Source of the DNA: a virus | Length of the DNA stretch: 64,000 bases | Virus record (IMG/VR): IMGVR_UViG_3300036715_001865 | Coordinates: 32,001-96,000 of that record | Reading direction: 5' to 3' (one strand) | In this document: positions 1-64,000 of the stretch, one piece after another | Layout: every line of letters starts with the position of its first letter | Numbering within the stretch: the first letter of the stretch is position 1 | Notes under the pieces: generated by a model | What the model was told of the DNA's origin: nothing | The model's input: the letters and a program-made list of their open reading frames with translations, nothing else | Database searches by the model: none | Made by a program: the position numbers and the translations under genes

Positions 1-213
1 AGTCTTCCATTTTACCAGAATTGAACAAGATGGGGCAGAACAAATTGGTAAATTATCACCATGTATTATATGCCATAACCTTTGTTGCAATGAACTGTTT
101 GTTGGTAAAAAATTAGTCTGTTCGATAACCTGTTGCTTAATATGAGCATTGGTTTTTTTTAGATTTAATTCATTCCCATGTTGTTGCCATATTATTGCCT
201 CTTCCTTTGTCAC
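1..213 (-). CDS. Hef-like endonuclease family protein, N-terminal part (runs off the window edge)
   Basis: Not in the ORF track. GTG at 213 follows AGGAG. Reads MTKEEAIIWQQHGNELNLKKTNAHIKQQVIEQTNFLPTNSSLQQRLWHIIHGDNLPICSAPSCSILVKWKT, matching the 'TxFL...R(L/V)H.I...P.C..C' N-termini of 2272..3738 and 7320..8927. Confidence 0.75.
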   Translation of the reverse strand, partial: MTKEEAIIWQQHGNELNLKKTNAHIKQQVIEQTNFLPTNSSLQQRLWHIIHGDNLPICSAPSCSILVKWKT

Positions 214-214
214 A

Positions 215-268
215 AAAATAACTCCTAATTAAAGGAGTTATTTTAACACAAATACAACATATAATCAA
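215..268 (-). promoter_or_regulatory. sigma70-type promoter overlapping an SD-sequestering hairpin
   Basis: TTGATT(268-263)-N17-TAAAAT(245-240), preceded by TG. 12-bp perfect stem (215-226/233-244) whose mRNA 3' arm contains AGGAG. Confidence 0.75.
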
Positions 269-291
269 CAGATTATATTTTACCTGCCCCC
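261..291. repeat. Direct repeat, copy of the tail tube gene 3' end plus -35 box
   Basis: 28 of 31 bases identical to 1611..1641; offset 1350 bp. Confidence 0.8.
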
Positions 292-363
292 AAGCTCTAT
301 TTGCCACATCTGGATTAAAATCCTGTAATGTTTGTATCACTGTGGGTGATATACCTAAATGGT

Positions 364-1527
364 CTAATATCCAATTTGCTCCTTGGTCCACGCTATCTCC
401 AATAGATGAAGGTAATGCCCCACAAAATCTGATTCCCACATAACAACCAGATTATAACCTAGTGATTTTATTAGGTTTTCTCTTTCGATAGTTTTTTGGT
501 ATAGCTCGCCCATTGATTTTCCATTCACTTCATTAATTTCATTTGGTGGATAAATTATTGGATTTCCGTGCCAATAATCACCATGAAACTCATAGATTGT
601 ATTTGTTTCTTCACAGTACCCATCAGCTCTATATCTAGTAGATGGTATTTTCCACTCAGATATTATCTCATAATCTTGTTGAGTTAGCCAGAGTTGGCAC
701 TTATATGAACTCCAAAAATATTGTCTAATTTCAATTTCGTAATGTCGTAAGTGTGAAAGTATAGTTCCATATGTAATAACATCTAATTCACTGGCAATTT
801 GAGTAGCAGTTTTGTTTTGTGTAATGTATTGATCAAATAACCAATTATAATCCTCTATTAATGGGAGAATATCCACCATATGTTGTTGACTAGCATGTTT
901 AACACCATATTTCAATATATTATTATTTGCCCTTTTATTTTTAATTTCTTGTGTTTGTGATGCTCTTATTACCCCATATTTTTTCATATGAGTGGAGGTT
1001 ATAGCATCCTGTACTTGCTTTGTTTGTACTGGAAATACTGTACCATACTTTATCATACAAGTATTATTTCTTTTTTGTCTAACAATAGGGCTTTGTGATG
1101 AATGATGTACACCATATTTCTTTAGATTAGTAGCTACTGTGTTTACTTTCCCACTAGCTGATTGGGCAGCATATTCTACACCATACCTCTCTATCATTGT
1201 TTGTTTTTGTTTTTGTTGTATCAGATCAGAAGACATAGGATTTTTTGTCCCATATCTAATTAAATTGGTAGCAGCTGCTTTGTCTTTTAATTGTGCTGAT
1301 TGCATTGGATTTTCAACACCATACCTCTTTACCATTGTTTGTTTTTGTTTTGCTTGTTGAGATAACTTATCTTGCTTTGCACAACTAGCACTACAATATG
1401 TATTAAATTGTCCCCCAGTAGCCACATTTCTCCATTTTACCTCAGTAGGACACATTTTACACAACACAGGATATGTCTTATGGTGTTTATCTAACCAACC
1501 TTGTTGAATATCAGATATCTTTTTCAT
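364..1527 (-). CDS. Free-standing PD-(D/E)XK (Vsr-like) endonuclease, Hef-like, without GNAT module
   Basis: CxxC/YCSxxC zinc motif, tandem 'KQTMxxRYGVxxxxQ' repeats, an HTH-like segment and RADGYCEETNTIYEFHGDYWHG...LVVMWESD. ATG at 1527 chosen; the ORF track starts at TTG 1539. Confidence 0.75.
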   Translation of the reverse strand: MKKISDIQQGWLDKHHKTYPVLCKMCPTEVKWRNVATGGQFNTYCSASCAKQDKLSQQAKQKQTMVKRYGVENPMQSAQLKDKAAATNLIRYGTKNPMSSDLIQQKQKQTMIERYGVEYAAQSASGKVNTVATNLKKYGVHHSSQSPIVRQKRNNTCMIKYGTVFPVQTKQVQDAITSTHMKKYGVIRASQTQEIKNKRANNNILKYGVKHASQQHMVDILPLIEDYNWLFDQYITQNKTATQIASELDVITYGTILSHLRHYEIEIRQYFWSSYKCQLWLTQQDYEIISEWKIPSTRYRADGYCEETNTIYEFHGDYWHGNPIIYPPNEINEVNGKSMGELYQKTIERENLIKSLGYNLVVMWESDFVGHYLHLLEIAWTKEQIGY

Positions 1528-1562
1528 AGTCCCAACCAACTGCTAATTTGTGTACCCTAGAC

Positions 1563-1618
1563 ATAATAAACTCCTATTGAAAGGAGTTTATTATAAACCA
1601 CATAAGTAAAATAATCAA
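1563..1618 (-). promoter_or_regulatory. sigma70-type promoter overlapping an SD-sequestering hairpin
   Basis: TTGATT(1618-1613)-N17-TATAAT(1595-1590). 13-bp perfect stem 1563-1575/1582-1594 containing AGGAG. Confidence 0.8.
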
Positions 1619-1641
1619 CTGATTAAATTTTACCTGCACCC
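1611..1641. repeat. Direct repeat (tail tube 3' end, stop codon and -35 box)
   Basis: Partner of 261..291. Confidence 0.8.
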
Positions 1642-2210
1642 CCTGTAGCAATCCCCGGACCCTGTGAATATCCTCCAAGTACTTGTCTTGCATGGTCAAA
1701 ACTGATTACAACAGCTAGTTCAACTGGATCACCTGTTTCATATGCCAACTCTGCATAATCAATACTTTCAATCCAACAACCTTCAATTGTCCATTTTTCA
1801 ATCACTTGATCATTACCATCTAACATATCTAAGTAACTAACAAACTTATATAATGAACCTTCCCCAGCAGCCGCGAGCCATTGACCTTCAGCCCCAATTA
1901 ACCACTGTTGTTTTTGTTCCTGTGCTTGTAATACTCGAGATGCAGTTCCAGTAACATCATCTTGAATCGTAAGGTTCATTGGTTCCCACGAATGTTTACC
2001 AGCAATATATGAAATTGAGTTATAACGATGCAATGTTATTTTCTCATGTTTTAATTGTGGTCTACTAACCTTTGTTGTTTGCATAGATATTGGCTGACTA
2101 TCTGTTCCACCACCCATGTTCGCAAAGGTGATTCTCCATCTATTTTTGTGTTTTGGGTGTAGGATACCTGTTCCAACACCTGGAATCCCTATATCATTAA
2201 TTGTTGACAT
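1623..2210 (-). CDS. gp19: Tail tube protein
   Basis: 'KHKNRWRITF', 'YIAGKHSWEPMNLTIQDD', 'WTIEGCW...L.Y......ELAVVISFD' match the T4 gp19-type tube; downstream of the sheath gene; has a late promoter. Confidence 0.9.
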   Translation of the reverse strand: MSTINDIGIPGVGTGILHPKHKNRWRITFANMGGGTDSQPISMQTTKVSRPQLKHEKITLHRYNSISYIAGKHSWEPMNLTIQDDVTGTASRVLQAQEQKQQWLIGAEGQWLAAAGEGSLYKFVSYLDMLDGNDQVIEKWTIEGCWIESIDYAELAYETGDPVELAVVISFDHARQVLGGYSQGPGIATGGAGKI

Positions 2211-2237
2211 GAATTATATCTCCTAATTTGTTTATTA

Positions 2238-2245
2238 TATTTATA
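2238..2245 (-). promoter_or_regulatory. T4-type late promoter TATAAATA (tail tube)
   Basis: Exact consensus 28 nt upstream of the start codon. Confidence 0.85.
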
Positions 2246-2271
2246 CAAACGAGGGTATTATAATACAAAAA

Positions 2272-3738
2272 TCACATTAACACATATTTAATCTTGCCAC
2301 AGTCCCATATCCGCAAAACTCCATTTAAGTCACAATTAACTTTTTCACTCAACTGCTCGTCATATTTTTTTAATAATTTTGATAGGTACTTTCGACGATA
2401 GTTAAATTTGTGTACCCGATTGTGTCCATCTGGGGAATAATAATAATCAGGAGGTAGAGTACTTACAGAAATAAACCCAGTGGCTTGGTATAACTCTCCT
2501 GAACTCCACCTCAAATCCGCAAATGTTACGATCTGGGACGGAGCATAATTGGTTTTGAAATATGATAATAACTTAGTAAACCCACCTACAATCAATGAAG
2601 ATGTGGCATATCTATTTAACACAAATGCTCCACCCTGTTGTTGTATAAACGACATACAAGATACCAACTCATTGTCATATGTTAGTCCTATATTAATGGA
2701 ACTAGGACCGTCCCCTTGTATGTGGTGGGCAGTAAGAAAGGATTGCTTAACATCTGGAGATACTGTTTGGATAATACACTTTCTGCCATATAACCGAGGT
2801 CGATTATCACAGTTTAATAAAATATTTAATTTTTCTTTTATTATAGGTTGTTTTTGTTTCCACTCATCTTCGTATATTGTCAACAATCTAATACCCAACT
2901 GTTCACACATTTTGTGTTTGGTGCTGTGATAATGTTTATGTTTACCTTGTTGTTCACTGTGCCAATACAACCCACAATACTCAATTGCTAAATTATACTC
3001 TGGTATGAATATATCAAGCTCATATGGAGGTATGATAGTACGAACATTGACATCAAACGAAATAGACAATCCACGTAAATAATCACCTATTTGTTTTTCG
3101 CCAGTAGATACGAAAAAATGCTTTGTATCATATCCTAGTTTATGCAAGTTTCGTTGAACTGTATTAACATCAACTTCTAGCTCTGTAGCGATATCACTCA
3201 ATGTTCTTTTATTGACATGGTGTTGTTCTTGTAACCACGTAGGGTCTATTAATTTGGAATAACTGGTAGGTATTATGTGTTTTTGATTTTTGTGTATTCT
3301 ACCATACCGTTGGATATTTGTGCTTTGTTGTTTATTTTTAACTTCAACAGTTTGTTGTGGAATAGTAGTACCATACCGTTGGACATTTGTATTATTGCGC
3401 TTGATGATCCGATTAGGATTATCAATCCCACATTTATACGAACAGGTATCAGAATACCCAACATTTTTTCCTGTTGTATTAAACTTAACTAGACTATGAC
3501 ACACTACACACAGTTTTGGGGAGATTATATGGTTTTTAATACAATGAACCCTCTCCCTAAGAGACGATTTTAAATCATCTGTTATGAAGTCGGTGCGGGT
3601 CATTATATATGAAGTTGCAACAGGGTTTAATTTCAACACCCCAAATGATTTTTTTGATAATTTATAATCACTATCTAGTATACCACAATCTACTAGGTGG
3701 GTCAGAATTTCACTATCAGTTTTAAATTCATCAGACAC
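2272..3738 (-). CDS. Hef-like endonuclease with C-terminal GNAT/Mom-like module
   Basis: Zn motif and RYG repeats; ELDIFIPEYNLAIEYCGLYWHS nuclease motif; HIQG...LNRY...GGFTKL...TFADLRW...GF...IWDCG module. Confidence 0.8.
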   Translation of the reverse strand: MSDEFKTDSEILTHLVDCGILDSDYKLSKKSFGVLKLNPVATSYIMTRTDFITDDLKSSLRERVHCIKNHIISPKLCVVCHSLVKFNTTGKNVGYSDTCSYKCGIDNPNRIIKRNNTNVQRYGTTIPQQTVEVKNKQQSTNIQRYGRIHKNQKHIIPTSYSKLIDPTWLQEQHHVNKRTLSDIATELEVDVNTVQRNLHKLGYDTKHFFVSTGEKQIGDYLRGLSISFDVNVRTIIPPYELDIFIPEYNLAIEYCGLYWHSEQQGKHKHYHSTKHKMCEQLGIRLLTIYEDEWKQKQPIIKEKLNILLNCDNRPRLYGRKCIIQTVSPDVKQSFLTAHHIQGDGPSSINIGLTYDNELVSCMSFIQQQGGAFVLNRYATSSLIVGGFTKLLSYFKTNYAPSQIVTFADLRWSSGELYQATGFISVSTLPPDYYYSPDGHNRVHKFNYRRKYLSKLLKKYDEQLSEKVNCDLNGVLRIWDCGKIKYVLM

Positions 3739-3799
3739 AAAAAACTCCTATTTTTATTAATATTATATAGGAGTTTTTTGTTTTTTACAACATTACTTA
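3725..3799. repeat. 75-bp direct repeat carrying promoter, hairpin, SD and first codons
   Basis: 3725-3792 is identical to 5318-5385 (68 bp), followed by one mismatch and 6 more identities. Confidence 0.95.
3738..3790 (-). promoter_or_regulatory. sigma70 promoter within a terminator-like, SD-sequestering hairpin
   Basis: TTGTAA(3790-3785)-N17-TATAAT(3767-3762). 14-bp stem CAAAAAACTCCTAT/ATAGGAGTTTTTTG; the U6 tract is the SD-to-GTG spacer. Confidence 0.8.
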
Positions 3800-5331
3800 G
3801 TCAATACCCATCTCTGTAGACCACAATTATATATTTGGTGTATGTTGTTATTGTGGGTATTGGTTACTTCACTTAGGTTGGGGTCATAAGTTTTTAATAG
3901 ATTAGGTAAGTTCTTGTGTCTATAATTAAATTTATGAACCCGACACTCGCCTATAACATATTGGTAATCAGGAGGAGTAATTTTATCTAACACAAACCCA
4001 TTTGTACCATATATTGTTCCAACACTCCATCTCAGATCAGCAAAACTTATAATAGTAGCCCACTCATTATTATTTTTAAAATGCGACAATAATTTACTAA
4101 ACCCACCTCGCACCTGTCCAATGGTAGCATACCTATTCAATACAAAGTTGCCTTCACCTTTATTAATAAAGGTCATCATCGCTACAAAATTGCCACCATA
4201 GGTAAGTCCATATGTTGTGGACCCTGGACCATCTCCTTGTATATGATAGGAATCAAAAAATTCTGATTTTGTTTTCTTGTTTGGTACTGTGATTACACAC
4301 GACCGCCCATTAATTTTTACACCTTCACTATATCCAAGTATAGTTCTGATGGTATTTTTAACCAGGTGTGAATTATTCAACCACTCATCCGAGAATATAG
4401 TGATTAATCTAATTCCAATATCTGCACACCTATTATATTTCATTTGGTGATAATTGGATGTTTTGTATTCAGAGGAGTGCCAATATAATCCACAATATTC
4501 TATGGCTATGTTTTTATCAGGGATGTAAATATCTAGTTCATATGGTTTAATTAATGACCTATTTTTAACTTCAAAAATTACACCAATTTCTGTTAGAAAC
4601 CGTTCAATATCAACTTGTTGCTGTGAAGATGATTGGTGCCAATACTGTACTTCTATTCCATGTTTTATTAATCTACTAGAGACTACTTTATGGGAGTTTT
4701 TCCAATGTAATCCCAATTCAACACACATAGATGCAACTGTCCGTTGATTAGTTATGTGTTGTTCATACAACCAATCAACGCTATTGAGTTTATTAATGGC
4801 TTCCTCAGATAAAACAGATAATAGCTTGACTGTGCTGGACGGTATCCACCCATTATCAATCTTTCGTCCTATGGTTATTTTTCTAATTTGTTTACTATGT
4901 TCACTATATTGTCTATGTTGAGACAGTGCAGTTAATTGAATTTTTTGACGAGTATCAGTTGATGTTGTGTTGCCGTTGTTCCAATGGGTAATTTGTCCAG
5001 TTGAGAATCGTTCTTTTCTGGTATTGGACAATTGAATGTTTTGTTCAACTGTTCTTGGGATGCCTTTGTTCCAAGCTTGGGTAGGATTATCTAATTTTGT
5101 TTGTTTTATCTTTTCAACCACCTCTAATGATCTTGGTACTCCTTTTCTACTTGAATTTGATCTAATGGCTGCTTCTCGTTTTCTATTGGTTGCATTTGTG
5201 GACTTTAAAACAGCAGTGGGATACAACAGTTTATACTCTGGTAACGTGGTGCTATGTTTTGAAAGATGTTTCCATGTAATGGTAGACATTTCTGCACCAC
5301 ATATCAAACATTTAATTAATTCATCAGACAC
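3793..5331 (-). CDS. Hef-like endonuclease with C-terminal GNAT/Mom-like module
   Basis: N-terminal CxxC..H..H zinc finger and NUMOD3-like 'AWNKG' repeats; ELDIYIPDKNIAIEYCGLYWHS; HIQG...SFADLRW...NCG module. Confidence 0.8.
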   Translation of the reverse strand: MSDELIKCLICGAEMSTITWKHLSKHSTTLPEYKLLYPTAVLKSTNATNRKREAAIRSNSSRKGVPRSLEVVEKIKQTKLDNPTQAWNKGIPRTVEQNIQLSNTRKERFSTGQITHWNNGNTTSTDTRQKIQLTALSQHRQYSEHSKQIRKITIGRKIDNGWIPSSTVKLLSVLSEEAINKLNSVDWLYEQHITNQRTVASMCVELGLHWKNSHKVVSSRLIKHGIEVQYWHQSSSQQQVDIERFLTEIGVIFEVKNRSLIKPYELDIYIPDKNIAIEYCGLYWHSSEYKTSNYHQMKYNRCADIGIRLITIFSDEWLNNSHLVKNTIRTILGYSEGVKINGRSCVITVPNKKTKSEFFDSYHIQGDGPGSTTYGLTYGGNFVAMMTFINKGEGNFVLNRYATIGQVRGGFSKLLSHFKNNNEWATIISFADLRWSVGTIYGTNGFVLDKITPPDYQYVIGECRVHKFNYRHKNLPNLLKTYDPNLSEVTNTHNNNIHQIYNCGLQRWVLTK

Positions 5332-5392
5332 AAAAAACTCCTATTTTTATTAATATTATATAGGAGTTTTTTGTTTTTTACAACACTACTTA
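5318..5392. repeat. 75-bp direct repeat (second copy), directly behind the sheath stop codon
   Basis: Partner of 3725..3799; contains the same promoter, hairpin and GTG TCT GAT GAA TT start. Confidence 0.95.
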
Positions 5393-5394
5393 AG

Positions 5395-7128
5395 TTATGC
5401 TGTCAAGGACGCACCGGTTGCAACAATTCGGATTGGAATATATATAAATTCCGCGGCCCTTACAGGTTTCAATGCGACATCGAGATACATTTCATTTCTA
5501 TCAATGCGATCAGGTGTATTATTAGAGGAATCACAGACTGTAGCGAAATCATATAGACCACGTTTAACAATCAAATCACCCAAAAATGAATCAACAGCAG
5601 CTTTTAGGTTATCTCTGGTTAGTTGATCATTTGGTTCAAACACAAACGGCATTGTGTTTTTGCGTAATGAACGTTTGATATATTGAACCAAACGTACCAC
5701 ATTGATACGATCCATTGCTGAAGCATCCGGAGCAGAAGTTTTTTGTCCCCATACAATAATACCTCTTCCTGGGAAGAACACAATAGGATTAATATTGGTA
5801 AAGTATTTGTATAAGTTATCTCTTTGTCCTAAATTCAAAGCAACTGGGTTGAATGTAGTTGGTGTTCCTAGAGTACCAGATACATATCCAACTTCAGATA
5901 TACTTGATACTTGTCCACGTCTAGTTCCAGCTGGTGCAAACCACATTTCTGACACTTCATCACTGTATATGATTGTGCGTAATGCAGTACCAGATGCTGA
6001 AACGAATACATTTGCTCCATCTAAATTTGATGCTAATCCGTGTGGATAATAATATGCCACATTTCGGTTAGATCTTCGTTCAACAGTAGCAGCCCAAGTT
6101 ACAACATCTTCTGGAGTTTTGGTAAATGGAGTATCAGCAATAACAAATGCTTCTTCTTGTATATCAATTACCAAATTGATTAATTCATCCACAACTTCAG
6201 GGAAACCAGGACATACAACAATGTTATATTCGTATGCTTCTGATCTTATATCAGTGTTGCTGTTAATAGATGCTTGTAAGGCTGTAACAACAGCAACTCT
6301 ACGTGCAGCATCATTTGAACCAAGGCTAGTTTCGTTGGCAAATTGATTAGTATACTTAAATTCATCAGCACCACCCAATAAAGCGTTACCAGCTTCTTGT
6401 GGAGTCCATTCAGTAGTTACAATTCCACCTAAGTTATTGTTAACCCAGTCAGTTGCAATTCCAGCTAATCCAAGAAATACACCAGTTGCAGCATTAGTAC
6501 AACCATTAGCATACACTAAATATGGAGAGGACGCATGGTCATCCATGAAACTAATACGACTGTGTGCAAATGAGAACATGCTCCAAATAGGTTGTGTTGC
6601 TGCTGCTGCAAGTGATAAGAATTTGGTACGATTGATAGTGGTTTTGTAAGTTGGGTCTGATGGAACATATCCATTTGATAAATTAAATTCATTCAAATAT
6701 GCATTTGCTAAATTTTCCAGAACATACGAAGCTTCTTGGATTTTAGTATCCCACATCATTTGAATATCAGCAACATTATCGTTCAAGTTTACATTTGCAC
6801 GAATAACATATGCTCTGCTACAAATACCTAAACACTGATTCAATGCAAACAAACCGTATTCATTTCGGGTATCCCCATGTAGTGGTCTACCACTAGTATC
6901 TGTTAAGAATTTAGGAATACCATACAATTCAGTACTTTGTCTTAAACTGGTAAGAGTTCGGATCACATTAGATTCATATGTGCCTGCCGCCCCAGATATA
7001 CCATCTGGTTTAGTTTTTTCATCAGCTGTTGCTATGAAAATTAATGGGACAGTTTTAGCTGATGCTGGAATGAAAAAGGATTCATCTGTCACAGTAACTG
7101 ATACCCCTGGGCTAATTAAATTTGCCAT
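5395..7128 (-). CDS. gp18: Contractile tail sheath protein
   Basis: 'LISPGVSVTVTDES' N-terminus; 'WFAPAGTRRG', 'WGQKT', 'DRINVVRL', 'FVFEPND..TR', 'KPVRAAEFIYI' sheath motifs. Confidence 0.95.
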   Translation of the reverse strand: MANLISPGVSVTVTDESFFIPASAKTVPLIFIATADEKTKPDGISGAAGTYESNVIRTLTSLRQSTELYGIPKFLTDTSGRPLHGDTRNEYGLFALNQCLGICSRAYVIRANVNLNDNVADIQMMWDTKIQEASYVLENLANAYLNEFNLSNGYVPSDPTYKTTINRTKFLSLAAAATQPIWSMFSFAHSRISFMDDHASSPYLVYANGCTNAATGVFLGLAGIATDWVNNNLGGIVTTEWTPQEAGNALLGGADEFKYTNQFANETSLGSNDAARRVAVVTALQASINSNTDIRSEAYEYNIVVCPGFPEVVDELINLVIDIQEEAFVIADTPFTKTPEDVVTWAATVERRSNRNVAYYYPHGLASNLDGANVFVSASGTALRTIIYSDEVSEMWFAPAGTRRGQVSSISEVGYVSGTLGTPTTFNPVALNLGQRDNLYKYFTNINPIVFFPGRGIIVWGQKTSAPDASAMDRINVVRLVQYIKRSLRKNTMPFVFEPNDQLTRDNLKAAVDSFLGDLIVKRGLYDFATVCDSSNNTPDRIDRNEMYLDVALKPVRAAEFIYIPIRIVATGASLTA

Positions 7129-7215
7129 GTTGTTTCTCCTTGGGAAAATTATATTAATTATATTTCACACATTTCATCCCGCAGATAATGCAAGAACTTT
7201 ATTGTGTTACATATA

Positions 7216-7223
7216 TATTTATC
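7216..7223 (-). promoter_or_regulatory. Probable late promoter variant GATAAATA (sheath)
   Basis: One mismatch to TATAAATA; the only candidate upstream of the sheath start. Confidence 0.55.
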
Positions 7224-7239
7224 AAAAAGTACTTTTTTG

Positions 7240-7268
7240 TTGGCTTTTGATCTAATAGCATATATAAT
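7240..7268 (+). promoter_or_regulatory. sigma70-type promoter of the reverse-oriented endonuclease
   Basis: TTGGCT(7240-7245)-N17-TATAAT(7263-7268). Confidence 0.65.
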
Positions 7269-7319
7269 AAGAGTAATCAGTAATCATAACTTCAACCAGA
7301 TAAGGAATCATCAGTAATC

Positions 7320-8927
7320 ATGAATGAGCTTGAAACAGAATTGCACAAATTAAACATATTCACCCACAATGGAACTATTAATAAACAAGCGTCCAGATTA
7401 TTAACCAACAATCCTGAGACATTATATAAATTAATAGAAGCAACAAAATTTCTAGAAAACCACCCCTCTAATCGAGCCAGATTACATGCTTTGAGAACGG
7501 GACTATTATCACAACCCAAGTGTGCAACATGCTCAACAGCCACTACATTTAATAATGCGACTGGACAGTTTAATAAATTTTGTCCAAATACTGGTGGGAA
7601 ATCTTGTACAAACAGTAACACAGACTCCATTCTTAAAAAAAATACCACTATGGTTAAAAAGTATGGAGTTACCAATGCTGCACACAGTGAGGAGTTACAA
7701 ACCAAACGGAACAATACTATGGTGGCTAGGTATGGCTGTACAACACCTATACAAAATGCTGACATTAAACAAAAAATAAAAGATACCATGATGGCTAGAT
7801 ATGGAACGATGCATATTGCTCATATTCCACAATCTGCCACGAAACGAAAGGAAACTAACATCCGCAAATTTGGAGCTGCTACATATGCTCAATCATTGGT
7901 GCCCACTGAAGCTATAGACCTATTATCAAACATAGATTGGTTGTCAGACAATTTAAAAGATTTTACGGTGGCAGAAGTTGCGATAGCAGCAAACACGTCT
8001 GTATTTACGGTTAGAAAATGGATTTATCATCACAATCTACAACACTTGTTGGTATCAACTGGCTCATCTGATCAACGAGAGTTGGCAAGATTCCTAGATA
8101 CACTGGATTTAGAATATACAACCAATGATAAGCAACTAATTGCTCCAAAGGAAGTGGATTTTTATATACCATCCAAGCAATTAGCTGTGGAATATAATGG
8201 AATTTTTTACCACTCACAGTTATCAAAACGAGATAAAAATTACCACATAAACAAAACAACTAGTTGCAACAATAATGGGGTTAGATTAATTCAAATATGG
8301 TCAAATGAATGGAAAAACAAGAAAGACATTGTACAATCCAGAATATTACATGCTGTCGGAATGTCTACTCGAATATATGCTCGGAAGTGTAATATAATTG
8401 TATTACCAACAGCAAACGAACAACAATTTTTTGACGATAACCACATACAGGGAGCAGTACGATCAACTATTTGTTTTGGATTGGAATTGGATGGTAAAGT
8501 GGTAGCATGTATGAGTTTTATAAAATCCAGATTTTCCCCAACTCATGAATGGGAACTATTAAGATATAGTGGCATTAAAAACCATACAATATTAGGTGGC
8601 GCAAGCAAATTGTTTAAACATTTTGTAAAAACACATAATCCAACATCTATAGTGTCCTACTGCGACCTACGTTGGGGAACTGGGACATTATATTCCCAAT
8701 TAGGTTTTACATATTCACACACAAGTGCACCTAATTATTTTTATTTTGTCAGAAATGGGGATACTAATAAGTTATTCACAAGGGTCAATTTCCAAAAGCA
8801 CAAACTAGCTAATAAACTAACCACATTTACCCCAGAACATACAGAATGGGAAAACATGGTTAATAATGGTTATGATAGAATTTGGGATTGTGGGAACAAG
8901 GTATTTACTTGGAATAATGGCGGATAG
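7320..8927 (+). CDS. Hef-like endonuclease with GNAT/Mom-like module, antisense to the structural operon
   Basis: Zn motif and KYG repeats; EVDFYIPSKQLAVEYNGIFYHS; NHIQG...WELLRY...GGASKL...SYCDLRW...IWDCG. Confidence 0.8.
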   Translation: MNELETELHKLNIFTHNGTINKQASRLLTNNPETLYKLIEATKFLENHPSNRARLHALRTGLLSQPKCATCSTATTFNNATGQFNKFCPNTGGKSCTNSNTDSILKKNTTMVKKYGVTNAAHSEELQTKRNNTMVARYGCTTPIQNADIKQKIKDTMMARYGTMHIAHIPQSATKRKETNIRKFGAATYAQSLVPTEAIDLLSNIDWLSDNLKDFTVAEVAIAANTSVFTVRKWIYHHNLQHLLVSTGSSDQRELARFLDTLDLEYTTNDKQLIAPKEVDFYIPSKQLAVEYNGIFYHSQLSKRDKNYHINKTTSCNNNGVRLIQIWSNEWKNKKDIVQSRILHAVGMSTRIYARKCNIIVLPTANEQQFFDDNHIQGAVRSTICFGLELDGKVVACMSFIKSRFSPTHEWELLRYSGIKNHTILGGASKLFKHFVKTHNPTSIVSYCDLRWGTGTLYSQLGFTYSHTSAPNYFYFVRNGDTNKLFTRVNFQKHKLANKLTTFTPEHTEWENMVNNGYDRIWDCGNKVFTWNNGG

Positions 8928-8930
8928 CCA

Positions 8931-9698
8931 TTATTCCCAAGGTAGATCAGCAGCATCATCTATTTTCTCATATTGCAAATTTTGAGAATCTAATTCACTA
9001 ATAATATCAAATGGCATTTCAGTAGAAGTGTTTATGATTCCTATTCTTGCATATATTCTTTCTACAAAATCACGGCGGACTTCTGCTGGGGTATCTAATT
9101 CAATAGGCATTTCAAATGTAAGCCTACTTTGTATGATTCTTTTATCTGTGCCTATTGGAAAGTTTGTTTCTAATTGAACATCTTTTAATTCCACATGAGT
9201 CAATCTTGTCCAATCAAATATTGCGTCACTTGTTTGGATATTAAGTGATGGGTCAAATAATGGAAGAATTTGTTCCATTATTTGTAAGTGTTGTTGTGTA
9301 TTACTTGCAAATATATTGAGTTCAATTGTTAAGTTGTATGGGACAGGCATACGTTGGTGAATAACCCTCATATCATCTGGAACCAACCCACCAACAGGAG
9401 TATACGTCTGTCTACGTTCAGTACCAACACCACGAGCTCGTTGCATAGTTAAAGTTAGACCACTCATATATGCACTCATAATAGGTAATCGTAAAGGTTT
9501 GTTGTGGGTGTTTTCAGTTTTTAAGGCTGCTACAACCTTGTCCATGTGTCCATAATGAATCCCAACAGGTATCAATGCAGCTTCTCTATCATTCCATTTT
9601 CCGACCTGTACCTGCAACCCACCAAATATGGCCATAAATTGATTTATATACCTAGCCAACTGTCCATTGTAGTAGTAGCCATCTTTTTGCATTGCCAT
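8931..9698 (-). CDS. gp15: Tail sheath stabiliser / tail terminator
   Basis: 'YYYNGQL..Y...F..IF', 'PVPYNLTIELNIFASN....LQIMEQILPLFDPS' match T4 gp15; position between neck and sheath genes. Confidence 0.8.
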   Translation of the reverse strand: MAMQKDGYYYNGQLARYINQFMAIFGGLQVQVGKWNDREAALIPVGIHYGHMDKVVAALKTENTHNKPLRLPIMSAYMSGLTLTMQRARGVGTERRQTYTPVGGLVPDDMRVIHQRMPVPYNLTIELNIFASNTQQHLQIMEQILPLFDPSLNIQTSDAIFDWTRLTHVELKDVQLETNFPIGTDKRIIQSRLTFEMPIELDTPAEVRRDFVERIYARIGIINTSTEMPFDIISELDSQNLQYEKIDDAADLPWE

Positions 9699-9725
9699 GT
9701 AATATTATCCTTTTTATTGAACTTG

Positions 9726-9733
9726 TATTTATA
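9726..9733 (-). promoter_or_regulatory. Late promoter TATAAATA (gp15-like gene)
   Basis: Exact consensus upstream of the start codon. Confidence 0.85.
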
Positions 9734-9741
9734 ACCTAAAT

Positions 9742-11289
9742 TTATTTAACATCTCTTGATGGTTTTTTATATCTACTGGTTGCATACTCATCTAAGATAG
9801 GTTTTTGACTATTAAATTCCAATCGTTTGTCTGTTTCTAAGAAAATCCACCTACCTTTTACAGCAGAGTATCTATACAACCTTGCTGGCACATCTTTAGC
9901 TAATCCTACATATATTAACCTATGATAATCCCCATCAATAGGAGAACTTGGAAACGTGTCACTTTCTGTATATGGTTGTCCATTTTGTGGCATAGCGTCT
10001 TCAACATACAACCTAGCACGTTTAAACCCTGTTTTTTCAATACTTGGTAAATTAACTGCTTTTGCACTACTGATTTCTTCATCAGTAAATTCTCGTATAG
10101 TATTAGACCCCTCACTGCCTTTTTCAGGTACATCATCTTTTGATTTTGCTTTTATAGCTTGGTCAATATCAGAATAATCTTGCCACATAGGGTTATGTCC
10201 ATCGTTAATATCCATTAATCCAGTACTATCTTTTTTAGCAACTAAATCTCCGAATATATCTTGTGTTTCTTGTGACGCTAATGCAGGTAATGCAGTAATA
10301 AGTAACATGAGCGGTGCCCAACCAGGCGAATATGAAGCTGGATCCCAAGCAACATCTGTCACCTCTAAATATCTACGAATAACTCTCATATCAGGTGTAT
10401 ATTGTAATTCACTAGGTAGTTCAATAATATCCCCAACAATAACTGGTCTACCCAAAATAGATACACAAGATGTAAAATTTATTTTTATAACATAGGTTAC
10501 TTGTATTTCTATACCAAATCGCTGTAAATCTGAGGTAGATTGTGATAAATCATAGTAACCTTTTAACAAAAACGGGGCTTGTGAATAGTTTCTGTCTCTA
10601 TTTTCCATCAATATTTTATCTTGGATGTTTGATAAGTCAGTTACGGTGTATTCATGAAACTCAAGAGCTTGAACTCCCCAACTATCACAGTCATGACCTG
10701 TCATAGTTATTGGACGCAACCTCCAATATCTACACGGAGCTGAATTTGCAAAGTGTATAGTATTTAATATATTATTATCTGGTAAGTTTATGATTGCTAC
10801 TCCATACCATTCAATATTATCATCTGAACGCTCAACTCGAGCCTTAGTCACCCGAGAAGCTGGGTTATTGCTTTGTTTGATTTTTATTGTTGTGATTTCT
10901 TTTCTGATACTAGCATCAATCCCATATCTCTGCCTTCCTGAAGGCAGTTTAATAATGCCAAAGTCATATCCAATATATCCTGAGGATAACAATAAGGCAC
11001 TTGATTGTCGTGAATGCCACTCTGATGTTAGCTTATTAAATGCGTTACTAGCTGGAAACCCAACAGCATCTCCACTAGATATAGCTGTACCGTTACCTGT
11101 TAAATCCAACAATTTAGTTTGTTCGTATACTCCAAGTAGTTTATATACGTTTATTTTTGCTCCAGCAATTGCTACAGATTCTTGAATGTAATGGTCTGCT
11201 AAATTATCAGTTTTTGGTTGCTCAGTTAAATCCCAAGGACGACAATTTGTCCAATTTGATGGAAGAGTACAGTTTTGTTTAGTTGCCAT
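9742..11289 (-). CDS. gp14: Neck/head-completion protein (gp14-like) with an inserted discoidin (F5/8-type) domain
   Basis: 'ESVAIAGAKINVY' and 'VGDIIELP' gp14-like blocks flank 'SNAFN..WHS...IGYDFG...VERSDDNIEW...RYWRL'; order gp13-gp14-gp15. Confidence 0.65.
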   Translation of the reverse strand: MATKQNCTLPSNWTNCRPWDLTEQPKTDNLADHYIQESVAIAGAKINVYKLLGVYEQTKLLDLTGNGTAISSGDAVGFPASNAFNKLTSEWHSRQSSALLLSSGYIGYDFGIIKLPSGRQRYGIDASIRKEITTIKIKQSNNPASRVTKARVERSDDNIEWYGVAIINLPDNNILNTIHFANSAPCRYWRLRPITMTGHDCDSWGVQALEFHEYTVTDLSNIQDKILMENRDRNYSQAPFLLKGYYDLSQSTSDLQRFGIEIQVTYVIKINFTSCVSILGRPVIVGDIIELPSELQYTPDMRVIRRYLEVTDVAWDPASYSPGWAPLMLLITALPALASQETQDIFGDLVAKKDSTGLMDINDGHNPMWQDYSDIDQAIKAKSKDDVPEKGSEGSNTIREFTDEEISSAKAVNLPSIEKTGFKRARLYVEDAMPQNGQPYTESDTFPSSPIDGDYHRLIYVGLAKDVPARLYRYSAVKGRWIFLETDKRLEFNSQKPILDEYATSRYKKPSRDVK

Positions 11290-11290
11290 A

Positions 11291-11602
11291 TTAATCTCCA
11301 GATTCCATTTTCTTTAGTTTTATATAATATTTAGGATCTTCAGTTAAGTGATCTTTTGCAATTAATTTTGCAATTAATTTTGATTTAGTATGTTCGAGTT
11401 CAACACTAATACCTAATTTTAATTGGGTAGTGTCAAATTCAGAATCTGGAACAAAATCGTGGTTTCCGATATTAGATATAATATCTTCAACTGAATCCTC
11501 TCCAATTTCATCGAGTTCTTTGCTAGTTACATTTAGCAACTTAGCTAGTTGTTGAATTTTATCGTTTTCAACGATAAAATGTTTGAATGTTTGATGTAAC
11601 AC
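11291..11602 (-). CDS. Small late protein with DUF5661-like C-terminus; possible internal head protein
   Basis: 'QLKLGISVELEHT...IAKDHLTEDPKYYIKLKKME'; N-terminus 'TFKHFIVE'. Confidence 0.6.
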   Translation of the reverse strand: MLHQTFKHFIVENDKIQQLAKLLNVTSKELDEIGEDSVEDIISNIGNHDFVPDSEFDTTQLKLGISVELEHTKSKLIAKLIAKDHLTEDPKYYIKLKKMESGD

Positions 11603-11604
11603 AA

Positions 11605-11641
11605 AAATACCCCCAAAGAGTTGTCTTTGGGGGTATTTATA
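11605..11641 (-). terminator. Terminator of the 825-aa gene that overlaps the next gene's late promoter and SD
   Basis: 15-bp stem (11605-11619/11624-11638) followed by a U-run; TATAAATA at 11641-11634. Confidence 0.75.
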
Positions 11642-11661
11642 ATCTACCTTACTTATACTAC

Positions 11662-14139
11662 TTATGGATTTACATTAGTATCATCTTGTAAATATTTCCA
11701 AACAGTGCCATTGAAGTACGTATACGCAAGAGTTTTTGGTAAAACTGCTGGAGTGGTTGGAACATGTGGTTTAGTACCAACATACAACACTTTAAAATGT
11801 GTGAATATAGGTGTACCACTTGGAGTTTTTTGTAAATGTGCAGCATCAATCAAATCTACAATACCTGAAACTGGTGCTGTAAATCCACGAGCATGAACAG
11901 CTTTAAATAAAGTACCATCTAATACCACCACCTTTGATGCTAATCCAGTAGTTGCTGATGTGATTTTAATATTACCACCAGTTATAGTTGCAGTAGCAGC
12001 AGCCCCCAAGTCAGTATTAATTTCAGATAACAATGTGGTAAATGTTTGTGCTGCACTTCCTTGAATACTAATTGGTTTAGATACTCCATCCACGATAACA
12101 TTAGCTGTATATAATGTTGGAGCTGTACTAGCTGTATAACTAATTCCAACATACCCTGTTAAACTACTAAACAATGCACCTACATCATGTATTAATACAG
12201 ATGAAGCTAAACCAGTAGTAGCAGATGTGATAACAATATCCCCCCCTGTTAGTGCAGCAGTTGCATATGTTACAGCTGCTTTTCCAGGTACTGCATGAGA
12301 TATTGATACCAACCCTGACACAGCTTTAAATAAAGTTACATCAGCAATAGATACCAACGACAATGCGCCTGTTGTTGCAGACGTGATTCGTAGATGACCA
12401 GCATTGATCGATGCCACAGCTGCTGCTCCCAAATCAGTATTAATTTCTGCTAACAAAGTTGTAACAGTTTGTGCTGCACTTCCCAACACTGAAATAGATT
12501 TGGCAACTCCGTCAACTGTAATAGTTGCAGTATATGTTGTAGTTCCAACTAAGCCTGTTGCAGCAGATCCAGACAAAAAGTTAATGTACTGTACATCTTG
12601 ATACCCAGCTGTTGCTGTAGAATTTAAATCAGTGTTGATTTCATCAATAACATGTTGGATAGTATCCCCCATAGCTCCAGTGAAGTTAATAGTTCTAATA
12701 TTACCATCAACATACACCGTTGAAGAATATGTACGCGATGAACTACCACCTGGATTTGTTGGTAACAAAAATGCGAAACTTGGTAAAGCAGCAAATAATG
12801 TACCATCAGTTATTACAACTGTTGAGTGTACTCCATATGTTGCAGATGTGATTCTAATATCTCCACCTGAAATAGAAGCAACCGCTGCTGCGCCTAAATC
12901 TGTATTAATTTCATTGATAACATCACCAAATGTTGCAATGGCTGCTGGCAAGATAGAAATTGATTTGGACACCCCATCAACTACTACTGTGGCTGTTAGT
13001 GCTGCCAACGAACCAGTACCAGCTACAGCAGTTGCAATAGTACTAAAACTTGTTAAAGCAGGGAATAATGTTCCAGCTGTAATTGCCACAGAAGAAGTGG
13101 TGCTTGTTGTTGCTGAAGTGATTTTGATGTTACCACCCGAAATAGAAGCAACCGCTGCTGCACCTAAATCTGTATTAATTTCAGCTAACAATGTGGTAAA
13201 TGTTAAGGCTGCTGAACCCAATATAGAAATTGCTTTTGACACACCATCAACTACTACTGTGGCAGTATAGGTAGGATATACAATATCTGTTCCACCCGCT
13301 GATACATTTCCGTTTGTGGAAGTCCATGCAGTATTAATTGCACCAATTAAGTCGGTTCCACTTCCAGCTGGGACAGTAACTACTACAGATGATGTTGCCC
13401 CAGTAGTGGACGAAGTGATAATCCATGCATTACCGATTGCAGCAACTGTTGCACCAGGAATTTGAGCATCTAACAGAACTGCCATAGAGGTCATGGTATC
13501 AATTCCAGTAGCAGATACGGTATATACCGTAGCAGTACCACCATCAACAGCAACCTTAATAGTATAACTAGCAGCGGCAATACCAAGAACAGTTGTTGGA
13601 GTAATTGCTGGGGTATCAGTAAACGCAATCGTTGCACTACCACTGGTTGCTGGAGTAAATAATCCAGTTGCATCACCACCAGCTTTTGCTACAGAAAAAT
13701 TAGCAAATTGATAACCAGCTGTAGGTACCAATGTTGTAGATGTCCCTGCAACAATTGGATTATTATAATTAACAATCTGGTATCCTTTGGTTCCAGCTGA
13801 TGCTGATAACCCTGATGGGTCTGTTGTTAATTTTGCGGCACCCAAATCAACTGTTGCTTTTCCAGCAGTTGCTGTAGCAACATTGCTGAGTCCTGTCGTT
13901 GACCCACCTGATTTAGATCCACCAAAATCGATAATTTGGCTACCTGCTGTTGGACCAGCTAACGGTAAAGCACCGCCATTATTTGTGATAAATTGTGTTA
14001 GAATACTTTTATCATCTTCTGATAACGTATCCCATAAAATAAGAGATCTGACACCGGCATCGGTTTTAAGAACGGCAGCATTATTCAATGTTCCGTTGAA
14101 ATGTACATTTTCGGATGTAATCCACACTGGGTTTGGCAT
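11662..14139 (-). CDS. Repetitive Ala/Thr/Gly-rich virion appendage or decoration protein
   Basis: Six copies of a 'YTATxxVDG...EINTDLG...ITSATT' module; late promoter at 14179-14186; lies among neck genes. Confidence 0.65.
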   Translation of the reverse strand: MPNPVWITSENVHFNGTLNNAAVLKTDAGVRSLILWDTLSEDDKSILTQFITNNGGALPLAGPTAGSQIIDFGGSKSGGSTTGLSNVATATAGKATVDLGAAKLTTDPSGLSASAGTKGYQIVNYNNPIVAGTSTTLVPTAGYQFANFSVAKAGGDATGLFTPATSGSATIAFTDTPAITPTTVLGIAAASYTIKVAVDGGTATVYTVSATGIDTMTSMAVLLDAQIPGATVAAIGNAWIITSSTTGATSSVVVTVPAGSGTDLIGAINTAWTSTNGNVSAGGTDIVYPTYTATVVVDGVSKAISILGSAALTFTTLLAEINTDLGAAAVASISGGNIKITSATTSTTSSVAITAGTLFPALTSFSTIATAVAGTGSLAALTATVVVDGVSKSISILPAAIATFGDVINEINTDLGAAAVASISGGDIRITSATYGVHSTVVITDGTLFAALPSFAFLLPTNPGGSSSRTYSSTVYVDGNIRTINFTGAMGDTIQHVIDEINTDLNSTATAGYQDVQYINFLSGSAATGLVGTTTYTATITVDGVAKSISVLGSAAQTVTTLLAEINTDLGAAAVASINAGHLRITSATTGALSLVSIADVTLFKAVSGLVSISHAVPGKAAVTYATAALTGGDIVITSATTGLASSVLIHDVGALFSSLTGYVGISYTASTAPTLYTANVIVDGVSKPISIQGSAAQTFTTLLSEINTDLGAAATATITGGNIKITSATTGLASKVVVLDGTLFKAVHARGFTAPVSGIVDLIDAAHLQKTPSGTPIFTHFKVLYVGTKPHVPTTPAVLPKTLAYTYFNGTVWKYLQDDTNVNP
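12863..13183. repeat. 51-bp intragenic direct repeat pair (12863-12913 and 13133-13183)
   Basis: 49 of 51 bases identical; 270 bp (90 codons) apart. Confidence 0.85.
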
Positions 14140-14178
14140 TTGTTGCTCCTTTGTAAGGCTTGTTTAATGTATACAATA

Positions 14179-14186
14179 TATTTATA
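14179..14186 (-). promoter_or_regulatory. Late promoter TATAAATA
   Basis: Exact consensus upstream of 14139. Confidence 0.85.
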
Positions 14187-14262
14187 CGTTATGCTATATT
14201 TTAGAAAGATATACCACCTCAGATTGACCAATAGATCAACAAGAGGTGGATTTATTGGGACA

Positions 14263-17199
14263 TTATCCAAAACAGAAAGATGCTGCCATACCATATTGAC
14301 CAGGATCATCAGCAACATAATCAAATATTTCAGCTATACATGCATCCATATCTTCTTTTGCAGAAACCCGTAATTCAGCAGCATTAAGAGTAATATTACC
14401 ACTAGCTCCAGGCAATGATCCAAACTTACCTCTAATTTCAGCAAGCATAAGTTTTGCTTCTGCTGTTGCGTATCTACGTATCCAAGGTCTAACATACCTA
14501 TCAACCATCAAATCTTGTTCGGTTCTTTCTACAGAACACTCCAACGTTACATACGGCTCTGAGTATGGGAATCGGTGATGGATCCACAATTCTCTTGTTT
14601 GCTCATTCCAAGTAAATGTCAATTTTGCAGCAAATAATTGCTCCATTGTTTTAGTGTATTCTGTCATAATATGGTATGACAATAAGTCAAATGTTCCCAT
14701 GTTATATAAATGTTGTAATACTATTTGGCCATACGCTCCTGCTCCATGTGCTGAAGCTAAGAATGATGATGTTAATCTATGAATAGCCATAATATCTACA
14801 ATTTTATTAAAATCACCAGTTTTGTTATTGAGAATGTATCGTTGAGTTTCAGCTGACGTTTGCATAAATAAGAATCCTCTTTTATATGCTAACCCAGATT
14901 TTTGGCGCAATTCCCCAATAGTTTTGGTAATAGCATAATCCAACTGTTCATTTGTTAATTCAACATCAACTGCAGGATATCCAAGAGCATATCTCATTTC
15001 AGTCATCAACAACAATCGTTGATCTGCCGACCCATCAGTTCCTATACCCAATTCATTATATGATGGCTCATTTGATACCCCATCAGACCCTGGTTTTGGA
15101 TCATGAAATTGGTGTGGCACTTGCAATGACTTAAATAATGTTCCATCGGTTAAATAGACAAATGATAAGCTACTAGCAGTAGTGTCAGTAAACAACAAAT
15201 TACCACTACAATCTATTTCTACTGAAGCTTTTACAGGTGCAATTTCCCATGATACCCCATTCCAAAGTAACAATTTATTGGTTGATGTGTTAAACCAAGT
15301 TGAACCTTTGGTAGGTGCTGGGCTTGTTGTTGAGAATAACATAGCTACCCATGATACCCCGTTCCACACTTGCAACGATGAAGTTGTAGTATCAAACCAA
15401 TATGTTCCAGTTGGAATATTTGATGGATCTACCAACGCAATTACAGGATGTATAGCATTCCAACTATGAGTCACATCTAAAACCGACCAAGCTGTCAATG
15501 TTGGATTATACCACACAATACCTGGTGGCAATGATGTCATTGGATTTGTTGGATAAGATATAAATTGAACTGGCGTAAAACAATTATTTTTCCAAACACT
15601 CAATTGGTTTAATGTTGGATTATACCACAGTGTACCATAACTAAGTGTTGGGAGAGCTGCGGGATCCGTGGGCTGTTCAAAAAACGAAGTCACGGGAATC
15701 CAAGAATTTGTGAGACTGTCCCACACATTTAATTGGTCTTTTGAAGTATTCCACCATACGGCACAAGATAATTGTTGAGTAGGGTCTTGTGGAAATGATA
15801 TTACATCTAATACGTCCCAAACTAAACCACTCCATTGTTTTAAAACTTGGTGTGCTGGATTGTACCAAAATTTGCCCACAGCCGGCACTGTTGGAGCTTT
15901 TTCTGAAACAGATACATTCTGTTGTAAGTTCCATCCCACTGTTGGCAAATTCCATTCATACAACTGATTAGAAGATTCATCAAACCATAAAGCACCTGCA
16001 GTCAATAACATTGGATCTTCGTGATATTGAATAACATCAGTCATTGTCCACATACTATACACATTATCCCACTTATAAGTGATCATGGATGCAGTATCAT
16101 ACCAAAACGAGCCTACAGTATCTGGCACCTGTGTTGATGGATCTATCGTTGAAATAATAGTAACAGATTTACACCAAGTAGTACCATTCCAATAATATCC
16201 ATTAATACCATCAAACCAATATGATTTATCTGTAATTGGATGTAATGGGTCAAATGTTGATGTAATTACAATATCTACTACCCAAGTTCCAGTAACCCAA
16301 TGTTGTAACACTTTTGTATCAGAATTGAGCCAATATGTGCCGTCAATAACCAAATTGGGCGCAGTTGGTTGAACAATCACAGAAATAGGAACATTGTGTG
16401 ATCCAGTCCATTGATACAACGTTGATGATGTTGTGTCCCAGTAAAATGCACCAGTATTGGGGGCATAAGGACCTTGTACACTACCGTCAACCAGCGCCAA
16501 TCCCTTATTAAGTTCATTTAATAACCCAGAATATCTTTCAGATTTAGATCCAGACACCTGAATTGTGTATTTATTTGGTATAGGTCTGCAATATAACGGG
16601 TCAATTGGTGTTTTGGCTTTTGGTACCAATCCCAATTGAACATGAAAATCATAAGTGATTCCATTCATCAACCCAGTGAAGTCATTAGGTGTGATCCCTT
16701 GTGTATCATTTAATACAACAATTTGTGTTCCTTTGGTTCCTTGTGTCCCTTTATTGATATAATCAAGGGAATATGCATGAATGCCTTCAATGAAGTATCT
16801 ATATTCACAATCAACTGGATACCCTGAAACGTAGTATGGTGTATTGGGAGTTAATCCTGATATATCAAAAAATGTTGTAGTTCTATCCCCATAAAAAGAA
16901 CCAACAACAAGGGCTGTTCCAATTTTGTCACCAGCAAAAAGATTACTATCAGCTGTTGGGTCTGAGTTATATAATATTCCTCGTACAGGTATTTTAGTAA
17001 CGGCAGCAGGAGTATTATCTATAGTAACAACAATTCCACAATATGCTTGATCGTTTGCTGCACACCCTGTAGCTGGTGTTGGAATATTCCAACTAATTCG
17101 TCCAGTTGATGGCCCGGTTCTATCAAATTTAATTGACATATTAAGAGATTCTACTCTTAACAATCCAGGGGCATCAGTTCTTATATCATATGTTCCCAT
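14263..17199 (-). CDS. gp13: Neck protein (gp13-like C-terminus) with a large N-terminal Trp-repeat extension
   Basis: C-terminal about 210 aa 'RYALGYPAVDVELTNEQLDYAI...WIRRYATAEAK' is gp13-like; about 11 'G..W.D/N....L..W...W' repeats upstream. ATG 17199 preferred over TTG 17214. Confidence 0.7.
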   Translation of the reverse strand: MGTYDIRTDAPGLLRVESLNMSIKFDRTGPSTGRISWNIPTPATGCAANDQAYCGIVVTIDNTPAAVTKIPVRGILYNSDPTADSNLFAGDKIGTALVVGSFYGDRTTTFFDISGLTPNTPYYVSGYPVDCEYRYFIEGIHAYSLDYINKGTQGTKGTQIVVLNDTQGITPNDFTGLMNGITYDFHVQLGLVPKAKTPIDPLYCRPIPNKYTIQVSGSKSERYSGLLNELNKGLALVDGSVQGPYAPNTGAFYWDTTSSTLYQWTGSHNVPISVIVQPTAPNLVIDGTYWLNSDTKVLQHWVTGTWVVDIVITSTFDPLHPITDKSYWFDGINGYYWNGTTWCKSVTIISTIDPSTQVPDTVGSFWYDTASMITYKWDNVYSMWTMTDVIQYHEDPMLLTAGALWFDESSNQLYEWNLPTVGWNLQQNVSVSEKAPTVPAVGKFWYNPAHQVLKQWSGLVWDVLDVISFPQDPTQQLSCAVWWNTSKDQLNVWDSLTNSWIPVTSFFEQPTDPAALPTLSYGTLWYNPTLNQLSVWKNNCFTPVQFISYPTNPMTSLPPGIVWYNPTLTAWSVLDVTHSWNAIHPVIALVDPSNIPTGTYWFDTTTSSLQVWNGVSWVAMLFSTTSPAPTKGSTWFNTSTNKLLLWNGVSWEIAPVKASVEIDCSGNLLFTDTTASSLSFVYLTDGTLFKSLQVPHQFHDPKPGSDGVSNEPSYNELGIGTDGSADQRLLLMTEMRYALGYPAVDVELTNEQLDYAITKTIGELRQKSGLAYKRGFLFMQTSAETQRYILNNKTGDFNKIVDIMAIHRLTSSFLASAHGAGAYGQIVLQHLYNMGTFDLLSYHIMTEYTKTMEQLFAAKLTFTWNEQTRELWIHHRFPYSEPYVTLECSVERTEQDLMVDRYVRPWIRRYATAEAKLMLAEIRGKFGSLPGASGNITLNAAELRVSAKEDMDACIAEIFDYVADDPGQYGMAASFCFG

Positions 17200-17227
17200 G
17201 TAAATATATTCCAAGTTAGGTATATAG

Positions 17228-17569
17228 TTATTTATACCCGACCGTATGAACTATTGTAGAATGTGATTCGATGAATTTATTAAATTTTTTCGCGGGGATA
17301 GAAATTGGAAAAAGGGTTGTCTCATCAACCTGAGACAACCCTTTGAATGATACTGATACAGGGGTTGGTGCGTATTTATCGGTACAATCCCACTCAACAA
17401 CTAACATATTTTTTGGTTTTAATTTAAACGTATGTTCACCTTCATTAATTTTTAAGGCACAATAATCGCTTATTTTATATTCAACTGTTGATATTGGGGT
17501 ATTATCAATTGCTGATATCAATTGTTCTCTACTTTCTAGTAAAAATTGTTTAAATGTAAGTTTTGACAT
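17228..17569 (-). CDS. Hypothetical late protein with capsid-targeting-like N-terminus
   Basis: 113-aa ORF in the operon direction; 'MSKLTFKQFLLE'. Confidence 0.7.
   Translation of the reverse strand: MSKLTFKQFLLESREQLISAIDNTPISTVEYKISDYCALKINEGEHTFKLKPKNMLVVEWDCTDKYAPTPVSVSFKGLSQVDETTLFPISIPAKKFNKFIESHSTIVHTVGYK
17229..17236 (-). promoter_or_regulatory. Late promoter TATAAATA within the last codons of the upstream ORF
   Basis: GGG TAT AAA TAA encodes G-Y-K-stop and the promoter at once. Confidence 0.75.
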
Positions 17570-17610
17570 AATTATAGATGTGCTGGTTATATCTTATTTA
17601 GTACAGCACC

Positions 17611-18483
17611 CTATTTTGTGTTCCAGGGGATTGGTATGTTGTTACTTTGTAACAACTGTTCATATTCTAGTTTGGTCCACTTATTAGCTTGTTGAATTAT
17701 TGGCTCAGCTTCTGGCCATCTACCTTGAATAACATCTCTAGCATACCACACAGCAGCCTGTGGGTCGGTAATAATCCTAGCCTCTAACTGTTTATATCTT
17801 GTGAATGGTCTAGTTTTGGCTTTTCTGTATGCTTCCATTGGAGACATTTCTTGATGCCCGACAGTACTAACATGCGAATTTCTAATGGTTGCAATATGAT
17901 TAATTACTGAAGTGGAGAAAAATACAGCCATACTAGGTTCGTTCGGATTGACTATACCTTGCCCATTATCTATTACCCCTTCAATACCTACAGCACGTAA
18001 GTCTTTACGCAACTTAATAGAAATTTCAGAATTACTCATACCTTTATTTTTAAATTTTGGATACTGACCCAACCACACCGATTTAGCATCTTGCTTTGTT
18101 AATCGCTTGCTAATAGCTCCAACACTAGCTAATTTCTGTTTAATTTCTGGTGTTTGGCTACTGTTTGATAGAACCCATATGTTAGATCTGGTTGGAATAC
18201 TAAACACTTGAATGAATGGGGAACCACCTGCCCAAGGAATTTGGTCATGTTGATGAGATCTTATCACAAAATCAATTGGATATGAATAAATTCCTAAGGG
18301 AGTTTGAAATGAACTCCCTGGATTTATTCCTAATTTATTAATTTGGGTGAATGATACAAACAGGTTAGTAGGATCATCTGATTGGTCTCTTATATCAATT
18401 AATTGATCTGTTACTGATGTTCTAGTATTTTGATCTGGATTTTTTCTTGCTTCAATTAAAAATTCAATAAATGTGGGTTTCAT
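17611..18483 (-). CDS. Hypothetical late protein, possible packaged ADP-ribosyltransferase-like protein
   Basis: 'MKPTFIEFLIE' leader; 'GIYSYP...GIEGVID...EPSMAVFF'; late promoter at 18511-18518. Confidence 0.55.
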   Translation of the reverse strand: MKPTFIEFLIEARKNPDQNTRTSVTDQLIDIRDQSDDPTNLFVSFTQINKLGINPGSSFQTPLGIYSYPIDFVIRSHQHDQIPWAGGSPFIQVFSIPTRSNIWVLSNSSQTPEIKQKLASVGAISKRLTKQDAKSVWLGQYPKFKNKGMSNSEISIKLRKDLRAVGIEGVIDNGQGIVNPNEPSMAVFFSTSVINHIATIRNSHVSTVGHQEMSPMEAYRKAKTRPFTRYKQLEARIITDPQAAVWYARDVIQGRWPEAEPIIQQANKWTKLEYEQLLQSNNIPIPWNTK

Positions 18484-18510
18484 TTGTGTACCTACCTGTT
18501 GTTGTGTAGG

Positions 18511-18518
18511 TATTTATA
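18511..18518 (-). promoter_or_regulatory. Late promoter TATAAATA
   Basis: Exact consensus upstream of 18483. Confidence 0.85.
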
Positions 18519-18536
18519 CGGCCACCAAATGATTTG

Positions 18537-18989
18537 TTACTTACCAAACCAGATATGCGCAGGCTTCACTGCACATATAACACCCCACCTGTGATCGACA
18601 TAACCCCAATCTTCGACAAACACCCGCCAACCTAATTTATTACTACCATCATGGTCGAGATTTCTATCCCAACCAACACATTCTACTGTGGATGATTCAG
18701 GTGACTGTAACCATTTCCACACCTCTTGTATAGTTTCGTCTGCTGTTAAATCTGTTGGATGTCGGACAAACCCATCCCACGTTTCATCAGCATACCACAA
18801 AGCATCATCTGATACTTCGTCAAATATTTCATCAAAATCCATATTACCCATAATACCAGCCCACCAACTCATACCTCTTGGTGGAAGAGGGATAGGTTTC
18901 CCAGCTCTGGCCATATCAGCCCACTCTCCAACAAACCCTCTAATACAAATCATTTGTTGTATCGGTCCTGTTAATTGTTCTAATTTCAT
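18537..18989 (-). CDS. Hypothetical Trp-rich phage protein
   Basis: 150-aa ORF with SD AAGGA and late promoter at 19021-19028. Confidence 0.7.
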   Translation of the reverse strand: MKLEQLTGPIQQMICIRGFVGEWADMARAGKPIPLPPRGMSWWAGIMGNMDFDEIFDEVSDDALWYADETWDGFVRHPTDLTADETIQEVWKWLQSPESSTVECVGWDRNLDHDGSNKLGWRVFVEDWGYVDHRWGVICAVKPAHIWFGK

Positions 18990-19020
18990 AGTATTTCCTT
19001 GTTTCTGTAAGTTATTGAAT

Positions 19021-19028
19021 TATTTATA
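19021..19028 (-). promoter_or_regulatory. Late promoter TATAAATA
   Basis: Exact consensus upstream of 18989. Confidence 0.85.
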
Positions 19029-19122
19029 TAACAACCCATACTCCTTAAAAATATCAGGAACAAACTCTTTTAATTTATCTTTGCTCCCAATATTCTCTCT
19101 CCAACCTAACATTTGTAAGTTA

Positions 19123-20772
19123 TCAGGATGAGCACATACTAAATTTTAATGTTCCACAATCCCACACTCTATAAAAACCATGATTAACCATGTTTTGATA
19201 CTCAGTTAATGTGGCGTCATAATTTGGTAGGGTATTTTTAATAATATCTTTTCTATAGTTCCATCTATGTTTCCGCTGCCCGTTTACCACATAAAAATAT
19301 GCTGGAGGATTAGTTGCTACTAAATTGAACCCCAGTTGGTAATACATATTACCAACGCTCCACCGTATGTCAGCAAAACTATATATTTCTTTCCAACTGT
19401 GATTTCTCTTAAAATGGGTCAATAATTTAGATGCTATCCCCGGAATACGGTAGTCAACATCTGTACAAAATCTACTTAATTCCCATATCCCTTCTTTTGA
19501 TTTTGTTTTATCTTTTTGTCCCAAAGCTACTCTAGGTGAAGTCCATGTCATGACAGATATTAATTTATCGTTATAATATGCTCCGTAACACAACTGAGAA
19601 TTATCATTCCCCTGAACGTGGTTGGCATTCAATAACGATTTTTTTTCTTCAGGTGTACAATATTTAATGACACAATTACGAGCATGTATTTTTTCAGCAC
19701 TTCCTGTAAATGTGTAATGTTTTAATTTTGCGGTCAATAAATCAACATTTTCCATTTCGTCCTCAAACAATACAATAAAAGGTGTAGCAGATTCTTTAAA
19801 TGCTTTATATATAGCCAACCCACTTTTTAAATTCGCATACGATTTGTCCAATGGCAGTACTATAATAGCTCTATTTGAAGCTTCATCATACACTGTCACA
19901 ATAATATCAGCAATTTTTATAAAAGGTTTGCTATTAGGAAATATACCCATCAATGTTTTAGCGTACTGTTCCAATTTTGTATTAGTTGAAATAAACTGAA
20001 AAAACAACGGAGGGATAGTTCCTTTAATATGATTTCGAGAGCCAACATTTTCCAACCATCCAATCATTTGAAGATTAGAATCGTCAGCACACATCTCAGG
20101 TGGGATATTATTATCAAAACAAAACCGTTTAGGTACAATATGGTCTAAATGATACGCTCCATCTACACCTGCTTTCCCTCGTTTTAAATTAAGGGGATTA
20201 ATCTTTTTCTTATGCTTTTTATATACTTGTTCCGTCAAAGCTGTTACAGTAGCCTTATATTGTTGCCATTCTGTAGCAGTTTCTTTCCATTTAGCTGAAT
20301 TTGCCTTTGACCAAGCTGTTAATGGAGCAACTCTTTTCAATGGTCCACACACTCCACATTCTACTTCCATTTCTAATAAATTAGTTGGAGTACAATGAAA
20401 TTCGTGGCCACAATGGATATTTTTAACTAACAATTTAGAGTAAGTGTTTTCGTTTAATAAATGCCTACGACCATCATAATTTGGTGTTAGTATTATTATT
20501 CCTCTTTCTAATAATTTTTTCAAATTTAAATCCCTAGAAATAGAATATTTCTGGTCTCTTTTGTTAGTATTACAGGTAGGACATCCAGATACTCCATATT
20601 TTTTATATGTTTGTCTTTTGGATAAAGGAGTAGCAGTCCATATATGATTACAGGTCATACATTGCATTTTGTGGTGTTTTTTAGTTCCAATAAATGGTTC
20701 TAAAAGTTTAATGTGGTTTTCAGTTTCTAACAATAATGGATAATTATTATTAAATTCTCCTTCTTTTGGCAT
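19123..20772 (-). CDS. HNH endonuclease fused to a degenerate PD-(D/E)XK domain and a GNAT/Mom-like module
   Basis: Two CxxC ribbons; YHLDHIVP...NLQMI...EN..S.N HNH motif; NHVQG...WELSRF...SFADIRW...VWDCG. Confidence 0.8.
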   Translation of the reverse strand: MPKEGEFNNNYPLLLETENHIKLLEPFIGTKKHHKMQCMTCNHIWTATPLSKRQTYKKYGVSGCPTCNTNKRDQKYSISRDLNLKKLLERGIIILTPNYDGRRHLLNENTYSKLLVKNIHCGHEFHCTPTNLLEMEVECGVCGPLKRVAPLTAWSKANSAKWKETATEWQQYKATVTALTEQVYKKHKKKINPLNLKRGKAGVDGAYHLDHIVPKRFCFDNNIPPEMCADDSNLQMIGWLENVGSRNHIKGTIPPLFFQFISTNTKLEQYAKTLMGIFPNSKPFIKIADIIVTVYDEASNRAIIVLPLDKSYANLKSGLAIYKAFKESATPFIVLFEDEMENVDLLTAKLKHYTFTGSAEKIHARNCVIKYCTPEEKKSLLNANHVQGNDNSQLCYGAYYNDKLISVMTWTSPRVALGQKDKTKSKEGIWELSRFCTDVDYRIPGIASKLLTHFKRNHSWKEIYSFADIRWSVGNMYYQLGFNLVATNPPAYFYVVNGQRKHRWNYRKDIIKNTLPNYDATLTEYQNMVNHGFYRVWDCGTLKFSMCSS

Positions 20773-20798
20773 AATATTTTCTCCTGGGGTTTACTGAT

Positions 20799-20827
20799 AT
20801 TATACCTTATTTATGATTATATTTCAA
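20799..20827 (-). promoter_or_regulatory. sigma70-type promoter
   Basis: TTGAAA(20827-20822)-N17-TATAAT(20804-20799). Confidence 0.8.
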
Positions 20828-20863
20828 CTCCTTACTAGTCGTTGGAGTTTCCTAGGAGATGAT

Positions 20864-20892
20864 TTAAAACCCCGCAAAATGCGGGGTTTTAA
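20864..20892 (-). terminator. Intrinsic terminator after the major capsid gene
   Basis: TTAAAACCCCGCA-TTT-TGCGGGGTTTTAA stem-loop 13 nt after the stop codon. Confidence 0.85.
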
Positions 20893-20904
20893 GGGGGGTA
20901 AAGA

Positions 20905-22332
20905 TTAAGCGAATTGGAAATTGCTTACATTAATTTTACCGTAGTAGTCGGCACTGTTTCCCAAAGATGTTTGGCTTTGAGTGAATGCTGTTTTACCGTA
21001 ACGAGTCATCATAGAAACAACTGGTTGGAAGGTAACTGGGCTGATAACAACACCAGAAGACATCAATGGAATGTAAGGGCAGTAGAAGTAACCAGTATCA
21101 GTTTCTCCATTTCCACCTTTGTAACCAACTAAGATTACGTCATTAACAGCAGCACCTAAGCCAGAGACTTGGTTCCACAAATATGAGTAAACTTTGATAG
21201 TACCGTTCAGAGTACCAACTAACATTGTGTTGTTAGGACCTTTGAATGAACCAGATACAGCAGGAGCAAAAACTGATTTTGCAGCTGATTGTAAAATAGA
21301 AACAACCATTGGAGAAACAACGATAAAGTTACCTGGGCCACGACGAGTCTTACGAGCAATTTCGTTTGCTACTGCGTTGATAACGATTCCCAAGTTAGCA
21401 AAACGATCACCCAAGTAAGCAGGTTGGTATTGAGGACCCAAACCGATAGTTGCGTAGTCATAAGTACCAACAGTACCAGCCAATGCAATCAAGTCAGATA
21501 AAATTTCAGAGTCAATTTCTTGTACGATTTCAGCAGAAACCACTTGAGACAATTCACTTTCAAGATCCAAACCGTGTTGTGATTTTAAATCTTGCATAGC
21601 TTCAATAGTCCAACCAGCTTGCAATTTACGAGTACCAGCTTCAACAGCTTGAGAAATAACTTCCAACTTCATAGTACGACCACCAGATCCTTCAATGAAA
21701 GAACCAGAACCACCATACAAACGACCAGCATAAGATTGACCCATTTGGTCAGGACCGTAAGGACCGAACAAAGAGTTGTCATAAGCAGGTAAGCTTGATG
21801 GCCAAGCACCTTTAGAAGCAGCAGCACTAATTGCTACAGGACCTGAAGTTCCATCAGTACCAGTAGAAGAAATACCACCTGCACCAGCAGCTTGAGCATC
21901 AGGAGTACCAGCAACAGCACCAGCACCACTTGAGTAAAATTGACGTAGAGCAGGGTTGTTACCAAATAGCTCATCGTTAGCAGTAATGTTAGCAGCATTT
22001 GCAGCTCCCCATGGAGTAGCTGGAGTACTAGTAACAGATTCACCGTATTTGTAACGCATTGTGTAAACCAAGCCAACTGGACCTTGCATTGGTTGAACAC
22101 CAACGATTTCAGTTGCAATTGTACCTGGGATGATACGACGTATCATTGGGATTAAGATTTTACGGAAACCAGCGATGTCATTAGCTGCAACTGCACCTGA
22201 TGCTGCTGTTTCTGTTAAAATGTGATTTTTTTGGTTTTCAAGTAAAGTACCAACGATTCCTCTTTTGTGGGAATCTAACCCATCAAGAAGGGCGTCTTTA
22301 ACTTCTGACCAATTTTCGAATAATTCATTCAT
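20905..22332 (-). CDS. gp23: Major capsid protein
   Basis: 'ILIPMIRRIIPGTIATEIVGVQPMQGPVGLVYTMRY', 'RKLQAGWTIEAMQDL', 'YCPYIPL', 'MTRYG' are gp23 motifs. Start ATG 22332 follows AAGGAG. Confidence 0.97.
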   Translation of the reverse strand: MNELFENWSEVKDALLDGLDSHKRGIVGTLLENQKNHILTETAASGAVAANDIAGFRKILIPMIRRIIPGTIATEIVGVQPMQGPVGLVYTMRYKYGESVTSTPATPWGAANAANITANDELFGNNPALRQFYSSGAGAVAGTPDAQAAGAGGISSTGTDGTSGPVAISAAASKGAWPSSLPAYDNSLFGPYGPDQMGQSYAGRLYGGSGSFIEGSGGRTMKLEVISQAVEAGTRKLQAGWTIEAMQDLKSQHGLDLESELSQVVSAEIVQEIDSEILSDLIALAGTVGTYDYATIGLGPQYQPAYLGDRFANLGIVINAVANEIARKTRRGPGNFIVVSPMVVSILQSAAKSVFAPAVSGSFKGPNNTMLVGTLNGTIKVYSYLWNQVSGLGAAVNDVILVGYKGGNGETDTGYFYCPYIPLMSSGVVISPVTFQPVVSMMTRYGKTAFTQSQTSLGNSADYYGKINVSNFQFA

Positions 22333-22384
22333 TGTGTTTGCTCCTTGCAAAATAATAGCTTAGTTTTATTGTTTAAGTTTTGTG

Positions 22385-23320
22385 TTACTCAATACCTGCG
22401 ATTTTACGCAGTTGAGCTTTTTCGGCATCAGAAATAGAAGAAACTGATTGACGATCTTTGTGGTCAATAGCTGCCTCAGTGATCATTTGTTCTTGATTGT
22501 TTCCATTTCTAACAGTGCCTGTTACTTTTTTTGTTTTATTACCTTCAGCTAGTACTTTGTGTTCCTTCCCTGAAGCTGTTGATTCGTCTGATTCTTTCAA
22601 CACACGTCCAACGTAAACCTGGTAAGCGTCTTCCAATAAAGATGTATCAACATTTTTCAGAATAGCTTCCATTACTTCTTTTGTACGGCCTGATAATGGT
22701 TGTAACACTTTTTCCATTTTCATGCTTCTTTCTAAACGCGCAGTTTTTCTTTCTGATTCTTCCAAAGCAGATAGTGCATCTTCCAAGCGATATTCTGCTT
22801 CAGTAAGTGCTGCTTCAGTGGAATTATCACCAGCATAATGCTGTTTAAATTCTTTTACAAATGCTTCAAAAACATTTCTACCGAATTCATTTTTCTTAAC
22901 TACTTCAAAGTCTTCACGCAATTCGTTCAACTCAGTAGCTAATCTAACTTCAAAAAATGTATCCATTTTTTCGACTAATTGGCCCATGTCTTTTTTCAAG
23001 ACTCTTGCCATATTAGATTTAGTTTCAACTAATTTAGTTGCATATTCAGTTTCCAAATCTCTGAAGCGTTCAATATCTTCACGCAATTCATTCAATTCGT
23101 CTGTCAATGCTTCTGTTACTTTCGCGTCCAATGCTTCGATTAAAGTTTCTCTTTCTTCAATCCACTGTTCGTTCAATTTAGCAGTTACCAATGCTGTAGC
23201 ATTAGCACGAGCTTCATCAATAGTTTCAGTCAGCTGTTTTGCAAACGCGGATTCCAATTCTGCTTTGGTATCTTCTGTCAAAATATCTGCTGCTAACAAT
23301 TTTTTAAGCAGTTCGTTCAT
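22385..23320 (-). CDS. gp22: Prohead core scaffolding protein
   Basis: Acidic coiled coil between protease and capsid genes; start ATG 23320 follows AAAGGAG; late promoter at 23424-23431. Confidence 0.85.
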   Translation of the reverse strand: MNELLKKLLAADILTEDTKAELESAFAKQLTETIDEARANATALVTAKLNEQWIEERETLIEALDAKVTEALTDELNELREDIERFRDLETEYATKLVETKSNMARVLKKDMGQLVEKMDTFFEVRLATELNELREDFEVVKKNEFGRNVFEAFVKEFKQHYAGDNSTEAALTEAEYRLEDALSALEESERKTARLERSMKMEKVLQPLSGRTKEVMEAILKNVDTSLLEDAYQVYVGRVLKESDESTASGKEHKVLAEGNKTKKVTGTVRNGNNQEQMITEAAIDHKDRQSVSSISDAEKAQLRKIAGIE

Positions 23321-23423
23321 ATTAAAATCTCCTTTGTTCCTATTATGTTGAATATTTATGGTACCTCCCATTCTTTCACAAGAAAATGTTTTCATACCAT
23401 AAGTGGACCACACAGTATATGCA

Positions 23424-23431
23424 TATTTATA
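23424..23431 (-). promoter_or_regulatory. Late promoter TATAAATA (scaffold/capsid)
   Basis: Exact consensus. Confidence 0.85.
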
Positions 23432-23446
23432 CTGAGTGATGCTTTT

Positions 23447-24082
23447 TTATTTTTTTACAAACAACCCTGTTGATAACCATTTCAGTATTTCTTTTTTAAG
23501 GTATTGTTGTGCTGCATCGTCATGTTGAACATGTTCAGATAAGGTCATAATACTATGTCCATTCTTTGCTTGTTGTAATGATTCATAAATGCTACCAGGA
23601 TACGCTTCAGGTGCAGATGGTTGAGCAACAATATCAACAGTAATAAACTGAAATCCAGTTACACCACCACTTTCATTAACATTACCAGCACCTCTACTTG
23701 ATACTCCAACTTTAACATCATTTTTAATCAACTCTTGAGCAATACTACCCATTGGAGTGTTTAATAATTTTGCTTTACCGTATGCATTGTTGTCCTTCAT
23801 CCACATTTCTGTAATAACATGAGATACTCGGTCTAAATTAATTTGTAATGATTGTGGATGATCTAATTCACCCATGATTCCATTTTGTTCCATAATTCTA
23901 GCTTTTGTTCCATGTACAGCTGCAGCAATTTCTGATAATTGGTATTCTCTACCATTACGGTTTTTAACACCAGCCATCATCATAATTCCATTTAGCCATA
24001 AATGTTTTCCATCATTTACAGATTCTGTAATAAGTCTACATTCTGATGGGTATAGTTCTTCTATTAATATTTGGGCTGCCAT
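23447..24082 (-). CDS. gp21: Prohead protease
   Basis: 'KNRNGREY', 'GELDHP', 'LDRVSHVI', 'GVSSRGAG', 'DIVAQPSAPEAY'. Confidence 0.97.
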   Translation of the reverse strand: MAAQILIEELYPSECRLITESVNDGKHLWLNGIMMMAGVKNRNGREYQLSEIAAAVHGTKARIMEQNGIMGELDHPQSLQINLDRVSHVITEMWMKDNNAYGKAKLLNTPMGSIAQELIKNDVKVGVSSRGAGNVNESGGVTGFQFITVDIVAQPSAPEAYPGSIYESLQQAKNGHSIMTLSEHVQHDDAAQQYLKKEILKWLSTGLFVKK

Positions 24083-24116
24083 TTTTGGGCTCCTTTGTGA
24101 TAATTTATATTGTACA

Positions 24117-24124
24117 TATTTATA
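24117..24124 (-). promoter_or_regulatory. Late promoter TATAAATA (protease)
   Basis: Exact consensus. Confidence 0.85.
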
Positions 24125-24166
24125 AGTCCTATTAAATTATGAGAGGTTTCTGTTATCGATAGGCAC

Positions 24167-24208
24167 AAAAAACCCCCTATGGTAGGTTATACCAGTAAGG
24201 GGGGTTTT

Positions 24209-24210
<2 letters not shown>
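24167..24210 (-). terminator. Terminator-like stem-loop after the acidic core gene
   Basis: C-run/G-run stem flanked by A6/T6, with inner TGGTA/TACCA pairing. Confidence 0.65.
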
Positions 24211-24541
<331 letters not shown>

Positions 24542-24724
24542 TTAAATGCTCCTATATAGGGGTTAATGTGTTCCACGTGAACGTATTGGTTACTATTATT
24601 TATGAAAGCGTGGTCATTATGTTTATTAATATTTATTAATACGAGGTGCATCCCACTATATGTGGGTATTCCCCTAGAAAATTAAGGTTAAAATTTTGTA
24701 TTAGATTAACCTTATTTTGTTGTA

Positions 24725-26389
24725 TTACTTAGCTGGAGGAGGTACTTCCGCAGCTGGTTCTGGTGTTGCTTCACCACCTTCCATTCCACCTATATCACCT
24801 TCCATTCCGCCCATATCACCTTCCATTCCAGGTAGACTTCCAGCCATCATGCCGCCACCCATTCCGCCCATGCCACCCATGTCCATAGCTCCTTCAGCTG
24901 GTGGAGGACCATACATAGTAAGGAAATCTTCTTTTGTTAATTTATCAGGATCCATACCCAATTCTTCTGCTCTTAATCGTTGGTTTACCAACACTTCTTC
25001 ATCAGTCAATTGTAAGTATTTGGTCATAGTAAATCGTTTAGATAAATGTTCTACACCATTTGCTTGGCTATATGTGCTCAATAAGTCATTATCTAATTGT
25101 TGTTGTCTGTAAATTCCAAAGTTTTCTGGTTCTGGTAATTTGATTCGAAAAATTGATGGGTCAGCATTTATTCCAGCATTTTTTAAATATCGTTTGAACT
25201 CACTATCCATAACACGAGAAATATAGTTTTGCAATCGTTTGATATACATTGCAAAACGTAATTCTTGGATATAAGCAACCCCAGATTTTCCATCATTAAT
25301 AACTGCGTTATCTTGTCCTTCTCTCATGTAGGACAATGGTATTCTTAATCCTCTAAACACCTTCCATTGGAAATATTCCAAATCAGCCAATTCTCCCAAC
25401 CCTTGACCACCAGGTAAAGTTTCTACTTTATTTCCCCTACCATCTGGACGTTGCGCAAAGAAAAAGTCTTCATTCATACTTTGTGGGTTATACACAGAGT
25501 CAACTTGGTCAACACCACCTCCCATGGTTGGGATTTTACGTTGTCGAATTTCATTTTTAATACCTTCCAAGTATGACTTTACTCGTTGTGGAGGCATTTT
25601 ACCAACATCAATATAGAATACACGGCGTTCTGGAGCACGTTGGATACGGTAAATAATAATAGCATCTTCCAATAATTCTTTTTGTTTTTGGGCTCTATAC
25701 ACTGCTCTAAGGATTGATTCTCCAAAAGGGGCAGATTCACCAATGTCATCATTTAGGGTAAACCAAATTACCTCATCAGCTGCAAATGTGTCAACTAATT
25801 CATTAGAGTAGCTACCCATCTGTCCAATTGGTTGGTTGTATGGAGAGTTTGGCACTTTAGTTTCGCGTTTAATTTGCCAACCAACAACTCTAGTCATATC
25901 TCTATCATCTACAATTGCTGCTACTACATTCTTAGCATTTACGTATTCCCACTTAGCTGTTTCTTTTGATCGAATGAAAAAGCAATCACCATACTTAATA
26001 GTAACTCTTGCAATTTTATACAATCTAATATTCCAATCATGTAAATCAGACCAATACCGCAATGAAGCTCGAAGTGTCATAACTATAGAACTTGGAATAT
26101 TTTGTTCCTTTTCATTTTCGATAACCAATTCTAGTGGTAGATCGCTATTGGGGTTTGAACCAATCATTTCTTCAGCTATAGTGTCCAAACTTCTACTGAT
26201 TTCGACATCATTATCCATAAGATCATATTCTCTATATCTGGTAAGTCGTGAAGCAGAACCTTGTACTAAGCGTTGATACCAAGTATAATTTGCATATACA
26301 CCTTGGTCACCAATGCTTTGACTGTCACTCATTGTAGTTATACCTGCCTTAGGTGTAACAATTTTAAAATAATCTTGTAGTTTGGACAT
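24725..26389 (-). CDS. gp20: Portal protein
   Basis: 'LLEDAIIIYRIQRAPERRVFYIDVGKMPPQRVKSYL', 'EDFFFAQR..GRG..VETLPGGQ.LGE..D..YF'. Confidence 0.97.
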   Translation of the reverse strand: MSKLQDYFKIVTPKAGITTMSDSQSIGDQGVYANYTWYQRLVQGSASRLTRYREYDLMDNDVEISRSLDTIAEEMIGSNPNSDLPLELVIENEKEQNIPSSIVMTLRASLRYWSDLHDWNIRLYKIARVTIKYGDCFFIRSKETAKWEYVNAKNVVAAIVDDRDMTRVVGWQIKRETKVPNSPYNQPIGQMGSYSNELVDTFAADEVIWFTLNDDIGESAPFGESILRAVYRAQKQKELLEDAIIIYRIQRAPERRVFYIDVGKMPPQRVKSYLEGIKNEIRQRKIPTMGGGVDQVDSVYNPQSMNEDFFFAQRPDGRGNKVETLPGGQGLGELADLEYFQWKVFRGLRIPLSYMREGQDNAVINDGKSGVAYIQELRFAMYIKRLQNYISRVMDSEFKRYLKNAGINADPSIFRIKLPEPENFGIYRQQQLDNDLLSTYSQANGVEHLSKRFTMTKYLQLTDEEVLVNQRLRAEELGMDPDKLTKEDFLTMYGPPPAEGAMDMGGMGGMGGGMMAGSLPGMEGDMGGMEGDIGGMEGGEATPEPAAEVPPPAK

Positions 26390-26428
26390 TCTATAGTTGC
26401 CTTTTGATGTGTATAAGTTTATATTATG

Positions 26429-26436
26429 TATTTATA
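26429..26436 (-). promoter_or_regulatory. Late promoter TATAAATA (portal)
   Basis: Exact consensus. Confidence 0.85.
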
Positions 26437-26466
26437 TCGACTATTGGGAAGGTTAAAATCAACCAT

Positions 26467-28854
26467 CTATATCATAGTATTATAAGTAGCACTAAATGAA
26501 GCATCTGTTGATCTCAATCTTGATGCAGCAGATGCTCGTTGTTCTTGAGTCATGGTTAATATGGCCAATTGTTTTTCTGATAATTCAACCAACTTAACAC
26601 TATTAGTTTGAATGACACTAAGTAAATCATTCGATAACTCCATATTTTTTAATTGAGTTGTTATACCAGTATTAGTTGACTTAGCTTCCACCAAGTGGTC
26701 TGTTGCAAGTTGTTCAGCTTTTGTTGGTTGAGATTTAGATGCTGGCTGGGCTGTTCCATCTGGTCCCAACCCTGGATTCGCAACTACAAATGCATTATAT
26801 TTTGTGTTAATTTCAGCATTGAATTTATCTGTTTCTTGTTTAGTTTTTGCTGCAGATTCTTTTGATTTTTGTAGCATCTCAACGATCTGTTCATTTGATT
26901 TGCCTTGAGCCTGCATTGCTATAATATTATCTTTATATTGCTTAGCTTCTGCGTCAGCTGTTTTTTTATTACTAGTGTTGGCATCTTCCTGGTCAGCAGC
27001 TGATTTAACCCCAGTCCAACCTTGAGTTAGTCCACCTAGTGTTTTTAAATATTGAGCTGTGGAATTTGCTGAAGAAGTAGGTGCAGAAGAAGAAGAAGAA
27101 GATGAGGCAGGGGTAGCCATACCTGGGGGTGTATCACTATTACCTCCAAATAATTTATTTCCTATAGCACTTAATACAACACCACCAGGTATTACCGATT
27201 TTAATGCAGTGGTTAATGCTGTTACAACCTGGTCAGCAACACCTGGTTCATGACCAGCAGTGATTAGTTCAGAAATCCCCATCCCTATTCCAGCCATTAT
27301 TATGGTTCCGTCGACAATACTTTTCCACATATGTACTGCAATATCTGCCACATTATTAACTGCTACAGCAACTGAGGTTGAACTTGACTGATACATAGTC
27401 CCAATCTTTTCCAGAGTTACCTCATTGGTGGCCGCTAATGTGGTTGAGAAAGGACTTCCAGTTCCAAACATTTCCTCTGTATTGGTTGCGCCCATTACAG
27501 ACGATGCCATGATAGAACCTATCATACTTCCACCCATACTATCTAACTTATTTGTTAATTCTGTTCCACGTTCCTGCATTGCTGCTTTATTCTGTTTATT
27601 TGGGGTTTTAGATAATTCATCAGCAAATGCACCCGCTTGCGAACCCATCCCAATCGCAGCACCTAATGCTCTTATTTTAGCAGCCTGTCTTAATCTATCT
27701 AACGGTTTTTGTGAACCTAATTTATTCAACATCTTGGCAGCATTACTAGCCTGTTCAGCACTCATACCCAGGGCTACATTATTCTTTAATAATGCTCGTT
27801 GATTTGCTAAAATAGATTCACGCTCATCCGCTCTTGCTGATTTCAATATAGTTAGTGCATCAGTATCTCCAACAATACCATCAATCATGGAATTAATAGC
27901 AGTTGCACTCATACCTGTTTGTCTAGCTAATGTATCCAAATCTTTATTGTATGCCAACATTGTAGCTTTAGTTGGTTTAACACCCTTTTCAGCAAAACTA
28001 GTTAATATTCCTATGTTTCCTCTTATAGAATCCTCAAGGCTACCATAATACATCCTCATTCCCATAATAGAACTCTCAGTTGTATCAATAGCCTTCCTCA
28101 TCCCACCCATCGCATTAACAGTTTGGCGATTTTGAGCCATTATTTCCAATACTTGTCCAGCATTAGTACCCATAGCAGTACTAAATTGTAAAATCCAAGA
28201 ATTTAAACTTCCGTCAAAATCCCCCAAAGTTGCTTCAATCACACCCGCTGATTTTGTGCCAGCATCCATAAATGTTTTTTGGTAAGTTGCGGCCATACTA
28301 CCGAGAGTAACTAAAGCACCTACTAATTTAAATAACCCACCAGTAGCTGTTCCTAATGCCCCACCAAATCCTTGCAAATCTGCAGTTGCTCGTTGTTGTT
28401 CTGCTCTGGCTGCTCTTAAATCGTTGCGAGTATCTAATCTATTTCGCACAGAAGCACGGCGGTTATCTCGTGCGTTATCTACCTCAATTTGTGCAGCTGC
28501 TTGCTCTGTTGCAGTTGTAGCAGCAGCTAACTTTGCTCTTGCATCTCTCTCTGCTCGTAACAATCTCTCTGCTTCTTTATTCTCTCGATTTAATCTAGCT
28601 ATGAGTTGAATCTCATCACGCTTTGCCTTTAACAATTCTTGTTGAGCTTTGCGTTGATCTTTTGTCGCTTTTGTCTGACGCTGAAAAGAGTCTTCTAAGT
28701 CTGCTAAACTTCTATTTGCAGTTCTTAGAGATTGTGAATAATCATAGCTATCTCGTATAGAACCGGATTGAGATGCAGCTAAGTTTCTCATTCCCTCTGT
28801 TAATGCTTTTATTTGTGCTGTTAGGGCTAACATTTCTGCTGATGTGGCTGACAT
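26467..28854 (-). CDS. Probable tail tape measure / hub protein (gp29-like)
   Basis: 795-aa Ala-rich helical/coiled-coil protein with hydrophobic Gly-rich stretches; next to the gp26/gp51-like genes. Confidence 0.6.
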   Translation of the reverse strand: MSATSAEMLALTAQIKALTEGMRNLAASQSGSIRDSYDYSQSLRTANRSLADLEDSFQRQTKATKDQRKAQQELLKAKRDEIQLIARLNRENKEAERLLRAERDARAKLAAATTATEQAAAQIEVDNARDNRRASVRNRLDTRNDLRAARAEQQRATADLQGFGGALGTATGGLFKLVGALVTLGSMAATYQKTFMDAGTKSAGVIEATLGDFDGSLNSWILQFSTAMGTNAGQVLEIMAQNRQTVNAMGGMRKAIDTTESSIMGMRMYYGSLEDSIRGNIGILTSFAEKGVKPTKATMLAYNKDLDTLARQTGMSATAINSMIDGIVGDTDALTILKSARADERESILANQRALLKNNVALGMSAEQASNAAKMLNKLGSQKPLDRLRQAAKIRALGAAIGMGSQAGAFADELSKTPNKQNKAAMQERGTELTNKLDSMGGSMIGSIMASSVMGATNTEEMFGTGSPFSTTLAATNEVTLEKIGTMYQSSSTSVAVAVNNVADIAVHMWKSIVDGTIIMAGIGMGISELITAGHEPGVADQVVTALTTALKSVIPGGVVLSAIGNKLFGGNSDTPPGMATPASSSSSSSAPTSSANSTAQYLKTLGGLTQGWTGVKSAADQEDANTSNKKTADAEAKQYKDNIIAMQAQGKSNEQIVEMLQKSKESAAKTKQETDKFNAEINTKYNAFVVANPGLGPDGTAQPASKSQPTKAEQLATDHLVEAKSTNTGITTQLKNMELSNDLLSVIQTNSVKLVELSEKQLAILTMTQEQRASAASRLRSTDASFSATYNTMI

Positions 28855-28979
28855 ATTCGAATCCTACTATGTTTAAAGATATATTAGTTATTTAGTAGAT
28901 TTCACCATAGTACCCCCACCGTTGTTTTTTCGTGTTTTTAGGGTAAAATGTATTAATATTATAAAATTAGGGGAATATC

Positions 28980-29258
28980 ATGAAAAACATACACAATGTA
29001 GGTGCAGCTGTTGGGAATATGGCTATAGGGTCAATTATGGTCTATATTGTCGCAATTATAAGTCCTATTGCTGGGATTGCTTTTGTATTTGTAATGAATA
29101 AGTATTTTCCAAATGTGGAAGTGTCTGGATGGGTTGCTGCTGTAGCTGTTGGATTGGTAGTATTAGATATTCTGCGTTCTTTAGTTGGAACTGTTAATTT
29201 TATTGCAATCTGTGTGTTGTTAGGTGTGTGTATTATATTTTCAAATATGCGATTTTAG
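28980..29258 (+). CDS. Small integral membrane protein
   Basis: 92 aa, almost entirely hydrophobic (2-3 TM segments); SD AGGGA. Confidence 0.6.
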   Translation: MKNIHNVGAAVGNMAIGSIMVYIVAIISPIAGIAFVFVMNKYFPNVEVSGWVAAVAVGLVVLDILRSLVGTVNFIAICVLLGVCIIFSNMRF

Positions 29259-29319
29259 TTGAAATTCCCCTGCTTTACCTGTAACATAAATACTGGTTTA
29301 CTATCATAGGAATTACAAC

Positions 29320-30144
29320 ATGAAGAAAACCGATCCTCAAGAAATTAATGTATTTGTTCCAAATCCATTGATGGCCGCATTAAGAATCCCTGGTGAATCT
29401 TTTCGATTACCATCTCAGGGACTATTTTATTCAGATGATGATGGTATATTTGATGAATCTGTGAAGAATGGTGAAGTTGAAGTATATCCAATGACTACAA
29501 TCGATGAAATCATTATCAGCACCCCTGATAAATTATTATCAGGAAAAGCTATTGTGGAAGTATTTCAACACTGTATCCCACAAATACTAAAACCAGATAA
29601 ATTACTAGCAAAAGATGTTGATTTTTTGATGGTGTGTCTACGGATGGTATCCTTTGGTCCAACCATGGAAGTTGTATACACTCATGATTGCAAAGATGCA
29701 AAACAACACACATATGTGGTTGATTTACAATCTATTATTCGACAAGCAAAGACTATCGATCCAACCACTATTGCTACAGAATATTCAACAACATTATCCA
29801 ACGGCCAAGTTGTAACATTACAACCAATGACATTTGGTGATGTCATTGATTTATATCAAACCACCTCATTACCAAAATCATCAGATGACAATCCTGAAGA
29901 AACTGTGAAAATGTTAGCAAAGACACTTACCGGTGTTATTAAAGACGTGAATGGAGTTACTGATAAATCACAAATTATGGAATGGGTTGCTGGTATATCT
30001 CTTGGCCACAAGAAACAAATACAAGAAACAGCTCATATGTTAAGTAATTGGGGTGTGGATATGATATCAATGCAAGAATGTAAGGATTGTCATGAAGAAA
30101 CAGAACTTCGGGTATCAGCTAATCCCGTAAGTTTTTTTTCATAA
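29320..30144 (+). CDS. gp26: Baseplate hub assembly protein, gp26-like
   Basis: 'LPSQGLFY', 'YPMTTIDE', 'DVDFLMVCLR..SFG', CxxC near the end, terminal 'SFF'; late-like CATAAATA at 29285-29292. Confidence 0.75.
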   Translation: MKKTDPQEINVFVPNPLMAALRIPGESFRLPSQGLFYSDDDGIFDESVKNGEVEVYPMTTIDEIIISTPDKLLSGKAIVEVFQHCIPQILKPDKLLAKDVDFLMVCLRMVSFGPTMEVVYTHDCKDAKQHTYVVDLQSIIRQAKTIDPTTIATEYSTTLSNGQVVTLQPMTFGDVIDLYQTTSLPKSSDDNPEETVKMLAKTLTGVIKDVNGVTDKSQIMEWVAGISLGHKKQIQETAHMLSNWGVDMISMQECKDCHEETELRVSANPVSFFS

Positions 30145-30368
30145 TGCTTAAATCAGGTACTCCACAAGATATTAGGAGTATGTTTGATAATATGGGAAGA
30201 GAAAGAAAACGGCTGGTTAAATCTGTTATTCAATTGGTTTATTTTATGAGAGGCTCTGTTCAATATGACCATATGATGAATATGTCATTAATTGAACGTG
30301 AGATGATAAGTGAATTTATTGAAAATAGATTAGAAGTCGAAGGAAAGAAAATGTATCCCGTTTATTAA
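30144..30368 (+). CDS. Baseplate hub assembly chaperone, gp51-like
   Basis: 74 aa 'LVYFMRG..QYD.MMNMSLIEREMI'; TAATG overlap with the gp26-like gene. Confidence 0.65.
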   Translation: MLKSGTPQDIRSMFDNMGRERKRLVKSVIQLVYFMRGSVQYDHMMNMSLIEREMISEFIENRLEVEGKKMYPVY

Positions 30369-30405
30369 TATCTGATTTAAGCACATTAATCACATCTAAC
30401 TACGT

Positions 30406-30456
30406 AACTCACCTAATTAAATCACAACTCAGAGTTGTGATTTAATTAGGTGAGTT
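30406..30456. repeat. 51-bp palindrome (25-bp perfect arms, 1-nt centre)
   Basis: AACTCACCTAATTAAATCACAACTC-A-GAGTTGTGATTTAATTAGGTGAGTT, checked base by base. Confidence 0.95.
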
Positions 30457-30479
30457 GTTTACTAATCAACAAATAATAT

Positions 30480-30707
30480 CTGCTTTTAAAACATATCCCT
30501 GCCCCCACATTAACGCAGTTGATTGGAAGTACCTGGCGACATGAATATCACATGTTTATTATATTTAACTATAGTTGACATCGCTCCTAAGTGGGTCAAA
30601 CTTTATAGGCATCATCCTAAAGGCTCGTTAAGTGCACATAGGTGCTCTTCTGTTCCCTCTTCACCGATAGGTCTGGTTTATCGGTTGCGTTGCGCGAAAT
30701 TACAACT
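30480..30707. other. Hairpin-rich non-coding tract (candidate structured RNA or cis-acting DNA site)
   Basis: At least five short stems; no credible ORF. Confidence 0.4.
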
Positions 30708-31205
30708 TTATGCGTTATGTAGTGGCTCTATAGACAATCCTGATTTAGCAATAAAGTAACTATCTACTATATCATATAAACCAGTTGTCTTTTTTACCCC
30801 TGAAGACAAAAAAAGATTTTGTGTGTTTATGGGTAAAACTTCAAATAAATCTTGTTTTTTTGTTTTTCCTTTAGTTTTACCAAGTGCTAATTTCTTAACA
30901 GCAGTTGGTGCTATAATATTACATATTATAGGTCTAAAAGAATCGACAATTAAAAATTGAAGGCCAGCTAATTGTCTTGTTGCATTACCAACACCACCAA
31001 AAGCTAATCCTTCAATACAAACTGTTTTAATGTTGTTATTATCAGCTATTTCTTTTAATTTGTCAACAACGATTCTAGCTCGGTGGTATATATCTCCATC
31101 TTCTATGGATGTTTTAATTGTACCAAAATTTAATATGTCCCCTTCAGGGGTGAGCACACAAAATCCAGTACAAGTAAAACTCTGATCGATGCCTAATATA
31201 TTCAT
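30708..31205 (-). CDS. ruvC: RuvC-like Holliday junction resolvase (phage type)
   Basis: 'ILGIDQSFTCTG', 'VCIEG', 'PTAVKK', 'DIVDSY' provide the D-E-D-D RNase H-fold residues. Confidence 0.85.
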   Translation of the reverse strand: MNILGIDQSFTCTGFCVLTPEGDILNFGTIKTSIEDGDIYHRARIVVDKLKEIADNNNIKTVCIEGLAFGGVGNATRQLAGLQFLIVDSFRPIICNIIAPTAVKKLALGKTKGKTKKQDLFEVLPINTQNLFLSSGVKKTTGLYDIVDSYFIAKSGLSIEPLHNA

Positions 31206-31240
31206 ATGCTTATTCCAGTTAAAGGTATATGTATATAGTA

Positions 31241-31993
31241 TTACCCATAACTAAATGAAACTCGTCCAGGTTGTCCATTAGTTCCTGGTCCTAATCTTCC
31301 ATCTCCACCATTCCCACCTACTGGTGCTGGATTTCTGCCACCATATATTGGACCAATCCATCCATACCCCAAGTAATCTGGGGAAGAACCTCTCCCACCT
31401 GGTTGCCCATTAGGGTTACCACCAACACCACCAAATCCATACTGTATACCTGGTTGCCCACCTTCCACTCTTACCAATTCAGCCCCTGTTGTATTATCAA
31501 ATATACCAGATTGCCCTCCCGCTACACCAGCAATAAATTGTACTGGATTGCCATTAGAGTCAAAATTGAACACATAATTACCATTGAATCGATAGGAGGC
31601 ACCCCATCCAACTTGGCCAACATCTATTCGAAGAATTTGGCCAGGAGTAACAGCCACACCCCAAGGGCCAAGCCATCCACCTGATCCACCCCCACTACCA
31701 ATCCAAGCATCTCCATCACTATAACAAGCACCAGCACCACCACCACCACCCCAAATATAATCAATAGAGAGGTAAGTAATATCCCAAGGAACAACCCACC
31801 AATATGAACCAGGCACATCATATAACATATATCCAGGAGCGGTAGGTGGTGGATCAGGTGGCCAATGCTTTGTCCACGCGCCACCTAAATTATGATGCAC
31901 CTTGGAACAAGGATACCAAACTCCCCCAATATTTTTAAATACTGCTCGGGGAACTGCCCAGTTCCCCCATTTGTTCAATAATAAACTAGCCAT
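31241..31993 (-). CDS. Glycine-rich fibre tip / adhesin-like protein
   Basis: Trp-rich N-terminus followed by many GGxGG motifs; directly downstream of the fibre gene. Confidence 0.65.
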   Translation of the reverse strand: MASLLLNKWGNWAVPRAVFKNIGGVWYPCSKVHHNLGGAWTKHWPPDPPPTAPGYMLYDVPGSYWWVVPWDITYLSIDYIWGGGGGAGACYSDGDAWIGSGGGSGGWLGPWGVAVTPGQILRIDVGQVGWGASYRFNGNYVFNFDSNGNPVQFIAGVAGGQSGIFDNTTGAELVRVEGGQPGIQYGFGGVGGNPNGQPGGRGSSPDYLGYGWIGPIYGGRNPAPVGGNGGDGRLGPGTNGQPGRVSFSYG

Positions 31994-32005
31994 TGTGCGT
32001 CTCCA

Positions 32006-33070
32006 TTATAATTGAAACCAGATGTCTCCATCGGCTCCACCTGATGGACCATCCCAAGATACCCACACTTGATGTTGTCCGCCCCAACCAGCTGGCATAT
32101 ATGCATGAGAATTCACAAAATCGTAGGTAGCATAATAAGCACCAATGCCACTATTTAAATTGGTAATTGCTGTAGTAATCGCAGCTTCGACCCAACTTTT
32201 GTGTACTAACTGGTTTGGATAGATAGGAGTTCTCCCATCATCAACTATATTACCGGATATGGCTATTATTCCATTACCTGCTACACCAGGAGTTCCTCCT
32301 GATGCAACAATTGCTGAATCGAACATAACAGAGCTTCCACTGGTCCAAAATTCAAAAGCTGCTGATGATGGACCAGTAAACTTACCCATCTGTATTTCGG
32401 GATATTTGGAACTACCTGAACCTTCAATCCACATATTAAGAAAAGCATCATTTGGAGTTGATGTAGTTACTTTTAGTGCACCAGTCATAGTGTCTCCAAC
32501 CTTTTTAACAAATGTGCTATTTGCAGCCGCATCGGCTGCAGCATCTGAAATTGAAGTATCCACGTATCCTTTTGTAGCAGCATCAAGTGGATGTCCGGCT
32601 CTTGGATCTGCGTTAAGAGTAAGATATCCTGTCATGATATCCCCTATCTTCTGTACAAATGTGGAAGCTGTTGATGACCCTAAATAATGTGAATCTGCAT
32701 ATTGTTCTGATATTAGATGTCTCCAACTGTTGAGAGTTGGATCATCACACACGTACATTTCGCTGGTGGTTAAATTAAACCAGGATTGTCCAAGAATTGG
32801 CTTGTTGATACCCAATCCTCCACTAGGAGATAAATCTAATCTTGATTTTGGAGTAGCAGGAGATGCAGTTTTTTCCATAACTGCAAAATTTTCCAATAAC
32901 CTATAAAAGTTTTGGTCAACTTCTTGTCCCCAACCTGTGCGACCATATCCGTAAAAGGTTAAGTCTGCATCTTGTTGGTGTTGTTCGTAGGGTCCTGAAG
33001 CGGACCCTACGTTAATTTGAAAGCGTAAATTGCCTTGAGAATTTATAATTGTATATGATGTAGTTGCCAT
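32006..33070 (-). CDS. Short tail fibre protein
   Basis: 'FYRLLENFA' attachment domain; 'FVxKxGDxMTGxL' and 'AATKGYVD' fibre repeats; terminal 'GPSGGADGDIWFQ'; late promoter at 33097-33104. Confidence 0.75.
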   Translation of the reverse strand: MATTSYTIINSQGNLRFQINVGSASGPYEQHQQDADLTFYGYGRTGWGQEVDQNFYRLLENFAVMEKTASPATPKSRLDLSPSGGLGINKPILGQSWFNLTTSEMYVCDDPTLNSWRHLISEQYADSHYLGSSTASTFVQKIGDIMTGYLTLNADPRAGHPLDAATKGYVDTSISDAAADAAANSTFVKKVGDTMTGALKVTTSTPNDAFLNMWIEGSGSSKYPEIQMGKFTGPSSAAFEFWTSGSSVMFDSAIVASGGTPGVAGNGIIAISGNIVDDGRTPIYPNQLVHKSWVEAAITTAITNLNSGIGAYYATYDFVNSHAYMPAGWGGQHQVWVSWDGPSGGADGDIWFQL

Positions 33071-33096
33071 TATACTGGTCCATAGTAGTGATTATG

Positions 33097-33104
33097 TATT
33101 TATA
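33097..33104 (-). promoter_or_regulatory. Late promoter TATAAATA (fibre gene)
   Basis: Exact consensus. Confidence 0.85.
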
Positions 33105-33105
33105 C

Positions 33106-33405
33106 TTAATCACTACTATCATCATCATAAGAGGATAGCGCATCACTAACCATCCGTAAGGTTCTACTATCTATATCATGTTTTGTTAACATTCTAAGAT
33201 ACTGAACCAAACTATACCCGTCTGTTTGTAATATGTTTGGATTACGTCCTAAACTAGAAATAGTTTGGATTAGATCGGTTATGAGTGTTTTATCTTGAGG
33301 GGTAGCTGACTGTTTTAGCTTTTTCAAAGATTTTGTAGCATCAACAATCAACCCACCAACTGCATTGTCATCCCCTAACACCATTAATTCATATAATAAC
33401 TTCAC
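33106..33405 (-). CDS. Hypothetical protein
   Basis: 99-aa ORF, GTG start after AGGA. Confidence 0.6.
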   Translation of the reverse strand: MKLLYELMVLGDDNAVGGLIVDATKSLKKLKQSATPQDKTLITDLIQTISSLGRNPNILQTDGYSLVQYLRMLTKHDIDSRTLRMVSDALSSYDDDSSD

Positions 33406-33446
33406 AATAACATCCTAAATAAATAGTATTTATTGTGAATGTGTTG

Positions 33447-36266
33447 TTATGGGATATAAGAGAATCCTTGTTTCATTTGAATAGTTAATGTATTGTCAAA
33501 TATATGACGAGCTTCTTCTCTGTGTGATATGATATATGTTGATAGTTCTTCTTCCTTAGCTCTACGCTTAATTACCTTTGCAGCCGCCTGAATTCCAACA
33601 GCATCTAAACCAACATCTAATACCTCATCTAACATCCAAATATTTACTTTGGTGTGTAATCGTTGTAAAACATCACTAAATGATAAGGACAGTGCTAGAT
33701 TAACTCGAGCCTTTTGTCCAGCTGATAAATTACCAAAATCTAAGGTATTACCAAATTGAGATATATTAGCAGTCATTTCATGTGTAAATTCAACCGTATG
33801 TCGCAATAGCATCTCTGACAAATAGTATTGCAGTCTAGTATTGAGATAAGGAATGTACTTGTTTAAAAGCATTTTCCTTACAAAACTATCCCGTTTTGTC
33901 AATAACTTCAATAACAGTTTTTGGTGCTCTACTTCTTTTGTTAAAATATTTACCTCTGAAAAATCAATTGAGTCTAGCTTGATGTTAATTAATTCATCTA
34001 ATGCCTCGGTGTGAGGGTTGGTACTAGACAATAACGTATCAATATTAGCCTCTATAGCACTACTTTGGTTTTGTATCTTCAACAAGTCTTTAATATTTGG
34101 TGAAGTAAGTTGTGGCTTTAGGTTGTTTTGAATATTTTCAAGAGCTTCAATGGCTGAGTCCACTTCTGAAAGTTCAATCAACAACTGTTCGTTTGTGTTG
34201 GTTAGTGTACTTACAGAGGATGAAAGCTCATTCAATTTAGTTTCCACATCATTATAATCCTGTAAACAATATGGACATTTATGGGATTGAAGCTGTTCAA
34301 GCTCCTTTGTGTATTTTGTTATTTGTGCTTTATTTGATTTAATGGAGTTTTCCAGTTTATCAAATTGGCCAATATCTACCACCAATTGAAGATTAACTTC
34401 TGTTAATTTATCATGGATTTCCTGTTGTTTTTCTAAATCAACACCCTTTATTTTTGATAATTGGGCTTGTAGTTCCGTTATCTTATTTTTGGTTGTATCT
34501 TCCCAATTAGAGATTCTTGTTTTGGTGTTTGTGATTTGGGAATTGTGTCTAATATGCTCTTGTTGGATTAAATCCAGTCTTGTTTTTTTGATTTTTAGAC
34601 TATTCTCAGTGTCCTTAATAAGCTCCTTCAATGCAACAGCTTTATCAGCTAATACAGTTAATCCCACCAGTCGTTCAAACATACCAGCTTGTTCCGCTTT
34701 TGGCAAATCTAAGAATGGATTCAAAGTCGCACTAAACACAACAATACGCACGAATAAGTCATATGATATCCCAATAACTTCTTCGATATACTTATTTGTA
34801 TTTGTAACACTATCTAATGTTTTATCTTCACCATTGATATAAAAATACACATTATTCCCATTTTTTGATTTCCGTTCTCGCTTAATTAAGTACACATCAT
34901 CTCCAATATCAAATTCAACAGATACTTCCATGTTTTTGTTGTTTATATTGTTGACCAATTTATCCTTGGAAATGTTTGAAACAGGTTTGTCAAATAAAGT
35001 GTACACCAATGCATTCAGTATTGTTGTATTGTGAGTAACAATAAAATCATCAGTAATATATAAATGTTCAGGGCTATCAATCATGATACACTGAGTTTCT
35101 TTTTCTCCTAAATATTCAACCATATCAATTCTCAACCCCGAGTTAGCATATTGGGTATGGCCAATAGATAGCTTTTCTAATTTTCTAGGTAATGTAAACA
35201 ATATATGAGGATTAGGTACTTGTATACTTACCTCATATGATAGTTGACCTTCGACTCGTTCAGAGTTTTGATTTTTATAGAACGGCAATCGTTTAGAAAT
35301 TTTTGCAGTTCCTCCGATACTCCTAATTAAATACTGAACATCTTGTGCTAATTGGTTACTAGAACTAGAAAAACTTATATTTTTCGTTTTTCCAACTGTT
35401 CCATCTGTATCCATAAGACCTTGCAATAATTCCAACTTTTGGTCGTAGTTGCTGTTTATCAAGTATTCAGTTGGAATAAACTTTGTGGATGACTTTGTGT
35501 GTAAAATACCCAATTGAGAAAGTTGCCGCCTAATAGATAATAAATTGTGTGACCCTTTTATATTATTAACAAGTATCCAATCATAATTAGGTGATTTTTT
35601 TCCATACTGCACTAAATGTTGTTTATGAGGTAGTAATAATGACTCGATCCTATCGATAGAGTGGGAATCTGCTGAAGTGAATAATATATATCCCCCACTC
35701 ATACAACCATCTCCCAATAAACTACCAAGTAGGTATGGGTGTATCATAAAATCACTTGGTGGTGTAGTTTTATCTGGTTGTATTTTTGGCACAAAAATAC
35801 TGTATCTGGGATTTTTGTTCTTCCACTCCTCTATTAATGGGATTATTTGTTTAGTGGTAAGGGTCCGAGTACCTCTCTTTCCACTCTGGTCCCACCTGTG
35901 AGAAAATACTTCCCACAAGTGATCTTCATCAGCTTCAGTAGTTCTGCCATCAGAAAATGTGATTTTGTATGTTGGTCTAATACCTTGTGGGTAAACTCCT
36001 ATTATGTTAGCTGTTTTACCATTTGGGGTACTGACTATATCTCCAACTTTACATTCCCCTATTGTTGTCCAACCAATTGGAGTTTTTACTTTACAGTGTA
36101 GTGGTTGAGCTTTACCAGTGCCATTGCCTCCCACACCTTCTGTAGTATCATCTAAATTTTCTCCCATTATTAATGTTGTGCCAACATTTGTAAATTCAAC
36201 CACAGTAGTGTTATTACCGTATGATAAAAAATTACGCATTGAAACAGTTTTAAAAGTAATATTCAT
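33447..36266 (-). CDS. gp46: Recombination ATPase subunit (gp46/Rad50/SbcC family) containing an intein
   Basis: 'MRNFLSYGN', Walker A GGNGTGK|T, coiled coil with CPYC hook, 'LSAGQKAR', 'LDEVLD', 'IISH'. Confidence 0.95.
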   Translation of the reverse strand: MNITFKTVSMRNFLSYGNNTTVVEFTNVGTTLIMGENLDDTTEGVGGNGTGKAQPLHCKVKTPIGWTTIGECKVGDIVSTPNGKTANIIGVYPQGIRPTYKITFSDGRTTEADEDHLWEVFSHRWDQSGKRGTRTLTTKQIIPLIEEWKNKNPRYSIFVPKIQPDKTTPPSDFMIHPYLLGSLLGDGCMSGGYILFTSADSHSIDRIESLLLPHKQHLVQYGKKSPNYDWILVNNIKGSHNLLSIRRQLSQLGILHTKSSTKFIPTEYLINSNYDQKLELLQGLMDTDGTVGKTKNISFSSSSNQLAQDVQYLIRSIGGTAKISKRLPFYKNQNSERVEGQLSYEVSIQVPNPHILFTLPRKLEKLSIGHTQYANSGLRIDMVEYLGEKETQCIMIDSPEHLYITDDFIVTHNTTILNALVYTLFDKPVSNISKDKLVNNINNKNMEVSVEFDIGDDVYLIKRERKSKNGNNVYFYINGEDKTLDSVTNTNKYIEEVIGISYDLFVRIVVFSATLNPFLDLPKAEQAGMFERLVGLTVLADKAVALKELIKDTENSLKIKKTRLDLIQQEHIRHNSQITNTKTRISNWEDTTKNKITELQAQLSKIKGVDLEKQQEIHDKLTEVNLQLVVDIGQFDKLENSIKSNKAQITKYTKELEQLQSHKCPYCLQDYNDVETKLNELSSSVSTLTNTNEQLLIELSEVDSAIEALENIQNNLKPQLTSPNIKDLLKIQNQSSAIEANIDTLLSSTNPHTEALDELINIKLDSIDFSEVNILTKEVEHQKLLLKLLTKRDSFVRKMLLNKYIPYLNTRLQYYLSEMLLRHTVEFTHEMTANISQFGNTLDFGNLSAGQKARVNLALSLSFSDVLQRLHTKVNIWMLDEVLDVGLDAVGIQAAAKVIKRRAKEEELSTYIISHREEARHIFDNTLTIQMKQGFSYIP
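35028..36110 (-). mobile_element. Class 3 intein (361 aa) with LAGLIDADG homing endonuclease
   Basis: Starts AQP after Walker A Lys52 and ends THN|T; block B 'EDHLW', block F 'TQCIMID'; LAGLIDADG motifs 'LLGSLLGDG' and 'LLQGLMDTDG'. Confidence 0.92.
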
Positions 36267-36269
36267 GTG

Positions 36270-37316
36270 TTATGCTAACCTCAAGTATTGTGCAATTAAT
36301 AATTCATTATCGATATGATCTGTGTCAATATCATTTAACATTTGTAACACTAATTCATCTATTGTGCGCAATGATGTATCAGATGTATCTATATCTGAAG
36401 CTTCTGTGTCAGTTATTGCTTCTGATACTTCACTTGACTCATCCATAGAACATTCTCGCAATTGATATTGGGTAGTTAATGTTTGTTTAAGAACAGAGCT
36501 TTCTTCGAAATTAATAGGAACATCAACCAAGCACTTAACTCTGGAATTTGGGTAAATTGACACATTTCCATCCAACACATCTGATAGTTTAACTTTAGTA
36601 TATTTTGGACAATCTTCCCAATTAACAAATGTTTTTTGTTGGGATGTGTGGTTATATACCATTAACCCTCTATCATTATCATCAGCATCACTAAAATTAG
36701 TTGGAAAAGCATTGCCGATGTATACAGTGTTGTTTGTTTGTTGTCGTTTGTGAAAATGTCCTGAAAATATATATGTTGGACCAGTAAAGAGAGTGTGGTC
36801 AGGTCCATTTGTCATAATAACATTATGACCAGTAATAACAAATCCTTTAAATTCAAAATGCCCCCACCAAGTAGCAACATTATCGTATTGTACCAGAGTA
36901 TCATATTCGTGGTGGAATAAATATGGGCAAATTAGTGGTGATGTTTCAATATCATCCACAATTGTTGGTTCAGTGATCATTCTAAAATTTGAAAATTCGT
37001 GAAAAGTAATAGTAGAGTATAGATCACGGTTGTGCCTGTGATATAAATCATGATTACCAATAACAAAAAATATTGGAATCCCAAGGTCATTTAACTTCTT
37101 TGCGCATCGGTGTGAATAATTTAATGTAGACACATTAACGGCAGCTCTGTTTTCATACCAGTCTCCCATAAAGATAACATTATCAGCTTTGTGTTTTATA
37201 GCTTGCAAGCAGAACCAATCAATATAATCAAGACAGTCCTGATTGTGAAGTTCGCTGTTGGATTTTGCACCTACATGTAAATCTGTAAATGCAATAGTGG
37301 TTGTAAGTTTTTTCAT
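36270..37316 (-). CDS. gp47: Recombination nuclease subunit (gp47/Mre11/SbcD family)
   Basis: Metallophosphoesterase motifs DLHVG, GDWY, GNHD, GHFE, SGHFH. Confidence 0.95.
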   Translation of the reverse strand: MKKLTTTIAFTDLHVGAKSNSELHNQDCLDYIDWFCLQAIKHKADNVIFMGDWYENRAAVNVSTLNYSHRCAKKLNDLGIPIFFVIGNHDLYHRHNRDLYSTITFHEFSNFRMITEPTIVDDIETSPLICPYLFHHEYDTLVQYDNVATWWGHFEFKGFVITGHNVIMTNGPDHTLFTGPTYIFSGHFHKRQQTNNTVYIGNAFPTNFSDADDNDRGLMVYNHTSQQKTFVNWEDCPKYTKVKLSDVLDGNVSIYPNSRVKCLVDVPINFEESSVLKQTLTTQYQLRECSMDESSEVSEAITDTEASDIDTSDTSLRTIDELVLQMLNDIDTDHIDNELLIAQYLRLA

Positions 37317-37410
37317 GTATATAATCCCTTATGTGTGATAATTAATGATATTAATCATACTATTATCACACATATCATTAAATTATACAACGATATAACA
37401 AGGTTTGATT

Positions 37411-37995
37411 TTATTTTAGGATAGGTTGATACTCTTCAACCTCTATTTCATCCAATTCTTCTAACTCTTCTAATTCTTCTATGACACTAATGTCAAATTC
37501 ATCAACAAAAGAATCTTGTTGTAACTGTTGTTGTAATTCAATAGCAGTTTCTCTGTAGTGGTAATAATCTTGTTCATCTTCTACAAAATGTTGATCAGAA
37601 GCATCTTCAGTGAAACCAAATGAAGGATTCATTCCTTGTTTAACCAATAATAAATCTCTCACAATTCTTTGTCTTTTTTCTTTGTTGAGGTATTGAATAA
37701 ATGAATTTTTAATGCATTGGGTAAAAAAAGCAAATGGATTATTGCTCTTGTTTGGATCGAAACTGTTCCAAGTACGTACTAGCATCATCATGGCGTAGGC
37801 TTGCATGTCGGAATTGTAAGTATAGTTGACAAAGTTTCCTTTTGCAGCATATTTCGCGCATAACAATTGTATCATACGAGCCAGTTTATCATTCATTTTA
37901 CCTTGAGCTTTTGATTCCCCAATAGCTATTAATAGTTCTTTGTTGTTTAAATATTGGATTTTTGGTGGGAGACTTGGAGTGGGTTCAGTGGACAT
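37411..37995 (-). CDS. gp55: Late-transcription sigma factor
   Basis: 'YLNNKELL', 'NFVNYTY..DM', 'FDPNKSNNPFAFFTQCIKNSFIQYL.KEK'; gene order 55-47-46. Confidence 0.92.
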   Translation of the reverse strand: MSTEPTPSLPPKIQYLNNKELLIAIGESKAQGKMNDKLARMIQLLCAKYAAKGNFVNYTYNSDMQAYAMMMLVRTWNSFDPNKSNNPFAFFTQCIKNSFIQYLNKEKRQRIVRDLLLVKQGMNPSFGFTEDASDQHFVEDEQDYYHYRETAIELQQQLQQDSFVDEFDISVIEELEELEELDEIEVEEYQPILK

Positions 37996-38024
37996 ATAAT
38001 ACCTATTATAATATGGGTGATGGC

Positions 38025-38053
38025 ATGGTACTATATTTTACAACATAAGTCAA
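38025..38053 (-). promoter_or_regulatory. sigma70-type promoter for the gp55 operon
   Basis: TTGACT(38053-38048)-N17-TACCAT(38030-38025). Confidence 0.6.
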
Positions 38054-38075
38054 CATTTATACCTGGTACGTGTTG

Positions 38076-38083
38076 TATAAATA
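38076..38083 (+). promoter_or_regulatory. Late promoter TATAAATA (baseplate cluster)
   Basis: Exact consensus; further exact copies at 38948, 42770, 45874, 46330 and 49878. Confidence 0.85.
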
Positions 38084-38112
38084 TCATATACGATAATTAA
38101 AAGGAAATAACT

Positions 38113-38934
38113 ATGAATATTCCAACTGTTCCATTGGATCCATCAATTCAAATGTTGGGTGAAATAGACGTAACAACACCTAGAGACCAAACAAGTATAA
38201 ACTTCAAAGTAAGACTTGTGTCCATTTTAGAAATGGTGCAAGGAGCTCCAGGAGATTTTAAGCAGGTAATATTTGAAGTAACTCCAACATTAACTGAATC
38301 AAGATCAGTTGATTATTCTGCAGTTCAACCAATACATATGCCTGGAGGGATTCAAGTGTATAAATTTTCAGGAAGTAGGTCGTTTGAATTAAATGCACAT
38401 TTAATTTCACGCAATACAGCCGATGCACTACAAAATATGCTATACCTTCAGACCTTACGTAGTTGGACTATGCCGTTTTTTGGAAATGCCACATCTGTTG
38501 GTGGTTCCAGTTCACCACAACAAGCAGCCTTACCAAAAGATTGGAGCACACCACTTATGACACCAGATCAGCAAATGAAATCAGGGATTGATCAAGTTAA
38601 GTCTGGATCTGCAGGTGGTGCAGGTACTATTAGTTTATTGGGAGCTCCGCCTGAAGTGTTGTATCTATATGGATACTCATCATCAAGTAATGACAACAGA
38701 CAATCAATGAAAGGTGTGAATATAAATCGGATACCAGTGGTATTAACAAATATCAACATATCTTACCCTGAAGATGTGGATTATCTTCCTGTAGAAATCT
38801 CTCCTACTGCAAATACAGAACCGTTCCCTGTAAAAATGGAAGTAACTCTATCCCTAGTAGAAACACATTCACCAACAGAATATGAACAATTTAGTTTAGA
38901 AAATTTTAAAAGTGGTAAATTAGTTAATTTCTAA
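38113..38934 (+). CDS. Baseplate tail-tube initiator/cap (gp48/gp54-like tube fold)
   Basis: 'F.VTPTLTESRSVDY', 'SRSFEL', 'GAPPEVLYL', 'IPVVLTNINISYPEDVDY'. Confidence 0.65.
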   Translation: MNIPTVPLDPSIQMLGEIDVTTPRDQTSINFKVRLVSILEMVQGAPGDFKQVIFEVTPTLTESRSVDYSAVQPIHMPGGIQVYKFSGSRSFELNAHLISRNTADALQNMLYLQTLRSWTMPFFGNATSVGGSSSPQQAALPKDWSTPLMTPDQQMKSGIDQVKSGSAGGAGTISLLGAPPEVLYLYGYSSSSNDNRQSMKGVNINRIPVVLTNINISYPEDVDYLPVEISPTANTEPFPVKMEVTLSLVETHSPTEYEQFSLENFKSGKLVNF

Positions 38935-38974
38935 TGTCCATCGTTGCTATAAATATACCAAAAAGGAAACTAAC

Positions 38975-39307
38975 ATGGCACAAAAATCAAATACACAACC
39001 AGGTGGTAGATATTTACAAGGTGGTATTACAGATGATAAGATTGATAGGTTGGGTTGGTGGGAACGCAAAGTATTCCCAACTTCTCATACAGACGTAAAA
39101 TTAACTCTAACTGCAAAATACAATCGCCGCCCTGATTTATTAGCGTATGACCTTTATGGTAAAGCTGGGTTGCAATGGTTCATTTTACAGTACAACACTA
39201 TTTCTGATATAACTACATTTGAGCAAAATTTAACTATAACCGTACCAACCAGAGCTAGGTTATTTAGTGAATTATTGACGAGTGCTCCAAGCAGTTCAAG
39301 AAACTAA
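38975..39307 (+). CDS. Baseplate wedge LysM-like protein (gp53-like)
   Basis: 'RPDLLAYDLYGKAGLQWFILQYN'. Confidence 0.7.
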   Translation: MAQKSNTQPGGRYLQGGITDDKIDRLGWWERKVFPTSHTDVKLTLTAKYNRRPDLLAYDLYGKAGLQWFILQYNTISDITTFEQNLTITVPTRARLFSELLTSAPSSSRN

Positions 39308-39341
39308 ATACACATATAATATAGATAAGGTAACAATATCC

Positions 39342-42300
39342 ATGTCCAGAAAAGCAAACCCATTAGCCAAATATAGATCATATAGTTATTATCATGTTCT
39401 AGCGTTATGTAATTCGTCAGATACTGCATCAGAATTAGCAGGTTCCACAGATTTGGACATGTGGCAAACTTCTAATGTTGGAGGTATATTATCTCCTAAA
39501 ACGATAACAACATCAAGTGGAGAAGGTCAGTATTATGTATTAATTAATGGTTCTACGGATGCAGCACTAACTATTACAAAAGCAAATTGGTCATCATTCA
39601 CTGCTGCATCTGCAACCATGAATGATAGGGGCACATCAATTGCACTTGAAGGTAGTATAACAGTTGCTGAGCCTAGGGGGATTGTATTCTTGGATCAAAT
39701 TGTAAGATGTTGTATATCGATGGGAATTGATAGTGCTAGTGCTTTTTGGGTGTTAAAAACTTTCTTTGTTGGATACACATTTGATATTGGAAGTGGAACA
39801 GATGGGGTTGATCACATAACTGATATTCCACCAGTTGTGTTTTTAACGTATGATGTTGTTGGATCGTTTGGTATTGCGGGGGGTGAATATGAACTTAATT
39901 TTTTTGCAGCAGCCAATAGTGCTGCAAGAATGCCACAATATAGTAAATCAGTTAAGGCTTTGAACTTTAAGGCTGAGGATAACTTTGAAAACACTCTTAA
40001 AAAATTACAGACTGAAGTAACCAACAACTATAAAAAATATTATGCTTGTGTTGAAGAAACTCTTAAAAAGACTCCAGGTACTGAAAAAATTGCAGAAGCA
40101 CTCAGAGAAGTAAAATATGTAATAACTTGTGGGGCTCCATATGCTGGAAATAGTTCATATATTGTATCTGACCAATTAGTACAATTAAAGGACCACCCTG
40201 AGTGTGATTCAAGTAGTAATTTGTCGTTTACGGCTGGGATAAGCATTGAAGATGCAATTCATCGAATAATGGCACATTGTCCACAAATAACCAGAGACGC
40301 GGCGACTGGAGAAGGTGGAAAAAAATATATTGCAAAGATACACTCATGGGTAACTTCAAGAGATATTGGTGGTGGAAAATTAGAATATGAAGTTGGATAT
40401 AGAGTGGATAGACAAGAAGACCCACATAGTATGTCATTCGAAGATGCAGGAAAGAATGTAGATAATATTATTGAATATGATTACATTTATACAGGGAAGA
40501 ATGTTGATATATTAGAATTTGATATCAAGATGAACATGGGTTTAGTTTACCTACAGGGTATGACAATATCAAATGCATACAAACAACCTGGCCAACAAGC
40601 TACAATAATGGGAACTCATCCATCCGTCCGAGATATACAAACTAGACAACAGAGCAAGAATATTCCAGTATACTTTGGGACTAATATTAAATCATCTTGG
40701 ATTAGAAACACCCAAGATACACAAACACAATCTCAGTTTGCTTATAGTATGGAAAAACATGCTTCTTTGGAATCAATTGAAGCTGTAGTTAAAATTACTG
40801 GTAATCCTGCATTGTTGGGGTCTATTAATCAAACTTCCGATCCTAAATTTGTATCTCAACAGATAGTACCTGTGATGCAGGATGATGGATATGCAAAATT
40901 TACCAATTGGACTACTGCCCCTGCTTTTGCCAAAATTAATATTAAAATGCCCCGAAACAATGACGATATGTCATTATTCACTGGTACTCAAACATCAACT
41001 GAGGACCCGTCCCAGTCAAATGATTATGCTGTTGATTTTTGGTTTACAGGACATTATTATATATTAGGCATTGATCATGTTTTTGATAATGGAGAATTTC
41101 ACCAAACATTGCAAGCTATTGGTATTCCAGCTAATAATGCATTTAGTGAGGAGAAAACCAATGATGCTGGAATGGATGTTGTATTAGATGCTCGAGTAGG
41201 GGAATGTTACGAAAATAAAATTGGATGTGGCACAACTTCATCTGGTGACGGAATGGCTAGTGGAACAAATGGACAAGTCCCAGAAGCTCATGAAAGTGTT
41301 AGCTCCCCAAACAACAAAATAGACACCTATAATTACGTCAGTGACAATAAAGATTTATCAAATATTGTAGGATACGATAAAGCACCTGATAGAGTAAAAG
41401 TTGCTATTCACAATGCAGCTCTTAATAATCCACCTATTCAGGAAAGTGATCTTGCACTAATGATTGCATATGAAAGTGGATTTAGATCAGATGTCGTTAA
41501 TAAGTACGGATATAAAGGATTAGGACAATTTGGCGATAGTACGTGGGCTCAGTTTGGTAGTGGAAATCCATTAGATCCAAATGCTAATGCTGATGCAACC
41601 GCTAAATATATGTTGCACAACAGAGCAGTATTCCAACGAGATGTATCCGCAAAAGAACCAAACGTTGTAGACTTATATACTATGCACCAACGTGGTACAA
41701 CTGGTGGAACTAAAATATTAAAAAATATTTACAGTGGGAATGGAGGTGGAAGTGCTGGGATCTCTGATAAATCCGCAAGAGCAAATAGATTACCTATAAA
41801 TCCGTCAAGTGATCAAGTATACCAATCATTCATTGGTTCATTGGGTAAACGCTTAAAGTCGGGAGCAGTGGTAACAAAACCAAGTGCTGGCCCTAGAAAA
41901 CCAGTGGAATCTTTACCAGATCCGTTAGGTGGTGGATTGGTATCTTTGCCTCTGGCCAAGCCGCTACTGGAAAAGAAACAAGATAGTACTATGGTATCAT
42001 CAATTTTAGAGGATTCAAAACTAGGACCATCAAATGTATCAGAAAGTACTCCTAAACGAGCACGCACAGCAAAAGAAGTAATGGCTGCATATGTTAGTTG
42101 TAAAGATGAAGAAAGAAAAACAAATGATCCATCTAAGACGGATAATTGCAATAAAACAGCTAATCAAGAAAACGGTGGAAGTAGTGGAGGTAATAGTGAT
42201 ACAGGACAAGGTGGAGGTGCAGGAGGTGCAGGCAATCATAGAAATGGTGGCAAATTATCTACAAACCAATCAGCAGAATACCAAAGTAAATTAAAAGCAT

Positions 42301-42761
42301 CTAATGGGAATTTGGTAGCTGAATCAAACCACGCAATTAATATATTAAGAGCCAATGGTAGAACAAAAGAAGAGGCAATTGCAATCGTTGCTAATATGCA
42401 TGGAGAGTCTACCATGAACCCAATGGCTGTTGGGGATGGAGGAAGGGCATATGGATTGATGCAGTGGCATCCGGACAGACAAGCTTTATATGCAAATCTG
42501 TATGGACATTCTATGAAAAGTGTTACAGACAAGAGCCAAGCTATGACAGAACAGGTACAATTTGCTAATTGGGAGTTGTCCAATAATGAAGCTCATGGGT
42601 GGCAACAAGCAACTTCAGGGGGAAGCGACTCATCTTCAATTGCTGGTGGATTTGCTAGATATGTTGAAAGACCAAAAGATAAGGCAGGAGCAGCGAGAAC
42701 CAGAGCTCAGATTGCAAAAGGTGTAGCAGGTTCATATGATCCAAACACATTTACAGGGTAA
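39342..42761 (+). CDS. Baseplate hub protein with SLT-like and phage-tail-lysozyme domains
   Basis: N-terminal hub-like region; 'MIAYESGF...GLGQF' and 'ANMHGESTMNP...AYGLMQW...R...EQVQF..WEL...VERP'. ATG 39342 preferred. Confidence 0.75.
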   Translation: MSRKANPLAKYRSYSYYHVLALCNSSDTASELAGSTDLDMWQTSNVGGILSPKTITTSSGEGQYYVLINGSTDAALTITKANWSSFTAASATMNDRGTSIALEGSITVAEPRGIVFLDQIVRCCISMGIDSASAFWVLKTFFVGYTFDIGSGTDGVDHITDIPPVVFLTYDVVGSFGIAGGEYELNFFAAANSAARMPQYSKSVKALNFKAEDNFENTLKKLQTEVTNNYKKYYACVEETLKKTPGTEKIAEALREVKYVITCGAPYAGNSSYIVSDQLVQLKDHPECDSSSNLSFTAGISIEDAIHRIMAHCPQITRDAATGEGGKKYIAKIHSWVTSRDIGGGKLEYEVGYRVDRQEDPHSMSFEDAGKNVDNIIEYDYIYTGKNVDILEFDIKMNMGLVYLQGMTISNAYKQPGQQATIMGTHPSVRDIQTRQQSKNIPVYFGTNIKSSWIRNTQDTQTQSQFAYSMEKHASLESIEAVVKITGNPALLGSINQTSDPKFVSQQIVPVMQDDGYAKFTNWTTAPAFAKINIKMPRNNDDMSLFTGTQTSTEDPSQSNDYAVDFWFTGHYYILGIDHVFDNGEFHQTLQAIGIPANNAFSEEKTNDAGMDVVLDARVGECYENKIGCGTTSSGDGMASGTNGQVPEAHESVSSPNNKIDTYNYVSDNKDLSNIVGYDKAPDRVKVAIHNAALNNPPIQESDLALMIAYESGFRSDVVNKYGYKGLGQFGDSTWAQFGSGNPLDPNANADATAKYMLHNRAVFQRDVSAKEPNVVDLYTMHQRGTTGGTKILKNIYSGNGGGSAGISDKSARANRLPINPSSDQVYQSFIGSLGKRLKSGAVVTKPSAGPRKPVESLPDPLGGGLVSLPLAKPLLEKKQDSTMVSSILEDSKLGPSNVSESTPKRARTAKEVMAAYVSCKDEERKTNDPSKTDNCNKTANQENGGSSGGNSDTGQGGGAGGAGNHRNGGKLSTNQSAEYQSKLKASNGNLVAESNHAINILRANGRTKEEAIAIVANMHGESTMNPMAVGDGGRAYGLMQWHPDRQALYANLYGHSMKSVTDKSQAMTEQVQFANWELSNNEAHGWQQATSGGSDSSSIAGGFARYVERPKDKAGAARTRAQIAKGVAGSYDPNTFTG

Positions 42762-42807
42762 TTGTGTCATATAAATACACCATAACCATATACATCAGGG
42801 TAAAATA

Positions 42808-44280
42808 ATGTCATTTCAAACAAAACAAAAACAAATTTTGGAAGCCTCTAATGGTGGAGCAAATGCAAAAACATCATTTAGTGATATTATTGCCATTGGA
42901 ACTGTGGTAGATACTGCTGATCCAATGCAGTGGGGAAGAATCAGAGCAGTTGTTCCAGCTTGGGGGGATTCTTATGAACACGAAGTTGAAGGTATGGCAT
43001 GGTGTATGTATGTAACTCCATTTGGGGGACAAACAGCAGTTGGATCACGTGGTGCTGGCGTACAAACCACTGAAGGTGGAATATCATATGGTATGTGGGC
43101 AATACCAAAAGTTGGAGCACAGGTAGTAATTATGAGCTTGGACGAGGAACACCAACAGAGATTATTCATGGGGTGTGTATTTGATGCATTTGCTACTAAT
43201 ACGATGCCACACGGTAGATGGATTTCTGAAGACCATCCTGAATTATCTGATAAGCCTAAGGCTAAGCCTTATGGGCCATTTTCATCAGGAGACAAACTAA
43301 TACAACCATTAGCAGGTAATATACAGAAAGCGTTTGGTAATACCGATAAAGCATTTGAATGGCAATCTAGGGCATCTGATTATGCAGTATCTCGAGTTGA
43401 CGTTAGTCAGTTAAGTTATGCAACCACTAAAGTACAAGACGATAAAGAAGCTGATAATGGAAGTGGTTGGATAAGCACACAGGGGTATCAAGTAAGTAGA
43501 TTTGACCCAAATGGTGGCACTGGAATAAATGAAAAAAACTATGATTCTCAAGTGTATTCATTAACCTCACCAGGATTTCATTCTGTATCTATGGATGATA
43601 GAATGGAAAATTGTAGAATGCGATTAAGAACAATGTCAGGTCATCAAATATTAATGGATGATACCAATGAGCGTATTTATTTATCTACTGCTCAAGGTAA
43701 TAATTGGGTGGAGATGGACCAATCAGGAAACGTTGACATTTTTTCAAATAGTAGAGTGAGTATTAGATCAGCATCAGATATCAATCTTACGTCAGATGCA
43801 TCAATAAGAATGCATGCAAAAGCTGGTATTTACATGCATTCTGATACTGATGCTCGAGTGTTTGCAAAAGCTGGTATACATATCAAATCTGACGATAAGT
43901 TGTTTATTGAGTCAGGCAGTGACACAAATTTTAAGTCTGGTGGAGTGTTGAATATATCATCTCAAGGTGCTACTAATGTTAAATCTGGTCAAAAATTAAA
44001 TTTAACTGGTGGTGGAGCTATTAATGTGAGAGCTGGTGGAAATATATTATTAACTGGATCTCAAATACATTCTAATGGACCACAAGCAGAAGAAGCACAA
44101 AAAGCTGAACCAGCTGAACCAGCACCGTTCACTAATAGAGTGCCAGCACATGAGCCTTGGGCACGTGGATTAACAAAAAAAGATGACTCACATGAATCTG
44201 AACACAAGTACGATGACAAAAAGGTTAATAGGTTTGAAAGAGGGATAGAAATATTACGAGGGTTGTACTGGAGACGATAA
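42808..44280 (+). CDS. gp5: Baseplate central spike (gp5-like, no lysozyme domain)
   Basis: OB-fold 'GTVVDTADPMQWGRIRA..P', 'IPKVGAQV'; 'GHQILMDD'; short beta-helix repeats; terminal 'VPAHEPW'. Confidence 0.75.
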   Translation: MSFQTKQKQILEASNGGANAKTSFSDIIAIGTVVDTADPMQWGRIRAVVPAWGDSYEHEVEGMAWCMYVTPFGGQTAVGSRGAGVQTTEGGISYGMWAIPKVGAQVVIMSLDEEHQQRLFMGCVFDAFATNTMPHGRWISEDHPELSDKPKAKPYGPFSSGDKLIQPLAGNIQKAFGNTDKAFEWQSRASDYAVSRVDVSQLSYATTKVQDDKEADNGSGWISTQGYQVSRFDPNGGTGINEKNYDSQVYSLTSPGFHSVSMDDRMENCRMRLRTMSGHQILMDDTNERIYLSTAQGNNWVEMDQSGNVDIFSNSRVSIRSASDINLTSDASIRMHAKAGIYMHSDTDARVFAKAGIHIKSDDKLFIESGSDTNFKSGGVLNISSQGATNVKSGQKLNLTGGGAINVRAGGNILLTGSQIHSNGPQAEEAQKAEPAEPAPFTNRVPAHEPWARGLTKKDDSHESEHKYDDKKVNRFERGIEILRGLYWRR

Positions 44281-44284
44281 ATGT

Positions 44285-45850
44285 TTACCTCTTCCAACTC
44301 CATATAACATTTCCACAGTCCCAAAATTTATTATAATTATTATTAACCATATTTTCCCACTCTGTGAGAGTGGGATCAAAGGTTTGTAATTTGGTAACTA
44401 GTTTGTGTTTCTGAAACTGTATCCTAGAAAACACTACCAATGGATTTGAATTTTTGAAATAATAATAATTTGGAGCGGTTACTCCTATTTTATCAAAACC
44501 TATGTACATATACCAATTAGCTTCTCCCCACCTGTAATCATTATAAGAAATAATGGATGTTGGTTGAACTTGCTGCAAAAAGTGTTTGAATAATTTACTT
44601 GCTCCTCCTATTACATTAATATCTACAGCCGAACAAAATCTTATTAATTCAAACTCATAAGCCTTGTTATATCTTGGCCTTCCAAATGTCATTATGGCTA
44701 CTAATTTATTATCATACTCTAGTCCAAATGAATATTTTGCCCCACAGTATCCTTGAGTGTGGTTATGTTCTAAAAATTCTATTGCATTAGCCCGGGGCAC
44801 TTGAACTAGTTTGCATTTTCTTGCTGGTATACTTATCGTTTGGTGTACCATTGATCTGATTCTAGATTTCACAATGTGTTTATTGAAATACCAATCATGT
44901 TCAAAAATATGTACTAATTTTATACCCAACATAGCACATCTATTTGTTTTGTTTATGTGGTATTGTTTATCGTGAAATCGGGCGGAGTGCCAAAAATTCC
45001 CATTAAATTCAAATGCTAAGTTTAACTCTGGAATATACACATCTAATTCCAATGGAGGAATTATGTTTCTACTTGATTGTATTATTTTACAATCAAGTTC
45101 CGACTGGAGAAAATGAACTAGTTCATTTTCTCCAGTCGATGTACCCCAACAAATTTCAATATTGTGTTTTTGTCGATATCTAGTTAAACAACTAGGTGAT
45201 ACCCCCAATTCTAAGGATATATCATACAGTGAACTAATTGCGCATTTATTAGACATCCAAATAGGGTCGTTTAGTTTTAATAAAGAATCTTCAGAAATAT
45301 GTTGCTGTTTAATATATTTAGCTCCATACTTATCTTGCATGGTACTCTCCCTATTGTGGGTACTAAATTCTCCTCTGGGTGGATACAACTGTCCATATTT
45401 TGTATATAGTGTAGATTGAACTGTTTCTTTCCACCCTGGTAGTTGGGTGTTGTGCTCGACCCCATATCGTGCTAACATAGTTTGTTTTTGTTTTTGTTTT
45501 CTGTTACTAATCAGTTCGTGGTTATTATCCCTAGCTTGAATACTTAATTTCCAACTATCTAATTGTGTGTTGTGAGACACTCCGTGATTTGCCATCAATG
45601 TTGCTTTCTGCTTCTCAGCAAATTTAGGTACCATTGCCGAATGGGGTGCACCATACCTAGTTACCATAGTAGCTTGTCTTGATTTCGCTATATCTGGGTC
45701 AGCATACATGCATGCTGTTGAACAATATGTTCCAAATTGTCCTTTAGTTGGTTGCCACCGAACATGATTATCACATTGTTTGCATTTTATAGGAAGAGTT
45801 TTGTTGTGAATAGATAGCCACTCTTGTTGCTTCTTGGTTATTTTTTGCAT
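44285..45850 (-). CDS. Hef-like endonuclease with GNAT/Mom-like module, antisense within the baseplate cluster
   Basis: Zn motif and RYG repeats; ELDVYIPELNLAFEFNGNFWHS; NHTQG...FELIRF...GGASKL...SYNDYRW...FWDCG. Confidence 0.8.
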   Translation of the reverse strand: MQKITKKQQEWLSIHNKTLPIKCKQCDNHVRWQPTKGQFGTYCSTACMYADPDIAKSRQATMVTRYGAPHSAMVPKFAEKQKATLMANHGVSHNTQLDSWKLSIQARDNNHELISNRKQKQKQTMLARYGVEHNTQLPGWKETVQSTLYTKYGQLYPPRGEFSTHNRESTMQDKYGAKYIKQQHISEDSLLKLNDPIWMSNKCAISSLYDISLELGVSPSCLTRYRQKHNIEICWGTSTGENELVHFLQSELDCKIIQSSRNIIPPLELDVYIPELNLAFEFNGNFWHSARFHDKQYHINKTNRCAMLGIKLVHIFEHDWYFNKHIVKSRIRSMVHQTISIPARKCKLVQVPRANAIEFLEHNHTQGYCGAKYSFGLEYDNKLVAIMTFGRPRYNKAYEFELIRFCSAVDINVIGGASKLFKHFLQQVQPTSIISYNDYRWGEANWYMYIGFDKIGVTAPNYYYFKNSNPLVVFSRIQFQKHKLVTKLQTFDPTLTEWENMVNNNYNKFWDCGNVIWSWKR

Positions 45851-45882
45851 GGGGGATAATTATTAGTAATAAGTATAAATAT

Positions 45883-45911
45883 ATTATACTGTATAAGATG
45901 GAAGAAATCAA
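45883..45911 (-). promoter_or_regulatory. sigma70-type promoter of the antisense endonuclease
   Basis: TTGATT(45911-45906)-N17-TATAAT(45888-45883). Confidence 0.7.
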
Positions 45912-46293
45912 CATGATAAAAGGTTTATATTCAGGATTTAGTACATATGAGTACCAACACACTAAGTCTTTCGTGTTGTCAGATATTGAGTTGGTAAAAA
46001 TGGATTTATTAAATCACATATATACAAGGAAAGGAGAGCGAGTTATGATGCCAAATTGGGGAACAAGAATTCCTGAATTGGCATTTGAACCACTTGACCA
46101 AATCACTCTTGATATTTTAGAAGAGGACTTAAGAGCAGTTATTGCATTTGACCCTAGAGTACAGTTGTTAGAACTATCAATAATCCCGAAATATGATGAT
46201 AATTATGTAATAGCTGCTGCTAAGTTGTTATACATTGAATTAAATATGACAGGTTCACTAAATCTCCACATTACGTTTGAAGGCAGTTCATAA
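45898..46293 (+). CDS. gp25: Baseplate wedge subunit gp25
   Basis: 'DIELVKMDLLNHIYTRKGERVMMPNWGTRI...FEP', 'FDPRV'. The true start may be ATG 45913. Confidence 0.92.
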   Translation: MEEINMIKGLYSGFSTYEYQHTKSFVLSDIELVKMDLLNHIYTRKGERVMMPNWGTRIPELAFEPLDQITLDILEEDLRAVIAFDPRVQLLELSIIPKYDDNYVIAAAKLLYIELNMTGSLNLHITFEGSS

Positions 46294-46369
46294 CCAACTT
46301 TATGTAAGTTATTGATGAGCTGTCACATGTATAAATAATGATATAAACTGATTAGAAGAGAACATCAAC

Positions 46370-49300
46370 ATGTCAAGACTTGTAGCACGAGCAGAAAATT
46401 GGGAAAAGGTATATGAGGCATTCCACAATGTCAATTTTGCTGCGTTTGATTATAATACTATCAAACAAAGTTTGTTGGATTATATTAAATTATATTTTCC
46501 TGAAACATTTAATGACTACATAGAAAGTTCAGAGTTTATTGCTCTTATTGAGTCTTTTGCGTATGTAGCTGAGTTGATTGCTTATAGGCTGGATATTGAT
46601 GCTCATGAAAACTTTATTACTGTAGCCCAACGCAAAGATTCAATCTTACGATTGGCCAAATTAGTATCCTACTCAGCTGATAGACCATTACCAGCAAGAG
46701 GATTAGTTAAATTAACTTCCGTAAAAACTACAGAAAATCTTATTGATGCTAATGGGATTAATTTATCCAACAGAACAATCCGTTGGAATGATGTTACAAA
46801 TTTGAACTGGAAAGATCAATTTATCCTTGTTATGGATAGAATTTTAACACAAGAATTTGGAACAGTAAAATCATCTGATAGATTTCAAATAGAAAACGTG
46901 TTATTTGAATTGTATGCATTAAATATTAGTCCATTAACCTCTGGAGCTATGCCATATAATGCAACCGTAAACAATAAATCATTGAATATGGAATTAGTAC
47001 CAGTTGAATATAATTCAACTGATGGTATTATTGAACGACGTCCATATAATGGAGCAAATTTTACCCTATTGTATGGTAGAGACGGATTGGGAGATTCATC
47101 AGATACCACAGGATTCTTTTGTTTTACAAAACAAGGAACATTAAGAAGGTTTCGTAAAGAATTTGATGGAGTAACACCTAATCAAACATATGAAATCCCA
47201 ATGAACAACGCCAACGAAACAGATGTTTGGGTTAATAATGTTGATCCCATCACTGGCAAAATTTTAGATATTCCACACCTTTTACCACAAAAAAGAGATA
47301 TACAAACAGGGTATACAGGTGAGTGGGTTCAAGTTGATTTGGCACACGCTCAAAACGTTATTTTTAACACTAACCCACGTAGAGCAAAATATGAAGTAGA
47401 GACTAGAGATAATAGTAGAGCACGAATAATCTTTGGTGATGGGGAATTTGCTGACATTCCATCTGGCACGTTTGACTTTTGGTTACGTGAATCTGTTGAT
47501 GAAGATATTATCATCTCACAATCATCTGTGGTCGATAAAACTATATCAATGACCTATGTGGACCAATATAACAGAACTCAAACATTTTCTTTTACATTCT
47601 CACTAATTAATTCGTTGCAGAATAATTCCTCAGCGGAAACTTTGGAACATATTAGAACTACTGCTCCAGCTGTATACTATTCCCAAGACCGTATGGTTAA
47701 TGGTCAAGATTATAACAATTTCATGTTACAAGATTCTTCGATTTTAAAACTGAGATCGTTGAATAGAACATTTGCAGGGGATTCCAAATATATTACTTGG
47801 CATGACCCAAGTACCACGTATGAAAATGTTAAATTGGTGGGAAACGATGGAGCTTTGTATTTTTACGAAAAAACTGAAGGGCAAGTTACGTCCGTTGTTC
47901 CAGATATTAATAGTTTAATCACTTCTTTTATTGAGCCATTACTATCATCAACTGATATATTTTTGTATGTATCTAGTTTTGGTGTACCCATATCGAAGTT
48001 TAGACGAAGTTTCAATACAACTGAATATGAGAGATTGTCTATTAATTTAACTCCTCCACCTTCACCAACCACAATAAAAATGTATTATAATTTGGTAACA
48101 TTTGATTGGTTTGTGCTTAGAACCTCAGATGACCCAAGCACAAACCTGGATATGTTAGCAGCAGGGTGGCCACAAAGTTTTATTGGAACTCCATTAATCA
48201 CAGTATCTCAACAACAAACAGAACAAAAATATGTTGTTAATAGACAAGCCAAAAGATTGATTTTTCAAAGCCCAACTACAACATTCTGGAATACCAACAA
48301 TGCGTCTAGTGTTATTGATTATAATACATTAGCATCTAATTTTGATAAAATTTGCATCTTGCAAGCAAACTCAAACTATAACCGTGATAGTATCCTAAAA
48401 AGAAATTGGAATTTTAATGTTCTAGGAGTGGAAAGTATTGAAACTGGTATTAACGTTGGATTAACGGATATTAATAGATTATCAGTTATACCTGTTGATG
48501 AAAACGGTGACGGTGTACCTGATCATATGGATATCAATGACAGTAGTAGCCCGTTAGGTTTAGCTGATATAATGAAACCTAAAATTACTGTTGACTTGGT
48601 TGGGGTATTAAATCCATTACCAAGTGCTGGTATCAGAGTGGTGTTACCTATATATTATGTTGTAGGCCAAAGTGACGTATCAGTAACCAGTTTAAGTGGA
48701 AAAGATGTTGTATTTGGTGTTGATTGGATCGAAGATGCAGTTGATGCCACATTAATTTCCAACGCAATTATTCTTAAAGGAAATGTATTGGGCGGTTCGT
48801 TGGTTGAAATTTCAGTGAACGATTATGTGTACTTTGTAAGAGATACTCCATATAGTGAATGGACTGTAGCTGGAAGTACACCGGACAATATGACATATTA
48901 TGTTGTGGAACAATCCATTGATAGGGAATTGGCTAATATAGGTAGTAATGGACTTGGATTAGTTAAGCGTGAAATAGGTAGATCAGATTTGAATTTTATG
49001 TGGTTTCATCATTCACCTCGGTACCATCTTATCGATCCAGCTGCTTCAAATATAATAGACACCCTTATAATTCAAAAGGGATATTTCTTTGCTCTTAAAC
49101 GTTGGTTGGAAGACCCATTAGCACCCGCTCCTATTCCACCTACCCCACTGGATTTGAGATTAGCGTATGGATACCTGTTGAAAAATAAGATGATATCTGA
49201 TACAGTTGTATTACATCCTGGGAAAATAAAATTGTTATTTGGACCAAAAGCTATATTACCAGTTCAATCTAGGTTTAAAGTTATTAGAACATCTGATAAC

Positions 49301-49846
49301 TCAATGACTGATAACCAGATTAAAACTATAATAGTGTCCACCATTCGTAACTTTTTCGACTTAACAGTGTGGGAGTTTGGGGAAACCTTTTATTTTACAG
49401 AATTGGCAACCGCTATACACGCATCATTACCAATAGAAATTTCAACCGTGGTTATGGTACCTGTGTATTCAGGTAGTTATTTTGGTGATTTGTTTCAAAT
49501 TCAAGCTCAAGAGGATGAGTTATTTTACCCTGATATATCTGTAAATGACATTGATATTGTAACAGAAATCAACTCAACAATAATTAAATCTGGAACAAAA
49601 ACAATTTGTCCAATTCAACAACCTAATGTATCAGCTGCAGTAACATATGAGTATGCGGATGAATTTACACAACTAGTGCCAGCAATAACCTGGACGGTAG
49701 TTCACGACTTGGGTTACTACCCAATTGTGAGTGTGTTTGATTCTGCTGCTAATGAAATAGTTCCATTAACAGTTGACCACTTATCTAACAAAAAAATATC
49801 TATCACATTTGGAGCACTGACTGTGGGTACAGTTAGATTAGTTTAA
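46370..49846 (+). CDS. gp6: Baseplate wedge subunit gp6-like (extended)
   Basis: 'DYNTIKQSL..YIK..FPE.FND..ESSE', 'ENFI..AQRKDSIL.LAKLVSY', 'ETLEHIR..AP..Y..QDRMV..QDY'. Confidence 0.85.
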   Translation: MSRLVARAENWEKVYEAFHNVNFAAFDYNTIKQSLLDYIKLYFPETFNDYIESSEFIALIESFAYVAELIAYRLDIDAHENFITVAQRKDSILRLAKLVSYSADRPLPARGLVKLTSVKTTENLIDANGINLSNRTIRWNDVTNLNWKDQFILVMDRILTQEFGTVKSSDRFQIENVLFELYALNISPLTSGAMPYNATVNNKSLNMELVPVEYNSTDGIIERRPYNGANFTLLYGRDGLGDSSDTTGFFCFTKQGTLRRFRKEFDGVTPNQTYEIPMNNANETDVWVNNVDPITGKILDIPHLLPQKRDIQTGYTGEWVQVDLAHAQNVIFNTNPRRAKYEVETRDNSRARIIFGDGEFADIPSGTFDFWLRESVDEDIIISQSSVVDKTISMTYVDQYNRTQTFSFTFSLINSLQNNSSAETLEHIRTTAPAVYYSQDRMVNGQDYNNFMLQDSSILKLRSLNRTFAGDSKYITWHDPSTTYENVKLVGNDGALYFYEKTEGQVTSVVPDINSLITSFIEPLLSSTDIFLYVSSFGVPISKFRRSFNTTEYERLSINLTPPPSPTTIKMYYNLVTFDWFVLRTSDDPSTNLDMLAAGWPQSFIGTPLITVSQQQTEQKYVVNRQAKRLIFQSPTTTFWNTNNASSVIDYNTLASNFDKICILQANSNYNRDSILKRNWNFNVLGVESIETGINVGLTDINRLSVIPVDENGDGVPDHMDINDSSSPLGLADIMKPKITVDLVGVLNPLPSAGIRVVLPIYYVVGQSDVSVTSLSGKDVVFGVDWIEDAVDATLISNAIILKGNVLGGSLVEISVNDYVYFVRDTPYSEWTVAGSTPDNMTYYVVEQSIDRELANIGSNGLGLVKREIGRSDLNFMWFHHSPRYHLIDPAASNIIDTLIIQKGYFFALKRWLEDPLAPAPIPPTPLDLRLAYGYLLKNKMISDTVVLHPGKIKLLFGPKAILPVQSRFKVIRTSDNSMTDNQIKTIIVSTIRNFFDLTVWEFGETFYFTELATAIHASLPIEISTVVMVPVYSGSYFGDLFQIQAQEDELFYPDISVNDIDIVTEINSTIIKSGTKTICPIQQPNVSAAVTYEYADEFTQLVPAITWTVVHDLGYYPIVSVFDSAANEIVPLTVDHLSNKKISITFGALTVGTVRLV

Positions 49847-49862
49847 AACCATGGGTTTATAC

Positions 49863-49915
49863 CATAGGTAACCCTCTTATAAATATTAAAATGATATAAG
49901 AGGAACTTACCTGTG
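49863..49915 (+). promoter_or_regulatory. Late promoter inside a hairpin that sequesters the SD and GTG start
   Basis: CATAGGTAA/TTACCTGTG and CCTCTTATA/TATAAGAGG stems; TATAAATA at 49878-49885. Confidence 0.75.
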
Positions 49916-52900
49916 GCTAACAACAAATATTCAGATCACAACAAATCACAAATTAACTTTGGTGGATATATACCAGGGGTATATCACTCTGATGTAAATG
50001 ATACTATGACTGATGTAGTATTTGATAGATATTTTACCAAAGATGATACGGTCCAAGTTACTGGGTTTGTTGGAACAGGTAACCCTACAGCATTAATTAA
50101 TAGACAAATTCAAGAGGTGTCATACGATACCCATGACTTAGCACATAGACAAGCATATCAACTTGCACCCACAATTTACAATAAAGTTGGAACTGTTGAA
50201 ACATCTATGTCATTTCAAAACTTCTTAACTCAACTCGAACTTCAAGGTGTTGAAATTAATAGATTGCCAATATGGGGAGCAGCAACTACATTTAACTGGG
50301 TTCCACCTATTAATATTGACATGCTAGTCAACTACCAAGATTATTTCTGGGATGGTGAGACCTTTGCTGATACTCCTCAATATTTTACAATCGAAAATGT
50401 CTGCAATAAATCCACTGACAAACTAACATCTTATAATATGTTGATGCAACAAAGAGGCATTCATGTATCCATAGTTTCAGTTGATTTTGCTACCAATTCA
50501 TTTAACATTCATGGAAAGTGGGATAATATTTTTGTGTTGGATTATTCTTTCCGCACTTCATTATCATCGACTCCTAATTTAGACAATAAAAATTGGAAAA
50601 CCACAAATGTTGTATATGACAATATGGGTGATAATACAAAAGTTACTGTGCAAGAACAAATAGCTCCTACTGTTCAACCAACTTCACCTATTTTAGGAGA
50701 TTGGTGGTTCAATTCTACAACAAATAATCTGTTTATTTGGAGTGGTACTGTATGGAATGAGTACACAGATTCTATCATGTCACAAGTTGTGATTCCAGCT
50801 CTATTTGTTGTAGAAGGTATTTCATTTGATACCAATGCGTTCATAATCAACGGAAAGCAAGATGATATTTTTGCTCCTGGATTTGTGTTTGTCACAAAAG
50901 ATAGTAACAATTCAAACTTACAACAAAAATATTGGACAGTATACTCTGTACACTTTGACGAAATTACTAACAAAACTACGGTCTTTACTGCTGAATCTTT
51001 AGCCCTACGCAGCGAAACACCTCCATCATCCCCCACATTTATTGGACAATGGTGGTATAATCCAGTCACCAAGGTGTTGAGTGCATGGAATGGAACCACT
51101 TGGACAGCGGTATCAAAAAATGTTATTGTAAACATATCATTAGCAGAGTTGATGGTAATATTCCAATCACAGTTGAACTGTAAATGCCAACATGAGCGTG
51201 GTTGGGATATTGGACAATGGGATGATAATAGCATCGGAAATGTTGCTTGGAATACCAATCTATTGGCTACTATTTCATTTGGAGCAGAGTCTGAATGGAT
51301 GATATACAACACCAACCACCCTGAAACTGAAATGGTTGTTAGTGGAGTAATTCAACCATTATCTCTATGGTATGATACTACCACAAATAATTTATATCAA
51401 TTTGGGGATATTATCCACCAATCACCATCTAGTATCGATTATAGTCCTATATGGAATAAAGTTGCAGCAAATTTTTCTGCTGTATTGCAACTAACTACCT
51501 CTCAAGAAAATTGGGACTATAGTATGGATTGTGATGTACAAACGTTAAACCAATGGTCTAGTCAAAATGATTGGCAACATAAAACAGCCATAAACACATT
51601 TGCTAATGTGAAACGAGCACAACTGCCAATTTTTGAGTATGATTCACAATTGGAATTAAATGAATGGACGAAATTTACCCACAAATGGAAATACCGTCAT
51701 GATCCAGCTGGAACATTTATTCCAACTTCTGTAAGTCCATCTAGGTTGGAATTAGAGCCTATTAAAGCATATAGAGTAGCAGTCATTGGTACAAGTTGGT
51801 ACATCTATCTGTTTGATAATCAATTAAGTACATCTGTTAATGTTAATCTAACAGACTTATTTGTTCCAGGATACAAATTTAGGGTGGTGGATGATATTGG
51901 TTCCTCTAGTGTGTTCACAGTTGAGTGGTCAGAATTCAGATCTTTGGTTAATGCAACCGATCCTAGATTAGTAAGTGATAGTATGGCAACTGTTGTTAAA
52001 ATTAAAGAAACTATTTTTAACGCTTCTAGTGTTGGTGGAGGTATCACCAACACTAGAATTGTACCAAATACCACATCTATTGGAGACATTTGGAATGGAT
52101 ACCATATGCATTGGTGTTTAGACGTAAATGCAACAACATCTGTTGCTACTCAACCCCAACCATTGGATATTTTTAAAGCAGATATAACATCTTCTTACCA
52201 AGCTGTTATAGGAAACCCTGATTTGGTAGGATTCTTGCCACAAGTAGCAGCTGTTAATATTGGGAAATCCTTCCAAGAGATTGTAGTTGATATCGATGGT
52301 GTGGATATAATTGATTTAGTACCTACATTAAAGTACAATCCAACAAAAGCTCGACCATACGCAATAGTTGGAAGTGGAATGCTAAGAGTTTATATTAACG
52401 GAATACGTCAATATGGCACATATGATGAAATACCAACAACAGCAGTTATGAATTATACTGCTGTTGGGATTTCTGTTGTTACTAATACAGAGTTCCAATT
52501 TGTAGCAGGGGTACAATTCAAACCAACTATCACTATTCACATCGGTGATGTGGTACGTATGGAAGTTGGTGTTGCTTCATTTAATGATATGGGAGTGTAT
52601 TCAGTCCCAGTTAGAACTATTGAAGATAATGAACAATTTGCTACATTTGTTGGTAGTGGACTTCAACCAACTTACCAAAGTATGTCACAATATGGACTAC
52701 TAGAGCAAGTTAAAACAAGTGTAAATCAGTATCCACAATTTAATATATACAACATTGTTACAGGAGATGTTGTTCTATCATCACCAATCATCACATTTAA
52801 AGAATCACCAACTGTACCTGTTAATAGATCAGTTCAACGTAGAATTGTAACTTCTGGTGATGATTTTGAATTTGAACAACATTTATTAGATGACAACGAT

Positions 52901-55900
52901 AACCATTTATATGGATACAGAAGTGATAAGACTAATAGTGTTGGAAAGTATTGGTTTTGTCCATTAACTTCAAAGTTAATGTTCATGGATAGACATGCGT
53001 GGCGCAACAGTATTATCGTAACCTTGAGTGATGGAAGTACGGTGTTAAGAGCACCAATTGTTAGTGCTATTGAACCGTCAGTTGCGTTATTAGAAAAATC
53101 TATGTGGTACAACACTGAAACAAATGTGTTACATATTCGCAATAGCTCAAATACAGCTTGGATAAACGGCCCATCAGTTATAGTGAATGATATTGATCCA
53201 TCATTGAGAACCATATGGAGACATGGTATAAACAATGAACAATATGTTCCAAAATATGTTGATAAAAATAGAACTGAAGTGGCTATTGGGGCACCAAATG
53301 GTAGTTGGGAAATTCCTGATCAATGGTTTTTCAATCCAGAGCACAAAAATAACAAAACGGTTAAATATTCACAATTACTAACACATTTTTCTTCTATAAT
53401 AGAAAAACAGCAAACCACTCTAGGTTTAATTGGAGGTGGGGTATTCACAAAAGTACAAGCTGAATATAATTATGGTGTTGGTGGGACAATTAAGGAACTA
53501 AATGGAGCATTTGATACTCTTATTTCAGCAATTAATGTTACTAATGTTACTCCTGTTGGAGTAATGGAATATGCTGCTGCCGAATATAATTCAAACCTTC
53601 GATTTGTTCGAGATTTATTCAACAGATCTATTGTAGATTTGTTTAGGTCATATGTGGTTGAAGGAGCAGAATCGTTTTCTAGCTATGTAACAAAAAGTGT
53701 CATATTTGCATATGAAGATAATGATTACACGGCATCTGTATATGGTGATACCACTGCATATGATGAAGTTACAAAAGAAGGGGTAAAAAATTGGATTGCA
53801 ACTGCTCCTATGTTTGGACTAGCTCCAGCCTTTGTCCCACATGTGTTGAATGATGGACAATTCGTCCAAGTGTTTCATCATGATGGCCACAGAACTAACA
53901 TTAACTATACATTAGCAGAAGAAGATGCGGTAGCTAGAAAAATTATATCATTATCAGACCCTAGATACGTGGGATATAAATTAGGTGCACTAGGTGCGTC
54001 CAACCCACCACAAACTGAACAAGAGTTTATAACTATGTTCGGTGGTGAAATTAGATCAGGGGTTTGTTGGTATGATACACAATCTCCTCGAAAATTTTAT
54101 AGATGCAATGTATATTCTGTAGGAGCAGTACATCCATCATTTTATATGGATGGTAAAGAAATTGCGGATGGTATATTATATTACAATACTATAGCCCACT
54201 GTACTTTTAAAAAAATAGGACTAAGCTGGGTAGCTGAAACTGTACCGGGTTCATATGAGTTATCACCAATATGGGCAATAGTTAGTTTTGAAGAATTATT
54301 AGGTGATTTGTATTTGGAATTGGAAACTAGATTGTATGCTAGATGTAAAAACATTAAACCTGTGTATAACTATGCAACTCTAACACCAACTCCAGCTGAG
54401 TCTGTGGTGTTTCAATCTAATTATAGAAAACGATTTGATGAATATACAGTTAATCATTCGGTGCCTGCACCATTAATAAACACACAATATAGACAAATTG
54501 ATGCATTTACGTGGAATTATGTAACTAGCACCATTGTAAGTGCTCCTCATGCTGGAATTGTACCAACAAATTCAGTTTGTTGGCAATCATTGTATACTAA
54601 TTGGTTCGGTACTTCATATCCACATTTAGAACCTTGGAAATTACAAGGGTATTTGAATAAACCAACTTGGTGGGATGCTGAATACTTAGAGTCAACAGTT
54701 GTGAAAAATTGGACACCAAACACACACTATAATACAAATGACAATTTTGTTCATGTTGGGACGAGATATAAAGTTGTAGTATCATATACTTCAGGACCTA
54801 CTTTTGATGTTATAGATGTGGCGAACACCACTACTATAATCAGAAGATGGAAATTTACATATGCCCCTACTAGTACATCTATTGGTATTGGGATGTGGGA
54901 AAACATTCGCAGTGGACAGGTTCCTGTAGGAAGAACATATCCTAATGGAATCATAAGCACAGGAAATTCATACTTAGATGGTCAACAGTTGCAAACATAT
55001 TTGTATTTTGGAGTTAATATTTCAAATAATACAATATCAGGAGGATATACTCCTGACCAACTATTGCCACCATATTATTTAACCAATGATGTTCATATTC
55101 GTTCATTATTCAATTCAATGGTACAAATAAATGCCCCTGATGCTGATTATGTGTTTGGTGATAGTAGTCCAATTGAGTGGCAATGGACTGTGTCTGCTCA
55201 ATATGCATATGATACACCAATAATTGCATTTATCATGCAACCAGTTAATTTTTTACATGCTGCATTTGGGCCAAGATATTCTACAGCTGATTTATTAGAG
55301 GTAGATATTGCATTTGGCCAAGTGTATAGCCATGTGGATACTATGTTTCATGGTGACATGTATAACACCAATCAAGTATATAAAGCTCCAGGGTTGAACC
55401 AATGGTATGTTAATTATAATAGATTTGCAGGGTATGATACAAATGGTGAGTTTAGAGAATTGTGGGTTGGTTGGAAACCATTGTTGACATACCGATTCAA
55501 TGGAATAGTTGATACTGGCACATTAGATGTGTCAAATAAACATTTTAGTTTAATAGACCAAGATTACAATGTAATACTGGCTAATAATGGCGCATTTAAG
55601 GAAATGTGGGTTGATGCGTTCAATGTAAGTGTTGTTGGTATACCACCTGCAATTATTCAATACAATAACCAAGGTAAATGGAAAATGGAAATCAGTAGTT
55701 TGGCAGATATTGCAAGAGATATCTACTACTATGATGTAAAAGCATATCCATTTGTTGTAGACACCACATCAAATGAATGTTATGCATATCGATACACAAT
55801 TACTAATATCGACCAATCAGCTAAACGGTTGTATGTTTCAGGAAACGAAACAGATATTTTTGTACATGGATCCACGGTGACCGTTGCTAGATCTACATCT

Positions 55901-58900
55901 CTAAATGGTAATTATACGGTAGTATCATCTGTTTATGAAGCTAGTGTGGACAGAACAAGAATAAATGTGGCAGAACTGCTTCCAAGTTCATTGGTCGATG
56001 GGGTTGTGTATGTGTCATCATTTGCATTGCCTTGGTCTACTGGGGATATGGTAGTTCTAGGTTCAGACAAAGGATTACCAGCTCCATTAGTACCCAACAC
56101 TCCATATTATGTGGTAAATGTTGGCAATCAAACATTCAAACTAGCAGAAACTTTTAATGATGCATTGATGGGCATTACTATAGATATTACTACTAATGGT
56201 ATGGGCATACACACTGTTGCTGAAATAGTAAGCTCCTTCTTAGTATTTGGTGGTGATGGGCATTCAAAAGAAACTTGGTTCCATTACACATTAGATAAAA
56301 GTAGAATACTTAAGATGGCTGCTCCACAGGTATTAAATGGAATGCAAACCCTTATTAATATAATTGATGGATATGCAGAATATCAGCGTGATCAAGGTAT
56401 AATTTTGGACTCTGCTGACTCTAACGATTTTGATCCAAATAGTGGTAGATTAGTTAATTGGTCTTTAGAAACTGAACGTTTTATTAATTGGGCGTATGGA
56501 TTAAGAAGATCCAGAATGAATGTTAGTGATAGATATGAGTTTAGTGTCAACACAACTGACAATACAATAACTGCAATTGATTCAATCCCAATTTGGGTAA
56601 GTGGAACTGCGATTCAAGTATCTACAACTGGGTCTTTGCCAAGTCCATTGTATGCACCTGACGTGTACTATATTGTACAAACATCTGTACCAGGTGTATT
56701 TAAATTATCAGCATCTCGTGACACTAGCTACCCAGCTTTTCACATCGACTTGCTTACTCAAGGAAGTGGACATTTTTATGTAGCAACCAAAACACTGTTG
56801 GTAAGTTATCCAACTTTTGAAATAAACCCTGCTAGAAATAATATTTGGTTAGATACTCCTGAGGGAGTGTTGTCTAATGTTGTTAGTGGACCATATACTG
56901 ATATCAGAGTGCGTCAAACTATATTTGACCAATATGGTAGACCAATGGGAGCAGATAAATTAATTGTTAACCGTCAAGATAAACGAAATAGAGTATCTGT
57001 GATTCCACAAATAACAAACGATGTTGATTTATTTTACACCGACGACCCTTATAATTATATTCACTTGGGTGGAGGCCATTTCTTCTTAGAAGGGTACGAA
57101 CATTTTATTATATTTAATCCGTATACTGTTGGTGGGGCATTGGTGTATGATTCATTTTTAGGACTAAATTCAAAGAAATTTGAAATGGATTTCTTTAAAA
57201 AAGCAGAATATAACTTGAGACCAACACTTGGAGGATATTTCTTAGATGGACACAAATTCACAAGAAATATTGAAGGTGCTGCTACAGACTTACAAGAGTA
57301 TTATGATGTATATGCTGGTTCTGAAAATACAACAACTAAACATTTATCAAGAGCATTGTTAGGATATACAGGTACTACTGATTATATGAATTTGTTGAAT
57401 GTTAATTCAAAATCACAGTTCATATTCTACCGTGGAATGTTACATGCAAAGGGTTCTGTTGCAAGTATTCTAGCATATATTAACTCTCGTCATTTTGTTG
57501 ATGCTAGTATTGATGACTATTGGGCTGTTAAAATAGCTGACTTTGGTGATAGTAGAATTCGGGTATACCCAGAAGTGTTAATCCACGCTGAAGATGAAGT
57601 GGTTGACGATGTGCGATTGGAATTTGTAGGTTTGTATGATGATCCAAATAGAGAGGATGTTATTGATGCAACCACAAATAAAGGGTTTAATTTGGTAACA
57701 TTTGGAGATGATTCTAGGTGGAATAATTTTCCTGAGCAACGAGCTGAAATCATTCAACCTCTATTTTTAGATGCTGAAGTGTCTGATATAACTAGAATTT
57801 TGGTAGCTCCAGTTCCTCCATCTTCAATGAAAAGTACTGATTTTGAATATTGGTTTAATCTATCAGATTGGTCATTGAGAATGTGGAATGGTGTTGATTG
57901 GAGCACATTAGTTAAAAATAAGATTCAGTTTGATGGAGATTATATGTATTGGAAACACAATAAACCGTGTGATGATGTGCGTATGTTCCGTAAAAATATC
58001 AGATTGGCTTCTACACCAGTTGAAATACGATATGCACACGCTACTGCCTCAACATTTGTGGTTGGTGGAGATTTATCTGCAAGTATGTATGCCACAGCTG
58101 TTATTGAAGTATTAGGCACTGCACTGAATAATGGACAGTATCCAATTTTGGGATCGGTATATGATAACGTAACTAATACCACAACAATTACAGTTAATAA
58201 ACCAGTTGCAGCTGATCAAGGGAACGGTGGAACTATTATTAGATTAACCAATGTATCAATTATCAATGCGTTTGCTCACGATGCAGCAGTTAATTCACCA
58301 AACACTTTAACAATATTTGGGGATGTGTCATCAAGTATATACATTGGAACAAATATCACTATATCCAACAGTGTGGCAAATAATGGTACTTATCTTGTTA
58401 AGAGTTCAGTGTATGATACTATATCAAAAAACACATTAGTATCCATGGATGATACAACACCATTGTTGTATACAGAAATTGGTGGAACCGTGTCTTATAT
58501 TAATATTGATTTTGATATGTACGAGACTATTCCACTAAATCCTCCAGATACTGGTATATATCATTATGAGGCTGTTAATTCTAGTGTTGTAAGATTGGAT
58601 CAATTGGAATTTTATGATATTATTACCATTTATTCAATATCTCCATCACCACACAAGATTAATCCTGCAAAATTAGTGGACAAAAAGACAAATGTGGTTC
58701 AAGAACAGATACCATTATGGCACCCTGCGTTTGGAATCCATGATTATAGATCTGCTCACAATATTGATATTACATCATCTATTGATCCATCTGTATATTC
58801 AACAACATTAAATCTTACTGACAACAGTGGCCAAGTCTGGAATTTTTCCAACGTGGGAACTATTTGGTATGATACATCTAGTGTTGGATATGTGCCTTAT

Positions 58901-61264
58901 TACGACAAAACTATTTTTCCTGATATTAATAATAGGTTATATAAATGGGGAGAATTAGCTGATTATGGTGATATTCACGTATATCAATGGGTACAATCAT
59001 CCACTCCACCTTCACAGTGGGATGTAATAGCAGCTAAACAACAAGGTGATATTTCTATTCCTAAAAAGGAAAAGATAACTGGTACGGCGAAACAATCATT
59101 ATTTAAAAGAACTCGCACAATAACAGATGGCACTATTCATTTTGGTATACCTGCAATCGTGTCGGTTCCATATGGAACTGTACGGAGTGGACAGTTAGTA
59201 TTCTTTACCTCAACTGCAACCTTGCCAACTATTTTACAGCACCAAAATGAATTTGTGCTTACAACAGTTGGTTCTGGAAATCCACAAACTTTTAAATTGG
59301 TGGATCCTGTTAGTGGAGAAGATGTTACAGATTTGGTTGGAACTAGTTTTCCTGGAACGGTTATAAACAGTGGCTCACCAAATCACCCAATTCATACCAT
59401 CAAAACTCGGTTAGAATCTGTGGTGGTTGGTGATGTTTTAACTTTTTCAACTGTTGCTAATGGGGTATTTCCTATGGGAGCTGCTAGTGTTCCAGTTGCA
59501 TCAACAGGATACCAAGAAGCTATATTCACCACATTTAAAACTGATAACTCATTTACTCAATTAGCTAATGATGCAACGTTATATACAGCATCAATCAATG
59601 TTAATGGAACAATTGTTCCAGTTTCCTTAGAAGGGTTAGCAGTTCAAACTATTGGAGATTTAGTTGATCAATTGTCTACACTTTTACTTAGTGTTGCCAC
59701 AGTTAGTGTGGTAAATGGTAATATTAGAATTACGGCAACATCCACATCTAGCCTGGTTACTATCACTGATGGGAACTTGTTTAAATCTATATCAGGTTTT
59801 TGGTTTATAAATGTGATAGGTAATATTAGTTCTGAATACACCATTAGAAACATCATTAATACCAGTAGCCAACAAACGTTTGAGATTAACACATTTAGTA
59901 ATACACCAATTAATATATTGGTTCCTGAAATCGGGTCATTAACTATAACTAATGTGGTTAAACAGGTTACTGTTGTGCCAAAATTTGAAACTGGGGCATG
60001 GGAGAAACAAGTAATTGCAAAACAACAAATTATAGGAGCTTGGTTGAGTAGCACAACAAATGTAGACCCACTTATTCATTGGGAATATTCAACAGGAGAT
60101 GATTTGTGGTATGATCAAGATGAGGTGTCTGTATACTTAAATGGTGTATATATTGGACAAAGTGTTGTATCATACAATCCAATTCAGTTTAGATTTGAAG
60201 TTAGTACTGTTGGGTTTGGTATGACAGTTAATACTTACGATTATATTGATGTTGTAAGATTGTTCCATACTTTAACAAAAGAAGAGCAGGCGTTTGATCC
60301 AGATGTATCTGATGATGGTATTACCACAGTACATTGGAAATTTGATTATGAATTTTCACAAAGTGTGGTATCGGTAAATCTAGCAGGTTCTCAACAAACT
60401 CATTACTATTTTTGGGTAGAACATTCAACTATTGCACCAAATGCTGTGGATAGTATGTCTATTGGAGAGTTGTCTAATACTTTACGTATAATTGATAGTC
60501 CGTACTTAATAGTACAGAAGCCAATGGATGGGGACAATATGTTGTCGTTGTATGGATATGATAGAACTGACTATGGGGTTATATGGGATATGCACGAACC
60601 CAATGATGTGGTAGCAGATGCTACAAATATAATGTACCGCGAAGCTATTATTAGAAATATTGCAACTTTTGTGAATGATAACAGCAAATACATGATCCAG
60701 TTTACAAGAGACTTAGCTTTACGTGATACCTTACCAACAATATATAGCCAGATGAATATTAAAAATAAACATCAAGAATGGTTAATGTTTAGGGAGAAAC
60801 AATCTAACAATATTCCACAATTCTTGTGGGATAAATTAGTTGAGTCCCTAACAGGTCAATCATTGGTGGACATGAGTCCAATTCCATCATTAGACAGAAG
60901 ATTGTATGATGATAAGTATGGAACAAATACACAATATGGGTTATTAGAAGGTCAGTCTTTCGTGGATAAGACCCTAGGAATTAAAACTTTAATGAGTTAC
61001 TTGTTGGATCCAACTCATGATTTTTCACCTATTGATATCAATGATTTCTTTATGCGACATGATTTTACAACCACTGTTGGTATTAAATCAATATTAACTG
61101 AGATATATGATACATTTGGGTCAGAGCATGTTAATAGTATTTGGTTTGAAACCCTGCAAGATGCTTTATCAACAAAAGATAAATACAAAGGACTGATGAA
61201 AACTTCTTGGGTTGCACTTCGTGGTGTCCGTGTTTTGGAAGTAAATGGAATGTTTGACGAATAG
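49913..61264 (+). CDS. Giant (3783 aa) baseplate wedge/structural protein, gp7-like position
   Basis: Uninterrupted 11.35-kb ORF after gp6, with a late promoter and beta-rich repeated modules. Confidence 0.75.
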   Translation: MANNKYSDHNKSQINFGGYIPGVYHSDVNDTMTDVVFDRYFTKDDTVQVTGFVGTGNPTALINRQIQEVSYDTHDLAHRQAYQLAPTIYNKVGTVETSMSFQNFLTQLELQGVEINRLPIWGAATTFNWVPPINIDMLVNYQDYFWDGETFADTPQYFTIENVCNKSTDKLTSYNMLMQQRGIHVSIVSVDFATNSFNIHGKWDNIFVLDYSFRTSLSSTPNLDNKNWKTTNVVYDNMGDNTKVTVQEQIAPTVQPTSPILGDWWFNSTTNNLFIWSGTVWNEYTDSIMSQVVIPALFVVEGISFDTNAFIINGKQDDIFAPGFVFVTKDSNNSNLQQKYWTVYSVHFDEITNKTTVFTAESLALRSETPPSSPTFIGQWWYNPVTKVLSAWNGTTWTAVSKNVIVNISLAELMVIFQSQLNCKCQHERGWDIGQWDDNSIGNVAWNTNLLATISFGAESEWMIYNTNHPETEMVVSGVIQPLSLWYDTTTNNLYQFGDIIHQSPSSIDYSPIWNKVAANFSAVLQLTTSQENWDYSMDCDVQTLNQWSSQNDWQHKTAINTFANVKRAQLPIFEYDSQLELNEWTKFTHKWKYRHDPAGTFIPTSVSPSRLELEPIKAYRVAVIGTSWYIYLFDNQLSTSVNVNLTDLFVPGYKFRVVDDIGSSSVFTVEWSEFRSLVNATDPRLVSDSMATVVKIKETIFNASSVGGGITNTRIVPNTTSIGDIWNGYHMHWCLDVNATTSVATQPQPLDIFKADITSSYQAVIGNPDLVGFLPQVAAVNIGKSFQEIVVDIDGVDIIDLVPTLKYNPTKARPYAIVGSGMLRVYINGIRQYGTYDEIPTTAVMNYTAVGISVVTNTEFQFVAGVQFKPTITIHIGDVVRMEVGVASFNDMGVYSVPVRTIEDNEQFATFVGSGLQPTYQSMSQYGLLEQVKTSVNQYPQFNIYNIVTGDVVLSSPIITFKESPTVPVNRSVQRRIVTSGDDFEFEQHLLDDNDNHLYGYRSDKTNSVGKYWFCPLTSKLMFMDRHAWRNSIIVTLSDGSTVLRAPIVSAIEPSVALLEKSMWYNTETNVLHIRNSSNTAWINGPSVIVNDIDPSLRTIWRHGINNEQYVPKYVDKNRTEVAIGAPNGSWEIPDQWFFNPEHKNNKTVKYSQLLTHFSSIIEKQQTTLGLIGGGVFTKVQAEYNYGVGGTIKELNGAFDTLISAINVTNVTPVGVMEYAAAEYNSNLRFVRDLFNRSIVDLFRSYVVEGAESFSSYVTKSVIFAYEDNDYTASVYGDTTAYDEVTKEGVKNWIATAPMFGLAPAFVPHVLNDGQFVQVFHHDGHRTNINYTLAEEDAVARKIISLSDPRYVGYKLGALGASNPPQTEQEFITMFGGEIRSGVCWYDTQSPRKFYRCNVYSVGAVHPSFYMDGKEIADGILYYNTIAHCTFKKIGLSWVAETVPGSYELSPIWAIVSFEELLGDLYLELETRLYARCKNIKPVYNYATLTPTPAESVVFQSNYRKRFDEYTVNHSVPAPLINTQYRQIDAFTWNYVTSTIVSAPHAGIVPTNSVCWQSLYTNWFGTSYPHLEPWKLQGYLNKPTWWDAEYLESTVVKNWTPNTHYNTNDNFVHVGTRYKVVVSYTSGPTFDVIDVANTTTIIRRWKFTYAPTSTSIGIGMWENIRSGQVPVGRTYPNGIISTGNSYLDGQQLQTYLYFGVNISNNTISGGYTPDQLLPPYYLTNDVHIRSLFNSMVQINAPDADYVFGDSSPIEWQWTVSAQYAYDTPIIAFIMQPVNFLHAAFGPRYSTADLLEVDIAFGQVYSHVDTMFHGDMYNTNQVYKAPGLNQWYVNYNRFAGYDTNGEFRELWVGWKPLLTYRFNGIVDTGTLDVSNKHFSLIDQDYNVILANNGAFKEMWVDAFNVSVVGIPPAIIQYNNQGKWKMEISSLADIARDIYYYDVKAYPFVVDTTSNECYAYRYTITNIDQSAKRLYVSGNETDIFVHGSTVTVARSTSLNGNYTVVSSVYEASVDRTRINVAELLPSSLVDGVVYVSSFALPWSTGDMVVLGSDKGLPAPLVPNTPYYVVNVGNQTFKLAETFNDALMGITIDITTNGMGIHTVAEIVSSFLVFGGDGHSKETWFHYTLDKSRILKMAAPQVLNGMQTLINIIDGYAEYQRDQGIILDSADSNDFDPNSGRLVNWSLETERFINWAYGLRRSRMNVSDRYEFSVNTTDNTITAIDSIPIWVSGTAIQVSTTGSLPSPLYAPDVYYIVQTSVPGVFKLSASRDTSYPAFHIDLLTQGSGHFYVATKTLLVSYPTFEINPARNNIWLDTPEGVLSNVVSGPYTDIRVRQTIFDQYGRPMGADKLIVNRQDKRNRVSVIPQITNDVDLFYTDDPYNYIHLGGGHFFLEGYEHFIIFNPYTVGGALVYDSFLGLNSKKFEMDFFKKAEYNLRPTLGGYFLDGHKFTRNIEGAATDLQEYYDVYAGSENTTTKHLSRALLGYTGTTDYMNLLNVNSKSQFIFYRGMLHAKGSVASILAYINSRHFVDASIDDYWAVKIADFGDSRIRVYPEVLIHAEDEVVDDVRLEFVGLYDDPNREDVIDATTNKGFNLVTFGDDSRWNNFPEQRAEIIQPLFLDAEVSDITRILVAPVPPSSMKSTDFEYWFNLSDWSLRMWNGVDWSTLVKNKIQFDGDYMYWKHNKPCDDVRMFRKNIRLASTPVEIRYAHATASTFVVGGDLSASMYATAVIEVLGTALNNGQYPILGSVYDNVTNTTTITVNKPVAADQGNGGTIIRLTNVSIINAFAHDAAVNSPNTLTIFGDVSSSIYIGTNITISNSVANNGTYLVKSSVYDTISKNTLVSMDDTTPLLYTEIGGTVSYINIDFDMYETIPLNPPDTGIYHYEAVNSSVVRLDQLEFYDIITIYSISPSPHKINPAKLVDKKTNVVQEQIPLWHPAFGIHDYRSAHNIDITSSIDPSVYSTTLNLTDNSGQVWNFSNVGTIWYDTSSVGYVPYYDKTIFPDINNRLYKWGELADYGDIHVYQWVQSSTPPSQWDVIAAKQQGDISIPKKEKITGTAKQSLFKRTRTITDGTIHFGIPAIVSVPYGTVRSGQLVFFTSTATLPTILQHQNEFVLTTVGSGNPQTFKLVDPVSGEDVTDLVGTSFPGTVINSGSPNHPIHTIKTRLESVVVGDVLTFSTVANGVFPMGAASVPVASTGYQEAIFTTFKTDNSFTQLANDATLYTASINVNGTIVPVSLEGLAVQTIGDLVDQLSTLLLSVATVSVVNGNIRITATSTSSLVTITDGNLFKSISGFWFINVIGNISSEYTIRNIINTSSQQTFEINTFSNTPINILVPEIGSLTITNVVKQVTVVPKFETGAWEKQVIAKQQIIGAWLSSTTNVDPLIHWEYSTGDDLWYDQDEVSVYLNGVYIGQSVVSYNPIQFRFEVSTVGFGMTVNTYDYIDVVRLFHTLTKEEQAFDPDVSDDGITTVHWKFDYEFSQSVVSVNLAGSQQTHYYFWVEHSTIAPNAVDSMSIGELSNTLRIIDSPYLIVQKPMDGDNMLSLYGYDRTDYGVIWDMHEPNDVVADATNIMYREAIIRNIATFVNDNSKYMIQFTRDLALRDTLPTIYSQMNIKNKHQEWLMFREKQSNNIPQFLWDKLVESLTGQSLVDMSPIPSLDRRLYDDKYGTNTQYGLLEGQSFVDKTLGIKTLMSYLLDPTHDFSPIDINDFFMRHDFTTTVGIKSILTEIYDTFGSEHVNSIWFETLQDALSTKDKYKGLMKTSWVALRGVRVLEVNGMFDE

Positions 61265-61274
61265 AGGATACTAC

Positions 61275-64000
61275 ATGACACAATTAACATCGCAAAAATT
61301 ATTATTTAATATCGATCCAACTGAAGGGTTGGTTCGATATACCAAAGCAGTTAAACCATACCACACAAAAATATTGGATGTGTCCATAGAATATGTGTAT
61401 GCTGAAAGTATATATAGCACAGTTGCTGAACGATGGAACTGGAAGATACATCTAACGAGACCAGAAGGCTCGGTTACAAAAGCGTGTGGATATGGAGTAG
61501 TTTGGGATAATTATCCATTTGTTATTAACGATTTCCCACCAGTAGTTATTAAACAAGCAATTGGAGATACACCAATTACTGTTAAGTTTAATTCATTGGT
61601 TGGATCTCCAACAAAAGTAGCAATAACTGATAATCCCTATGGATATCCACTCCAGGCAGGAGAACCAGTTACTATACGAACTACAGGGAATTTTCCTAAT
61701 ACTATTAATGGACGATTGTCCCCAGGATTGATATATTATGTGGTCAGTAAATTAGGTAATTTATTTGAATTATCAGCAACGCCATATGTTGCTCCTTGGA
61801 TGCCCAATACTTCATATACAACAAATAAGGTGTTTGAACATACTGGAAATCAATATATTGCAATTAATGCGTTCGTATCTGGGAGCACATTTGTGCCAGA
61901 TCCACAAAGTATGGAATTACAATCAATTGCGGTTGGAACCGCTGTGGTAAATTGGGTAGGTGACCACACATATACAATTGGTGATGTATATAGCCATGTT
62001 GGTAGTACATACGTAGTAACAGCTGATTATACATCTGGTGCATCGTATAGTGACGTGTACGATTTTAAAAACACTAAAAAATTAGTACCACTATCCGGTA
62101 TACCATTAGAATTTGTGCCAAATAACAGCTGGCAAGCTTTCCAACAATATCATATTGGTGACATATATGAAGTTGTCGATACAGTGGACAATATCACAAC
62201 TCAACTCACAGTAACTGCTAATTACACATCAGGTAATAATTTTGGTATAATAGATACTGTTCACACAACAGAAACAGTGGTGACTTATGATATCCACAAA
62301 GAATCTCTGTTGTACAATTCTTTTTTGGTGGAGCCTGGAATAGTCACTAGCTATCAATGTGTAGCTACTAATTTAACAGCAAACCAGTTTACTTTTGCCA
62401 CTACACACCCAATTACTGATGTTAATATAGATGCTCATACTTGGACAGTTGATGGGATTTTGTTGTCTTCTGCGTATCAAGTCATAAAATACACAAACAC
62501 AAAAACCACATCATCTGTTACTACATTAGCCAATGATACAACCCCATACACAGCTGATATATCAATTGACGGAACAGTATATAACATATCTGTTCTAGGT
62601 AATACGGCACAAACATTCAATGGTGTAATTAGTGCATTAAATAGTATTATCGTGGGTGGAAACGTCTCAATTGTAGATGGGAAGTTGGTGATCACTTCAA
62701 ATAGCATTGGAAGTATATCAGATGTACAAATTGTTGATGGAAATGTCCATCCATTGTTTGCATCATTGAGTGCTGATTTTGTTGGGTTGATGCCAACAAC
62801 CAATCCTACTATAGCTATTACTGATAATACCATATACATTCACGATAATGGAATTGGTCCTACAACACAGTACACAATTCAAAGTGTTGTTTTGGGAACT
62901 GGTATAGATACTGGAAAGACTAAGATTACTACATATGAACAATTGTCGCTATTATCTCAACCCATAGGCACATTGTGTATTCAGAGTGGATTACCATCAG
63001 TACCAAATTGGGGTCTTGGGTTAGGGGTTACTGTGTCATCTACTGGAGAATTACCAAGTCCACTACAACCAGGAACTACTTACCACTTTGCTCCATCTAA
63101 TCAATTAGGAGTGTTTAATTTATCATCTGCTCACTATCCGTTATCCACATTAGATATGATTGATGTTACCACACTGGGTAGTGGAATTATCACTATCCAA
63201 AAAGCTGAAGTGATATATGAAGGAGCAACTGTTGAAGTAACAGGTAGTTACAATTTGGCCAATGATGGGGAATATTATATCAGAGCCTCAATACCAGAGG
63301 GGAATTACTTTCGGTTATATACGTTACAAAAGGTAGCAAGAACTAGCAGAACACAAGATAGCACTGATGGATTAATGACCATGGGAATAAATGGTGGATA
63401 TTCAGCACCAGATTATTGCCAAAACATAGCTGCATCTGATTTATATACAGACGCGTTTATTGGTGAAAAATTTCATTTTGAATTTGTGGCAGCTCCTCCA
63501 CCTGCTGTTTTACCAGTTATCTCCATAGGGTCAGTTAATATTGACAAGATTAAAAATGAAGGAGATATGGGGGTTACTAACTATACTTTTACATTTACTC
63601 GTAATAACAGTATTGGTGTATCTAGTGTTGATTATTCTGTAGTGGGCGCTCCAGATAGTACACATACTGCTGCAAATGCAACTGATTTTGTTGGTGGCGT
63701 ATATCCATCAGGAACAATAACATTCTTGGACGGAGACACATCCATAATATTAACAATTGAAGTCGCCGGTGACACTACTGTAGAACCAGATGAACGATTC
63801 AACATAATATTAACATCTCCAGTAAATGCAATATTAGGCATTAGTGCCGATTATGGATATGTCATCAATGATGATGTCGCTCCATCAGTTATTAATATTG
63901 CTCAATTGGACAGTGTTAAGAATGAAGGAAGTAGTAGTGGAACTATAGTCCCAACTCCGTATAGTATACTATTACACTTTGAAAATGAGGCCCCCACCAA
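61275..64000 (+). CDS. Large structural/fibre protein with CBM5/12-like repeats and a Calx-beta domain (3' truncated)
   Basis: Not in the ORF track. ATG after GAGGA; 'VKPYHTKI' near the start; in-frame where spot-checked; 'NEGD.G.TNYTFTF..VDYSV..DF..SGTITF..GDT..I.V.GD..VEPDE.F...L' Calx-beta at about 63516-63880. Confidence 0.8.
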   Translation, partial: MTQLTSQKLLFNIDPTEGLVRYTKAVKPYHTKILDVSIEYVYAESIYSTVAERWNWKIHLTRPEGSVTKACGYGVVWDNYPFVINDFPPVVIKQAIGDTPITVKFNSLVGSPTKVAITDNPYGYPLQAGEPVTIRTTGNFPNTINGRLSPGLIYYVVSKLGNLFELSATPYVAPWMPNTSYTTNKVFEHTGNQYIAINAFVSGSTFVPDPQSMELQSIAVGTAVVNWVGDHTYTIGDVYSHVGSTYVVTADYTSGASYSDVYDFKNTKKLVPLSGIPLEFVPNNSWQAFQQYHIGDIYEVVDTVDNITTQLTVTANYTSGNNFGIIDTVHTTETVVTYDIHKESLLYNSFLVEPGIVTSYQCVATNLTANQFTFATTHPITDVNIDAHTWTVDGILLSSAYQVIKYTNTKTTSSVTTLANDTTPYTADISIDGTVYNISVLGNTAQTFNGVISALNSIIVGGNVSIVDGKLVITSNSIGSISDVQIVDGNVHPLFASLSADFVGLMPTTNPTIAITDNTIYIHDNGIGPTTQYTIQSVVLGTGIDTGKTKITTYEQLSLLSQPIGTLCIQSGLPSVPNWGLGLGVTVSSTGELPSPLQPGTTYHFAPSNQLGVFNLSSAHYPLSTLDMIDVTTLGSGIITIQKAEVIYEGATVEVTGSYNLANDGEYYIRASIPEGNYFRLYTLQKVARTSRTQDSTDGLMTMGINGGYSAPDYCQNIAASDLYTDAFIGEKFHFEFVAAPPPAVLPVISIGSVNIDKIKNEGDMGVTNYTFTFTRNNSIGVSSVDYSVVGAPDSTHTAANATDFVGGVYPSGTITFLDGDTSIILTIEVAGDTTVEPDERFNIILTSPVNAILGISADYGYVINDDVAPSVINIAQLDSVKNEGSSSGTIVPTPYSILLHFENEAPT

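Follow-up and report, generated by a model that had tools for sequence, protein, structure and literature searches.

The window, a 64,000-nt stretch from the record of an uncultured giant phage (190 kb, ~54% complete, at least 12 selfish nuclease genes), includes a tail operon that harbors four homing endonuclease genes, A to D (Table 1). These genes and their leaders all lie on the minus strand, where they were read directly. The four products group with the Hef-like/HNH families phrog_3339 and phrog_559 by sequence similarity (A through its 43-46% identity to the C and D proteins), with predicted roles in cleavage and homing, and matching proteins in PA5oct, AR9 and others carry Hef-like annotations. 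Genes B and A are placed between the tube stop codon and the strong terminator of the operon. Because close relatives have the sheath gene, the tube gene and the next gene without endonuclease genes, the four genes are insertions; in HEG-free relatives the sheath and tube genes are 25-30 nt apart, with no late promoter between them. A Megablast search of positions 1-7200 against cultured phages gave no match. Genes A, C and D keep intact long frames. The starts at 213, 1527, 3738 and 5331 given in the preliminary description stand, but its alternative start for gene B, the SD-proximal ATG at 1564, is out of frame with the endonuclease; it begins an upstream ORF of 17 codons (1564-1511) overlapping ATG 1527, and for this reason gene B may be decaying.

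Table 1. Features of the window and their positions
Feature	Position	Strand	Details
Homing endonuclease gene A, 5' part	1..213	-	G000:C1:30657-32213, 518 aa; extends past window start
Leader A	215..268	-	-35 TTGATT 268-263; TGn-extended -10 TAAAAT 245-240; GTG 213
Leader A stem	5' arm 244-233, 3' arm 226-215 (carries SD)	-	12 bp
Homing endonuclease gene B	364..1527	-	phrog_3339/559 family, E 7e-28
Leader B	1563..1618	-	-35 TTGATT 1618-1613; -10 TATAAT 1595-1590; ATG 1564
Leader B stem	5' arm 1594-1582, 3' arm 1575-1563	-	13 bp plus one G-U pair
Tail tube gene	1623..2210	-	phrog_4542, E 9e-42; 62-82% identical to tube genes of closer relatives
Late promoter TATAAATA	2238..2245	-	between endonuclease gene C and tube gene
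Homing endonuclease gene C	2272..3738	-	488 aa, phrog_3339, E 5e-107
Leader C	3725..3799	-	-35 TTGTAA 3790-3785; -10 TATAAT 3767-3762, mostly in loop; GTG 3738
Leader C stem	3781-3767 with 3751-3737	-	15 bp
Homing endonuclease gene D	3793..5331	-	512 aa, phrog_3339, E 5.5e-93
Leader D	5318..5392	-	-35 TTGTAA 5383-5378; -10 TATAAT 5360-5355; GTG 5331
Leader D stem	5374-5360 with 5344-5330	-	15 bp
Tail sheath gene	5395..7128	-	stop codon 13 nt from leader D -35
Endonuclease paralogue antisense to late genes	7240..8927 (gene 7320-8927)	+	sigma70-type promoter 7240-7268, score 15.2, no hairpin
Non-endonuclease gene	11291..11641	-	103 aa; TATAAATA (11641-11634) overlaps 5' arm of 15-bp SD-hiding stem
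Endonuclease paralogue after major head gene	19123..20830	-	G+C-rich terminator, then sigma70-type promoter, score 18.6
T4 gp55 late sigma factor homologue	37411..37995	-	E 1e-11, 30% identical to T4 gp55; phrog_234, E 9e-29
Endonuclease paralogue, divergent junction	44285..45911	-	sigma70-type promoter 45911-45883, score 23.9, no hairpin

Each leader combines a -35/-10 pair, with the 17-nt spacer reported earlier at all four sites, and a stem that carries the AGGAG SD in its 3' arm; the stems are perfect, as described earlier, but instead of 12-14 bp they measure 12, 13 (plus the G-U pair), 15 and 15 bp. All four sites are present as described, but they make up only two independent leader families, because leaders C and D are copies of a 75-nt direct repeat (74/75 identical) flanking gene D and leaders A and B are related, with ~60 nt in common that include the last codons of the upstream gene. 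The layout recurs, with unrelated stems, at the paralogues G000:C1:99241-100359 and 120581-121663. The SD coincides exactly with the 3' arm in each of the six leaders, and this arm is located downstream of the predicted transcription start; in several it covers the start codon too, and in leader B it spans the SD and the AU of AUG. Placed 7 nt past the -10, the predicted start falls where the preliminary description had put it, at the end of the 5' arm in A and B and in the loop in C, D and the copy at G000:C1:100359, and at the nrdB-side copy it leaves 4 nt of the arm; leaders born at these promoters would be short, ~17-20 nt. Hairpins of the type AACTCCT...AGGAGTT number four in the window, where none is expected, and four in the whole 190-kb record. 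An Rfam search of positions 1-7400 with E up to 1 returned no match.

The exact coincidence of 3' arm and SD, with the start codon included in several leaders, argues against an account in which the leaders are linkers of the PeSL type that stop or attenuate upstream transcription and supply homology for shuffling, the SD lying in the 3' arm only by virtue of a short intergenic space. Known PeSL cassettes do terminate transcription and recombine (PMC2839356, PMC4122927), and the repeats around gene D and the stretch common to leaders A and B are in keeping with such linkers, as are the TATAAATA copies newly present downstream of genes C and A (the latter ahead of the gene that follows A), which are expected for polar inserts. 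The nrdB-side copy, a 15-bp stem followed by U7, fits the intrinsic-terminator form together with leader A, and phage contigs often have terminator-like hairpins directly against the next start codon. However, no U-run follows the stem in leader B or in the copy at G000:C1:100359, and in C and D the Us are paired within the stem and the loop is 15 nt, so that these leaders would be poor terminators and the case for the U6 terminator once proposed for the 3738 and 5331 copies is weak. Since, in addition, the strong canonical terminator is retained solely after gene A, and in published PeSL cassettes the stem precedes the start site and does not include the SD, we consider the linker account unlikely.

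The embedded promoters were compared with the promoter classes of the phage. The late sequence TATAAATA has 41 copies, 30 of which are followed within 80 nt by a start on the same strand, in most cases that of a structural gene, and a gp55 homologue is encoded in the record (Table 1). The sigma70-type class (TTGAyw, 16-17 nt, TATAAT) has 39 copies scoring ≥16, versus 1 in a shuffled genome, and heads ligase, primase, DnaB, MazG-like, PurZ-like and PRPP-synthetase genes. On a matrix trained without any endonuclease site, the endonuclease leaders score 11.7-20.3, against a background for scores ≥12 of 6.75e-5 per nt, or roughly 2e-3 per 25-nt window. Leader B and the copy at G000:C1:100359 reach 19-20 (B, 20.3), in the top third of the class; leaders A (13.8), C and D and the nrdB-side copy score only 12-14. 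The class spacing is present at 9/9 endonuclease promoters. By these measures, the promoters predicted in the leaders are members of the phage's own sigma70-type class and not chance matches. Since the leader -10 elements depart from TATAAATA at 2-3 positions, we rejected their reading as late promoters; they have a class-typical -35 at 17 nt.

The moderate scores of four of the six leaders lend some weight to the view that the hairpins are permanent silencers of inserted, possibly decaying genes, with hexamers that are unused or not restricted to early expression and with no temporal switch. The out-of-frame start of gene B points the same way. Pfam searches for AsiA and MotA were blank in the ~54%-complete record but in control genomes too, and are uninformative. 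Permanent silencing nevertheless appears improbable in view of the high scores of leader B and the G000:C1:100359 copy, the class spacing throughout, the intact frames of A, C and D, and the presence of the same promoters at hairpin-free paralogues at divergent junctions (n = 2).

Folding predictions agree with the earlier statement that read-through RNA folds over the SD and promoter-born RNA does not. Read-through RNAs reach -17.5 to -28.3 kcal/mol (z -4 to -6.8; 0/200 shuffles as stable), while RNAs from 7 nt past the -10 reach 0 to -4.4 kcal/mol; the respective values are -19.8 (z -4.45) and -2.7 kcal/mol for leader A, -20.8 (z -3.96) and -0.5 kcal/mol for leader B, and -17.5 (z -5.7) and 0 kcal/mol for leader C. 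A generic comparison of SD accessibility in long versus short RNA, made across all promoters, was dropped as too noisy because longer RNAs always pair more; in its place we used the explicit criterion of a stem that extends across the start site and hides the SD. A perfect Watson-Crick palindrome folds as well on one strand as on the other, and as DNA too, and here the palindromes overlap the -10; they could in principle be DNA operators for autorepression, in the manner of I-TevI, which represses its own promoter (PMC2988022), or a source of antisense RNA. Either role is very improbable: the opposite strand has no promoter of either class at these sites, the arm sequences vary among paralogues with the SD in each, and the G-U pairs of leader B and the G000:C1:100359 copy suit the sense strand only.

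Start-spanning, SD-hiding stems are associated with endonuclease genes in the record, at 5/9 endonuclease promoters versus 3/47 others (Fisher p 0.0015, with B not counted and with C and D being duplicates). The stem is found at 6/7 co-directional endonuclease genes, the seventh having a separate terminator, and at 0/2 endonuclease genes at divergent junctions, where the promoters are of the sigma70 type; the paralogue after the major head gene is without a strong SD-hiding stem. One endonuclease copy with a leader sits downstream of nrdA/nrdB, a non-late operon.

Based on the anatomy, the promoter class, the folds, this gene context and the compensatory changes in positionally equivalent cassettes described below, we favor as the probable explanation that each endonuclease gene is a self-contained, insulated cassette whose leader distinguishes transcripts by their start point. 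RNA derived from upstream, either late sheath/tube mRNA or the RNA of the preceding endonuclease gene, would carry both hairpin arms, and the SD (in B, C and D the start codon too) would be locked in a 12-15-bp helix, leaving the gene untranslated; in leader A, C/D and the nrdB-side copy, the U-rich 3' side may attenuate transcription as well. RNA from the sigma70-type promoter within the palindrome would begin in the loop or where the 5' arm ends and, because it starts past the 5' arm, would form no helix and keep the SD free. The RNA of the gene's own promoter is thus probably the only one translated, and the enzyme would be produced from that promoter alone. Since the promoter class serves replication and nucleotide-metabolism genes, early synthesis and silence on abundant late RNA would be expected; in this explanation we infer the start sites, the timing and the block to translation.

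Related phages inform both the stem and the promoter. In the L018 and L115 cassettes, which lie after the tube gene, the hairpin is kept with three compensatory pair changes relative to leader A and with the SD present, and two compensatory pairs differ between L034 and L029; these changes were counted by eye, MAFFT having misplaced the paired indel of leader B. The stem covariation that the preliminary description named as a check is thereby found. Of the positionally equivalent cassettes, L115 and L013 embed a late promoter, and L018 probably does. At L045, L015-17 and L034/35/39 a sigma70-like promoter has its -10 in the hairpin loop or apex, and the gene behind each of these promoters is Hef-like and lies just past the late prohead-protease gene. 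Among 75 Hef-like loci in other phages, SD-hiding stems are not broadly enriched; ~17% (about 1/6) have a stem of ≥8 bp, so we limit the claim to this record and the examples named, and the layout is not universal for the family. A degenerate IMG/VR scan for the L018/L115-type hairpin returned generic terminator-like hairpins, with full pairing at the three free positions in 180/236; an endonuclease gene followed none of them, and the scan thus gave no further positionally equivalent cassettes.

Because of the nrd-side copy and the late promoters in equivalent cassettes, the hairpin is best read as a putative filter on transcript origin, not as a dedicated late-off switch. The early-on, late-off behavior first suggested is in line with the promoter class, the folds and the late setting, and is narrowed by those same two observations; it would follow as a consequence in this phage, not as a conserved purpose. 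Nothing supports the protection of progeny DNA offered as its motive. More tentatively, and at slightly less than even confidence, we suggest that the leader is conserved in the lineage as a sensor of transcript start while the embedded promoter can be swapped between temporal classes, late in relatives and early here, where endonuclease synthesis would be confined to the early phase.

Promoter-bypass hairpins that sequester the ribosome-binding site are described for I-TevI, I-TevII, I-TevIII, segB, Aeh1 mobE, T4 e, soc and 49 (PMC2988022, PMC3014915). As in the T-even phages, a hairpin on upstream-derived RNA is predicted to hold the SD and/or start codon here, a promoter inside the hairpin is predicted to give a shorter, translatable RNA that leaves out the 5' arm, and the device is typical of homing endonuclease genes. 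The difference lies in the wiring: in T-even phages a late or middle promoter sits inside the hairpin, and the long RNAs kept silent come from early or middle transcription, whereas here the hairpin holds a promoter of the sigma70 early class, neither late (TATAAATA) nor middle, and the long RNAs kept silent would be late structural and, once, nrd mRNA. The classical late-promoter version occurs in this record at non-endonuclease genes, and also in the L115 and L013 cassettes. Since every published T4 case relies on a middle or late promoter, and a review finds among T4 endonuclease-specific promoters "no occurrences of early promoters" (PMC2988022), the reversal of polarity relative to T4 noted earlier holds at the sequence level, and the idea that the control long known from T4 is reversed here, the same device with opposite wiring, is partly supported.

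PeSL cassettes, the promoter-early stem-loop cassettes of T4-type phages (Arbiol et al. 2010, PMC2839356; Comeau et al. 2014, PMC4122927), likewise combine an early sigma70-type promoter and a stem-loop in a short, transcriptionally insulated intergenic cassette whose 3' end bears the SD and start codon, in repeated copies that flank accessory genes, as the 75-nt repeats do gene D. Their stems lie upstream of, between or overlapping the promoter boxes with the SD outside, an arrangement seen in none of the six leaders, and they are terminators and recombination linkers of hyperplastic non-structural regions near ORFans; here, the stem straddles the start site with the SD as its 3' arm, and the genes are homing endonuclease genes in late structural operons. 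The T4/Aeh1 mobE insert is polar, with a separate promoter for the essential gene behind it (PMC2988022), to which the TATAAATA copies before the tube gene and before the gene after endonuclease gene A may be compared; mobE has its terminator within its coding region and needs upstream promoters (PMC2988022), whereas here each cassette has its own promoter.

In the standard account, based on T4, the genes gated by hairpins are late ones carried on RNA of early or middle origin, and no endonuclease-specific promoter is early. The reversed wiring predicted here, together with the differing promoter classes in the same hairpin elsewhere, points to a general principle in which the leader filters by transcript origin and the embedded promoter sets the timing. 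Such a principle would explain how so many selfish nuclease genes lie inside essential late operons. A selfish gene could occupy the late operons with the heaviest transcription, pay nothing in translation and retune its time of expression. The signature could be used by annotators to spot such cassettes, and the leader could serve as a compact natural part for insulated gene expression. Early-only endonuclease synthesis, if it occurs, would be a timing absent among the T4 endonuclease-specific promoters.

The window is bases 32001-96000 of one 190,391-base virus record (36% G+C, completeness estimated at ~54%). Its sheath protein shares ~48% identity with the sheath proteins of jumbo phages XacN1 and RsoM2USA, and 70% with those of several uncultured contigs. 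At least 12 endonuclease genes are present in the record, and the four considered here, A to D, lie with the sheath and tube genes on the minus strand (table). In ~20 related contigs the sheath gene, the tube gene and the next gene follow one another without endonuclease genes, with a sheath-tube gap of 25-30 nt; the four genes are therefore insertions. The tube gene of these relatives is followed by a terminator and then by the late promoter of the next gene. Here, B and A are placed between the tube stop codon and this conserved strong terminator, so that late tube RNA is expected to run through them, and a late promoter that the relatives lack separates C from the tube gene.

Coordinates of the endonuclease genes and their neighbors (positions in the window, or in the whole record where prefixed G000:C1)
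Feature	Position	Strand	Location	Remarks
Sheath gene	7128-5395	minus	first in transcription order	
Endonuclease D	5331-3793	minus	after sheath	Hef-like homing endonuclease families, E 5.5e-93
Endonuclease C	3738-2272	minus	after D	Hef-like homing endonuclease families, E 5e-107
Tube gene	2210-1623	minus	after C	
Endonuclease B	1527-364	minus	after tube	Hef-like homing endonuclease families, E 7e-28
Endonuclease A	from 213 past window start	minus	last	43-46% identical to C and D
Paralogue	7320-8927	plus	divergent junction	class promoter, no hairpin
Paralogue	44285-45850	minus	divergent junction	class promoter, no hairpin
Paralogue	G000:C1:99241-100359			class promoter score 19; -10 in loop of 12-bp stem covering SD and start codon
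Paralogue	G000:C1:120581-121663			15-bp stem, then U7

Generic sigma70-like matches are no commoner than in shuffled sequence (31 found, 46 expected), so hexamers alone prove nothing. Two promoter classes are nonetheless clear in the record. The late motif TATAAATA is present in 41 copies, 30 of which are followed within 80 nt by a same-strand start, in most cases that of a structural gene, and the gene at 37411-37995 codes for a homologue of gp55, the late sigma factor of T4. The sigma70-type class (TTGAyw, 16-17 nt, TATAAT and conserved flanks) numbers 39 copies scoring at least 16, versus one in the shuffled genome, and heads the ligase, primase, DnaB, MazG-like, PurZ-like and PRPP-synthetase genes and the DNA polymerase region; by analogy with T4, this would be the early class. 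Scored with a matrix built from 28 sites, none of them from an endonuclease gene, the promoters in the leaders (promoter plus SD-hiding hairpin) of A, B, C and D reach 13.8, 20.3, 12.2 and 11.7, respectively. Judged from these held-out scores against the background rate of scores of at least 12 in intergenic-like sequence (6.75e-5 per nt), a chance origin of the leader promoters is excluded. Reading the leader -10 regions as the late motif was rejected, as 2-3 positions differ.

Several other promoters of the record deserve mention. The sheath gene has no exact TATAAATA across its 190-nt upstream region (window 7129-7319), and an inserted antisense endonuclease gene (7320-8927) separates it from the sheath-stabiliser-like gene (8931-9698); because of this arrangement, the late promoter at 9733 is the probable origin of sheath RNA, which would then cross the insert antisense. 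At window 45874-45890, the minus-strand sigma70-type -10 of the endonuclease gene at 44285-45850 overlaps an exact TATAAATA on the opposite strand, which belongs to a divergent baseplate gene at 45898. A free-standing phrog_314 endonuclease gene lies between two pieces of nrdB (L093:1957-4515 in a section of this record, or G000:C1:117957-120515) and has an exact TATAAATA at G000:C1:119029, 40 nt upstream of its ATG; thus, one endonuclease gene of the record uses a late promoter. A late promoter also lies upstream of a single open frame of 3783 aa (window 49913-61264, plus strand). Strong sigma70-type promoters stand before a PurZ-like adenylosuccinate-synthetase homologue (phrog_1211, E 1e-53; L094:18579-19766, plus strand, or G000:C1:154579-155766) and a MazG-like pyrophosphatase (L094:2880-3461, minus strand, or G000:C1:138880-139461), a pair which hints that the phage DNA may swap adenine for 2-aminoadenine.

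Reading of the sequence bears out the four hexamer pairs, the 17-nt spacing and the inverted repeats of the preliminary description. The stems comprise 12 bp in A, 13 bp plus one G-U in B and 15 bp in C and D; AGGAG falls within every 3' arm, and the arms of B, C and D also take in part of the start codon. Hairpins of this type occur four times in the window (0 expected) and nowhere else in the record. For leader RNAs with the 5' arm, the fold energy is -17.5 to -20.8 kcal/mol (z -4.0 to -5.7), a stability reached by 0 of 200 shuffles; for those beginning at the predicted start, 7 nt beyond the -10, it is 0 to -2.7 kcal/mol. Leaders C and D form a 75-nt direct repeat (74/75 identical), while their proteins are only 43% identical; leaders A and B are likewise related. 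The two repeats (window 3725-3799 and 5318-5392) bracket gene D, the geometry from which the promoter-early stem-loop (PeSL) cassettes of T4-type phages reportedly excise as mini-circles.

Other details needed revision. The ATG at 1564, proposed as a start of gene B, is indeed SD-proximal but in a different reading frame from the endonuclease; a 17-codon upstream ORF (window 1511-1564, minus strand) begins there and overlaps ATG 1527, which could reflect translational coupling or a decaying gene with a swapped-in 5' module. The case for a U6 terminator in C and D is weakened, the U6 being paired inside the stem. The hairpins of A, C/D and the nrdB-side copy (120581) may still act in part by termination; leader B and the 100359 copy have no U-run behind the stem, and the canonical terminator is kept behind A only.

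The promoter-in-hairpin layout recurs, with unrelated stems, at two further Hef-like paralogues of the record (those prefixed in the table), and the 120581 copy lies downstream of nrdA/nrdB, not in a late operon. Start-site-spanning, SD-hiding stems accompany 5 of 9 endonuclease promoters versus 3 of 47 others (p 0.0015), a count that omits B, enters C and D separately although they are duplicates, and has the primase gene among the three others. A separate G+C-rich terminator accompanies the paralogue behind the major head gene. The classical T4 layout, TATAAATA overlapping the 5' arm of an SD-hiding stem, is found in the same record at a PAAR/lysozyme-like gene, two further genes and perhaps a pectate-lyase-like gene (one mismatch to the motif).

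Two contigs (L018 and L115) carry an endonuclease gene where A lies here. Its leader hairpin departs from that of A by three compensatory pair changes and zero disruptive ones, and it embeds a late promoter, which matches the motif exactly in L115 and at 7/8 positions in L018. In L013, the leader of a D-like gene after the sheath gene has an 11-bp SD-hiding stem, with an exact late motif where arm and loop meet. In more distant T4-like contigs, the late prohead-protease gene is directly followed by Hef-like genes whose sigma70-like promoters place the -10 in a hairpin loop or apex (further examples in L015-17, L034/35/39 and L029); the L045 leader has consensus hexamers, and two compensatory pairs separate L034 from L029. 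The junction 3' of this gp21-like gene is a recurrent Hef-like insertion site (L012, L015-17, L029, L030, L034, L035, L039, L045). Hairpins with A/T-rich outer arms and a GCCYC/GRGGC core are very common in phage contigs (IMG/VR pattern matches L144-L260), with 180/236 paired at all three free positions; several adjoin the next gene's ATG, where the 3' arm could serve as SD.

We propose that the hairpin would be a conserved element concealing the SD from any upstream-started transcript, and that the embedded promoter would set the expression time of the endonuclease gene. The start sites, timing, translational block and any termination at the leaders are all deduced from sequence. Because the embedded promoter is early-class in this phage, early expression and silence on late RNA would follow, as in the early-on/late-off switch first suggested; however, the nrd-side copy and the late-promoter cassettes of relatives speak against a dedicated late-off device and argue that the common role is insulation from upstream RNA.

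In their layout, the present leaders are a hybrid of T4 hairpin gating and PeSL cassettes. The hairpin-gated genes of T4 "are all late genes", on early or middle polycistronic RNA (PMC2988022), whereas here the promoter is early-class and the late RNA is predicted to be silent. PeSL cassettes likewise consist of early promoters and stem-loops, but in these the stem precedes the start site and excludes the SD, and the cassettes are reported from non-structural regions (PMC2839356, PMC4122927); here, the 3' arm holds the SD, and leaders A-D lie amid tail genes.

Follow-up and report, generated by a model that had tools for sequence, protein, structure and literature searches.

Two tandem homing endonuclease genes share a nearly identical hairpin leader at the sheath-tube junction of an uncultivated T4-related jumbo phage

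Introduction

Promoter-early stem-loop (PeSL) cassettes of T4-type phages are composite units of a sigma70 promoter, a stem-loop, an SD, and an ATG (PMC2839356, Arbiol et al., 2010; PMC4122927, Comeau et al., 2014). Inverse PCR has revealed mini-circles 0.4-1.4 kb in size, in which the crossovers fall between the -10 element and the ATG (PMC2839356; PMC4122927). The precedent that an earlier sequence-only reading of the present locus drew from these cassettes is, therefore, a real one. Homing endonuclease genes (HEGs) of the T4 family, i.e., I-TevI/II/III, segB, and Aeh1 mobE, combine an RBS-sequestering hairpin with an internal promoter, and promoters that serve the genes downstream are embedded along with such HEGs (PMC2988022). 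During homing, illegitimate DSB repair with one-sided homology takes place at microhomologies (Parker, Belisle and Belfort, as summarised in PMC2988022). Here we describe a locus in which three T4-type phenomena that were described separately, i.e., free-standing HEGs, a hairpin gate with an internal promoter, and PeSL-like cassettes, occur together in the conserved tail module of a distant uncultivated jumbo phage.

Results

The sheath-tube junction and its repeat

The locus lies in IMG/VR record IMGVR_UViG_3300036715_001865, which is metagenome-derived, 190,391 bp long, and 54% complete; the window is the stretch of 64,000 nt at positions 32,001-96,000 of that record, and all coordinates refer to it. 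The phage is an uncultivated T4-related jumbo phage whose conserved tail module has been invaded by nucleases. Megablast searches of GenBank phages with the 5.7-kb region yielded no match. The layout proposed earlier, i.e., sheath stop, repeat (R), 512-aa ORF, R, and 488-aa ORF, is indeed present on the minus strand and is followed by the tube gene on the same strand:

5395..7128, minus strand: tail sheath gene, 577 aa (Pfam Phage_sheath_1C, E 1.3e-17), with the stop codon 2 nt upstream of R copy 1
5318..5392, minus strand: R copy 1, with -35 at 5378-5383, -10 at 5355-5360, SD at 5338-5342, and GTG at 5329-5331, then 4 codons
5330-5374, minus strand: hairpin of R copy 1, loop at 5345-5359
3793..5331, minus strand: HEG-A, 512 aa (phrog_3339 'homing endonuclease', E 5.5e-93); stop codon provided by R copy 2
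3725..3799, minus strand: R copy 2, with -35 at 3785-3790, -10 at 3762-3767, hairpin at 3737-3781, SD at 3745-3749, and GTG at 3736-3738
2272..3738, minus strand: HEG-B, 488 aa (phrog_3339, E 5.1e-107), with a DUF7487-like N-terminus
2238..2245, minus strand: T4-type late promoter box (TATAAATA, exact match), 27 nt before the start of the tube gene
1623..2210, minus strand: tail tube gene, 195 aa (phrog_4542, E 8.9e-42)

A repeat search recovered the 75-bp direct repeat, here also called R1, as it had been described: two copies, 1593 nt apart from start to start, identical at 74 of 75 positions and differing by A/G at 3793/5386. R comprises a promoter, a hairpin, an SD, and the first codons, and each of the two ORFs starts at the GTG within R and reads MSDE. 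The edges of the repeat are sharp, the 60-nt flanks on either side being only 27% and 23% identical. In the window there are two occurrences of its 41-nt core, whereas 100 shuffles gave an expectation of 0.00. The search of the rest of the genome that had been recommended was run with a 35-nt core and, with up to 3 mismatches allowed, found it only twice in the 190,391-bp record; the R core had no match in IMG/VR and GTDB genomes. As the record, in which R is absent elsewhere, is 54% complete, its missing part may hold further copies.

The window sheath is 48% identical at the aa level to that of XacN1/RsoM2USA, and the tube has 933 homologues at E<=1e-20, the closest of which include P0001 (89% identity). 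Among relatives with both genes at the locus, most have sheath and tube next to each other, separated by about 20-140 nt; in the closest relative (L035/L080) the spacer is 26 nt. Because these genes adjoin each other in the relatives, both HEG-A and HEG-B are insertions. In relatives, HEGs of the same family are found sporadically in the same two gaps, in either orientation (L041/L042/L051/L102 and L051/L060-62/L069). No comparable flanking repeats were found around single HEGs in relatives, where the only duplication is one of 32 nt covering SD and start in L061. The nearest relative in this comparison shares 80% aa identity in the sheath, and none closer (>80% aa) was part of it. Upstream of the tube the native SD region has been kept, and the late promoter box sits in the 61-nt spacer 3' of HEG-B; all 17 such boxes in the window lie on the strand that encodes the genes around them.

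The nucleases

Three further HEGs lie nearby, so that five HEGs are arrayed around sheath and tube:

364..1539, minus strand: HEG-C, 391-aa ORF (Pfam DUF7487, E 3.6e-29)
1..213, minus strand: 5' end of HEG-D, 518 aa, the rest lying before the window (L014:6657-8213:-) (phrog_3339, E 2.2e-106)
7320..8927, plus strand: HEG-E, 535 aa, between a gp15-like gene and the sheath gene, of the same family as HEG-A/B/D

That the gene bounded by the repeats encodes an endonuclease is supported by its match to phrog_3339 and by that of residues 242-329 of HEG-A to PDB 3r3p 'Mobile intron protein' (E 1.3e-3). The N-terminus of HEG-A holds a short ROS/MucR-like stretch (Pfam, below cut-off) and a NUMOD3-like part; a Vsr-like PD-(D/E)xK nuclease core and a conserved C-terminal domain follow, and HEG-B has the same core and C-terminal domain. 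The Pfam matches of HEG-A to NUMOD3/ROS_MUCR/Vsr are weak, and the Vsr/MTES_1575 matches are below cut-off. Relatives in GenBank, in PA5oct-like and Campylobacter phages, carry a Hef-like annotation. Judged by these homologies, HEG-A and HEG-B are free-standing Hef-like/I-Bth0305I-like homing endonuclease genes. With HEGs of this type in large myoviruses they share a core with an ELDI...AIEYCGxYWH motif, the build of multi-domain proteins of ~500 aa, and the occurrence in several copies per genome between conserved genes. However, they are at most 35% identical to any deposited phage protein, their activity is putative, and their variable N-terminal DNA-binding modules differ between neighbours. 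In IMG/VR a peptide-pattern scan found no relative of HEG-A; those of HEG-B are at most 43% identical, and most lack an obvious SD before candidate starts.

HEG-D is 43% identical to HEG-B over 497 aa. HEG-E shares 30% identity with HEG-A/B/D and matches Pfam DUF7487 (E 5.7e-15), with weak matches to MTES_1575/DUF559/Vsr. HEG-C belongs to a second HEG family, with DUF7487 repeats and a Vsr-like motif, that has paralogues in the record. Its homology to its paralogue stops at aa 372 (window ~424), and its ORF is not in frame with the ATG at 1564 that is linked to the hairpin.

The two proteins had been said to diverge immediately after the shared codons. This applies to the N-terminal 160-180 aa, which are unrelated, but not to the C-terminal ~330 aa, which are 43-44% identical and identify HEG-A and HEG-B as paralogues (43% aa identity over 333 aa; coding nt 54%; third positions 43%). 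In the tree HEG-B groups with the HEG in the sheath-tube gap of L051 (96/92) and then with HEG-D, and HEG-A falls outside; on this topology HEG-A and HEG-B are not sister genes. Since they are not sisters and their N-termini are unrelated, the 74/75 identity of R would record a recent recombination event. That the near-identity of R marks a recent event, as suggested before, is supported by the far greater divergence of HEG-A and HEG-B.

Anatomy of the leader

The predicted promoter of R (TTGTAA-17-TATAAT) is sigma70-like and matches the consensus at 10 of 12 positions; the T4-type late box is absent from R. The hairpin consists of a perfect 15-bp stem with a 15-nt loop, and the 91-nt stretch that holds it has a folding energy of -18.6/-19.3 kcal/mol (z -4.4 to -4.5; none of 200 shuffles equally stable). 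Its 5' arm lies in the promoter spacer and overlaps the -10, which ends 5 nt into the loop; the 3' arm contains AGGAG, 6 nt from the GTG, and the first two bases of the GTG. A terminator scan made no call at this hairpin, the loop of which is long for an intrinsic terminator. From this arrangement we infer an early timing of the promoter and a translation gate, i.e., only transcripts initiated inside R should be translatable.

Similar leaders recur in this phage. TTGnnn-17-TAWAAT is found upstream of 9 of its 10 HEGs, and also before the primase, PNK-like, Thg1-like, NAMPT, and MazG-like genes. SD-occluding hairpin leaders with differing stem sequences are present on six of the ten HEGs, and AACTCCT...AGGAGTT is common to all four local HEG leaders. 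Hairpin leaders are enriched at HEGs (3/10 vs 5/151 other genes; Fisher p 0.008).

An older repeat pair

A second, more diverged pair of repeats surrounds HEG-C:

1561..1641, minus strand: R2, with the last 5 tube codons and stop, TTGATT-17-TATAAT, and a 14-bp SD hairpin; upstream of HEG-C
212..291, minus strand: R2', ~80% identical to R2, with a tube 3'-end remnant, TTGATT-17-TAAAAT, and a 12-bp SD hairpin; upstream of HEG-D
283..424, minus strand: 142-nt gene fragment, 87% identical to codons ~77-124 of a downstream 473-aa tail gene

Self-BLAST and a three-way comparison place the junction of the 142-nt fragment with the tube-end remnant at a GGGG.CAGG microhomology. Because tube codons are included in the pair and the gene fragment adjoins it at a microhomology, the R2 pair is, to judge from these junctions, a scar of illegitimate or unequal recombination and not a site-specific insertion or a cassette with defined ends. 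Illegitimate DSB repair likewise produces microhomology junctions and duplicated fragments of flanking genes beside a mobile gene, as R2' shows beside the fragment of the 473-aa gene. R1 differs in that no gene-fragment scar is visible and only the leader is duplicated.

Discussion

The locus adds a clear-cut case to processes already known in phages, i.e., HEG invasion, hairpin-gated expression, and recombination at regulatory cassettes. Our preferred reading, to which we assign a probability of roughly 0.6, is that R is the common 5' leader of two tandem HEGs at the sheath-tube junction, that it gates their expression, and that it was recently homogenised or duplicated by recombination without integron-like machinery. 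HEG-A and HEG-B would stem from different lineages and would have been stacked at this junction in separate events. Transcripts from R's own early sigma70-type promoter would be initiated in the loop, leave out the 5' arm, and be open to translation. Their start points are predicted at about 5346-5350 and 3753-3757. In read-through from the strongly expressed late sheath gene the hairpin, which is terminator-like in its succession of A-tract, stem, and U-tract, would fold, leaving that transcript attenuated and translationally silent. Tube expression would be maintained by its own late promoter directly after HEG-B. For the 74/75 identity we infer a recent homologous recombination restricted to the leader, which may have been gene conversion between two leaders already similar or, between variants with different nucleases behind one leader, a crossover of the unequal or illegitimate kind.

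As a by-product, the R copies would be substrates for RecA/UvsX-type recombination, by which the 1593-bp unit could be deleted or circularised. The release of a promoter-plus-gene unit of this length, as it had been proposed, is formally sound: recombination between the copies would remove it and leave the 488-aa gene intact. By analogy with PeSL cassettes such excision is plausible and, given reads or an isolate, R is a directly testable recombination substrate.

R resembles PeSL cassettes in anatomy: it has a sigma70-like promoter of 17-nt spacing and a stem-loop over the -10, and at its 3' end it carries the SD and start codon of the gene that follows. In PeSL the stem-loop, placed between -35 and -10 or over the -10, serves as attenuator/terminator, a role that is putative for R. 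The direct copies of R flank a dispensable gene that recombination between them would delete or circularise. R differs from PeSL in being present in two copies rather than as a dispersed family (although a looser class of six HEG leaders and some early genes exists here), in its position inside a conserved tail module instead of a hyperplastic region, in carrying a 1.5-kb homing endonuclease gene instead of a small ORFan, and in that the 3' arm of its hairpin buries SD and start codon. The comparison is drawn for R from its sequence, whereas circles and indel polymorphism are features of PeSL. A PeSL-type insertion, in which HEG-A arrived as a small circle with one R and integrated by homology into a resident R before HEG-B, R serving both recombination and regulation as a portable module by which genes are stacked behind core genes, would account for the sharp edges of repeats that bracket exactly one complete promoter-plus-gene unit and for the stop codon that the distal R provides to HEG-A. 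The 74/75 identity is consistent with a recent event of this kind, mini-circles have been demonstrated for PeSL, and the record encodes a RecA/UvsX-like gene. We nevertheless consider this course of events rather unlikely, as it requires an earlier donor with HEG-A already between two Rs; R exists in only two copies in 190 kb and in none of the IMG/VR or GTDB genomes, the gene-fragment scars at the older R2 pair are unexpected from clean circle integration, and HEGs possess their own homing route. It is also doubtful, to a somewhat greater degree, that jumbo phages have a PeSL-like stacking system driven by homology, with R-type leaders as its operative elements, in which promoter-plus-nuclease units circularise and re-integrate at resident leaders. 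If they did, nucleases would pile up in arrays behind core structural genes with late-gene expression undisturbed, and the promoter class of the hairpin would be swappable, early versus late.

The paralogy of HEG-A and HEG-B over ~330 aa and the motif common to the four local leaders could also point to an ancient in-place tandem duplication of leader and HEG, the identity of R being due purely to purifying selection on regulation. This is highly improbable: the two genes are not sisters, their N-termini are unrelated and their third positions 43% identical, identity in the comparable R2 pair has fallen to ~80%, and the loop and spacer bases of R are identical too, where strong constraint is not expected. 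The drift of R2, the third-position identity, and the tree led us largely to reject it. In a metagenome-derived record, repeats shorter than the assembler k-mer can be misjoined, and two strain variants with alternative nucleases behind one leader might have been misconcatenated. We give such an artefact very little credence, because the R copies differ at one base, the junction of the HEG-A 3' end into R must exist in the reads, and the R2 pair has the same architecture at ~80% identity and so cannot be a collapse or mis-join. The integron-like mechanism put forward in the sequence-only reading did not hold up, as neither a tyrosine nor a serine recombinase is encoded in the 190-kb record, only two copies of R exist there, and the cargo is itself mobile. 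PF00589 and PF00239 had no match in the record although positive controls worked; at 54% completeness a recombinase could lie in the missing half. An integron, with its promoterless attC cassettes that depend on a common Pc promoter, was rejected on the further grounds that each unit has its own promoter within R and that R precedes the gene rather than following it.

The locus provides a natural before-and-after series, in which relatives have empty sites, one repeat pair is young (99%), and another is old and scarred (80%). This series illustrates how selfish nucleases can be stacked while essential late operons stay intact. As in the T4-family HEGs, the hairpin hides the SD, transcripts of the HEG's own promoter would lack the 5' arm, read-through from the host gene would be silent, and the insertion comes with a promoter for the downstream essential gene. 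The timing differs: the T4 elements pair a late or middle internal promoter with silent early transcripts, whereas here the predicted internal promoter is sigma70-like and early and the silent read-through would be late. The T4-like version is found in the relative L051, in which the same hairpin occurs but with an exact late promoter (TATAAATA) over the 5' arm, and this suggests that one hairpin logic can work with either promoter class, early in the present phage and late in L051.

We conclude that the element between sheath and tube, a variant of kinds already known, is a leader with a promoter and a probable hairpin gate, carried by stacked homing endonuclease genes (HEGs) of the Hef-like type, and that this leader was duplicated or homogenised through recent recombination. 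The locus is a tidy natural record of selfish nucleases piling up inside an essential late operon.

Gene Order and the Repeat R1

The window covers bases 32001-96000 of an IMG/VR virus record of 190,391 bp, estimated to be 54% complete. The phage, a jumbo myovirus, encodes a T4-gp15-like sheath stabiliser and a sheath that shares 48% identity with its counterparts in Xanthomonas phage XacN1 and Ralstonia phage RsoM2USA. Apart from the opposite-strand nuclease gene HEG-E, everything within the first 12 kb is encoded on the minus strand.

Features of the sheath-tube region and further nuclease genes (window positions unless "genome" is given)
8931-9698, minus, gp15-like gene
7320-8927, plus (opposite strand), nuclease gene HEG-E, between gp15-like gene and sheath
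5395-7128, minus, sheath, 577 aa
5392-5318, minus, R1 copy 1, between sheath and HEG-A
5331-3793, minus, HEG-A, 512 aa
3799-3725, minus, R1 copy 2, between HEG-A and HEG-B
3738-2272, minus, HEG-B, 488 aa, then a 61-nt spacer
2210-1623, minus, tube
after tube, minus, R2, HEG-C (391 aa), gene fragment, R2'
running off the window start, minus, HEG-D, 518 aa
downstream of HEG-D, minus, 473-aa tail protein, head-closure protein, small terminase, large terminase
19123-20772, minus, further homing-endonuclease-like gene
44285-45850, minus, further homing-endonuclease-like gene
genome 99241-100359, 120581-121663 and 140450-141601, further homing-endonuclease-like genes

A repeat search of the window gave R1, a direct repeat of 75 nt in two copies that are 74/75 identical and spaced 1593 nt apart; beyond its edges identity falls to 27% on one side and 23% on the other, measured over 60 nt each. 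The sequence-only reading had described repeats of this identity carrying a promoter, hairpin, SD and first codons, all of which are present, and its order of the elements also held; the one correction concerns the strand, which is minus. On the coding strand R1 begins 2 nt past the sheath stop and holds in turn 9 unassigned nt, TTGTAA, a 17-nt spacer, TATAAT, the hairpin and GTG TCT GAT GAA TT, and the distal copy contains the last codon and stop of HEG-A. The hairpin has a perfect 15-bp stem and a 15-nt loop, and the surrounding 91-nt stretch has a folding energy of -18.6/-19.3 kcal/mol (z about -4.4), a stability reached in 0 of 200 shuffles. Its 5' arm lies within the promoter spacer and ends at the first base of the -10, while the 3' arm includes AGGAG, a run of six T and the first two bases of GTG. 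It resembles an A-tract/stem/U-tract terminator; the loop is long and the terminator scan did not accept it. No further copy of R1 was found elsewhere in the record, in IMG/VR or in GTDB genomes. Separately, window 30493-30559 forms an inverted repeat of 67 nt with genome 147532-147598, 85 kb away (98.5% identity); it is not a tRNA.

The Nuclease Genes

HEG-A, HEG-B and HEG-D match PHROG 3339 "homing endonuclease" (E 5.5e-93 to 5.1e-107), and the core of HEG-A (residues 242-329, motif ELDI...AIEYCGLYWHS) aligns with PDB 3r3p "Mobile intron protein" (E 1.3e-3), which we take to be the catalytic domain of I-Bth0305I, a Vsr-like PD-(D/E)xK homing endonuclease. Pfam matches (Vsr, MTES_1575, DUF559, NUMOD3, ROS/MucR) were all sub-threshold. 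In GenBank, relatives reach no more than 35% identity; in PA5oct-type and Campylobacter phages they carry the annotation "Hef-like homing endonuclease". At least 10 homing-endonuclease-like genes of two related families occur in the 190-kb record, five of them clustered around sheath and tube.

HEG-A and HEG-B are 43-44% identical over about 330 C-terminal residues and have unrelated N-terminal modules. A maximum likelihood tree of 22 sequences, built on the C-terminal region common to them, pairs HEG-B with the sheath-tube-gap gene of the related locus L051 as its sister (support 96/92) and places HEG-D next (98/92), and HEG-A falls outside this group. This non-sister position, together with identities over aligned codons of 54% for nucleotides and 43% for third positions, rules out a recent duplication of one gene; for the same reasons the 99% identity of R1 cannot be the relic of an old duplication.

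Landing Sites in Relatives

We compared 78 loci around tube or sheath homologues by tblastn. In most of the relatives with sheath and tube in one locus, the two genes are neighbours with roughly 20-140 nt between them, and the tube lies about 80-200 nt from the 473-aa gene. Since the sheath-tube spacer of the closest relative (L035/L080; sheath 80%, tube 81%) measures 26 nt and the part of this spacer next to the SD can still be recognised before tube in our phage, the whole 3.16-kb block sits a few bases past the sheath stop. Nuclease genes of the same family occupy the sheath-tube gap, on the opposite strand, in L041, L042, L051 and L102, and the tube-473 gap in L051, L060-62 and L069. The nuclease genes are insertions into a recurrent landing site, and such sporadic, orientation-independent occupancy is the pattern of homing endonuclease genes.

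In L061 the SD and first codons of the gene downstream of the nuclease gene are duplicated (8320-8351 and 8641-8672; 32 nt, 94% identical, spacing 321 nt), a duplicated translation-initiation region at a module junction. The sheath match of many relatives (L004-L008, L036, L052 and others, also XacN1 and PA5oct) is split in two by a gap of 250-500 nt, which reaches about 2 kb in L094; this extra insertion after about residue 157 is absent from the sheath of our phage.

Promoters and a Proposed Hairpin Gate

The motif TTGnnn-17-TAWAAT occurs within 110 nt upstream of 9 of the 10 nuclease genes and is correctly placed before ORFs 25 times across the record, where the non-nuclease cases precede primase, polynucleotide-kinase-like, Thg1-like, NAMPT, MazG-like and nucleotidyltransferase genes, all typical early functions. 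All 17 exact copies of the T4-type late box, TATAAATA, in the window have the same orientation as the genes around them: up to 33104 there are 11, all on the minus strand, and from 38076 there are 6, all on the plus strand. Examples are at 2238-2245 (tube gene), 9726-9733, 11634-11641 and 14179-14186. Several, the tube-gene box among them, stand shortly before the start of an ORF in the region of the virion genes, and the 473-aa gene is preceded by one both here and in L035. This strand bias is consistent with late promoters of the T4 type in this clade of jumbo phages. Because its motif class precedes early-type genes and the late boxes sit in the virion-gene region, the R1 promoter is, judged from sequence, most likely of the early, host-polymerase class. 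Behind early-type promoters we also found a MazG-like pyrophosphatase (L112, genome 138880-139461) and a match to PHROG 1211 "2-aminooxy adenylosuccinate synthetase" (PurZ/PurA-like; L110, genome 154579-155766); with the PHROG match as the basis for the latter, the two may be a hint of a metabolism of modified bases.

Six nuclease leaders (A, B, C, D, H, and I) contain 12-15-bp hairpins with the SD in the 3' arm and a -10 that is placed where the 5' arm begins or a short way into the loop; their stems differ in sequence (CUCCU/AGGAG, CCUCU/GAGAGG, CCCAG/CUGGG). By thresholds of our own choosing, SD-hairpin leaders are enriched at nuclease genes (3/10 vs. 5/151, p 0.008). A transcript starting 6-9 nt past the -10 would carry little or none of the 5' arm, with the SD left free, and late read-through message from the sheath gene would fold the R1 hairpin. 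From its geometry and recurrence, such a gate is the most likely mode of action. A hairpin with an internal promoter is documented for I-TevI, I-TevII, I-TevIII, segB, and Aeh1 mobE (PMC2988022); the design is alike, but the temporal classes are exchanged in the R1 leader. The T4-like version is found before a nuclease gene in a tube-473 gap (L051:3940-4000, plus strand), where the same SD-occluding hairpin is kept but, unlike in R1, the promoter is late, with an exact TATAAATA over the 5' arm. The late box of the tube gene itself lies in the spacer after HEG-B and is absent from the 26-nt spacer of the HEG-free relative, which parallels the "embedded promoters for downstream genes" of T4 seg and mob genes (PMC2988022).

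Recombination at R2 and R1

The older pair, R2 (1641-1561, upstream of HEG-C) and R2' (291-212, upstream of HEG-D), is about 80% identical over 81 nt, and both copies open with the 3' end of the tube gene, five codons plus the stop. Between HEG-C and R2', directly before the latter, lies a 142-nt fragment (283-424) whose match, at 87% identity, is to codons ~77-124 in the gene for the 473-aa tail protein after HEG-D (genome 30183-30324, i.e., L014:6183-6324); it is fused to the tube-end remnant at GGGG.CAGG microhomology, and the homology of HEG-C to its paralogue stops exactly where it starts. This mosaic is the scar of unequal or illegitimate recombination between variants with different nuclease genes at one site, and its junction is of the kind that microhomology-mediated repair is reported to produce when homing proceeds with one-sided homology (PMC2988022). 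A fixed-end cassette was rejected as its source, since gene fragments are not what such a cassette leaves. The ATG right behind the R2 hairpin (1511-1564, minus strand) opens a 17-codon ORF out of frame with HEG-C, whose nuclease ORF starts at TTG 1539 or ATG 1527; HEG-C may be decaying or translated via coupling to the short ORF.

At R1, recent recombination put the same 75 nt, four codons included, before two unrelated N-termini. There is no gene-fragment scar, so two routes are possible. An unequal crossover, comparable to the R2 case, could have taken place between variants that shared a leader but differed in nuclease body, or gene conversion could have acted on two already similar leaders; R1 and R2 share 18/20 nt around SD and start.

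The record encodes a RecA/UvsX-like recombinase. The "integron-like" mechanism proposed in the sequence-only reading is unsupported, as neither a tyrosine nor a serine recombinase was found in the 190-kb, 54% complete record. The anatomy of R1 matches that of the promoter early stem-loop (PeSL) cassettes of T4-type phages, which combine a sigma70-like promoter with a stem-loop across the -10 and carry SD and ATG at the 3' end; flanking PeSL copies recombine between -10 and ATG, yielding deletions and 0.4-1.4-kb mini-circles (PMC2839356; PMC4122927). It is a reasonable prediction by analogy that the R1 copies, 75 nt long and 1.6 kb apart in a recombination-proficient phage, should recombine likewise. 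The products would be sheath-R-HEG-B and a 1593-bp circle, which makes the pair a readily testable recombination substrate.

Follow-up and report, generated by a model that had tools for sequence, protein, structure and literature searches.

Six genes with a common C-terminal module

The window, by which we mean the whole stretch of DNA that was analysed, is 64,000 nt long and covers positions 32,001 to 96,000 of IMGVR_UViG_3300036715_001865, a 190-kb virus record. Its source is an uncultured T4-like giant phage. Megablast of window positions 1-20000 against 50,697 phage records returned no match and so revealed no close cultured relative, and no tRNA genes were found within the window. Six open reading frames carry the module described here, five inside the window and a sixth, P0006, crossing its left edge. 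An earlier sequence-only reading had listed five frames (2272, 3793, 7320, 19123, 44285) as ending in a common module of about 190 residues. All five are real and lie at those coordinates, their modules matching one another in BLASTP at E values of 1e-23 to 1e-76, but the count was one short, as P0006 starts at the left edge. The features are as follows.

1..213 (-): first 71 codons of P0006, the sixth copy; whole gene G000:C1 30657-32213, of which the remainder, 30657-32000, lies upstream of the window
364..1539 (-): P0279, related gene of the homing-endonuclease type; identical array of Zn ribbon, DUF7487 repeats and HTH in kind, but another Vsr-like nuclease (YEFHGDYWHG) and no Mom-like domain
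2272..3738 (-): P0001, Hef-type homing endonuclease, 488 aa; Zn ribbon, DUF7487 repeats, HTH, EDxHD/Vsr-like nuclease (motif ELDIFIP...AIEYCGLYWH, residue 240 of the protein), Mom-like GNAT
2275..2841 (-): Mom-like GNAT module of P0001, residues 300-488
3793..5331 (-): P0002, Hef-type homing endonuclease, 512 aa; Zn finger, NUMOD3-like, HTH, EDxHD nuclease, Mom-like GNAT
3796..4368 (-): Mom-like GNAT module of P0002
7320..8927 (+): P0003, Hef-type homing endonuclease, 535 aa; flanked by gp15-like and tail-sheath genes, which run antisense to it
8151..8213 (+): EDxHD/Vsr-like catalytic core of P0003, EVDFYIP...AVEYNGIFYH, residues 278-298
8352..8924 (+): Mom-like GNAT module of P0003, residues 345-535; segment used for structure prediction
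19123..20772 (-): P0004, variant, 549 aa; treble-clef Zn fingers, putative HNH nuclease, middle domain lacking the Vsr catalytic motif, Mom-like GNAT
20038..20151 (-): HNH motif of P0004, residues 208-245
19126..19725 (-): Mom-like GNAT module of P0004; above the Pfam Mom cut-off (27.4 vs 27.1 bits)
44285..45850 (-): P0005, Hef-type homing endonuclease, 521 aa; flanked by baseplate hub (gp5-like) and wedge (gp6-like) genes
44288..44857 (-): Mom-like GNAT module of P0005

Variable arrays, two kinds of nuclease and Hef-type identity

The N-terminal parts of these proteins differ among copies, as had been noticed before, with DUF7487, NUMOD3, Ros/MucR and DUF4379 elements distributed unevenly and BLASTP E values between copies ranging from 1e-14 down to no match. 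DUF7487 'KYG' repeats occur in P0001, P0003 and P0005; P0002 begins with a weak NUMOD3 match and a Ros/MucR-type finger, and P0004 with a DUF4379 treble-clef finger. Such arrays (Zn ribbons, DUF7487 repeats, HTH) are the variable DNA-reading part that precedes the nuclease.

Five copies (P0001, P0002, P0003, P0005 and P0006) have an EDxHD/Vsr-like nuclease with the motif E(L/V)D(I/F/V)(Y/F)IP...A(I/V/F)E(Y/F)(C/N)G..(W/Y)H, and the profile of this nuclease matches I-Bth0305I (PDB 3R3P), the EDxHD prototype, at E 1.9e-6. All five keep the motif's Asp (ELD) and His (WH); its fifth position did not align with confidence. I-Bth0305I resembles these proteins in carrying DNA-binding repeats and an HTH N-terminal to the nuclease, but it is intron-encoded, ends with the nuclease and has no Mom-like domain.

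P0004 has instead an HNH motif (HLDHIVP...NLQ...N), in which D210, H211, N233 and N242 do not vary among 31 homologues and for which the model predicts two strands and a helix. The match of P0004 to Pfam HNH_4 is weak (E 0.073), and its fold-search list is filled by matches to the GNAT domain. Of the five frames first listed, P0001, P0002, P0003 and P0005 have the Vsr-like nuclease, whereas P0004 lacks the EDxHD/Vsr motif and has no BLAST similarity to the other copies in that region. MAFFT aligns a 'FEDE' segment of its middle domain with the other copies where BLAST finds no similarity; on this alignment we considered that the middle domain may be a decayed Vsr-like domain. A regular-expression count of nuclease motifs in the 150 best representatives proved too strict, leaving 67 unclassified, and should not be interpreted as a frequency.

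The proteins match PHROG 3339, 'homing endonuclease', with E values of 1e-53 to 1e-123; NCBIfam has no family for P0001, P0003, P0004 or P0279. Using tblastn we found 420 phage records annotated as Hef or Hef-like, at up to 12 places per Campylobacter phage. The same architecture and C-terminal module are found in Hef of phage U5 and in Hef-like enzymes of T4-like, Campylobacter, Dickeya (F-LimIII/VII/VIII/X), Klebsiella and Vibrio phages and PA5oct (28-46% identity over 50-98% of P0003; PHROG 3339/559 matches). Hef has been assigned to the EDxHD family (Taylor 2011), and this placement, the 3R3P match and the Hef-annotated relatives agree with the earlier statement that Hef is a homing endonuclease of the Vsr-like kind. 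We regard it as practically certain that the six genes are free-standing Hef-type homing endonucleases with a Mom-like GNAT fold. They represent no new class, but rather Hef-type enzymes with a known and very common fusion. Within this group the copies are divergent, sharing less than 60% identity with any entry of the phage collection, and in P0004 a putative HNH nuclease takes the place of the Vsr-like one.

The module has a GNAT fold closest to Mom

Module residues are numbered from P0003 residue 345. Pairs of copies are 29-56% identical over the module, and seventeen residues are unchanged in all six: H31, Q33, G34, R71, G82, K86, D105, R107, W108, Y114, G118, F119, P127, Y129, Y131, C180 and G181. 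The motifs quoted in the sequence-only reading mostly fit, the exceptions being (V/C)LNRY for ELxR in three copies, GIASKL in P0004 and YNCG in P0002. The module is the best-conserved part of these proteins and is partnered with two unrelated nucleases, which argues that it has been selected for a role linked to cutting.

An AlphaFold model of the P0003 module (pLDDT 95.1) was compared with 350,542 PDB chains using Foldseek. The best match is the crystal structure of Mu Mom, 8BV8, followed by about 100 GNATs, almost all of the 104 matches at E<=1e-3 being GNATs; the full-length P0004 model also has 8BV8 as its top match. Profile-profile comparison with Mom by hhalign gave E values of 8.6e-6 and 6.2e-5 (probability 65-83%, identity 14-15%), and needed profiles on both sides, as single-sequence runs against Mu Mom were uninformative (probability 2-9%). 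Together with the retention of essential residues described below, this bears out the earlier proposal of a GNAT/Mom-like module: it adopts a GNAT fold, and Mom is the closest structure. Features in common with Mu Mom are the GNAT core and the motif SFAD-x-R...G..YQ..GF. Between its last strands (129-133 and 174-178) the model has helices 144-147, 149-155 and 165-171, a candidate counterpart of the HTH-like insertion that Mom requires. Mu Mom differs in standing alone, whereas the module is here always fused to a nuclease. A homodimer prediction with two module copies scored 0.02, which decides neither way.

In family searches, Pfam Mom (PF25680) is just passed by the P0004 module, homologues of which have precomputed PF25680 matches. 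Of the two modules scanned separately, P0003 and P0004, that of P0003 gave no match, nor did full-length P0001, P0002, P0003, P0005 and P0006. P0001 (E 1.5e-4), P0004 (E 3.9e-8) and P0005 (E 1.9e-4) match PHROG 1384, 'Mom-like'. A PF25680 search of the 190-kb record found no stand-alone Mom, but the same search also missed the P0004 module. In the BFVD structure search Hef-like matches come first, with stand-alone Mom proteins directly after, and a PA5oct 'putative homing endonuclease' is structurally close to the module.

Structural alignment by VIA-align places Mom (Z 13.3) level with canonical GNATs (Z 12-14). This equality with protein N-acetyltransferases at Z about 13, and the existence of GNATs that act on tRNA, are what one would expect if the domain were a GNAT active on something other than DNA, such as a host or phage protein or, as in the TacT/AtaT toxins, charged tRNA, thereby biasing repair or slowing the host during repair. 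We consider this very unlikely, as Mom was ranked first by Foldseek for two independent models, the Mom-signature arginine (R111), which is not general to GNATs, is invariant in the module, and the domain is in every case joined to parts that target and cut DNA. The aligned stretch is longest for Mom, at 161 residues versus about 130 for ordinary GNATs.

Retained residues and the question of catalysis

By sequence alignment, the residues essential in Mom have counterparts in all six copies, namely H58 (H31), R111 (R71), S124 (S/T85), D149 (D105), R151 (R107) and Y159 (Y114). Among 156 module sequences, H31, R71 and Y114 are present in every one, S85 in 127, D105 in 142 and R107 in 138. In the region of the cofactor loop, which in GNATs lies between beta4 and alpha3 and reads Q/R-x-x-G-x-G/A, G82 is found in 156/156 and G83 in 153/156, the leading Q/R of GNATs being absent and the register taken from the sequence alignment only. 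Two observations run against the main reading set out below: the similarity to Mom is distant, at the 14-15% identity given above, and the position of Y59 is occupied by I or L in the module family.

The same loop bears on the donor. Mom uses Gly-tRNA(Gly) and not acyl-CoA (PMC13219725), so that binding of acetyl-CoA could not by itself settle the matter. The module has a GNAT-style G-G-x-S/T-K loop where Mom has N-S-E-S-R, and its donor could, judging from these motifs, be either acyl-CoA or aminoacyl-tRNA.

Conserved residues might alternatively hold a flipped base or the fold, the domain serving DNA binding, base flipping or oligomerisation without any transfer. R111 of Mom is proposed to read the DNA base, not the cofactor, the C-terminal insertion of Mom is a proposed DNA-binding element, Hef has been described as an endonuclease without a second activity, and Y59 of Mom is not conserved. 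Such a pure clamp is, however, hard to reconcile with the retention of cofactor-side residues (S85 for S124, Y114 for Y159) and of a near-invariant G82-G83 loop where the alignment places the pyrophosphate loop of GNATs; moreover, P0279 and I-Bth0305I function, or are built, with no domain of this kind. We hold a domain without transfer activity to be rather unlikely, and lean towards a catalytically active one. As to its substrate, DNA is our tentative choice, at somewhat under even odds.

Genomic context points to homing elements

Each copy is flanked by T4-like virion genes (tail tube, sheath, gp15-like, capsid, baseplate hub, wedge). In the relative L005 the gp15-like and sheath genes, and likewise the sheath and tube genes, are adjacent with no endonuclease gene between them, nor does an endonuclease gene follow its tube or capsid gene. 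Free-standing endonuclease genes are therefore polymorphic for presence and absence between this phage and L005. Hef-like genes elsewhere are likewise free-standing between conserved T4-core genes and multi-copy within a genome. This pattern of insertion fits homing elements better than classical restriction-modification defence.

The coupling of cutting to protective DNA acylation as a weapon against co-infecting phages, suggested in the sequence-only reading, was already proposed by Iyer et al. (2021, Viruses 13:63, PMC7824862), who read the Mom+REase fusions of jumbo phages as restriction-modification-like units, and is not new. The system described there has the same domain pairing and functional idea and several copies per genome; the term 'homing endonuclease' occurs in that paper 0 times, whereas the context of the genes studied here points to homing elements. 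Applied to the present phage, such a weapon would have its Mom domains modify adenines genome-wide while the nucleases degrade unmodified DNA of the host or of superinfecting phages. The prediction includes five copies in PA5oct (PMC7824862), whose 'putative homing endonuclease' is the close structural match noted above, and the catalytic residues of Mom are conserved in the module. Nevertheless, every copy reads DNA with a long array of its own, which probably makes cutting rare and confined to specific sites, not broad. Like homing genes, the copies are insertions that are either present or absent between conserved genes. U5 Hef, the sole tested member of the family, is described as a homing endonuclease that cuts near its own locus. 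One Mom would also suffice for genome-wide protection, making one per nuclease superfluous. A restriction-modification-like weapon is thus distinctly unlikely.

A homing endonuclease that may mark DNA

Our main reading is that of a homing endonuclease with an active, DNA-marking Mom-like domain, to which we assign a probability of roughly 0.45. The N-terminal array would tether the enzyme at a site in or near the conserved neighbour gene, where the nuclease would then cut; in a co-infection, recombinational repair would copy the endonuclease gene across. By analogy with Mom, a Gly-tRNA-dependent GNAT that modifies adenine N6 post-replicatively in dsDNA (PMC13219725), the Mom-like domain may act as a transferase that acylates or aminoacylates a flipped base (adenine N6) on the tethered DNA. 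The local mark could protect the genome that carries the gene, or the product of repair, from being cut again.

That the mark confers immunity against the enzyme's own nuclease is doubtful. Reportedly, Sandegren found in 2005 that U5 Hef cut the DNA of its own phage as well as that of phages lacking Hef, which, if true for native DNA, argues against self-immunity. P0279, in the same genome, has a similar array and a Vsr-like nuclease but no Mom domain, indicating that homing-type genes do not need one. Unlikelier still is the strongest form of the idea, in which each Hef-type enzyme both cuts and marks its own target, as a one-polypeptide, programmable 'cut or mark' enzyme with site-specific immunity. 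A literature search found no biochemical evidence on any Hef-type Mom-like domain.

For the window itself the outcome is chiefly a clean annotation, its six copies being added members of the known Hef-type kind. The wider interest arises because Mom has been shown to be a tRNA-dependent DNA aminoacyl-transferase (PMC13219725), which turns a similar site mark by Hef-type enzymes into a concrete question. A site-specific mark, if true, would account for the way in which free-standing homing endonucleases leave their own genome uncut, and the family would then comprise sequence-targeted DNA-acylating enzymes of many specificities, a second natural class of DNA-acylating enzymes.

Distribution of the module family

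The family occurs in many studied and therapeutic phages (T4-like, Campylobacter, Klebsiella, Dickeya, PA5oct) and comprises 16,513 representative clusters at 50% identity. Some relatives are short, at 168-354 aa, and start inside or just before the nuclease domain, or are without the N-terminal array; we rejected these as stand-alone forms of the module, since their start points suggest truncated calls or decayed copies. Genuine stand-alone Mom-like proteins were seen only at greater distance, in the BFVD structure search.

A shared C-terminal module in six gene copies

The sequence-only reading had described five ORFs that end in a common module of about 190 aa and differ in their N-terminal parts. 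All five were found in the window at the coordinates it gave, and a search of the 190,391-bp IMG/VR source record (estimated completeness 54%), of which the window covers bases 32001-96000, recovered a sixth copy immediately upstream, whose first codons lie within the window:

1-213: codons 1-71 of P0006, the sixth copy
2272-3738 (-): P0001
3793-5331 (-): P0002
7320-8927 (+): P0003
19123-20772 (-): P0004
44285-45850 (-): P0005

Alignment of the five proteins revealed a C-terminal block with 33 invariant columns. BLASTP comparisons were made separately for three parts of each protein: N-terminal array, nuclease and C-terminal module. The module is the best conserved of the three, with E-values from 1e-23 to 1e-76 in 15 of 15 pairs; the nuclease part is conserved in five of the six copies, P0004 being the exception; and the N-terminal parts, composed of Zn ribbons, DUF7487 repeats, weak NUMOD3 and HTH, do differ, with similarity at the repeat level only. 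The shared-module observation is confirmed, far beyond chance.

Identity of the nuclease

The genes belong to a known and very common kind, of which they are new members. All copies matched PHROG 3339 ('homing endonuclease') and PHROG 559 with E-values between 1e-53 and 1e-123, and a tblastn search with P0003 matched 420 phage records, many of them labelled 'Hef' or 'Hef-like homing endonuclease'; genomes of Campylobacter phages have as many as 12 matching places each. A profile of the five proteins matched the middle domain to the crystal structure of I-Bth0305I (3R3P; E 1.9e-6). Taylor et al. 2011 had already assigned phage Hef proteins to that 'EDxHD', Vsr-like homing endonuclease family, and the sequence-only reading had likewise described Hef proteins as Vsr-like homing endonucleases. 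The Asp and His of the EDxHD motif are present in P0001, P0002, P0003, P0005 and P0006. P0004 carries an HNH signature in place of this motif. Its residues D210, H211, N233 and N242 do not vary across the 31 full-length homologues among the 98 found.

The module has a Mom-like fold

A phmmer search with the module against 1.84 billion cluster representatives returned 16,513 matches at E<=1e-3, of which 3,222 reach E<=1e-30; the close ones are nearly all proteins of 450-650 aa that end in the module. For P0003 residues 345-535, AlphaFold2 gave a model (36 input sequences) with a mean pLDDT of 95.1. Among 350,542 PDB chains, Foldseek ranked both chains of 8BV8 (phage Mu Mom S124A) first (E 3e-6, TM 0.62/0.54), followed by about 100 GNAT acetyltransferases, and a full-length P0004 model (pLDDT 86.6) gave the same top match, which bears out the GNAT/Mom-like fold proposed from sequence for the C-terminal 190 aa. 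The VIA-align score of Mom, Z 13.3, falls within the range of canonical GNATs (Z 12-14), and its aligned stretch is the longest, 161 residues versus about 130; this length is consistent with the module sharing the extra helical insertion of Mom between the last strands. In a viral structure library the top matches were Hef-like proteins, one of them from PA5oct, followed by stand-alone proteins of about 200 aa that include an annotated Mom (TM 0.71, E 1e-10).

In sequence comparisons, the P0004 module scored 27.4 bits against the Pfam Mom model (cut-off 27.1), three copies matched PHROG 1384 ('Mom-like'), and profile-profile comparison of the module with the Mom family alignment gave E-values of 8.6e-6 (probability 83%) and 6.2e-5 (65%). 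Published work places H58, Y59, R111, S124, D149, R151 and Y159 in the Mom active site; R111, S124 and R151 are essential, and R111 is a signature of Mom that is not general among GNATs. Six of these residues have conserved counterparts, kept in all six copies.

Active-site residues of Mom and their module equivalents, from alignments. Conservation was counted over 156 module sequences; module numbering starts at P0003 residue 345.
Mom residue, module residue, conservation
H58, H31, 156/156
Y59, I/L, replaced
R111, R71, 156/156
S124, S/T85, 127/156
D149, D105, 142/156
R151, R107, 138/156
Y159, Y114, 156/156

The earlier proposal is supported as regards fold and homology. In the alignment, the position of the GNAT pyrophosphate loop holds an invariant G82-G83 in the module and N-S in Mom; the donor of Mom is Gly-tRNA (PMC13219725), and this difference means that the acyl donor of the module need not be.

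Genomic context

The neighbors are T4-like virion genes: large terminase (upstream), tail tube, tail sheath, gp15-like sheath stabiliser, head-tail adaptor, major head protein, portal, baseplate hub and baseplate wedge. Gene order is the same in L005, a related uncultured phage with a 70% identical sheath, where the gp15-like and sheath genes, and the sheath and tube genes, are directly adjacent, and where no endonuclease gene follows the tube or the capsid gene. Here, P0003 lies between the gp15-like and sheath genes, P0002 and P0001 between sheath and tube, P0279 (related, listed below) and P0006 after the tube gene, and P0004 with two small ORFs after the capsid gene. This presence/absence is the pattern of free-standing homing endonuclease genes.

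Other features of the region are:

364-1539 (-): P0279, 391 aa, homing-endonuclease-like
5395-7128 (-): tail sheath, 577 aa
11662-14139 (-): 825-aa ORF flanked by the head-tail adaptor-like gene and a virion gene of 515 aa
17611-18989 (-): two ORFs, 290 aa and 150 aa, sharing the capsid-side gap with P0004

P0279 adjoins P0006 in the interval from the tail tube gene to a conserved gene of 473 aa. Its Zn ribbon, DUF7487 repeats and HTH are of the same kind as in the Hef copies, but it ends in a Vsr-like nuclease of another sort than theirs (YEFHGDYWHG), and it has no Mom-like domain. The 290-aa and 150-aa ORFs, without PHROG or Pfam matches, may be co-travellers of P0004; in L005 only about 100 bases separate the capsid gene from the conserved gene that follows. 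The 825-aa ORF likewise matched no PHROG or Pfam family, and since the counterparts of its flanking genes are adjacent in L005 (5609|5616), it is either an insertion or a gene specific to this lineage. The sheath has 658 aa in relatives with 70% identity, and its match to L005:8001-9977 splits into two blocks, indicating that the protein here lacks about 80 residues that probably form a surface domain.

Function of the Mom-like domain

The coupling of cutting to protective modification, suggested in the sequence-only reading, has been published before as a prediction. In jumbo phages, Iyer et al. 2021 (PMC7824862) reported fusions of Mom domains to nucleases of the REase fold, with five such enzymes noted in PA5oct, and proposed a division of labour in which momylation shields the phage and the nuclease attacks DNA of the host or of superinfecting phages. 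They drew no link from these proteins to homing endonucleases, and the Hef and EDxHD literature, as far as searched, does not discuss the C-terminal domain. Any mark made by this domain would, we infer, be local and cis-acting in preference to genome-wide, because every nuclease copy has its own Mom-like domain and its own long sequence-reading array, and because the genes behave as homing insertions. An obligatory role of the domain is argued against by P0279, which in the same genome combines an array of the same kind and a Vsr-like nuclease without it. U5 Hef, too, reportedly cut the DNA of its own phage. The role of the Mom-like domain is a worthwhile question, but not a new one, and it is not confined to this window.

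Additional observations

33447-36266 (-): 939-aa SbcC/gp46-like ATPase
49913-61264 (+): single 3,783-aa ORF after the baseplate wedge gene

The recombination nuclease ATPase matched PHROG 77 across residues 414-939, unrelated PHROGs (terminase, primase, DnaC-like) within residues 50-420, and the Pfam LAGLIDADG_3 domain at residues 275-331, and looks like a gene with an inserted intein carrying a LAGLIDADG homing endonuclease. A second long ORF, besides that of 3,783 aa, extends past the window end.
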